Below, piece by piece: positions 1-24,578 of a DNA stretch of 24,578 nucleotides (its first letter is position 1; each line of letters begins with the position of its first letter). A program made the translations under genes and the position numbers. The notes under the pieces were generated by a model. It was given only the letters and a program-made list of their open reading frames with translations, had not been told where the DNA came from and ran no database searches. Source of the DNA: a virus (taxonomy: Duplodnaviria; Heunggongvirae; Uroviricota; Caudoviricetes); the IMG/VR virus record IMGVR_UViG_3300028591_000102, positions 1-24,578 of that record. One strand, written 5' to 3'.

Positions 1-850
1 AATTACTCTATATATCCTAACCAGTATAAGTTGCCAGCCAACCAGCATTTCCAAAGTTATATGTAACTGGCGCTCTGCTATAAGTACCAGAGGGTGTTAT
101 TGCAATACCACTAGTATTTGTAGTAGATGTACTAACATTTAAAGTGTCAATACTTGATGTAGTAGTAACTCCACCGCCACTAAACGTTGGCGTGGCGGTG
201 GACTGAACTTCTAAATCTATTAATAGATTTTTATCTACATATTTTCCACCAGTAGCTAATGTTATAGTCGAAACTTGACTAGTAATTGATACCGGGTCCA
301 ATTTTGACATATAACCATTATAAGTACTATTAAGTGCAACTGAATTAGAATCTTGCGCGTCAGCCGCGCCGGTATATGTGGCCAATGTACCTTGAATAAG
401 TTGACCATTACTATCATATCCATAATAACCAGTTCTCATTGAAGCAGCAATAACATTAGCACTGTTAGATAAGAAAGAACTAAACGGTATCTTTGTATTA
501 TAAACATATCCAGCACTTATATATAAATATCCGCCACTCTCTAAAGTTAATATTTCATTTAATGTAGGATAACTTTGGCTCCCAGATGTTGAAAAATTTG
601 CTAATCTAATTTGCCCTGCTTCCATCCATCCTGCTTGCCAATAGGGAGTTTCCCTATAAGTAGAATTAAATATGATAGAAGTAGATGGAACATTAATTAA
701 CACGTTAATATTTTTATCAACGAATGTATTTTGGGTAGTTAAGGAGAATCCTGAGGTTAAGTACCCAGTTGATTGGTCCGCGCTTAAAATGCTGCTATCT
801 AGTGTTAAATTAGCTGCCCACGCGCCATTCGCCGCATTAAAATTGGCCAT
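1..850 (-). CDS. Ser/Thr/Gly-rich virion (tail fibre-type) protein, 3' end runs off the window
   Basis: Track ORF 17..859 ends at TAG (17-19). With TAG=Gln the frame continues (Q-D-I-Q-S-N) past position 1. AAGGAG abuts ATG 859, so ATG 850 (MANFNAANG) is the better-spaced start. Shares TFVDKNI, GGYLxxxAGY and GxxxxGTLxTY motifs with the next gene. Confidence 0.7.
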
Positions 851-879
851 TTGTTTCATCTCCTTTTATCATAAAATTA

Positions 880-2391
880 TTAGGACATAGTATAAGCACC
901 TGCATAAGTTGGAATACTGCCAGTTACAGTTGTACCATCCTCGTCTAATGCGGTATGTCCAGCTAGAATATATTCAGCATGGCCCTTAACATCAGTTCCA
1001 TCTGGAACTAGGGTAGCAGTACTGATTTTGGTCGCTGGATAATAGCCAGCAGTTAATGTTAAATAACCGCCTTCAACTAGAACTGCGGTTGTGTTTGCGG
1101 TATAATCATTACCTGGGTCAGTAGATACTGTAGAAAGAGTACCATTGTCTACCGTGCCAACAGTTGTATTAGCTGGAATATAACCTGCGGTTGCAACCGT
1201 AGTAGAAGCCCCAGAAGTACTGAATGTTGCTTTATCTAAGGAACCAATAGTAACACTAGAAGCACTACCGTCTGCGCTATCAGAATGGAACCAACCATCA
1301 CTACCAACTGTGAATGTAGTAGGGATAGTAGTTAAATCTGAGGTTACAGGGAAAGTATGGTCATTAGATTCTACACCAACTGCCATATGCTCACTAGTAA
1401 CAGTGCCAATAGCAACAGTGGAAGTTCCGCTTGCTTCGGTAACTGGAATATAAGTATCTGCAGAAGCATTAATGGTTACTGTAGTATCGGTAGAAGTATC
1501 AGTATCATAGATTGTAGGTGTACCATAACCAGCAGATTCAACCGTACCAGTAGAAGTAACTGTTGCGCTGCTTGCGGCAGACTTAACTTTTACATAAACA
1601 CCAGAGCTTGGAGCAGTTGTAACAGCCGCGCCCGCTGCGGCATCAGTAACACCACTAATGCTAATAGCATCCTTGCTAATTGCTGGAGTAACTGTACCAG
1701 AAGCACTTGCACTCACACCAATTGTAATTTTATCTAATACTTTAATTCCACTAATAGCGCCGGCATTTTTAGTACCAACAGTATCGCCGATGAAACCTTC
1801 TGTAACAACAGTTGGAGCAGCGATAATACCAGAAGCGCCAATAGTGAACTTACCTTCATTATCACCGCTATCTTGATATGTTGGATTACCTAATGTTGCA
1901 GTAGCATTTGGAGAACTTACTTCGCCAGCAGGGCCATCTTCGGCTTTTCCAATAATAATGGTTCTTGCACCATTATAACCTGCTGTAATATTAATTGTTT
2001 GTGTGTCATAATCAGGATTGATCGTAGAACCACTTGCTACGGTATTAGTACCATCATTCATAGTGGACTGTGCGATCTTACCAACAACGACACCAGTGTC
2101 ACTTACGTTTGCTGCAGAAGCTGGTGCCCAACCTGCAGTAGCGGGTGTGACAGTACCAGCAATAGTAGCGGTTAATGGATATTTTCCTTCGCTTGCGGTA
2201 CCAACCGTAACATCATCATTATTATCAGTAATAGCAAGGTCCATTGCACCAACCGCGGGAGTTGTGATTTTAATTGCAATATTCTTATCAACGAACGTAT
2301 TTTCAGTTGATAAAATACCAGTTACATCGCCAGAGTTTTCAATAGTTTTTTCAAACGCAAACGCGCTATTTTTTACTTCCATATCAGGCAT
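880..2391 (-). CDS. Thr/Gly/Ala-rich beta-strand virion protein (tail fibre-like), 503 aa
   Basis: Long open frame ending in TAA. GAGGTG RBS precedes ATG 2391 (MPDMEVK). Recurrent AGY/AGW/EGF turn motifs and a C-terminal ILAGHTAxxxxGxxVTG segment typical of phage fibre proteins. Confidence 0.7.
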   Translation of the reverse strand: MPDMEVKNSAFAFEKTIENSGDVTGILSTENTFVDKNIAIKITTPAVGAMDLAITDNNDDVTVGTASEGKYPLTATIAGTVTPATAGWAPASAANVSDTGVVVGKIAQSTMNDGTNTVASGSTINPDYDTQTINITAGYNGARTIIIGKAEDGPAGEVSSPNATATLGNPTYQDSGDNEGKFTIGASGIIAAPTVVTEGFIGDTVGTKNAGAISGIKVLDKITIGVSASASGTVTPAISKDAISISGVTDAAAGAAVTTAPSSGVYVKVKSAASSATVTSTGTVESAGYGTPTIYDTDTSTDTTVTINASADTYIPVTEASGTSTVAIGTVTSEHMAVGVESNDHTFPVTSDLTTIPTTFTVGSDGWFHSDSADGSASSVTIGSLDKATFSTSGASTTVATAGYIPANTTVGTVDNGTLSTVSTDPGNDYTANTTAVLVEGGYLTLTAGYYPATKISTATLVPDGTDVKGHAEYILAGHTALDEDGTTVTGSIPTYAGAYTMS

Positions 2392-2406
2392 AATAGTCAC
2401 CTCTGA

Positions 2407-2739
2407 TTAAATTATTGTGCCAGTATAAACTGGGACGGTTACATCTTCTGTTCCATCAAAAACATAAGCATTATTAGCGCCAAAAGTTAGTGTATGCTGT
2501 AAAGAGTTGGCACTAATGCTATTTACGTCTACTCCTCCTACAGTACTAGCATCTATAAAGGGTAGATTGACAACGGTGGTTAGACCATCGCCAATCTTAA
2601 TCCTTGAATATGTATGCGTCGAATCAGGAGAGTAGACAATTAATTCGCCTAAAAGAGGAACGAATGATGAATGAGCGTTCCAATTAGTTTCAGAGTCAAT
2701 CTTTAACTAAACACGCGAAAGAATAGTATTAGCACTCAT
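2407..2739 (-). CDS. Small tail protein with Mtd/hyaluronidase N-terminal-like domain (110 aa; TAG=Gln at codon 11)
   Basis: Absent from the track. GGAGGAG RBS; MSANTILSRV[TAG]LKIDSETNW...PLLGELIVY...RIKIGDG...LPF; ends in TAA at 2407-2409. Confidence 0.8.
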
Positions 2740-2760
2740 TTTCATCTCCTCCCATTATAC

Positions 2761-4230
2761 TTAAATTACTGTAGATGCTGTTCCACAATTGAGTACTAAG
2801 ATAGTTCCAGAAGTCTGGTCTAAATCAGCAATGTCTCCAGTTTTTGCGATACGAGCGAACTCTAATTTCTTTGTAGTTGAATCAATTGTAATATCTTCAT
2901 ATCCGGTACCAGCAGCATCGGCCACACGAGCGCCCTTAACAGTACCAATGTTTGTTAGGTCAATTGTTAATTCAACATTCTTATTAGCATCAACAGTTTG
3001 TTCTACACCATTTAAAGTAATGGATTCGATTGTATTAACTTGTGCTCCGGCCGCGATACCACTTAATTTAGTACCTTCGGCTTCTGTCATTAGGCGGTCA
3101 GTGCCGTTTTGCGCAACGTATGTACTTGCTGCAGTAGTACTATCTAATTTTCCATTGATTTCAGTTTGTAAAGCTGAAACTAAATCTTGCTTACGGATAC
3201 TACCTTTAACAGCGTAGTCTCCTTCGGTGCCCAATTCTTGCCAGTTTGAACCATTATAAATCCATTCTGTATTACCATAGATAACAACATCACCAGAAAC
3301 TGGATTAATATAACTCTTACCGGTAATGGTTGGAGCGCCAGAGAAAGAAGAACTCATTGCATCTGTAGTAAAACCAATGAAATGCATTGCGCCAGCGATT
3401 CCTTCAACCGCGCTGTCTACGTAATCTTTAATCGCTCCGGCAGTAACTAATGCATCATCATCATTAATAGATATCTGAACTTCTTTTGTTGTGGGAGTAT
3501 TTGTTCCATTACCGACTATAACATGTCCCACAGGAATAGTATTTAAGCCAGTACCACCTCGTGAAACTCCTAAAGTTCCACTAGTAATATCATCTGCTCC
3601 GATAAAATCTCTAGAAACATTAATTGTACCATTATTTTGTGATACTGCGGTTACAAATTTATGACTGATTGCGCTATCATTGACACTTAAACTAGCCAAT
3701 CTTTGAGTAACAGTATTATAGATTTGATCATATAATGATGTTTCAATATCAGCCCATTCTTCTAATTCACCTAAACGAGTGTCCATACTTTGTAAATTAA
3801 TTGTATAAGTAGTATCACGGGTCCAAGTGTCTTCATCTGTTGCTTTAGACTCTAAATAATAAGTATTTAAATCATTTGTGGTCGTACCTTTAACAATACG
3901 ATACTCTTTTCCTCCATTACCGAGGTAAGATTGAACATATGTATCTAGTCCGCCAATTTCATTTGCGTTATAAGATGGTTTCGTTGAAGCTTTTGCCCAA
4001 TTATAAACATCTCCCGCGACCGCTTGAATCCAAGGAAGCTGCGAGAAAGTTTTTAAACCATCGCCAACTTTAATACCAATTGCTGGTGGGGTTAAGCCAC
4101 TATCAGAAGCACTATTTGGTACTTCAGCAATGGCAACTTCGCCCTTCTTTAAAATAAACGAACTTTGGTTCCAATTACTTAAAGTATCATATTTTAACTA
4201 AATACGACCTAAAATTGTGTTCTCAGCCAT
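2761..4230 (-). CDS. Tail fibre-like protein with Mtd/hyaluronidase N-terminal-like domain (489 aa; TAG=Gln at codon 11)
   Basis: GGAGG RBS; MAENTILGRI[TAG]LKYDTLSNW...LKKGEVAI...IKVGDG...LPW, open in frame into track ORF 2761..3786. Fibre motifs GTLGVSRGGTG, AIKDYVD, KLSGIAAGAQVN. TAA stop. Confidence 0.85.
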
Positions 4231-4245
4231 TTTTCATTCCTCCTA

Positions 4246-4902
4246 TTACGTGGCATTCCCACTATAAATTGTAAAGCTATCTCCATCTGGAACATATAAA
4301 GTTGAGGTGGATACACGATTAATAGTCATGAATCCATTTTGAGAAACACTAATATCAGCAGAAGAGCGAACACCGCCCAATTCTGAAGCCGTGGCCGGCA
4401 TTAATGTCATACCCCCACCTATCTTTTCCAAATGATTATCAATTAACATATATTCTTTATATATGTTATTTTCTTTAATTAAATAAATTGTATTTTCATC
4501 AGCATCTTCATCTGCTGGTAAGGTATTTACAACCTTTCTTTTTAATACTCCAATTGTTGCAATTGCATTATCAACATATTGTTTATTAGCGATTTCCTCT
4601 GGAAGAGTTGGATTATTTGTAATAAATAATTGTTCAATAGTATCACCAGATTTGATAAATGAATTAAGTAACGATTCAAATGCATCATTAAATGTAATTT
4701 CATCATCTTTATAATCAAAATATTTGGCATCTAATTTATTTAAATAGCGCAAATTATTCCATCTTGTTTGTCCATCGCCAATTTTTAATAGTAAAGTATC
4801 AGTTTCTAAGCCGTATTCGCCAGACATTAATATTGGATTATATTCTTTCCAAGTATTTGCACTATCACGACGAATCTAAATCCTATCTTTTACATTAGCC
4901 AT
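4246..4902 (-). CDS. Tail protein with Mtd/hyaluronidase N-terminal-like domain (218 aa; TAG=Gln at codon 9)
   Basis: MANVKDRI[TAG]IRRDSANTW..NPILMSGEYGLETDTLLLKIGDG...L.Y, in frame with track ORF 4246..4827. Also carries ANKQYVD and PATASELGGV fibre motifs. The start overlaps the end of the upstream gene. Confidence 0.85.
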
Positions 4903-5179
4903 CTGCCGCACCCCCACCATCAACACTGATGCCTTCCATTATATCGGCGGAAATTGGCACATATCCATTCTCTTCGCCGTCCCAACAATATAGTGTATTA
5001 TTATCTCTATTAAAATATAATACATTATATTTACCAACACTTGGAAAATCTTTTATATTATTAAATATAAGTTTTCCTATAGTTCCTGAATTGAAATCTC
5101 CACAACAACCATTGCCAGGAATTGGAATTGGGGGTAGGGATTCATAAATTAAATCACGAGTTCGTGTACGCTGTGACAT
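4895..5179 (-). CDS. Small hypothetical phage structural protein (94 aa)
   Basis: Tightly coupled to both neighbours. FPxxGxxNxLYxxxxxNxLYxWDG motif seen in phage tail proteins. TAA stop. Confidence 0.7.
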   Translation of the reverse strand: MSQRTRTRDLIYESLPPIPIPGNGCCGDFNSGTIGKLIFNNIKDFPSVGKYNVLYFNRDNNTLYCWDGEENGYVPISADIMEGISVDGGGAADG

Positions 5180-5180
5180 C

Positions 5181-5537
5181 TTAAACCACCCCTGTTACTA
5201 TAAACTTTGGTAATTTATTGAAAGAGCCATAGTATGAATCTACCACCGAGCCGGTAAGTGGAAAATCATCCTCATCTAATAGCGGATTATGATAAATTTT
5301 AACATCCCAGTAATAGGTTCGAGGCTCTAATTCACTAGTATCTTGACTTTCAAAAGAGAAAGATAACATATCTTCTACAGCAGGAGTGGCTTTTTCTATA
5401 ATTTTTTGTTTATAAAGTTTATCATAGACTGTTAATACCGCTACTGCATTAGTACATCCTGCCGCGATATTTGGTAGGATCAGCATTCCAGTATCGCCCT
5501 TATTTATCATGATACGTTTACCAATGAGTCGTAACAT
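5181..5537 (-). CDS. BppU-N-like (Ig-type) baseplate/tail adaptor protein (118 aa)
   Basis: GGAGGGG RBS. IxIxKGDT...FxSQDTxxLxxxTYYWDVKI pattern typical of baseplate upper protein N-terminal-like domains. Confidence 0.6.
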   Translation of the reverse strand: MLRLIGKRIMINKGDTGMLILPNIAAGCTNAVAVLTVYDKLYKQKIIEKATPAVEDMLSFSFESQDTSELEPRTYYWDVKIYHNPLLDEDDFPLTGSVVDSYYGSFNKLPKFIVTGVV

Positions 5538-5548
5538 AATACCCCTCC

Positions 5549-6106
5549 TTAAAAAATATTTTTTATTTTCTTTTTATATTTATTACATAATTTAGATTGC
5601 CATTCCATAATAGTTGGCATATCATAATTTATTGCTTCTAGTTCAATTAATTTTTTATGTGCATCAGATAGCTCTTTTGACACATTTTTAATATATTTTT
5701 CTAGTTCTAGCGCGGCTGATATCTCGCTAATATTTGTAAGTTCAAAATACATAGACTAATACAATTTCTTTGTACTTTCTTCCCAATTAATCCATTTTAT
5801 TATAATATCTTTTATCGCGGAGCGTCTAGTATTAATATCAACATCTTGTGACGTATATTTAAACCAAGTAGTAGGAATTATTTCCTACTATGGAATATTT
5901 TCAATTTGTAGTAATTTAAAATAATGTGTATGATAATAATGTAATAAATCATTACACCCTTTTTCTTCTTCAAAATAATGATATATATGACATTTATTAT
6001 AGCCATATAATCCTAAAAAATCGTATGCTTTAGCTAATTCGTTATGAAATCTAGTCCCTTCGACCATGTGGCCAATTATTTTTATAAATATTTCTTCAAT
6101 AGTCAT
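5549..6106 (-). CDS. Ferritin-like four-helix-bundle protein (185 aa; 3 TAG=Gln)
   Basis: Track ORFs 5888..6106 and 5549..5752 are in the same frame, separated only by TAG TAG (5885-5890) and TAG (5756-5758). Helical, with HxxEG..FH, HxxHxxEE and WxxWEExTKxLY metal-ligand-like spacing. Confidence 0.7.
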
Positions 6107-6110
6107 ATAT

Positions 6111-6143
6111 AAAAATCTTCTAGGCGTATAAACGCCTAGAAGA
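6111..6143 (-). terminator. Intrinsic terminator
   Basis: 12-bp perfect stem TCTTCTAGGCGT/ACGCCTAGAAGA (6116-6127/6132-6143), followed by T5 on the minus strand, just after the stop at 6150. Confidence 0.75.
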
Positions 6144-6149
6144 TACCTA

Positions 6150-6563
6150 TTAATGAATCTTAGTTATTACAACATTAATGTGTGCATCGCTTACAGCGGT
6201 ATCACCATTAATAAATTGTAATATTGTTGGACTAGTTAAACAATTACAATTACAATTGTTTTGCATTACTCTAACGAATGTTTTAAAGCTAAAGTTATCC
6301 GATGCGGTAACGGCTGTACCAGTAAAACCGGTAATAGCTTGTGGTTGTAAAACTCCATTAACTTGAAGCTAGACTGTAACATCAGTAGCCGCATCCGGAG
6401 TGGCAAAGCCATCCATTTCTACTAAATATACACCCTATTTATTTAATTGAATTGTCGCTGGCGCACTAAGAGTTTCGCCGCAGCCCTTATCCATTACAAT
6501 ATTATTAAAAGGGAAAGCTGCACCCGCGGCAACTTCTAAATTAGAAGAATAAACTTGTAGCAT
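6150..6563 (-). CDS. Beta-sandwich protein, BclA C-terminal/C1q-like (137 aa; 2 TAG=Gln)
   Basis: Absent from the track. GGAGGG RBS; MLQVYSSNLEVAAGAAFPFNN...IQLNK[TAG]GVYLVEMDG...VTV[TAG]LQVNGVLQP...CNCNC...NVVITKIH; TAA. Fold call is by pattern only. Confidence 0.7.
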
Positions 6564-6585
6564 ATTAATTCCCTCCTGCATAAAT

Positions 6586-6612
6586 AAAAAGAGGGGCGCA
6601 TTAAGCGCCCCT
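6586..6612 (-). terminator. Intrinsic terminator-like hairpin
   Basis: Stem AGGGGCGC/GCGCCCCT (6592-6599/6605-6612), with a T-run downstream on the minus strand. Confidence 0.65.
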
Positions 6613-6644
6613 TAATATGTTATGATGCACTTAATACATTCTGA

Positions 6645-7283
6645 TTACATATTACATCCACCGCAGAAAGGTGATGCACCAGCATTATAAGTTAATCCAC
6701 TTGGATACCTTACCACACCAGCAAGTTGATTTTGTAATTCAAGATAATTAATACGATTTTGCATGGCTTCCATTTTATCCTGCATCATCATATCTTTAAC
6801 ACTTTGAATCTGTGCTGTAAAGTTTGCATTTGTGGCGGCATCACGCATTGCTGCGTCATAGTTATTCTACATTAACTGACGAACAACTCCACCAAAACAT
6901 TCATTCTAATTAGCTAATAAGCCCGCTTGTCCAACAGCTAGACTTGCGACATCTCTCTGTAACTCGCCATACTTATCGCCAACATAATTAACTACATCGT
7001 GATATACCTGATTAGTTGCTTGCATACCTGTCATAGAGGCAGTATTTACTGCAGCTAAAATATCGCGAGTTTGTGCTTGTAGATTTTGTGTGTCAAAACC
7101 ATTTTGAACTTGATCTCGGGTAGCATATTGTTCATAACCACGGCCATTACCGCCCCAGTTAAAACCGCCGCCCATCATTGCTAAGATAGCGAAAAGCCAA
7201 ATCATTCCGCCCCAGCCGTTTCCACCCATGCCGCCATCATTTAATAAGGCAACATCAGAAGCTGATAAACCATTTTCTCCCAT
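6645..7283 (-). CDS. Gly-rich single-TM plus coiled-coil hypothetical phage protein (212 aa; 2 TAG=Gln)
   Basis: Track ORFs 6906..7283 and 6645..6848 join in frame through TAG 6906-6908 and 6867-6869. AGGAGG RBS. GGMGGNGWGG, then hydrophobic IWLFAILAMM, then GGGFNWGG; Gln/Asn-rich helix; Cys-containing tail. Confidence 0.85.
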
Positions 7284-7311
7284 ATTCGATTCCTCCTAAA
7301 ATTGAGAAATA

Positions 7312-7344
7312 TTTGAGGATAATAATTGCGCGCATCTCCTCAAA
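7312..7344 (-). promoter_or_regulatory. 5' leader hairpin with palindromic loop (TGCGCGCA)
   Basis: TTTGAGGA/TCCTCAAA stem (7312-7319/7337-7344) enclosing the self-complementary 8-mer at 7327-7334, about 15 nt upstream of the RBS of the 7283 gene. Confidence 0.45.
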
Positions 7345-7393
7345 AATGAGTAGGAAGATTATTGATTATATAAGATAAATTATTTTAATGAGT

Positions 7394-7433
7394 AAAAAAA
7401 AATAAGTGCCGAAATTAATCGGCACTTATTTTT
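7394..7433. terminator. Strong, possibly bidirectional intrinsic terminator
   Basis: 15-bp inverted repeat AAAAATAAGTGCCGA/TCGGCACTTATTTTT (7398-7412/7419-7433), with T9 on the minus strand. Confidence 0.85.
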
Positions 7434-7507
7434 GCACGTACTATAGTTGTAGCGCATCGTTCAACCACCGTCTTTCACTCAATGGTTCATTTTCACCACC
7501 AACTATA
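7394..7507 (-). ncRNA. Candidate structured small RNA (about 110 nt)
   Basis: Lies between a perfect sigma-A promoter and a terminator. Folds into a rod with outer stem 7501-7507/7442-7448 (extendable with G-U pairs) and inner stem 7480-7487/7463-7470. Confidence 0.55.
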
Positions 7508-7512
7508 ATAGT

Positions 7513-7541
7513 ATTATAACATGAAATTAGAAAGTTGTCAA
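7513..7541 (-). promoter_or_regulatory. Sigma-70/sigma-A consensus promoter
   Basis: TTGACA (7541-7536), 17 nt, TATAAT (7518-7513), with extended -10 TGn. Confidence 0.85.
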
Positions 7542-7549
7542 ATAATAAA

Positions 7550-7840
7550 TCATTTTCCCAACTAACTAATTAACCAATTTAAATCTACCCCATTTGCGCG
7601 CGCCATCTGTCCAGCGAGGGTCTAAAGATTTCCTGCTTGAACTAGTTTGGAAAGTTGTGGATTTTGCTAAATCAATGTTGAAAATACTAATTGCGGATTT
7701 TGACTCGTCTAAATCATTTTCATAAGTTGACGAGTATCCTCAATTGATTGCTCAAGTTGTTGCGACGGTATCTGTTGCTATTGATGCTGTTGTCGTGGCA
7801 TTATTGGTTCGTTTCGCATTTGACTTATTAGACTTGGCAT
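7550..7840 (-). CDS. Gln-rich small helical protein with QNPQ repeats (96 aa; 5 TAG=Gln)
   Basis: Absent from the track. GGAGGAG RBS; MPSLISQMR...RQQHQ[TAG]QQIP...MI[TAG]TSQNPQ...LI[TAG]QNPQL...MARANGVDL; TGA stop. Confidence 0.8.
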
Positions 7841-8177
7841 TTATCCACTCCTCCACAGCTGTTAATCGTGCAGCTAAATCGTTAGTATCTATTGGCGCTG
7901 GTTTGACACGAGGTTTTATATCAAAATCCTATACCATGCGATTTCCCATATTATCTGTTCTAATCCACCAAATAATATCTTCATTTGCATCTGGTAAGTA
8001 TATCTCACTATTTGATCCCATTGGGAATTGCCAAGCTGCATTCTCTCCATGAATTGGCTCTGCCCTATATATAGGCAGGGGTTGATTAAATACCCGAGGC
8101 TATATATAATTATATGGGCTGAACTATGCTTGGCCCGTTGTCATATTATTCTATTGTGGTTGATTCCAACTATTCAT
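7752..8177 (-). CDS. Hypothetical phage protein (141 aa; 4 TAG=Gln)
   Basis: Absent from the track. GGAGG RBS; N/Q/P-rich N-terminus, then IHGENAAWQFPMGSNSEIYLPD...IWWIRTDNMG and a C-terminal helix LAARLTAVEEWI; TGA stop. Overlaps the downstream gene by 89 nt. Confidence 0.75.
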
Positions 8178-8322
8178 CTGTCGGTTCCTCCCCATACTTC
8201 CTGCCGCATTTTGGGCAATATTCACATTCTCTTAAATTATTTGCCGCATCAAAGAAATAAAGAATTTCTTTTTCCTGTTTTTTCTTAGCGTCCCAACAAT
8301 AAAAACATCCAAATTCTTCCAT
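8146..8322 (-). CDS. Small zinc-ribbon protein (58 aa with TAG=Gln)
   Basis: GAGG RBS; CFYC...CEYCPKCGRK. TAG at 8170-8172, then TAA at 8146-8148. Confidence 0.65.
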
Positions 8323-8330
8323 AATTTGCC

Positions 8331-8606
8331 TCACTTTATGATATTTTCAATTAACTTTAAAGTTTCCTATAAAGAATTGTAGATTTTTTGTAAGTCATTT
8401 CGCGTAATTTCTTTTTTAAGACTTACAACTAAAAATTTATTCATAACATAACCGGTTTGACCAGCATAAGTTACTTTAGACCAATTAGCATCTAATTGAG
8501 AAGTTTCCAACTATGTTCCATAAGGTATTCGCGCCAGAACCTTCCCGTTTGGGGAAGGCTCCGCGCGCAAGTTTAATGTACCTTTATTATCCGTTCTAAC
8601 ATACAT
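8331..8606 (-). CDS. Stand-alone bacterial SH3b-domain protein with C-terminal helix (91 aa; 2 TAG=Gln)
   Basis: GGAGG RBS and TAATG coupling to the holin; LNLRAEPSPNGKVLARIPYGT[TAG]L...WSKVTYAGQTGYVMNKFL; TGA stop. Confidence 0.85.
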
Positions 8607-8965
8607 TATTCTGGTTTTACCTCCTGAGCTGGAACCGCTACAGTAATAGCGGGTTCAGTTGCGGCTTTATCAAGCCCTAGTTTTTGTACCTAAGACTCAA
8701 TTGCAGCACGAATAACATCTTCATCAAAAGTTAAACCCTTTTTACCAAGTAAAGATGTTGCTAAGCTCATAGCATACTCTAACTTGTCCTTACCCATTTT
8801 TGCGCCGAAGATTTTCTCTGCGGCGTAAACAACAGTCTACGCAATACCAACCAAGATACTGATTTGCTCTGCTGTCATGTGAGTTTTAAGATAAGGTACT
8901 ACAAATAGACCAACAATACCGCCAATTAAAATAATGATGCCAAGTAAAATTTGAGTAATATTCAT
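8606..8965 (-). CDS. Phage holin, LL-H-like (119 aa; 2 TAG=Gln)
   Basis: AAGGAGGT RBS. N-terminal TM (ILLGIIILIGGIVGLFVVPYLK), then VYAAEKIFG..MGKDKLEYA and IRAAIES[TAG]V, typical of LL-H-family holins. Adjacent to the endolysin. Confidence 0.8.
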
Positions 8966-8988
8966 AAATATTACCTCCTTTTTCTTTT

Positions 8989-9018
8989 ATTATATCATAT
9001 TTGATATTAAGTTGTCAA
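8989..9018 (-). promoter_or_regulatory. Sigma-A-type promoter upstream of the holin
   Basis: TTGACA (9018-9013), 18 nt, TATAAT (8994-8989), with extended -10 TGn. Confidence 0.7.
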
Positions 9019-9025
9019 ATATTTA

Positions 9026-9802
9026 TTATGTTAAAAATTTAGTCATCATATATCCTGTTTTACCCTAATAGGTTACTCGCGTCCATTCATTGCTGAGTAC
9101 CTAAACTCTTTGCCCCTTATCAACACGAGTTAAAATGGTTGCGTTTGTAGAAGGGGCGGAACGTAATGCTACACGAGTATCATTAACTACCGCACTACCA
9201 ATAGCAGCACTATTTGTATTAGTGCTAGTTGATGCCGGAGCACTGCTAGTAGCACCATAATCTACACCCTTTAATTCGCCCCATTCACACCATTTCTTAT
9301 TAGTAATATCAGTCATTGTTACACCGACTTGAGTACCAGATGCTTCAATAACTTTTCCATTACCAATATAAAGTCCAACATGAGAACGATTTGAGGTTCC
9401 TTTAAGTACGAACACTGCGGTTCCTGGTTTTAATTCTTTACCATCAGTGCGCTTACCATTAGATAATTTGCCTTTTGAAGTGCAATACCTATCCCACATA
9501 GTATTAGAACCATGATACATATAGCCGCCTAACTCTTTAAAGGCCCAATAAAAAAGACCAGAACAATCAGTTACGATTTTTCCGATCCATTTCGCACCAT
9601 ATAACGCCGCATAATAGTAATCGTCTTTCTTTGCGGCCTCGCTAGTTTTCCAATTTGCGCCATATTTATTAACAATATAATTTACTTTCTAATTCTATAA
9701 TGATTGGGTCCAGGTAGTATGCCACTAGCCAAGTATATAACCCCACTTATTATCATAGGCATATTGAAACTTCGCAATTAAATTAACCGTTGTTATCACC
9801 AT
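9026..9802 (-). CDS. Endolysin: NlpC/P60 peptidase plus SH3b cell-wall-binding domain (258 aa; 5 TAG=Gln)
   Basis: WGYILG, catalytic DCSGL (from about 9568), HVGLYIGNGKVIEA, Ser/Thr/Ala linker, then VALRSAPSTNATIL...WTRVTY[TAG]GKTGYMMTKFL. Track ORF 9101..9520 is an internal fragment lacking the catalytic Cys. Confidence 0.9.
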
Positions 9803-10232
9803 CGCCCTCATCCCCTTCTATTTCTTCTTCTATTGGTTCAACCTATATGTCTTCCTCTAACTGCTCATCCTAAGTCTTAATAGCTTCATCCATTAAGCCA
9901 AAACGAGTAATAATGTTTTTAAATCCGCCCTTATCTATCCAGCGTAATATAAATCTATCGCTGAAGATATATTTTTCACCTAGGGAGTTAATTAAATATG
10001 TACCTTCATTTACTAACATAATCCAATCTAGGTTAACTAATGTGGATGCTAAGGCTTCTGCCGCAGCTGGGCGGAACGTAGACGCGGCCAGAACACCAAA
10101 ACGATATAGCGCCCAAACCCAACAGATAAATTTGCTCATGCGTTTACTATATTGTAGCGCATTAGCAACCACACGGTGGGAAGACTTTTTCTTTTTCTTC
10201 TATCGTCTTGGTTCAAATTCATTTTCTTCCAT
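9783..10232 (-). CDS. Membrane protein with basic N-terminus and acidic tail, holin-like position (149 aa; 3 TAG=Gln)
   Basis: AAGGAGG RBS. Extends track ORF 9870..10172 in both directions through TAGs. Two hydrophobic segments. TAA overlaps the endolysin start region. Confidence 0.7.
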
Positions 10233-10247
10233 AAGCATCCCTCCTTA

Positions 10248-10556
10248 TTATTTCATATATAAATCTTGTAGATTTTTAATTGCGGCGGCCTAAGTAATAT
10301 GTCGCCTATGCATGTAATCATAAATTGCCATCATCGGAGCTGGTGGCTCTCCTTTTTCTTTGCGATAGGCATCAATTAAAGCCACAACAGAATCATGTTG
10401 TGGCTTGATGCTTTCCATTAATACTACCGATTTTCCATAGAATGATTTCGCCGCAATTGGATAATCATTCTTATACATAATTGCTTTTTTAATATTATCC
10501 TCTGCCATGTCCATGGTAGCTTCAATATCTTCTGATATACATTCAATCACTTTCAT
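10248..10556 (-). CDS. Helical hypothetical protein, possibly ferritin-like (102 aa; 1 TAG=Gln)
   Basis: GGAGGT RBS. Track ORF 10290..10556 continues through TAG to AAAIKNLQDLYMK-TAA-TAA. Confidence 0.75.
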
Positions 10557-10578
10557 TCAAATGACCTCCATATAAGGT

Positions 10579-11031
10579 TTATTGTTCTTCTTTAATCCAT
10601 GTTTCAGCTTTAAGCGTCAAACCACTGCCACTAGTAATTTTATTAGAAACAAGAGTTACATTTGGGAACTTAGTATTATTATAACCATATTCTAAATAGG
10701 TATGATAAGAATAGCAGGCATTACCATAATTAGTTTTTATATCAATACCTTTAGTATAATTATCTCCCTCATGACGAATATAATGTACAAAGAAATCATT
10801 AATCTTTTCTTTACTCCAAGTCTCATTATAACCTGGAACTATATTATCATTTTCATCGGTCACCATACAAGAAACATATTTCATATTAGGGTAACTTGGA
10901 TTATTATATGCCATTTTCATTTGACTATGAAAGCCTCTAATAGCAGAATCTAAGGTATCATGAACTTCAATACCAACAGCATATGCATCACCTTCTTTGC
11001 GTATACGGTGAAGAAAAAATTTATTTTCCAT
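10579..11031 (-). CDS. Hypothetical protein made of two tandem homologous domains (150 aa)
   Basis: AGGAGGT RBS, TAA stop. The two halves align by eye (FFLHRIRKEGDAY / FFVHYIRHEGDNY ... ETWSKE / ETWIKE). Confidence 0.8.
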   Translation of the reverse strand: MENKFFLHRIRKEGDAYAVGIEVHDTLDSAIRGFHSQMKMAYNNPSYPNMKYVSCMVTDENDNIVPGYNETWSKEKINDFFVHYIRHEGDNYTKGIDIKTNYGNACYSYHTYLEYGYNNTKFPNVTLVSNKITSGSGLTLKAETWIKEEQ

Positions 11032-11047
11032 AGTATCTAACCTCCTA

Positions 11048-11791
11048 TTAGTATTCTAATACCTTTAAAACATCAGTCTTATATTCCTCTGGAATTGGAG
11101 TACCGTATGTAATTGCAGAGATTTCTTCAACAGTTTCAAGCGCGTTAACATAAGTTTTCAATGAATTATAATATGCAAGATGATAATTCTTAAAAGCTGT
11201 TGCTGTTGAAATAATTTCATTAATTTCATCTGGAGTATAAAACTCACAGGTTTCTCCATCTGCATGATAAGGGATTAATGATTCGGTTTGAGCCATTGTA
11301 TTTAAACTCATTAAATTAATTTGATCTTGTGCAGTTAATGAAAAATGACGGGTTTCTCCACGAATTTCAAGGTCAAAACCGCCTTCAATAGTCTTACGAC
11401 ACTAAGCACTTAAAGATGATAAGTGAATCTATTTAATATATCTTAAATTATCTTCAACTTCTTCTGGAGAAGGAGGGATAATTTCTTCCTCTTCTTCCTC
11501 ATCTTCCGGTAATAACGGAGCGATTTCTTCTTGTTCCGCCTAAGCATTAACTACTAACTCATATTCTTCTTTTGTAATCTCACTAATATTTGCTATTTTA
11601 TAATAGATATTTTCATCTGTAATTGGCTTCATCCAATAATCACGATAACGTATACCATTTATAGATACAAATTGTCCGTGTCCGACGCCAGATACAGAGA
11701 AAAATGAATAATCATCATTATAAGCATAGAATTTGTCAGATGTAAGAACACCAATGAGCTAATCATCCTACATAACTTTATAATATTTCAT
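11048..11791 (-). CDS. DUF4376-like tail-associated protein (247 aa; 5 TAG=Gln)
   Basis: AAGGAG RBS; MKYYKVM[TAG]DD[TAG]LIG..., EITKEEY, acidic linker, then GFD...HFSLTAQDQINL...YHADGETCEFY...YYNSLKTYV...ITYG. In frame with track ORF 11048..11311. Confidence 0.8.
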
Positions 11792-11806
11792 TTTATACAC
11801 TCCTTT

Positions 11807-11837
11807 AAAAAGGAGAGAAGGATTACTCCTTCTCTCC
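11807..11837 (-). terminator. Intrinsic terminator after the giant gene
   Basis: 11-bp stem GGAGAGAAGGA/TCCTTCTCTCC, 4-nt loop, T5 on the minus strand. Follows TAA TAA TAA. Confidence 0.8.
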
Positions 11838-11844
11838 ATTATTA

Positions 11845-14800
11845 TTAAATTGAGAACCCTGGCAAGAGGGCACGAGAATCCGCCGCAGCATCCACCGTTG
11901 TAGTGTTATATACAATTTCGCCCTTGGAAGACACTAGATAGAACCTACGTGCAACACGATTACCATCATAATATGCTGCCGTATTGGTTCCAGAATAATA
12001 ACTTCTAGTGGCTGTATAAGAGCTTTGTAACCACATACCACGTTTAGTAGACGGCTCTGCTGGCGAATCAATTAGTGTGATATCTGATGTGCTCTAATTT
12101 AATCTAATCTGCGGTTCTACTGAACGGCCAAAAATACTGTAAGTTGATATATACATATATGCAACATTATTACTAGTGTTGTACCAAACATCTCCTTCCT
12201 ATAATGAACCAGCCCATAGACTTGGTTCATATTCTACTGTACCATCAGTATTTCTAGTTAATACTTCAATTGCCGCACCAGATGGAATTGTTAACGGGTT
12301 AATTCCAGCTGATACAAAAATACGTGTATCTGGGCCGACAACATGCTCATTAAAGAACCAACGCTAAGCATTAACCATTTTTGCCGCAGTTTTATCTTTA
12401 ACGAATTGACTATCAACATAATTGTAAACTTCGTATCCAGTAACACTCCAGGATAGATTAGATTCTTCATCTAATTGTGATACTGGTGCTGCGGTATCAG
12501 ATAATTCTTTAAAGCTTGGAATATAAACATAATCTCTTACAGAATTACTAATAGATCTAGTGAATTGTGCAGCCGTTCCTTCAAGAATCATGGTTGGAAT
12601 AGGAGTATTAATAATAATTGATTGATATGCAAGCGGAAAAGCTTTATAAATCATATTATTACAATATCTTCTTACAGTTGTATATGTCCAACCAATTTTA
12701 CTATCATTAATTCCATCTGTAGTCCAGCATAAATCACTATTTTTACCATTATGATACGGTATTAATCTATCTCCTAATGGAGCTGCCGCGTAAAGATTAA
12801 TTTGTGCATTATTCCCTGTAAGTACTAAAGAATTTAATCCACTTTCAGAATCATAAATTCTGTTATATCCAAGTATTCTAAAAGGAACAGTTTCATGTGG
12901 CCAGCTAGCTAATAATTTGCATTCTCTATCTCCTAAATCTATAGGCCAATACTTAGCATAATAAAGTATTGCAGTAGGAATTGATAGAGGAACGAATTGA
13001 TTATTACTATTATTAATACCACCCAATAATAGCTAATTATTAACTTGATTTGCTGTTGCTTCACCAATGGCTGGATAATCAAAATTCTAGTCTCCATAAG
13101 AAGTAATTTCAGTCTATCGAATATTATAATATCTAAATCCTTCATATAAAGCATTATTATTACCAACAACAGATGGGCCTAAGGTTGTATTATATGTATA
13201 AATATATAATTTCTTAGGAGTATTACCATTATGACGTAATACTAACATATTACGATAGCTTAAGAATTGACTGTGATCACTTGTTTGATAAATATAATCT
13301 ATTACATATGTTTGTGTGCCCCATGTAACCGTAATCGGAATAGGAGCTGTACTATTACTATTATTAATAATAGAAACTTTAAAACCATTAGTAGAATCAT
13401 TCTAAGTATCATAACAAGATAGAAGAACTAATTCTTTTTGCTGTCTAACAAATTGACTAGAGTTCATAATATATTTAAAGTCAATTGCAATTGTAAAGCT
13501 ACTATTAATATCGCTTAATGGATATAATCCCGTTGAAATATAATTAGAAGGAGACTAGAGTAAATATGGTTTCTAATTTACATTAGCTAGCATATCAATT
13601 GTTGTAATCTCATCTTCATTATATTCTGGGTCATAACCCATTTGAATATCAATTGTATCGGTACCTTTATGACTATTTAATAAATTATACTTAGTTGTTT
13701 CAGACGCCTAAGAAATAGCATATAATTGAGCCGCATTTAGGCTACTAAAATCATCAATAGAAGTTAAATCTTTTGAAGACTCCCATAATGAATAAATATT
13801 AGTATTTTTTAAAATTGGTATGGAAGGCATATCCCAACCTTTAAATACATAATAGTTATTAACATTTACAGAACCAACTTTAGTAACTACTTTCTTTTTC
13901 TTTTCAAAATTGAAAGTCCAATCAGCAGAAGAACTTAGAGTATTATATGCAACCTAAGCAGTATGTAATACTGTAGTTCTATCATAATCATACCAGTTAA
14001 CTGTGTATGTTCTTGCTTCACTACGTCCATATACTGCTACAAATTCAACATTATTAATACCAACAGTATCAGATAATGTGAGTGGGTCACCAGTATCTCT
14101 GAATTTCCAACCACTATATTGCTTATAATGTGGTTCCGGATTGTTGAAATCTTCACCATAAATAGTAAACTCACCAAACTTTAAGATATGAGAAGTAGTT
14201 TCAATATCTTCTGGCATATCAATATATGGTAGATTAGTGTCAGGATTTATATCATATACTGGATCAATAAACGGTACATTGGATTGACTATAGTAAGTAT
14301 ATAATAATTCTTCTACAGTTTCTCCATCTTCCTCATAAATCTTATAATACTTAACACTATACTTTGGAATCTCATTCTCTGGAATTACATCAAAGTCAAT
14401 CTTATTATCAAATTCTTCTTTGTAATGGTCGCATTCGACTTCACTCCAGTTACCATTAACCTTAATAGTACCAGATAAAATTAATTTCTATACGGGATTA
14501 CCATCTACATCATAGACAACGCCAAGTTCATTCTTTCTTTCAACAAAAATCTCCAAATCGGAAATATCATTGATATAAGAAGTACGTAAATCTTGTAAAT
14601 ACAAGGTATCTACATGAGTAAGGGCTTTTTTCGCAACATCTAACCAGTTTAATTCTGATAGATAGTCACTATCCGTAATAGTTAAATTAATTAAGTTAGA
14701 GTAATCTGTTTCTCCAGTACTCTTATTAATTACAGAGAAATCCGTTAATAATCTTGCAGATTTTAGAGATAAAGTATTAACGGTAGAAGGTAAGTGTAAA

Positions 14801-17800
14801 GTTGTAATGCTAGTATAATCTGGCAACTTAATATTAGCTAGTGCAGTACCACTTGCCTCTATTATTTTTAAATTATTGCTTTCACTTAGATCAATAACAC
14901 CATTTAAGTTATCACAATTCTTAATATTTAATTCTTCAAGAATAGGCATATTAGGTAATATTGTAAGTTGCTTTAGATTAGTATTATGATATGTTTCATT
15001 CTCAGTACCTAAATCTAATTTCTTTAAGTGCGCTGCACTACTAAAGATATTCGCGCCGATATAGAATGATGCTAAGTTACTTAATGATTGTATATAACTA
15101 CCAGCATAAATATAAATACGAGTTTCATTCATATTGGCTGTACAATCGATTGTATATTCTTCACCAGCAACCGCGCGAACAGGACTACGTAAGTTACCAT
15201 TACCTACAGCAACGTTAATATACATATCTTGATATGGAACAATCTTTAAGTGATAATCTGGTGTTACACCTTCAATCCATTTACTAGAAATAAATGAAGT
15301 ATCACTATTAGCAATAATACATTTGTATAATTTACGATTATTTTCTGAACCATAGAATACGAAATCTCCAACTTCAAATGGTCTATAAGTAGAAACATCA
15401 TTAACTTTTTGTTCATAACCAAGAGAGTTCCATAAAGGAGCATCTGGGCTGTAACAAACCATTTCAATTGTATTACTGCGAACGTTATTAAGCATATATT
15501 TACTACCAAAATAGATTGCCTAATCGCGCACCCACTGACGACGCTGATACTTCTTACGACCTTGCATCATTTCTTTTAAGAAACGTGTATTCTGTTTTGT
15601 ATTACCATCAGTATCAGCAAGTTTACAATTGTCATAAACCTTACCAGTGAATGTTCTGATATATTTACGCTCAATATCGAGACGCCACATTTCTTCTGGG
15701 AAACAATTTTGGAATTTATCAAACTCATTAATTAAATTAGTTGCATCAAAACAAGCTGCTTCATTAACACGATTGAAGATATCCGCAATTTCCTCAGTAA
15801 AACTACTGCTTAAACGACGCCATAAAATAGAACCCGCGCCATTAAAAACATAACCCGATGTTGGTACTCCAGCAATACGATAATCAGTATCTTCTTTACC
15901 ATATGGGAATATTAATTCACCATTATTATCGATACCTGCCGCAGTATCCATATCATATGCCCATAAATCGAATGCATATTCTGTATAATAAGTCTTCTCA
16001 GGATCAATTTCAGTATCTTTAGTACGTACATATTCACCATTAATTAATTCATCATAAACATGAATTAATGCAGGAGAAGTGTGATGTACTTGACGGTGTG
16101 TTCCAGTTTTACCAAAATGCCAGAAGCAGTTCTTCGCACGGTTATCCATCATGGTATAGAAATGAGTGAAAGCATAAAAATATTCAACCGCTTCAGGTAC
16201 ACACCATTCGGCTAACTGGGTTTTAAACTCTTCATTGCTTGCGGTAATTATCCATTCATAGAAAGCTTCAACAACGCTACGATTGATTTCAAATTGAGCG
16301 TCGTCATCACCGCCGGAAGTCTTATTAATTAAATCACCATCACGGTAATCGCCCTTACAGGCATAACGGAACTCAAATGAATGCTTACCATCAAATGGGT
16401 CACCGGACAACATTCTATGTCTATAGTTTACATATACTTGCCCATTAGGTAGAATGTATTTAGTCGTTGCATTTTCTACGTCTGTACCGTCTTCATACTT
16501 AGCGATTTCGTTTTCTACACGATAATCATGGTCAATTTCTTTTTCAGTAGGTTCACGAGTTGGCCACCATTCCGTCTCTGGATCAATATCCCAAATATAA
16601 TTCATAGAATTAATCTTACTATCATCTTCTTCTATGATACGTTCTCCATTACTAATATAAACGCCAGACTAAAATTGAGAGTTACTAGTGTTGTTATCAG
16701 AGATTTCAACAGTAAACTCATTCATATCATCTGGATCATATGCGCGAGTATAATCAGTTTTCTTGGAATCACCAATATTACCTAAAGCATAGAAGTGCCA
16801 TTCGGTATCATTAAACTCTAAGTGTTTAGTATAATTACCATTATCATCTTGAGTATCATCAGTTTCACGTAAGAATAGAATAGCAGGAACAAATTCCATG
16901 TCATTCTTAATACGATGGTCACGTTTATAAGCGGGAGATTCGTAAACGTAAGATAAGAAATCATTGAATCTTTTTTGGAATAGTGCATTGTTTACGTTTT
17001 CGGAAGATGCTACATTAACCTTTAAGTTAAAATAGTTATTTGGAATAGAAGTTGGAGTTAAGGAAACCTTACATTCATCGCCCATCCAGTCTAAACATTC
17101 TTCCGGTTCTGCTCCAATCGTAGGAGCCCAGCTTTTAGTTGTAGGATTAAATACAGAATTTTCTGCGCCTTTATATAATTTTGATACATATCCTTCATAT
17201 CCAGTAATATTCTTCTTTTTCGTAGGCGCATGAGTACCATCACACATAAATAAAAAGTCAACATTACGTGAGGATTGACCATAATTGTCAGATGTCGTTC
17301 CTTGACCAGCATGATAACCATTCATAAATAGCCAGTTATCTTCATCAGGACGCCCTGGATATTCTGTACCGCCTTCTGCATGAATACAACGTAAAGAAGA
17401 TTTAACAAACGTTTTCTTACTCTTAGTAAAAGTTGGACACTCTAACATTAAGATTTTAACATTAGGCAACTTCTTTGCTAATTGTTCTGGGTTAAGTACC
17501 GCATTACCAACTTTATATGGTGTAAATTGTTGACCTTCTGGTTTTGTTGAATCATAATAAATACTATTACGCTCATAACGATTTACTTTTTCAGTAATGT
17601 TCTTACCATCAGCAATAAAGTTACGTAAAATCTCACTAGTAGTTAGAGATTTATTGTAAATACGGAACTTATAAATATATACATCACAATCTGGAGAACC
17701 AATACGAATAACCTATTCGTTTCCATCTGCATGATATAATATTTCATCAGTATTATATGCATAAGCTTTGCTTGGAACACCATCTTCATAAGACATGACG

Positions 17801-20800
17801 AAGTCTTCGTTTAACCCATGCTTATTAATGTTAATATCTAACTCAATCTTATCTTCCTCAGAATATGGGAAATATAGATAAGAGTTAGTAGAAGCCTCTT
17901 CTCCATTCTATTGAGCTAGTTTTTCCGCCGCATCCGCCGCGCTTGTCTTTAACCAGCCTTGATGCGCACTTAACTGAATACCAATAGGAACATCGCTGTT
18001 TGTAGTTGGATTACCAACATTACTAAACCAAACAGCACTAGCATCACGAACTGCTGAAACTTTGAATGTAATTTTCATTTCAACGCCATTATTAAAAACA
18101 GAACTACTAATAACTGGATTTGTTGGATTACTATTGTCAATTGATTGTTTAAACATCTTGTAATCAAATTCAGCATACGTTCCGGCTTTAATAACAAAAC
18201 ATTTACCGTCTATATCTGTTTTATAACCGCCGCCACTTGGGTCATCCGACCAGTTAAAGTTATCAGATACGCTCATATGATATGTTTGATTATCATATGT
18301 CCAGGTTGGAAGTCTATTAGCAGAATTATTAGATAAAGTAGACGGGTCAAAATTAATAACCGCACCAGATACCTGTGCGATATCAATTTTCATTTCAGTA
18401 ACAGTTACATTAAATGTTAACGTTGTATTATCAACTTTAATAGTTAAAGTTTTTTCACCAAATGTATCAAAAGCATATGAAAGTAAACCTTCAGTACCCA
18501 CTGTAACTGTATCTATTAGTGTTTCTCCATCATAATATTCTACAGTAGAATTAGAAGAGTTATGATTATAAATGGAATATGGAATATTTATTTCAGCATA
18601 CTGTTGCGCTGTAATATTTTTTCCACGATAAGGAGATGCAATAATTACCGGTGTTGCATCATTAACATCATACCAAATATAATCACGAGTAATCGCAGTA
18701 GTTGGCGGCAATTGCTAACCATTTAATGTACCAATTAAATACATACTAACAGTATGTGCACCATGAGATTGTGCTGGAATAACATATTCTTGAGGAGAAC
18801 CAGAAATAGCAGAACCCAATGGTTGTGTGCCAACAATATTTCCATCTACTGTAACATATAGCGTCTTATCAATCGCACCATATGGAGTATATGGGAATTG
18901 AAGTGTATTGCCCGCCTCAATTAACATACTATCTGGAGCATCGGAAGTTAATCTTAATTCTTTTATTTCTACGGTCCAAGAACGCGGAATATTTTGTCCA
19001 TTAGTATTAACCGTTAGATTGAATGTCTATAAACCTAAGCGGCAATATTCAGTAACATCAATTTCATAGAAACCTTCAGGGCGTGGGGCATCAGGCCATA
19101 CACCGGTGGTAATAGCCTAATCACTCGCGCCACTATTCAAGTTCCCGCTTGCAATAATGGTACTATTATTATATTTTAAAGTATAGGTACCTTCATGAGA
19201 TTCGCCAGTAGCATCTACAGAAGAATAGAAGAAACGTAAGTATATATGCTCTTCATTTTGAACCGTCACTGTTGTTGCAGGAGTAATACGAACTACACGG
19301 ATAATCGCATCGCTTCCACCACCACCGCCTTTGGGTAATTCAACCTGGCCAACTGGTACCATTAATTCATCATCAATATTCTCTTGTGCATTTGATGTGC
19401 CGTAATCAAACTCGTATAAATTTAGATAATAAACATCTTCATCTGTTTCGTGCCAGGTTTGAGTAGCTTCATCAAATTCTCTTCCTTTACCAAGCACTCT
19501 ACTAATATTATAACGTTTGAGATTATTTGGGTTTACACCAATAAGCACTGGCGTAAGTTGTTCTTCAATTTCAATAAATCTATAGTGTAAATAACCACTC
19601 TCATTATTACCAACAAAATAATCAGTGTTAATATCCGGCTCTTCAATGCTTTCTAATGATGCCGCGAACGCACCGGAAGAACTACCATTACCGGAACCAC
19701 CGCCACCGCTAATTAATTCCCATTTGTTATTAATATATTTCCAATAATAATATTTATCACCATTTTTAATTAAATAGTCAATTTCAGGCTGAGCATCATT
19801 TTTTAATGGAATACCGTTTTCATCAAATTCAATATCGTCAAGAATAACGGTGCTAGTTCCGTTCGAGGCCGCAACATCATTAATTGCCTACTACAATGCT
19901 GTAAATCGTGCGCTTAAAGTTGTGGCACCATCTACATGAGTATTATTAATTTCAGTTTCAATATTATCTAATCTGGAACTATGGCCATCTTGCTATAACC
20001 CAATGGCAGTTCCAATTGTATTAACAGTATTCGAAAGCGTAGTATCACTTTGAATATCATTAATAGATTGTTCTATTGCATCAAAACGATCATCCAAGGT
20101 ACCGCTACCATTAGCCGTATCAATTTCAGATTCTAATGCTTCAATACGTTGGGTTAAGCCATTTGTGTCATTATTATCTACTGCCACATGATCAATAGCG
20201 GTTTCAAGCGCACTAATCTACTCAGATAAACCAAGCGTTGGATCTTCATTTGTTGCCGCATGAGAGATATTATACTCAATATTATGAATATAATCAGGAA
20301 GATTATTAATTTCAGTATCTTTATATACGTCGCCAATTTCTTTAATAATCTAATCAATTCGGCTATTATCTAAAGAACCGATTTCTTCTTCTAATTTTCC
20401 TAATCTACTAGCAAGAGAACTAGAATCACTAGTATCAATATTATTTAAACGAGAAATAATAGAATCTGCTATTTCAGTACTATCAATTGCATTTAATCTA
20501 TCTATTAATTTAGAATTAGCAGTAATATGTGTGGCATCAATTTCTGACTTTAATGCTCTTACAATTACCGTAATACTATCTGCTGAAGTGATATCATTAA
20601 AGTTAGATGGATATAAATCATCTAAAATAGTTGATATTTTACTTTCTGTCTAGCCTAAGCGCCAGTTCATAGTATTTGCGGTATTTGGATTATCAATGGC
20701 TTCAAAACGTTTAAGTAATGTATCACCGCCAGCAATTCCTGAGCGATGGGCTGCATTGATTTCCATAATACTACTTTCAGATGTACTAAAACGAGCATTC

Positions 20801-21162
20801 AAATCATCATAGTATGGTTCGTGTTCTCTTGTGGCCTATTTAATCATAGACCAGGCAGCGTTTCCATTTGCCCCGGCTTCAGTTAAACTACCAATATTTC
20901 TATTAGCGGTATCAATTGCTTGATTTAACTAATAAATATTATATTTTATACTACCGGTTGTACTAATATCGCCAATATCACTTTTTAAACCATCAATCAT
21001 TAAGTCAATATCAATATTTTGATTTAATGCTTCCATGACACCCAACTCAATATTATTTACCTTGTCTGCAGTTATGGGTTCATCCGCGGACCACATGTGT
21101 GGACTAGTATACGCCGCATCTGAGCCAGTTATTGCCCCAGGCCAAGTATATTTAGTTGCCAT
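11845..21162 (-). CDS. Giant multidomain virion/tail protein (3105 aa; about 27 TAG=Gln): coiled coil, Ig-like, LamG-like, CotH-like kinase, LRR, B-repeat-like, C-terminal DUF6273/lectin-like
   Basis: Eleven track ORFs from 11845..12036 to 20929..21183 share one frame. Reading the gaps codon by codon found only TAG, never TAA or TGA. AAAGGAGGT RBS before ATG 21162. Motifs: IGSPDCDVYIYKFRIYNKSL, MMDNRAKN, YDMDTAAGIDNNG, LEELNIKNCDNL, YVFKGWD, WLQS...PGFSI. Confidence 0.9.
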
Positions 21163-21272
21163 ATAATTACCTCCTTTACTCAATTTTTAAAGCTTAATGC
21201 TTTAATAAGCATTTTTCCTCTATTACAGAGTATCAGACAAAAAAGCAATGTTATATTTTTTATTGCTATAAT

Positions 21273-21300
21273 AAAAAAATTGCAGTATTTCTACTGCAAT
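21273..21300 (-). terminator. Intrinsic terminator separating the small-gene block from the giant gene
   Basis: 9-bp stem ATTGCAGTA/TACTGCAAT, GAAA loop and T-run on the minus strand, immediately after the deaminase stop. Confidence 0.8.
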
Positions 21301-21301
21301 C

Positions 21302-21724
21302 TTATTTAAACTTTTCTTCTACATATCCATCTTCGGTAGTGTAGAAGATTTTTTTGATATTTAATTCTCTAAGAAGCGCCATGCACGCAGGGCACGGACG
21401 CGAAGAAGCCAAAGTTCCATCTTTATATTCACGATAAAGATATATATGAACTTTAGTCCAATCTATTGAATCTCCAAACTTCCAGCGCAATTTCTGAATA
21501 AGGCTTACTTCCGCATGACACTTGCTTGGAGTATCCGCATCCTTATATCGGTAAATATTATATCGCGCCTGCAACGGCGACGTTTTATTGCTATTTGCCG
21601 CAGTTGCAACCACACTTCCTTTATACACGGCTGCCGCGCCAATCATAGGCGAAAAACGATGCGAACCAGTATAGGTGGCATTGTAGGATGCTTGATGTGC
21701 AAACTTAAAATATCTTTCCTTCAT
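21302..21724 (-). CDS. Zn-dependent cytidine/dCMP deaminase-superfamily protein (140 aa)
   Basis: IGAAAV...SN, CHAE, SRPCPACM and IKKIFYT motifs (HxE...PCxxC). No TAG. Confidence 0.85.
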   Translation of the reverse strand: MKERYFKFAHQASYNATYTGSHRFSPMIGAAAVYKGSVVATAANSNKTSPLQARYNIYRYKDADTPSKCHAEVSLIQKLRWKFGDSIDWTKVHIYLYREYKDGTLASSRPCPACMALLRELNIKKIFYTTEDGYVEEKFK

Positions 21725-22002
21725 TATTTAGTCTCCAACACATCTATAATTACTTCGGATTTACCGCCAGAATTGCTAAAAGCTACACGCTCTACATTAT
21801 TATCTGTGGCATACTTTAACATATCTTCAATAATACAAAGTTTTACTTGATGATCATTTTCACCAGCAATAGAAAATAATTTTAAAGAATTATCTATATC
21901 GTTTTTACGTTCTCCAAAATATACTTTGTATTCACCGAAAGAAGTCGATACATCATACCAAGTTTTTAACATACCATAACTCAACAATTCATCACTGCTC
22001 AT
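21724..22002 (-). CDS. Hypothetical protein (92 aa)
   Basis: ATGA and TAATG coupling to its neighbours, GGAG RBS. Confidence 0.7.
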   Translation of the reverse strand: MSSDELLSYGMLKTWYDVSTSFGEYKVYFGERKNDIDNSLKLFSIAGENDHQVKLCIIEDMLKYATDNNVERVAFSNSGGKSEVIIDVLETK

Positions 22003-22334
22003 TTTCTTGTCTCCAATATATCTAATACTATTTGATAATAATCGTTTTCAAACTTTATAAAAATATCTACATTATTTTCAAAACTATTAATAAATCCTTT
22101 AAGAAAATTAGTTGCCGCAGAGAAATTAAAGCAGTTATCATCATTTAGTTCATGAAATATTTTACTTGAATCATATTCCATAGGAATAAAGTTAATTTCA
22201 TATAAAATACCATCAAATTCAAAATTTTTTAGAACTCGGTCAAGAAATAGTCGCATGAGTTGCATACCGTCGATGTTATAGCAATCTACGGTTTTACCTG
22301 TTTTTATCTTTTCCACTATTTCAGAATATTTCAT
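21999..22334 (-). CDS. Hypothetical protein (111 aa)
   Basis: AAAGGA RBS before ATG 22334 (MKYSEIVEK). The track's longer start at 22445 would run through the promoter. TGA stop. Confidence 0.7.
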   Translation of the reverse strand: MKYSEIVEKIKTGKTVDCYNIDGMQLMRLFLDRVLKNFEFDGILYEINFIPMEYDSSKIFHELNDDNCFNFSAATNFLKGFINSFENNVDIFIKFENDYYQIVLDILETRK

Positions 22335-22358
22335 ACTCTCATTCCTTTCTATAATAAA

Positions 22359-22387
22359 ATTATAAATCAAATTATATAATTTGTCAA
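22359..22387 (-). promoter_or_regulatory. Sigma-A consensus promoter
   Basis: TTGACA (22387-22382), 17 nt, TATAAT (22364-22359). Confidence 0.8.
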
Positions 22388-22422
22388 TTATTAATTTTAC
22401 ATATAATTTTGAGGTGAGGTCT

Positions 22423-23076
22423 ATGAAAATTAAAATTAAAATCACAACTAATGAAAATATGAAATACTACAACTGTGCTAAAGATACTATTAAAGAAATA
22501 GATTTTGAAGAATATGTTGCTGTTGTAGTAGCTAGCGAAATAGGTAATGCACCGGAAGAAGCATTAAAAGCATAGGCTATTGCCTCTCGAACGTATGCTT
22601 GCGCGCAAGGAGTACTTAGTGGTAAAGTAATAAGTGATAATGCTAGTAAAGCACAAGCCTACCGGGCGCCACGTATATCATATAAAAATGCTAAGGCTGC
22701 GGCTAAAGCAACAGAAGGACAGGTATTAATGTATGGTGGTAAATATGCTTCAACCTATTTCTGTCATTCTAATGGCGGCCGCACTTATTCATCTGAAGAA
22801 GTATGGGGCGGTGTAAGAAATTATTTAGTTTCACGTAAAGACCCTTGGACCATAGAAAAAAAGAATGGGCACGGTGTAGGAATGTCGCAGGTCGGCGCAA
22901 TTAATGCCGCAAAATAGGGGGTAGGATTTTAGGAAATTTTATCTTTCTATTATCCTAAAACCATATTATCTAAAATTAAAATAGAATAGGAAGAAGAAGA
23001 CTCGGTTATGCGGGTTTTAGAAGATATTAAAGTCCGTATAGAAAATATATTAAAAGAAATAGAGGAAGCACTGTAA
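22423..23076 (+). CDS. spoIID: SpoIID/LytB-family lytic transglycosylase, compact form (217 aa; 4 TAG=Gln)
   Basis: GAGGTGAGGT RBS; EEYVAVVVASEI, EALKA[TAG]AIASRTYA, QAY, ATEGQVLMY, SNGGRT, VWGG..YLVS..DPW, GHGVGMSQVGA, EILSFYYP; TAA stop. Confidence 0.92.
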
Positions 23077-23097
23077 GTGCTTCCTCTTATTTTTTTT
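23061..23097 (+). terminator. Intrinsic terminator at the convergent gene junction
   Basis: 12-bp stem AGAGGAAGCACT/AGTGCTTCCTCT overlapping the SpoIID stop, followed by a T-run. Confidence 0.8.
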
Positions 23098-23539
23098 ACT
23101 CTTTTTCAGCATTAATACGTTCGTCAATTTGATGCTGAAGGGCGGCACGCTTTCCCTCAAGCTTAAGGCCAAAATCATTGAATTGCTCAATCATATCCCC
23201 AAGCCGTCGGTCTACGGCCTGAACGAACTTATTTGCTCGCTTAAAGAAAGACTTATAGCACTTGTCCTTCGCGCGCGAGAAAGCAATCATACGACCAAGT
23301 TCTTCATTCCATTCATCCCCAGCTGCACAAACCGCCTTACCTATAAATGAATTTGGCATTGCAAGTTTATCATTCATAAACCTAAAATATGTTGAATGTG
23401 ACAAATCAACATCTCTAAAATCAAAATGATCTTGAATAAAATTAATCAACATATCTCGCGTCTTAGGAATCACGCAAATTACTGTACGCTTCTCTTCATC
23501 AACATAAAACTTACATTCTGACATTTTAATACCGTTCAT
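23096..23539 (-). CDS. Conserved hypothetical phage protein (147 aa)
   Basis: AAGGAG RBS. GKAVCxxGDEWNEELGRMIAxxRA motif (GxAxCxxxDxFxxxxGxxIA type, common in phages) and a C-terminal coiled coil. Confidence 0.8.
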   Translation of the reverse strand: MNGIKMSECKFYVDEEKRTVICVIPKTRDMLINFIQDHFDFRDVDLSHSTYFRFMNDKLAMPNSFIGKAVCAAGDEWNEELGRMIAFSRAKDKCYKSFFKRANKFVQAVDRRLGDMIEQFNDFGLKLEGKRAALQHQIDERINAEKE

Positions 23540-23540
23540 A

Positions 23541-23753
23541 TTATTTCTCCTTTATTTTTTCTATTGCATTTTCTATAATTGCCAACAATATTATTCCAAT
23601 CGCTAATACACATCCGATAAGAAATGGAATCCATATAATAGCGCTTATCCATAGCCACGGTATAGTAATTACACCAGTGATTTTTAATACTATAACTGCG
23701 ACAATGCATAATATAATTAATATATCTATACACTTATCTTCAAAGTCTCTCAC
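23541..23753 (-). CDS. Small two-TM membrane protein (70 aa)
   Basis: GTGA overlap start with GGAGG upstream. LKITGVITIPWLW...IWIP hydrophobic hairpin motif frequent in phages. Confidence 0.75.
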   Translation of the reverse strand: MRDFEDKCIDILIILCIVAVIVLKITGVITIPWLWISAIIWIPFLIGCVLAIGIILLAIIENAIEKIKEK

Positions 23754-23956
23754 TCTTTAAAACCTCCACGAAGCCATTTAATCAAATTATAACGCCATAG
23801 AGATATTTTATTGAACTCACTATTATAAGCATATCCACAAGTAGGACATTTTTCATAGAAGACATTACCAGTTTCTGGAACATATAATGTACTACATTTT
23901 TCACACTTAATAATAGTTGTTTTATGACTTGGATTTGGAATTACATATTTAGCCAT
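23750..23956 (-). CDS. Zinc-ribbon protein (68 aa)
   Basis: GAGGAG RBS; CEKC...CPTCG. Confidence 0.75.
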   Translation of the reverse strand: MAKYVIPNPSHKTTIIKCEKCSTLYVPETGNVFYEKCPTCGYAYNSEFNKISLWRYNLIKWLRGGFKE

Positions 23957-23981
23957 TAATATCTCCTCACTTTCTATAATT

Positions 23982-24010
23982 ATTATAATATAATTTTAAT
24001 AGAAAGTCAA
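23982..24010 (-). promoter_or_regulatory. Sigma-A-type promoter
   Basis: TTGACT (24010-24005), 17 nt, TATAAT (23987-23982). Confidence 0.7.
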
Positions 24011-24013
24011 ATA

Positions 24014-24133
24014 TTAATTATGAAACCAAGTTTCACACCCACATTTATCGCAGCGCCAAAGTGATTCCATTTTCCCACGATACATTACAGTCCAATGATG
24101 CTTGCAAAAACGTTTCTTTAACCAATTAAACAT
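24014..24133 (-). CDS. Tiny Cys/His zinc-finger-like protein (39 aa)
   Basis: Not in the track (shorter than any listed ORF). GAGG upstream; MFNWLKKRFCKHHW...RCDKCGCE; TAA. Fills the gap between neighbours. Confidence 0.65.
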   Translation of the reverse strand: MFNWLKKRFCKHHWTVMYRGKMESLWRCDKCGCETWFHN

Positions 24134-24560
24134 ACATCAACCTCTTCATTAAATATTTAATTTCACTTATTTCTTTTTTTAGTTCTTGAATTTCATCTTT
24201 AACTTCTTTAATATCTTTATCGGTTGGAATAGTTACAGTAGTTTCTTTCTCTGAAGGCATAAATAGCATATTTTCTGCTTTTACCTTTAATACTTCTCCA
24301 GTTAATGGTGCATTAATGGGTATATTTAAAGTGGGAACTTCTGGTTTTTTACCTTGATCTATAATTTTTATTACGTTGCCATATTGTGTTTCATAATAAA
24401 AATCATGTCCACATTCACAACAAGTGCAATACGATGTACTGATATTTGGATTACCATTTACTAGTTCTCCATCTTTATATTCTTGTATCCAACCCATTGC
24501 AGTTGTAGTTGAATAATGATATTGATAATGACTTTCGCCGCAATTAGGACATTTAATCAT
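24126..24560 (-). CDS. Zinc-ribbon protein with C-terminal coiled coil (about 144 aa)
   Basis: GGAGAGG RBS favours ATG 24560; CPNCG...CCECG; IKEVKDEIQELKKEISEIK heptads. Confidence 0.75.
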   Translation of the reverse strand: MIKCPNCGESHYQYHYSTTTAMGWIQEYKDGELVNGNPNISTSYCTCCECGHDFYYETQYGNVIKIIDQGKKPEVPTLNIPINAPLTGEVLKVKAENMLFMPSEKETTVTIPTDKDIKEVKDEIQELKKEISEIKYLMKRLMYV

Positions 24561-24578
24561 CTTCATCCTCTCCAATTA

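Follow-up and report, generated by a model that had tools for sequence, protein, structure and literature searches.

Recoding of the amber codon TAG to glutamine (code 15) is established in gut phages with recoded late genes, namely the Agate, Sapphire, Jade, Lak, and crAss-like phages, and only 40% of the TAG-recoded genomes had a suppressor tRNA according to the accessible part of that survey (Borges et al., 10.1101/2021.08.26.457843). Proteomic proof of the reading is available for crAss-like phages (PMC9523058). Here, we discuss a further case in a large, siphovirus-like phage of the sheep gut, represented by a 152.6-kb contig whose positions 1–24,578 form the window, that is, the whole stretch of 24,578 nt analyzed. 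Similar to the known code-15 phages, it shows a coding-density gain, alignment of TAG with glutamine, recoding of structural and lysis modules at scattered genome positions, standard-code replication genes, low GC content (36%), close relatives in the standard code, and, in its relatives, a suppressor tRNA. As differences, no RF2 or synthetase gene was found in the phage and its relatives (nine genomes searched), and the clade around it includes phages with TAG as glutamate, an amino acid that the accessible part of Borges et al. does not mention.

The phage also resembles phAss-1 (OQ749652; proposed Phassvirus) in its siphovirus type, DNA Pol III alpha, and recoded terminase and tape measure, and, through its relatives, in a tRNA cluster with Sup-CTA, described there with no synthetase (PMC10607447). 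The tRNA-TERM of phAss-1 and the suppressor of G001, the closest complete relative, shared 90% identity over 70 nt. Conversely, the terminase and capsid were only 33% and 36% identical in amino acids, the genomes of the relatives are larger (163–190 kb versus 133–138 kb in the phAss-1 group), and the habitat is the ruminant rather than the human gut (22 runs with a share below 0.2 were left out as habitat evidence). Judged from these amino-acid identities, the phage falls outside Phassvirus, a genus proposed for phages that are syntenic with phAss-1 and >80% identical to it in nucleotides. The large standard-code siphoviruses of Bacillota (Geobacillus virus E3, Enterococcus EF1/H1, and Bacillus PBC2, Kirov, and Tsamsa) have homologous terminase (30–35%), major capsid, and tail tube genes, and all are distant; EF1 is described as free of recoding (PMC10607447). 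The host group is likely Bacillota, the level to which the host clues (terminase relatives and four MAG bins) reach.

We investigated the coding cover of the window under alternative readings of the stop codons. For ORFs of at least 100 aa, cover was 0.529 under code 11, 0.921 with TAG read, and 0.574 with TGA read; for ORFs of at least 150 aa, the corresponding values were 0.358, 0.779, and 0.398. The gain anticipated by the first-pass annotation was therefore present, and whole-genome cover likewise rose from 0.574 to 0.890 (TGA control, 0.634). However, ORF cover alone is a weaker test than it seems, because dropping TAA inflates cover as well (0.805 and 0.547 in the window at the two lengths). 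Called genes occupied 95.5% of the window with mostly short gaps or overlaps, and each complete window gene ended in TAA or TGA, in agreement with the earlier description of tiled genes that need no TAG stop. The in-frame TAGs of that description are real, whereas its count of about 19 genes has to be revised: positions 1–23076 contain 71 TAGs in 18 genes, comprising 66 in 17 called genes and five in a poly-Gln ORF, alongside seven TAG-free genes. Of the 17 called genes with TAG, 15 had homologues aligning at least 10 residues past the first TAG. There were two exceptions. In a small CxxC protein gene (8146–8322), the single TAG lies 7 codons from the end, and 4 of 7 homologues extend across it; the other gene (2–850) is cut off by the start of the contig, has no homologue, and carries two TAGs (at 19 and 10) that are only putatively read through.

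All features described here lie on the minus strand except the SpoIID-like gene. TAG occupies codon 11, 11, and 9 in the RVQ, RIQ, and RIQ motifs, respectively, of three adjacent tail genes, as had been noticed earlier: one with a weak Mtd_N-like start (2407–2739; TAG at 2709), one with a paralogous N-terminus (2761–4230; TAG at 4200), and a tail-fibre-type gene with Mtd_N (PF18454; 4246–4902; TAG at 4878). Two of the three match Mtd_N, and one alone exceeds the cut-off. Conserved unknown genes follow at 5549–6106 (three TAGs), 6150–6563 (two), 6645–7283 (Gln-rich, two), 7752–8177 (four), and 10248–10556 (one). The poly-Gln ORF (7550–7840), which indeed contains the run QQHQ*QQ, has a GGAGG ribosome site and an 89-nt overlap with the upstream gene. 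The lysis region encodes an SH3 (PF08239) protein (8331–8606, two TAGs), a holin (PF09682; 8606–8965, two TAGs, with CAA, CAG, or TAG at the matching codons in 4 of 4 aligned relatives), an NlpC/P60 and SH3 cell-wall hydrolase (9026–9802, five TAGs, with CAG at 9103 in one relative strain), and a lysis-block membrane protein (9783–10232, three TAGs). Beyond a tail-fibre-associated DUF4376 gene (11048–11791, five TAGs) lies the gene for a likely virion protein of 3,105 aa (11845–21162), which carries 27 TAGs and is fragmented under code 11. Three genes at 21302–22334 (one deaminase-like, two unknown) are TAG-free and belong to the standard-code-compatible class, and the small genes that close the window (23096–24566) likewise contain no TAG. 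Between them, on the plus strand, a short SpoIID/LytB-like gene (PF08486; 22423–23076) carries four TAGs, and the one at 22573–22575 does correspond to the Q of EALKAQA, here in two solved SpoIID chains. For this genome, the result is relevant chiefly to annotation: code 11 breaks up the genes for terminase, portal, tape measure, holin, and hydrolase.

The alignments to homologues support glutamine, the amino acid originally proposed, as the reading of TAG in this phage. At 747 aligned positions in eight relatives, TAG stood opposite Gln 256 times, TAG 172 times, Glu 62 times, and Lys 48 times, and Gln was the best-fitting substitution profile by 714 log units, with the aligned positions not being independent. 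Conserved columns opposite TAG were Gln in 18 cases and Glu in none. Against the standard-code relative G006 alone, TAG was opposite Gln at 35 of 67 positions, compared with 194 of 375 for CAA/CAG and 40 of 935 for GAA/GAG; tblastn scored TAG as Q in this comparison, a possible alignment bias, and the same procedure gave Glu for relatives G007 and G008. In total, 173 of the 174 testable TAG sites were classed as sense-like. Some sites stood opposite residues other than Gln in the majority of relatives; at 6437, for instance, 7 of 7 had Arg codons.

TAG is unevenly distributed, and recoding is limited to late, low-copy genes. It made up 66 of 229 Gln codons in the late genes of the window versus 2 of the 311 Gln codons of replication genes (p = 5e-25), the latter amounting to two TAGs in 9,086 codons. 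Among structural genes, five putative high-copy genes had TAG at 1 of 52 Gln codons versus 262 of 537 in the others (p = 3e-13). Such avoidance in capsid/tail-tube-type genes recurred in 22–36 Gln-type relatives, and the avoiding genes are CAG-rich in standard-code relatives. Additionally, TAG probably still terminates one early gene beyond the window (146134–146772), at 146169, where it adjoins the next ATG and is opposite a stop in 3 of 4 homologues. This site came from homologue alignment and was overlooked by the systematic stop test, whose sole stop-like site was antisense to the SpoIID-like gene. The near-absence of TAG from replication, capsid, and tail-tube genes, together with the probable early stop, is consistent with a host that uses code 11 and with a switch late in infection, and we infer such a host. 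The three tail genes suggested a 5' TAG as a gating device, an idea that we rejected: the 5' bias was 34 observed versus 30.2 expected (p = 0.17; p ~0.03 in 2 of 5 relatives), and the first-Gln-codon excess had p = 0.27. As a descriptive figure, T was mildly depleted after TAG (18%) relative to after CAA (28%).

A suppressor tRNA encoded elsewhere by the phage had been proposed at the outset. The contig itself, which is truncated (79% complete), contained no tRNA gene by ARAGORN at default thresholds or by Rfam over its whole length, and lowered ARAGORN thresholds returned noise (one match at ps90; 61 at ps80, with a lone CUA match inside the tail-tube gene). The relatives, conversely, lend support to the proposal: tRNA-CUA was found in all seven recoded near-complete relatives and not in the single standard-code one, and in all five near-complete Gln-type relatives (G001–G005) it sits between homologues of the last and first genes of our contig, precisely the stretch missing here. 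Furthermore, a homologue of the last gene occurs in 16 loci, and tRNA genes lie upstream on the same strand in 13 of these. A contig from the sequencing run extends 3,661 nt beyond base 1, and run contigs show that a continuation exists, without supplying the missing stretch. A search of viral contigs for relatives of the first gene found none, and a second-gene search of metagenome contigs returned only five short, distant ones. The genes for a release factor or glutaminyl-tRNA synthetase, which the first-pass annotation also had in mind, were not found in any of the nine genomes searched (PF00749 and PF00472, covering Gln/Glu synthetase and release factor, gave no match).

The tRNAs of the Gln-type relatives have a U1–A72 or A1·C72 first pair, U35, G73, and C3–G70, and bear a second, extra hairpin with a CUG/UUG loop. 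The 3–70 pair of E. coli tRNA-Gln is G–C. A weak first pair, U35, and G73 are in line with Gln identity, whereas C3–G70 counts against it, the 3–70 pair being a Gln determinant in E. coli (PMC9976931). The CUA arm of these suppressors equals the tRNA-Trp arm of G002 save for the anticodon. A tRNA-Trp-derived amber suppressor is known as su7/supU. Such a suppressor, which PMC9976931 cites as accepting Gln, resembles those of the relatives in this arm, U35, and G73; it differs in lacking the CUG/UUG-loop hairpin, and in the Glu-type relatives the same CUA arm sits on a Glu-like body. In the Rfam scan, no theta ribozyme (PMC10879173) adjoined the suppressor of either G001 or G007.

We consider it very probable that the late-gene TAGs, located at Gln positions of relatives, are read as Gln late in infection through the phage's own tRNA-CUA, whose gene would lie in the genome portion missing from the assembly and which a host enzyme would charge. 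Early and replication genes avoid TAG and would therefore be translated immediately by the ribosome of a code-11 host; their products would include those of the tRNA cluster and the replication machinery. The accumulating suppressor would then outcompete host RF1 at UAG, yielding full-length late proteins. Suppression would probably be incomplete, with low-copy late genes tolerating TAG at 30–57% of Gln codons, and bulk proteins (the major capsid, its upstream neighbour, and the tail tube) would for this reason be kept TAG-free. Beyond such tolerance, the model of Borges et al. treats TAG as a selected timer on late and above all lysis genes, blocked by host RF1 until the switch. Early genes are nearly free of TAG; each of the holin, NlpC/P60, SH3, and SpoIID-like genes is recoded, and TAG accounts for 13 of their 28 Gln codons, a higher share than elsewhere in the window (p = 0.043, uncorrected); and a sigma-factor-like gene ahead of the terminase has TAG in 45 of 45 Gln-type loci. 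However, the lysis genes were not TAG-richer than other structural genes (13/28 versus 262/537, p = 0.85), the 5' bias was not significant, and the capsid and tail-tube genes are ungated, such that selection for timing seems rather unlikely.

A host that itself reads TAG, via its own TAG = Gln code or a suppressor tRNA, would make a phage tRNA unneeded, which suits a 152.6-kb contig without one, and host suppressors have been proposed for recoded phages in this situation (PMC7886860, PMC13037316). We regard this as improbable: all seven recoded relatives have their own tRNA-CUA, a recoded host leaves the two TAGs in 9,086 replication codons and the probable stop at 146169 unexplained, and a 2026 survey, in its accessible part, names pyrrolysine in archaea alone as a prokaryotic UAG reassignment (PMC13695967). 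Far less probable still is a sense reading as another residue, most plausibly Glu, as in G007, G008, and L071 of the same terminase clade; Glu is the second commonest residue opposite TAG, but Gln prevails in the pooled counts (256 versus 62), the conserved columns (18 versus 0), and the G006 comparison (35 versus 12), and the quick terminase tree places the phage in a group of 42 rows that are all of the Gln type (SH-aLRT 99). The sequence support comes from assembled contigs, which would leave room for assembly or sequencing errors, or for nonsense mutations in a decaying phage. Their probability is nevertheless negligible given 419 TAGs across 50 of 153 called genes genome-wide, genes of 3,105 and 5,755 codons with no TAA or TGA, TAG at identical codons in relatives, contigs from the likely source run identical over most of 1–12000, and RNA-library contigs from another study identical at 7 TAG sites.

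The surrounding family is more interesting than the phage itself. Of the 72 related loci, 57 decode TAG as Gln, 11 keep to the standard code, and three (G007, G008, and L071) align TAG with Glu, so that table 15 assigns the wrong residue in some recoded phages. Several origins of each code were considered and rejected: the quick terminase tree, from which 4 of 73 rows with fewer than 400 aligned residues were left out, needs seven changes, whereas its well-supported branches force only one for Gln, two for the standard code, and one for Glu. We tentatively suggest, while giving it somewhat less than even chances, that the phage's tRNA-CUA and its charging by the host solely set the stop, Gln, or Glu meaning, the CUG/UUG hairpin of the Gln suppressors, including the one predicted for this phage, acting as a decoy for the host's Gln charging system and the Glu type using a tRNA-Glu-like D arm, which would make the code a swappable single-gene trait. 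Each of the three readings agrees with whether a single tRNA gene is present and of which type it is, which makes suppressor charging without a phage synthetase directly testable, and the terminases of phages with different readings are 68–88% identical.

We investigated how TAG is read in the window, the first 24,578 bases of G000, a linear virus record of 152,578 bases with a GC content of 34.7%. Under code 11, ORFs of at least 100 amino acids covered 52.9% of the window; reading through TAG raised this to 92.1%, TGA to 57.4% and TAA to 80.5%. Across G000, cover was 57.4% under code 11, 89.0% for TAG and 63.4% for TGA. A simple gene caller using codon use and ribosome sites found 153 genes in G000, 50 of which carried a total of 419 in-frame TAGs. 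In the window, 66 TAGs fell within 17 called genes, and a poly-Gln ORF (7550-7840, containing QQHQ*QQ) held 5 more. These results bear out the TAG-rich genes and the coding-density gain anticipated by the first-pass annotation, and the individual sites it named are all present: the TAG at 22573-22575 lies within EALKA*A, where two solved SpoIID chains have EALKAQ, and three tail genes have TAG at codons 11, 11 and 9, respectively. Holin (PF09682), NlpC/P60 with SH3, SpoIID (PF08486) and DUF4376 domains were visible only with TAG read-through. The G000 TAGs are real. Assembled contigs from the likely source run were identical to G000 1-12000 over long pieces, and those assembled in a separate study from an RNA library of sheep gut, which may be DNA, were identical across seven TAG sites. 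In a third run, a related strain had CAG where G000 has TAG at 9103.

A terminase search yielded 72 related loci (68-88% identity), among which every contig longer than 160 kb was taken complete (G001-G008). With G000 TAG entered as X, the residues opposite it at 747 well-aligned positions were Gln (256), TAG (172), Glu (62), Lys (48), Asn (33) and Ser (32), and the Gln substitution profile was best by 714 log units, although positions are not independent. Against the standard-code relative G006 alone, where tblastn scored TAG as Q, Gln stood opposite TAG at 35 of 67 positions, compared with 194/375 for CAA/CAG and 40/935 for GAA/GAG. Among G000 TAG sites with at least two homologous hits, 173 of 174 were sense-like. 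Certain individual sites vary, which is what Gln would predict. Overall, the alignments support the earlier reading of TAG as Gln.

Borges et al. (10.1101/2021.08.26.457843) and Yutin et al. (PMC7886860) describe late genes recoded from TAG to Gln in gut phages whose hosts use the standard code; Babkin et al. (PMC10607447) describe such recoding for phAss-1, and Peters et al. (PMC9523058) gave proteomic proof. Alternative codes overall are reported in 8.75% of rumen jumbo phages (PMC13037316). G000 shared all testable defining features with known TAG-to-Gln phages. The observation is confirmed and its interpretation supported, and G000 belongs to an already described kind, the code-15 phages.

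What merits experiment is the picture across the family, in which TAG has three readings that go with the body of the tRNA. Among the 72 terminase loci, TAG was read as Gln in 57 and as Glu in 3, 11 had no in-frame TAG, and 1 was unclear. The Glu-type set comprised G007 (L140-L148), G008 (L177-L185) and the single locus L071. Against G006, TAG faced Glu at 124 of 203 positions in G007 (Gln at 10) and at 34 of 63 in G008 (Gln at 4); at conserved columns, L071 gave 18 Glu versus 2 Gln. Each of the eight relatives had 14-30 tRNA genes. G001-G005, G007 and G008 were recoded (cover gain, 25-39 points) and had one suppressor tRNA with a CUA anticodon (tRNA-CUA) apiece, whereas G006 uses the standard code (ORF cover, 0.80 vs 0.84) and had none. 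In G007 and G008, this tRNA had a short variable loop and a Glu-like D arm with U11-A24 and U13·G22, which PMC9976931 gives as Glu determinants; it lay at another place than in G001-G005, where it sits between homologues of the last and first genes of G000. Gln-type suppressors carried U1-A72 or A1·C72, U35 and G73. According to the same paper, Gln identity is determined by the 1-72 and 3-70 pairs, U35 and the discriminator, U1-A72 serves as the signal for the amidotransferase, and an amber tRNA-Trp is charged with Gln.

All five Gln-type suppressors (L111:5318-5410, L123:15157-15242, L157:5546-5630, L164:17710-17978 and L175:729-991) contained an extra hairpin whose loop is that of the Gln(CUG) anticodon. 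An unbiased scan with the CUA arm alone as query returned 120 loci from 28 of 64 collection parts, of which 94 distinct tRNA-like sequences were parsed. A 14-26-base extra region occurred in 40, and 33 of these had CUG or UUG centred in a 7-base loop with at least two closing pairs (within L186-L367); shuffled controls gave a mean of 2.4 and a maximum of 8 (of 2,000), although kinship inflates the counts. The second stem pair varied (C-G, G-C, U-A or A-U), and the minimum-energy folds of G001, G002 and G005 lacked the 7-base loop. A near copy of this two-arm suppressor occurs in phAss-1. Some CUA-arm matches did not parse as ordinary tRNAs (L187, L192, L224 and L267; L208, L271, L282 and L305): one group had a common non-cloverleaf context, and another had 28-35-base extra regions. 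One contig holding a two-arm suppressor also had a second, atypical CUA-anticodon call (L387:7528-7610), at the site occupied by tRNA-Gln(UUG) in sister phages. In G003 (L175:729-991) and G004 (L164:17710-17978), mutually similar inserts of ~175 bases split the anticodon loop of tRNA-CUA; default scans overlook such genes, and their splicing could time the code switch.

A suppressor of the kind that the first-pass annotation inferred to lie elsewhere in the genome was found in the recoded relatives only. The G000 contig had no tRNA gene or Rfam match, but it represents a genome that is 79% complete. A 7,756-base contig from the assembled runs spans G000 1-4095 and continues beyond base 1, and the right end is cut within a conserved element (152379-152578; L008:17379-17578, minus strand) that borders the tRNA cluster of the relatives. 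This element is GC-rich, ends in a terminator, is 83-92% identical in relatives, has no Rfam match and is distinct from ROOL; it is possibly a structured RNA without a name. The region absent from G000 encodes ROOL RNA, tmRNA, and cow-rumen-3 and cow-rumen-4 RNAs in relatives (L382:8351-8940, L372:4494-5126, L379:8699-9293 and 1310-1662, L111:1062-1157 and 5788-5855), and in G001 cow-rumen-4 precedes the suppressor by ~380 bases. Release factor (PF00472) and class Ic Glu/Gln synthetase (PF00749) genes were not found in any of the nine genomes; from the latter, we infer that the host charges the suppressor, by GlnRS or GluRS/GatCAB depending on its own system. The terminase matched 121 phage records, with Bacillus (69) foremost, then Lactococcus (22), Enterococcus (7) and Clostridioides (5); identity was 30-36% among the 25 matches listed. 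Further terminase matches to four MAG contigs (two Acutalibacteraceae bins, Bacillota and Bacilli) add weak evidence. The host would be a code-11 member of Bacillota.

TAG use differed among gene groups. Its share of Gln codons was 66/229 in the called late genes of the window, 22/68 in packaging genes and 240/469 in neck and tail genes, 2/311 in the replication block (NrdD, Pol III alpha, RecJ-like, DnaB and gyrase), 0/72 in small genes at 35-55 kb, and 1/52 in five putative high-copy genes, including homologues of annotated major capsid and tail tube. In Gln-type relatives, TAG made up 2/412 Gln codons in capsid (31 loci), 0/231 in its upstream neighbour (36 loci) and 2/168 in tail tube (22 loci), and nearby genes had 31-57% (nine) or 6-7% (two). 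These three TAG-avoiding genes are the most CAG-rich in standard-code relatives (78-100%), so the reverse pattern would be expected if TAG arose from CAG by mutation alone; codon use instead points to selection against inefficiently read TAG. Our literature search, which covered few subscription journals, found no paper on TAG as Glu in phages, a second hairpin or capsid avoidance, nor did passages of PMC5389517, PMC11122139 and PMC13695967 mention them. Further reassignments may be listed in the supplements to Borges et al., which are also relevant to clade membership.

A DUF5662 early gene (G000 146134-146772; L008:11134-11772) probably still terminates at TAG: three of four homologues have a TGA or TAA stop at this point, and a single base separates the TAG from the next ATG. 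In DnaB, a TAG three codons from the end is ambiguous. A sigma-factor-like gene (G000 57329-58675; L002:16329-17675; phrog_5767, E 7e-11) directly precedes the packaging genes and carries TAG in 45/45 Gln-type and 3/3 Glu-type loci, which could tie the code switch to late transcription. Outside the structural blocks (G000 31964-33616, 96489-97624, 98981-100015, 131114-132965 and 136245-139061), TAG occurred in helicase-like (21), RuvC-like (5), GIY-YIG fusion (13), PhoH (4) and ClpP (1) genes and in that of a 938-aa protein of no assigned function (18); TAG content may flag such genes as late.

Small genes without a confident Pfam family (window 5549-8177 and 10248-10556) were kept in most or all eight relatives, including the standard-code one. 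The short SpoIID/LytB-like gene (22423-23076), alone on the opposite strand and missing the middle part of bacterial SpoIID, was present in four of eight. A 3,105-aa protein (11845-21162) resembles fibritin in its N-terminal part and matches DUF6273 close to its end, and four tandem Gp10_C (PF21939) paralogues at G000 29091-31338 are each recoded.
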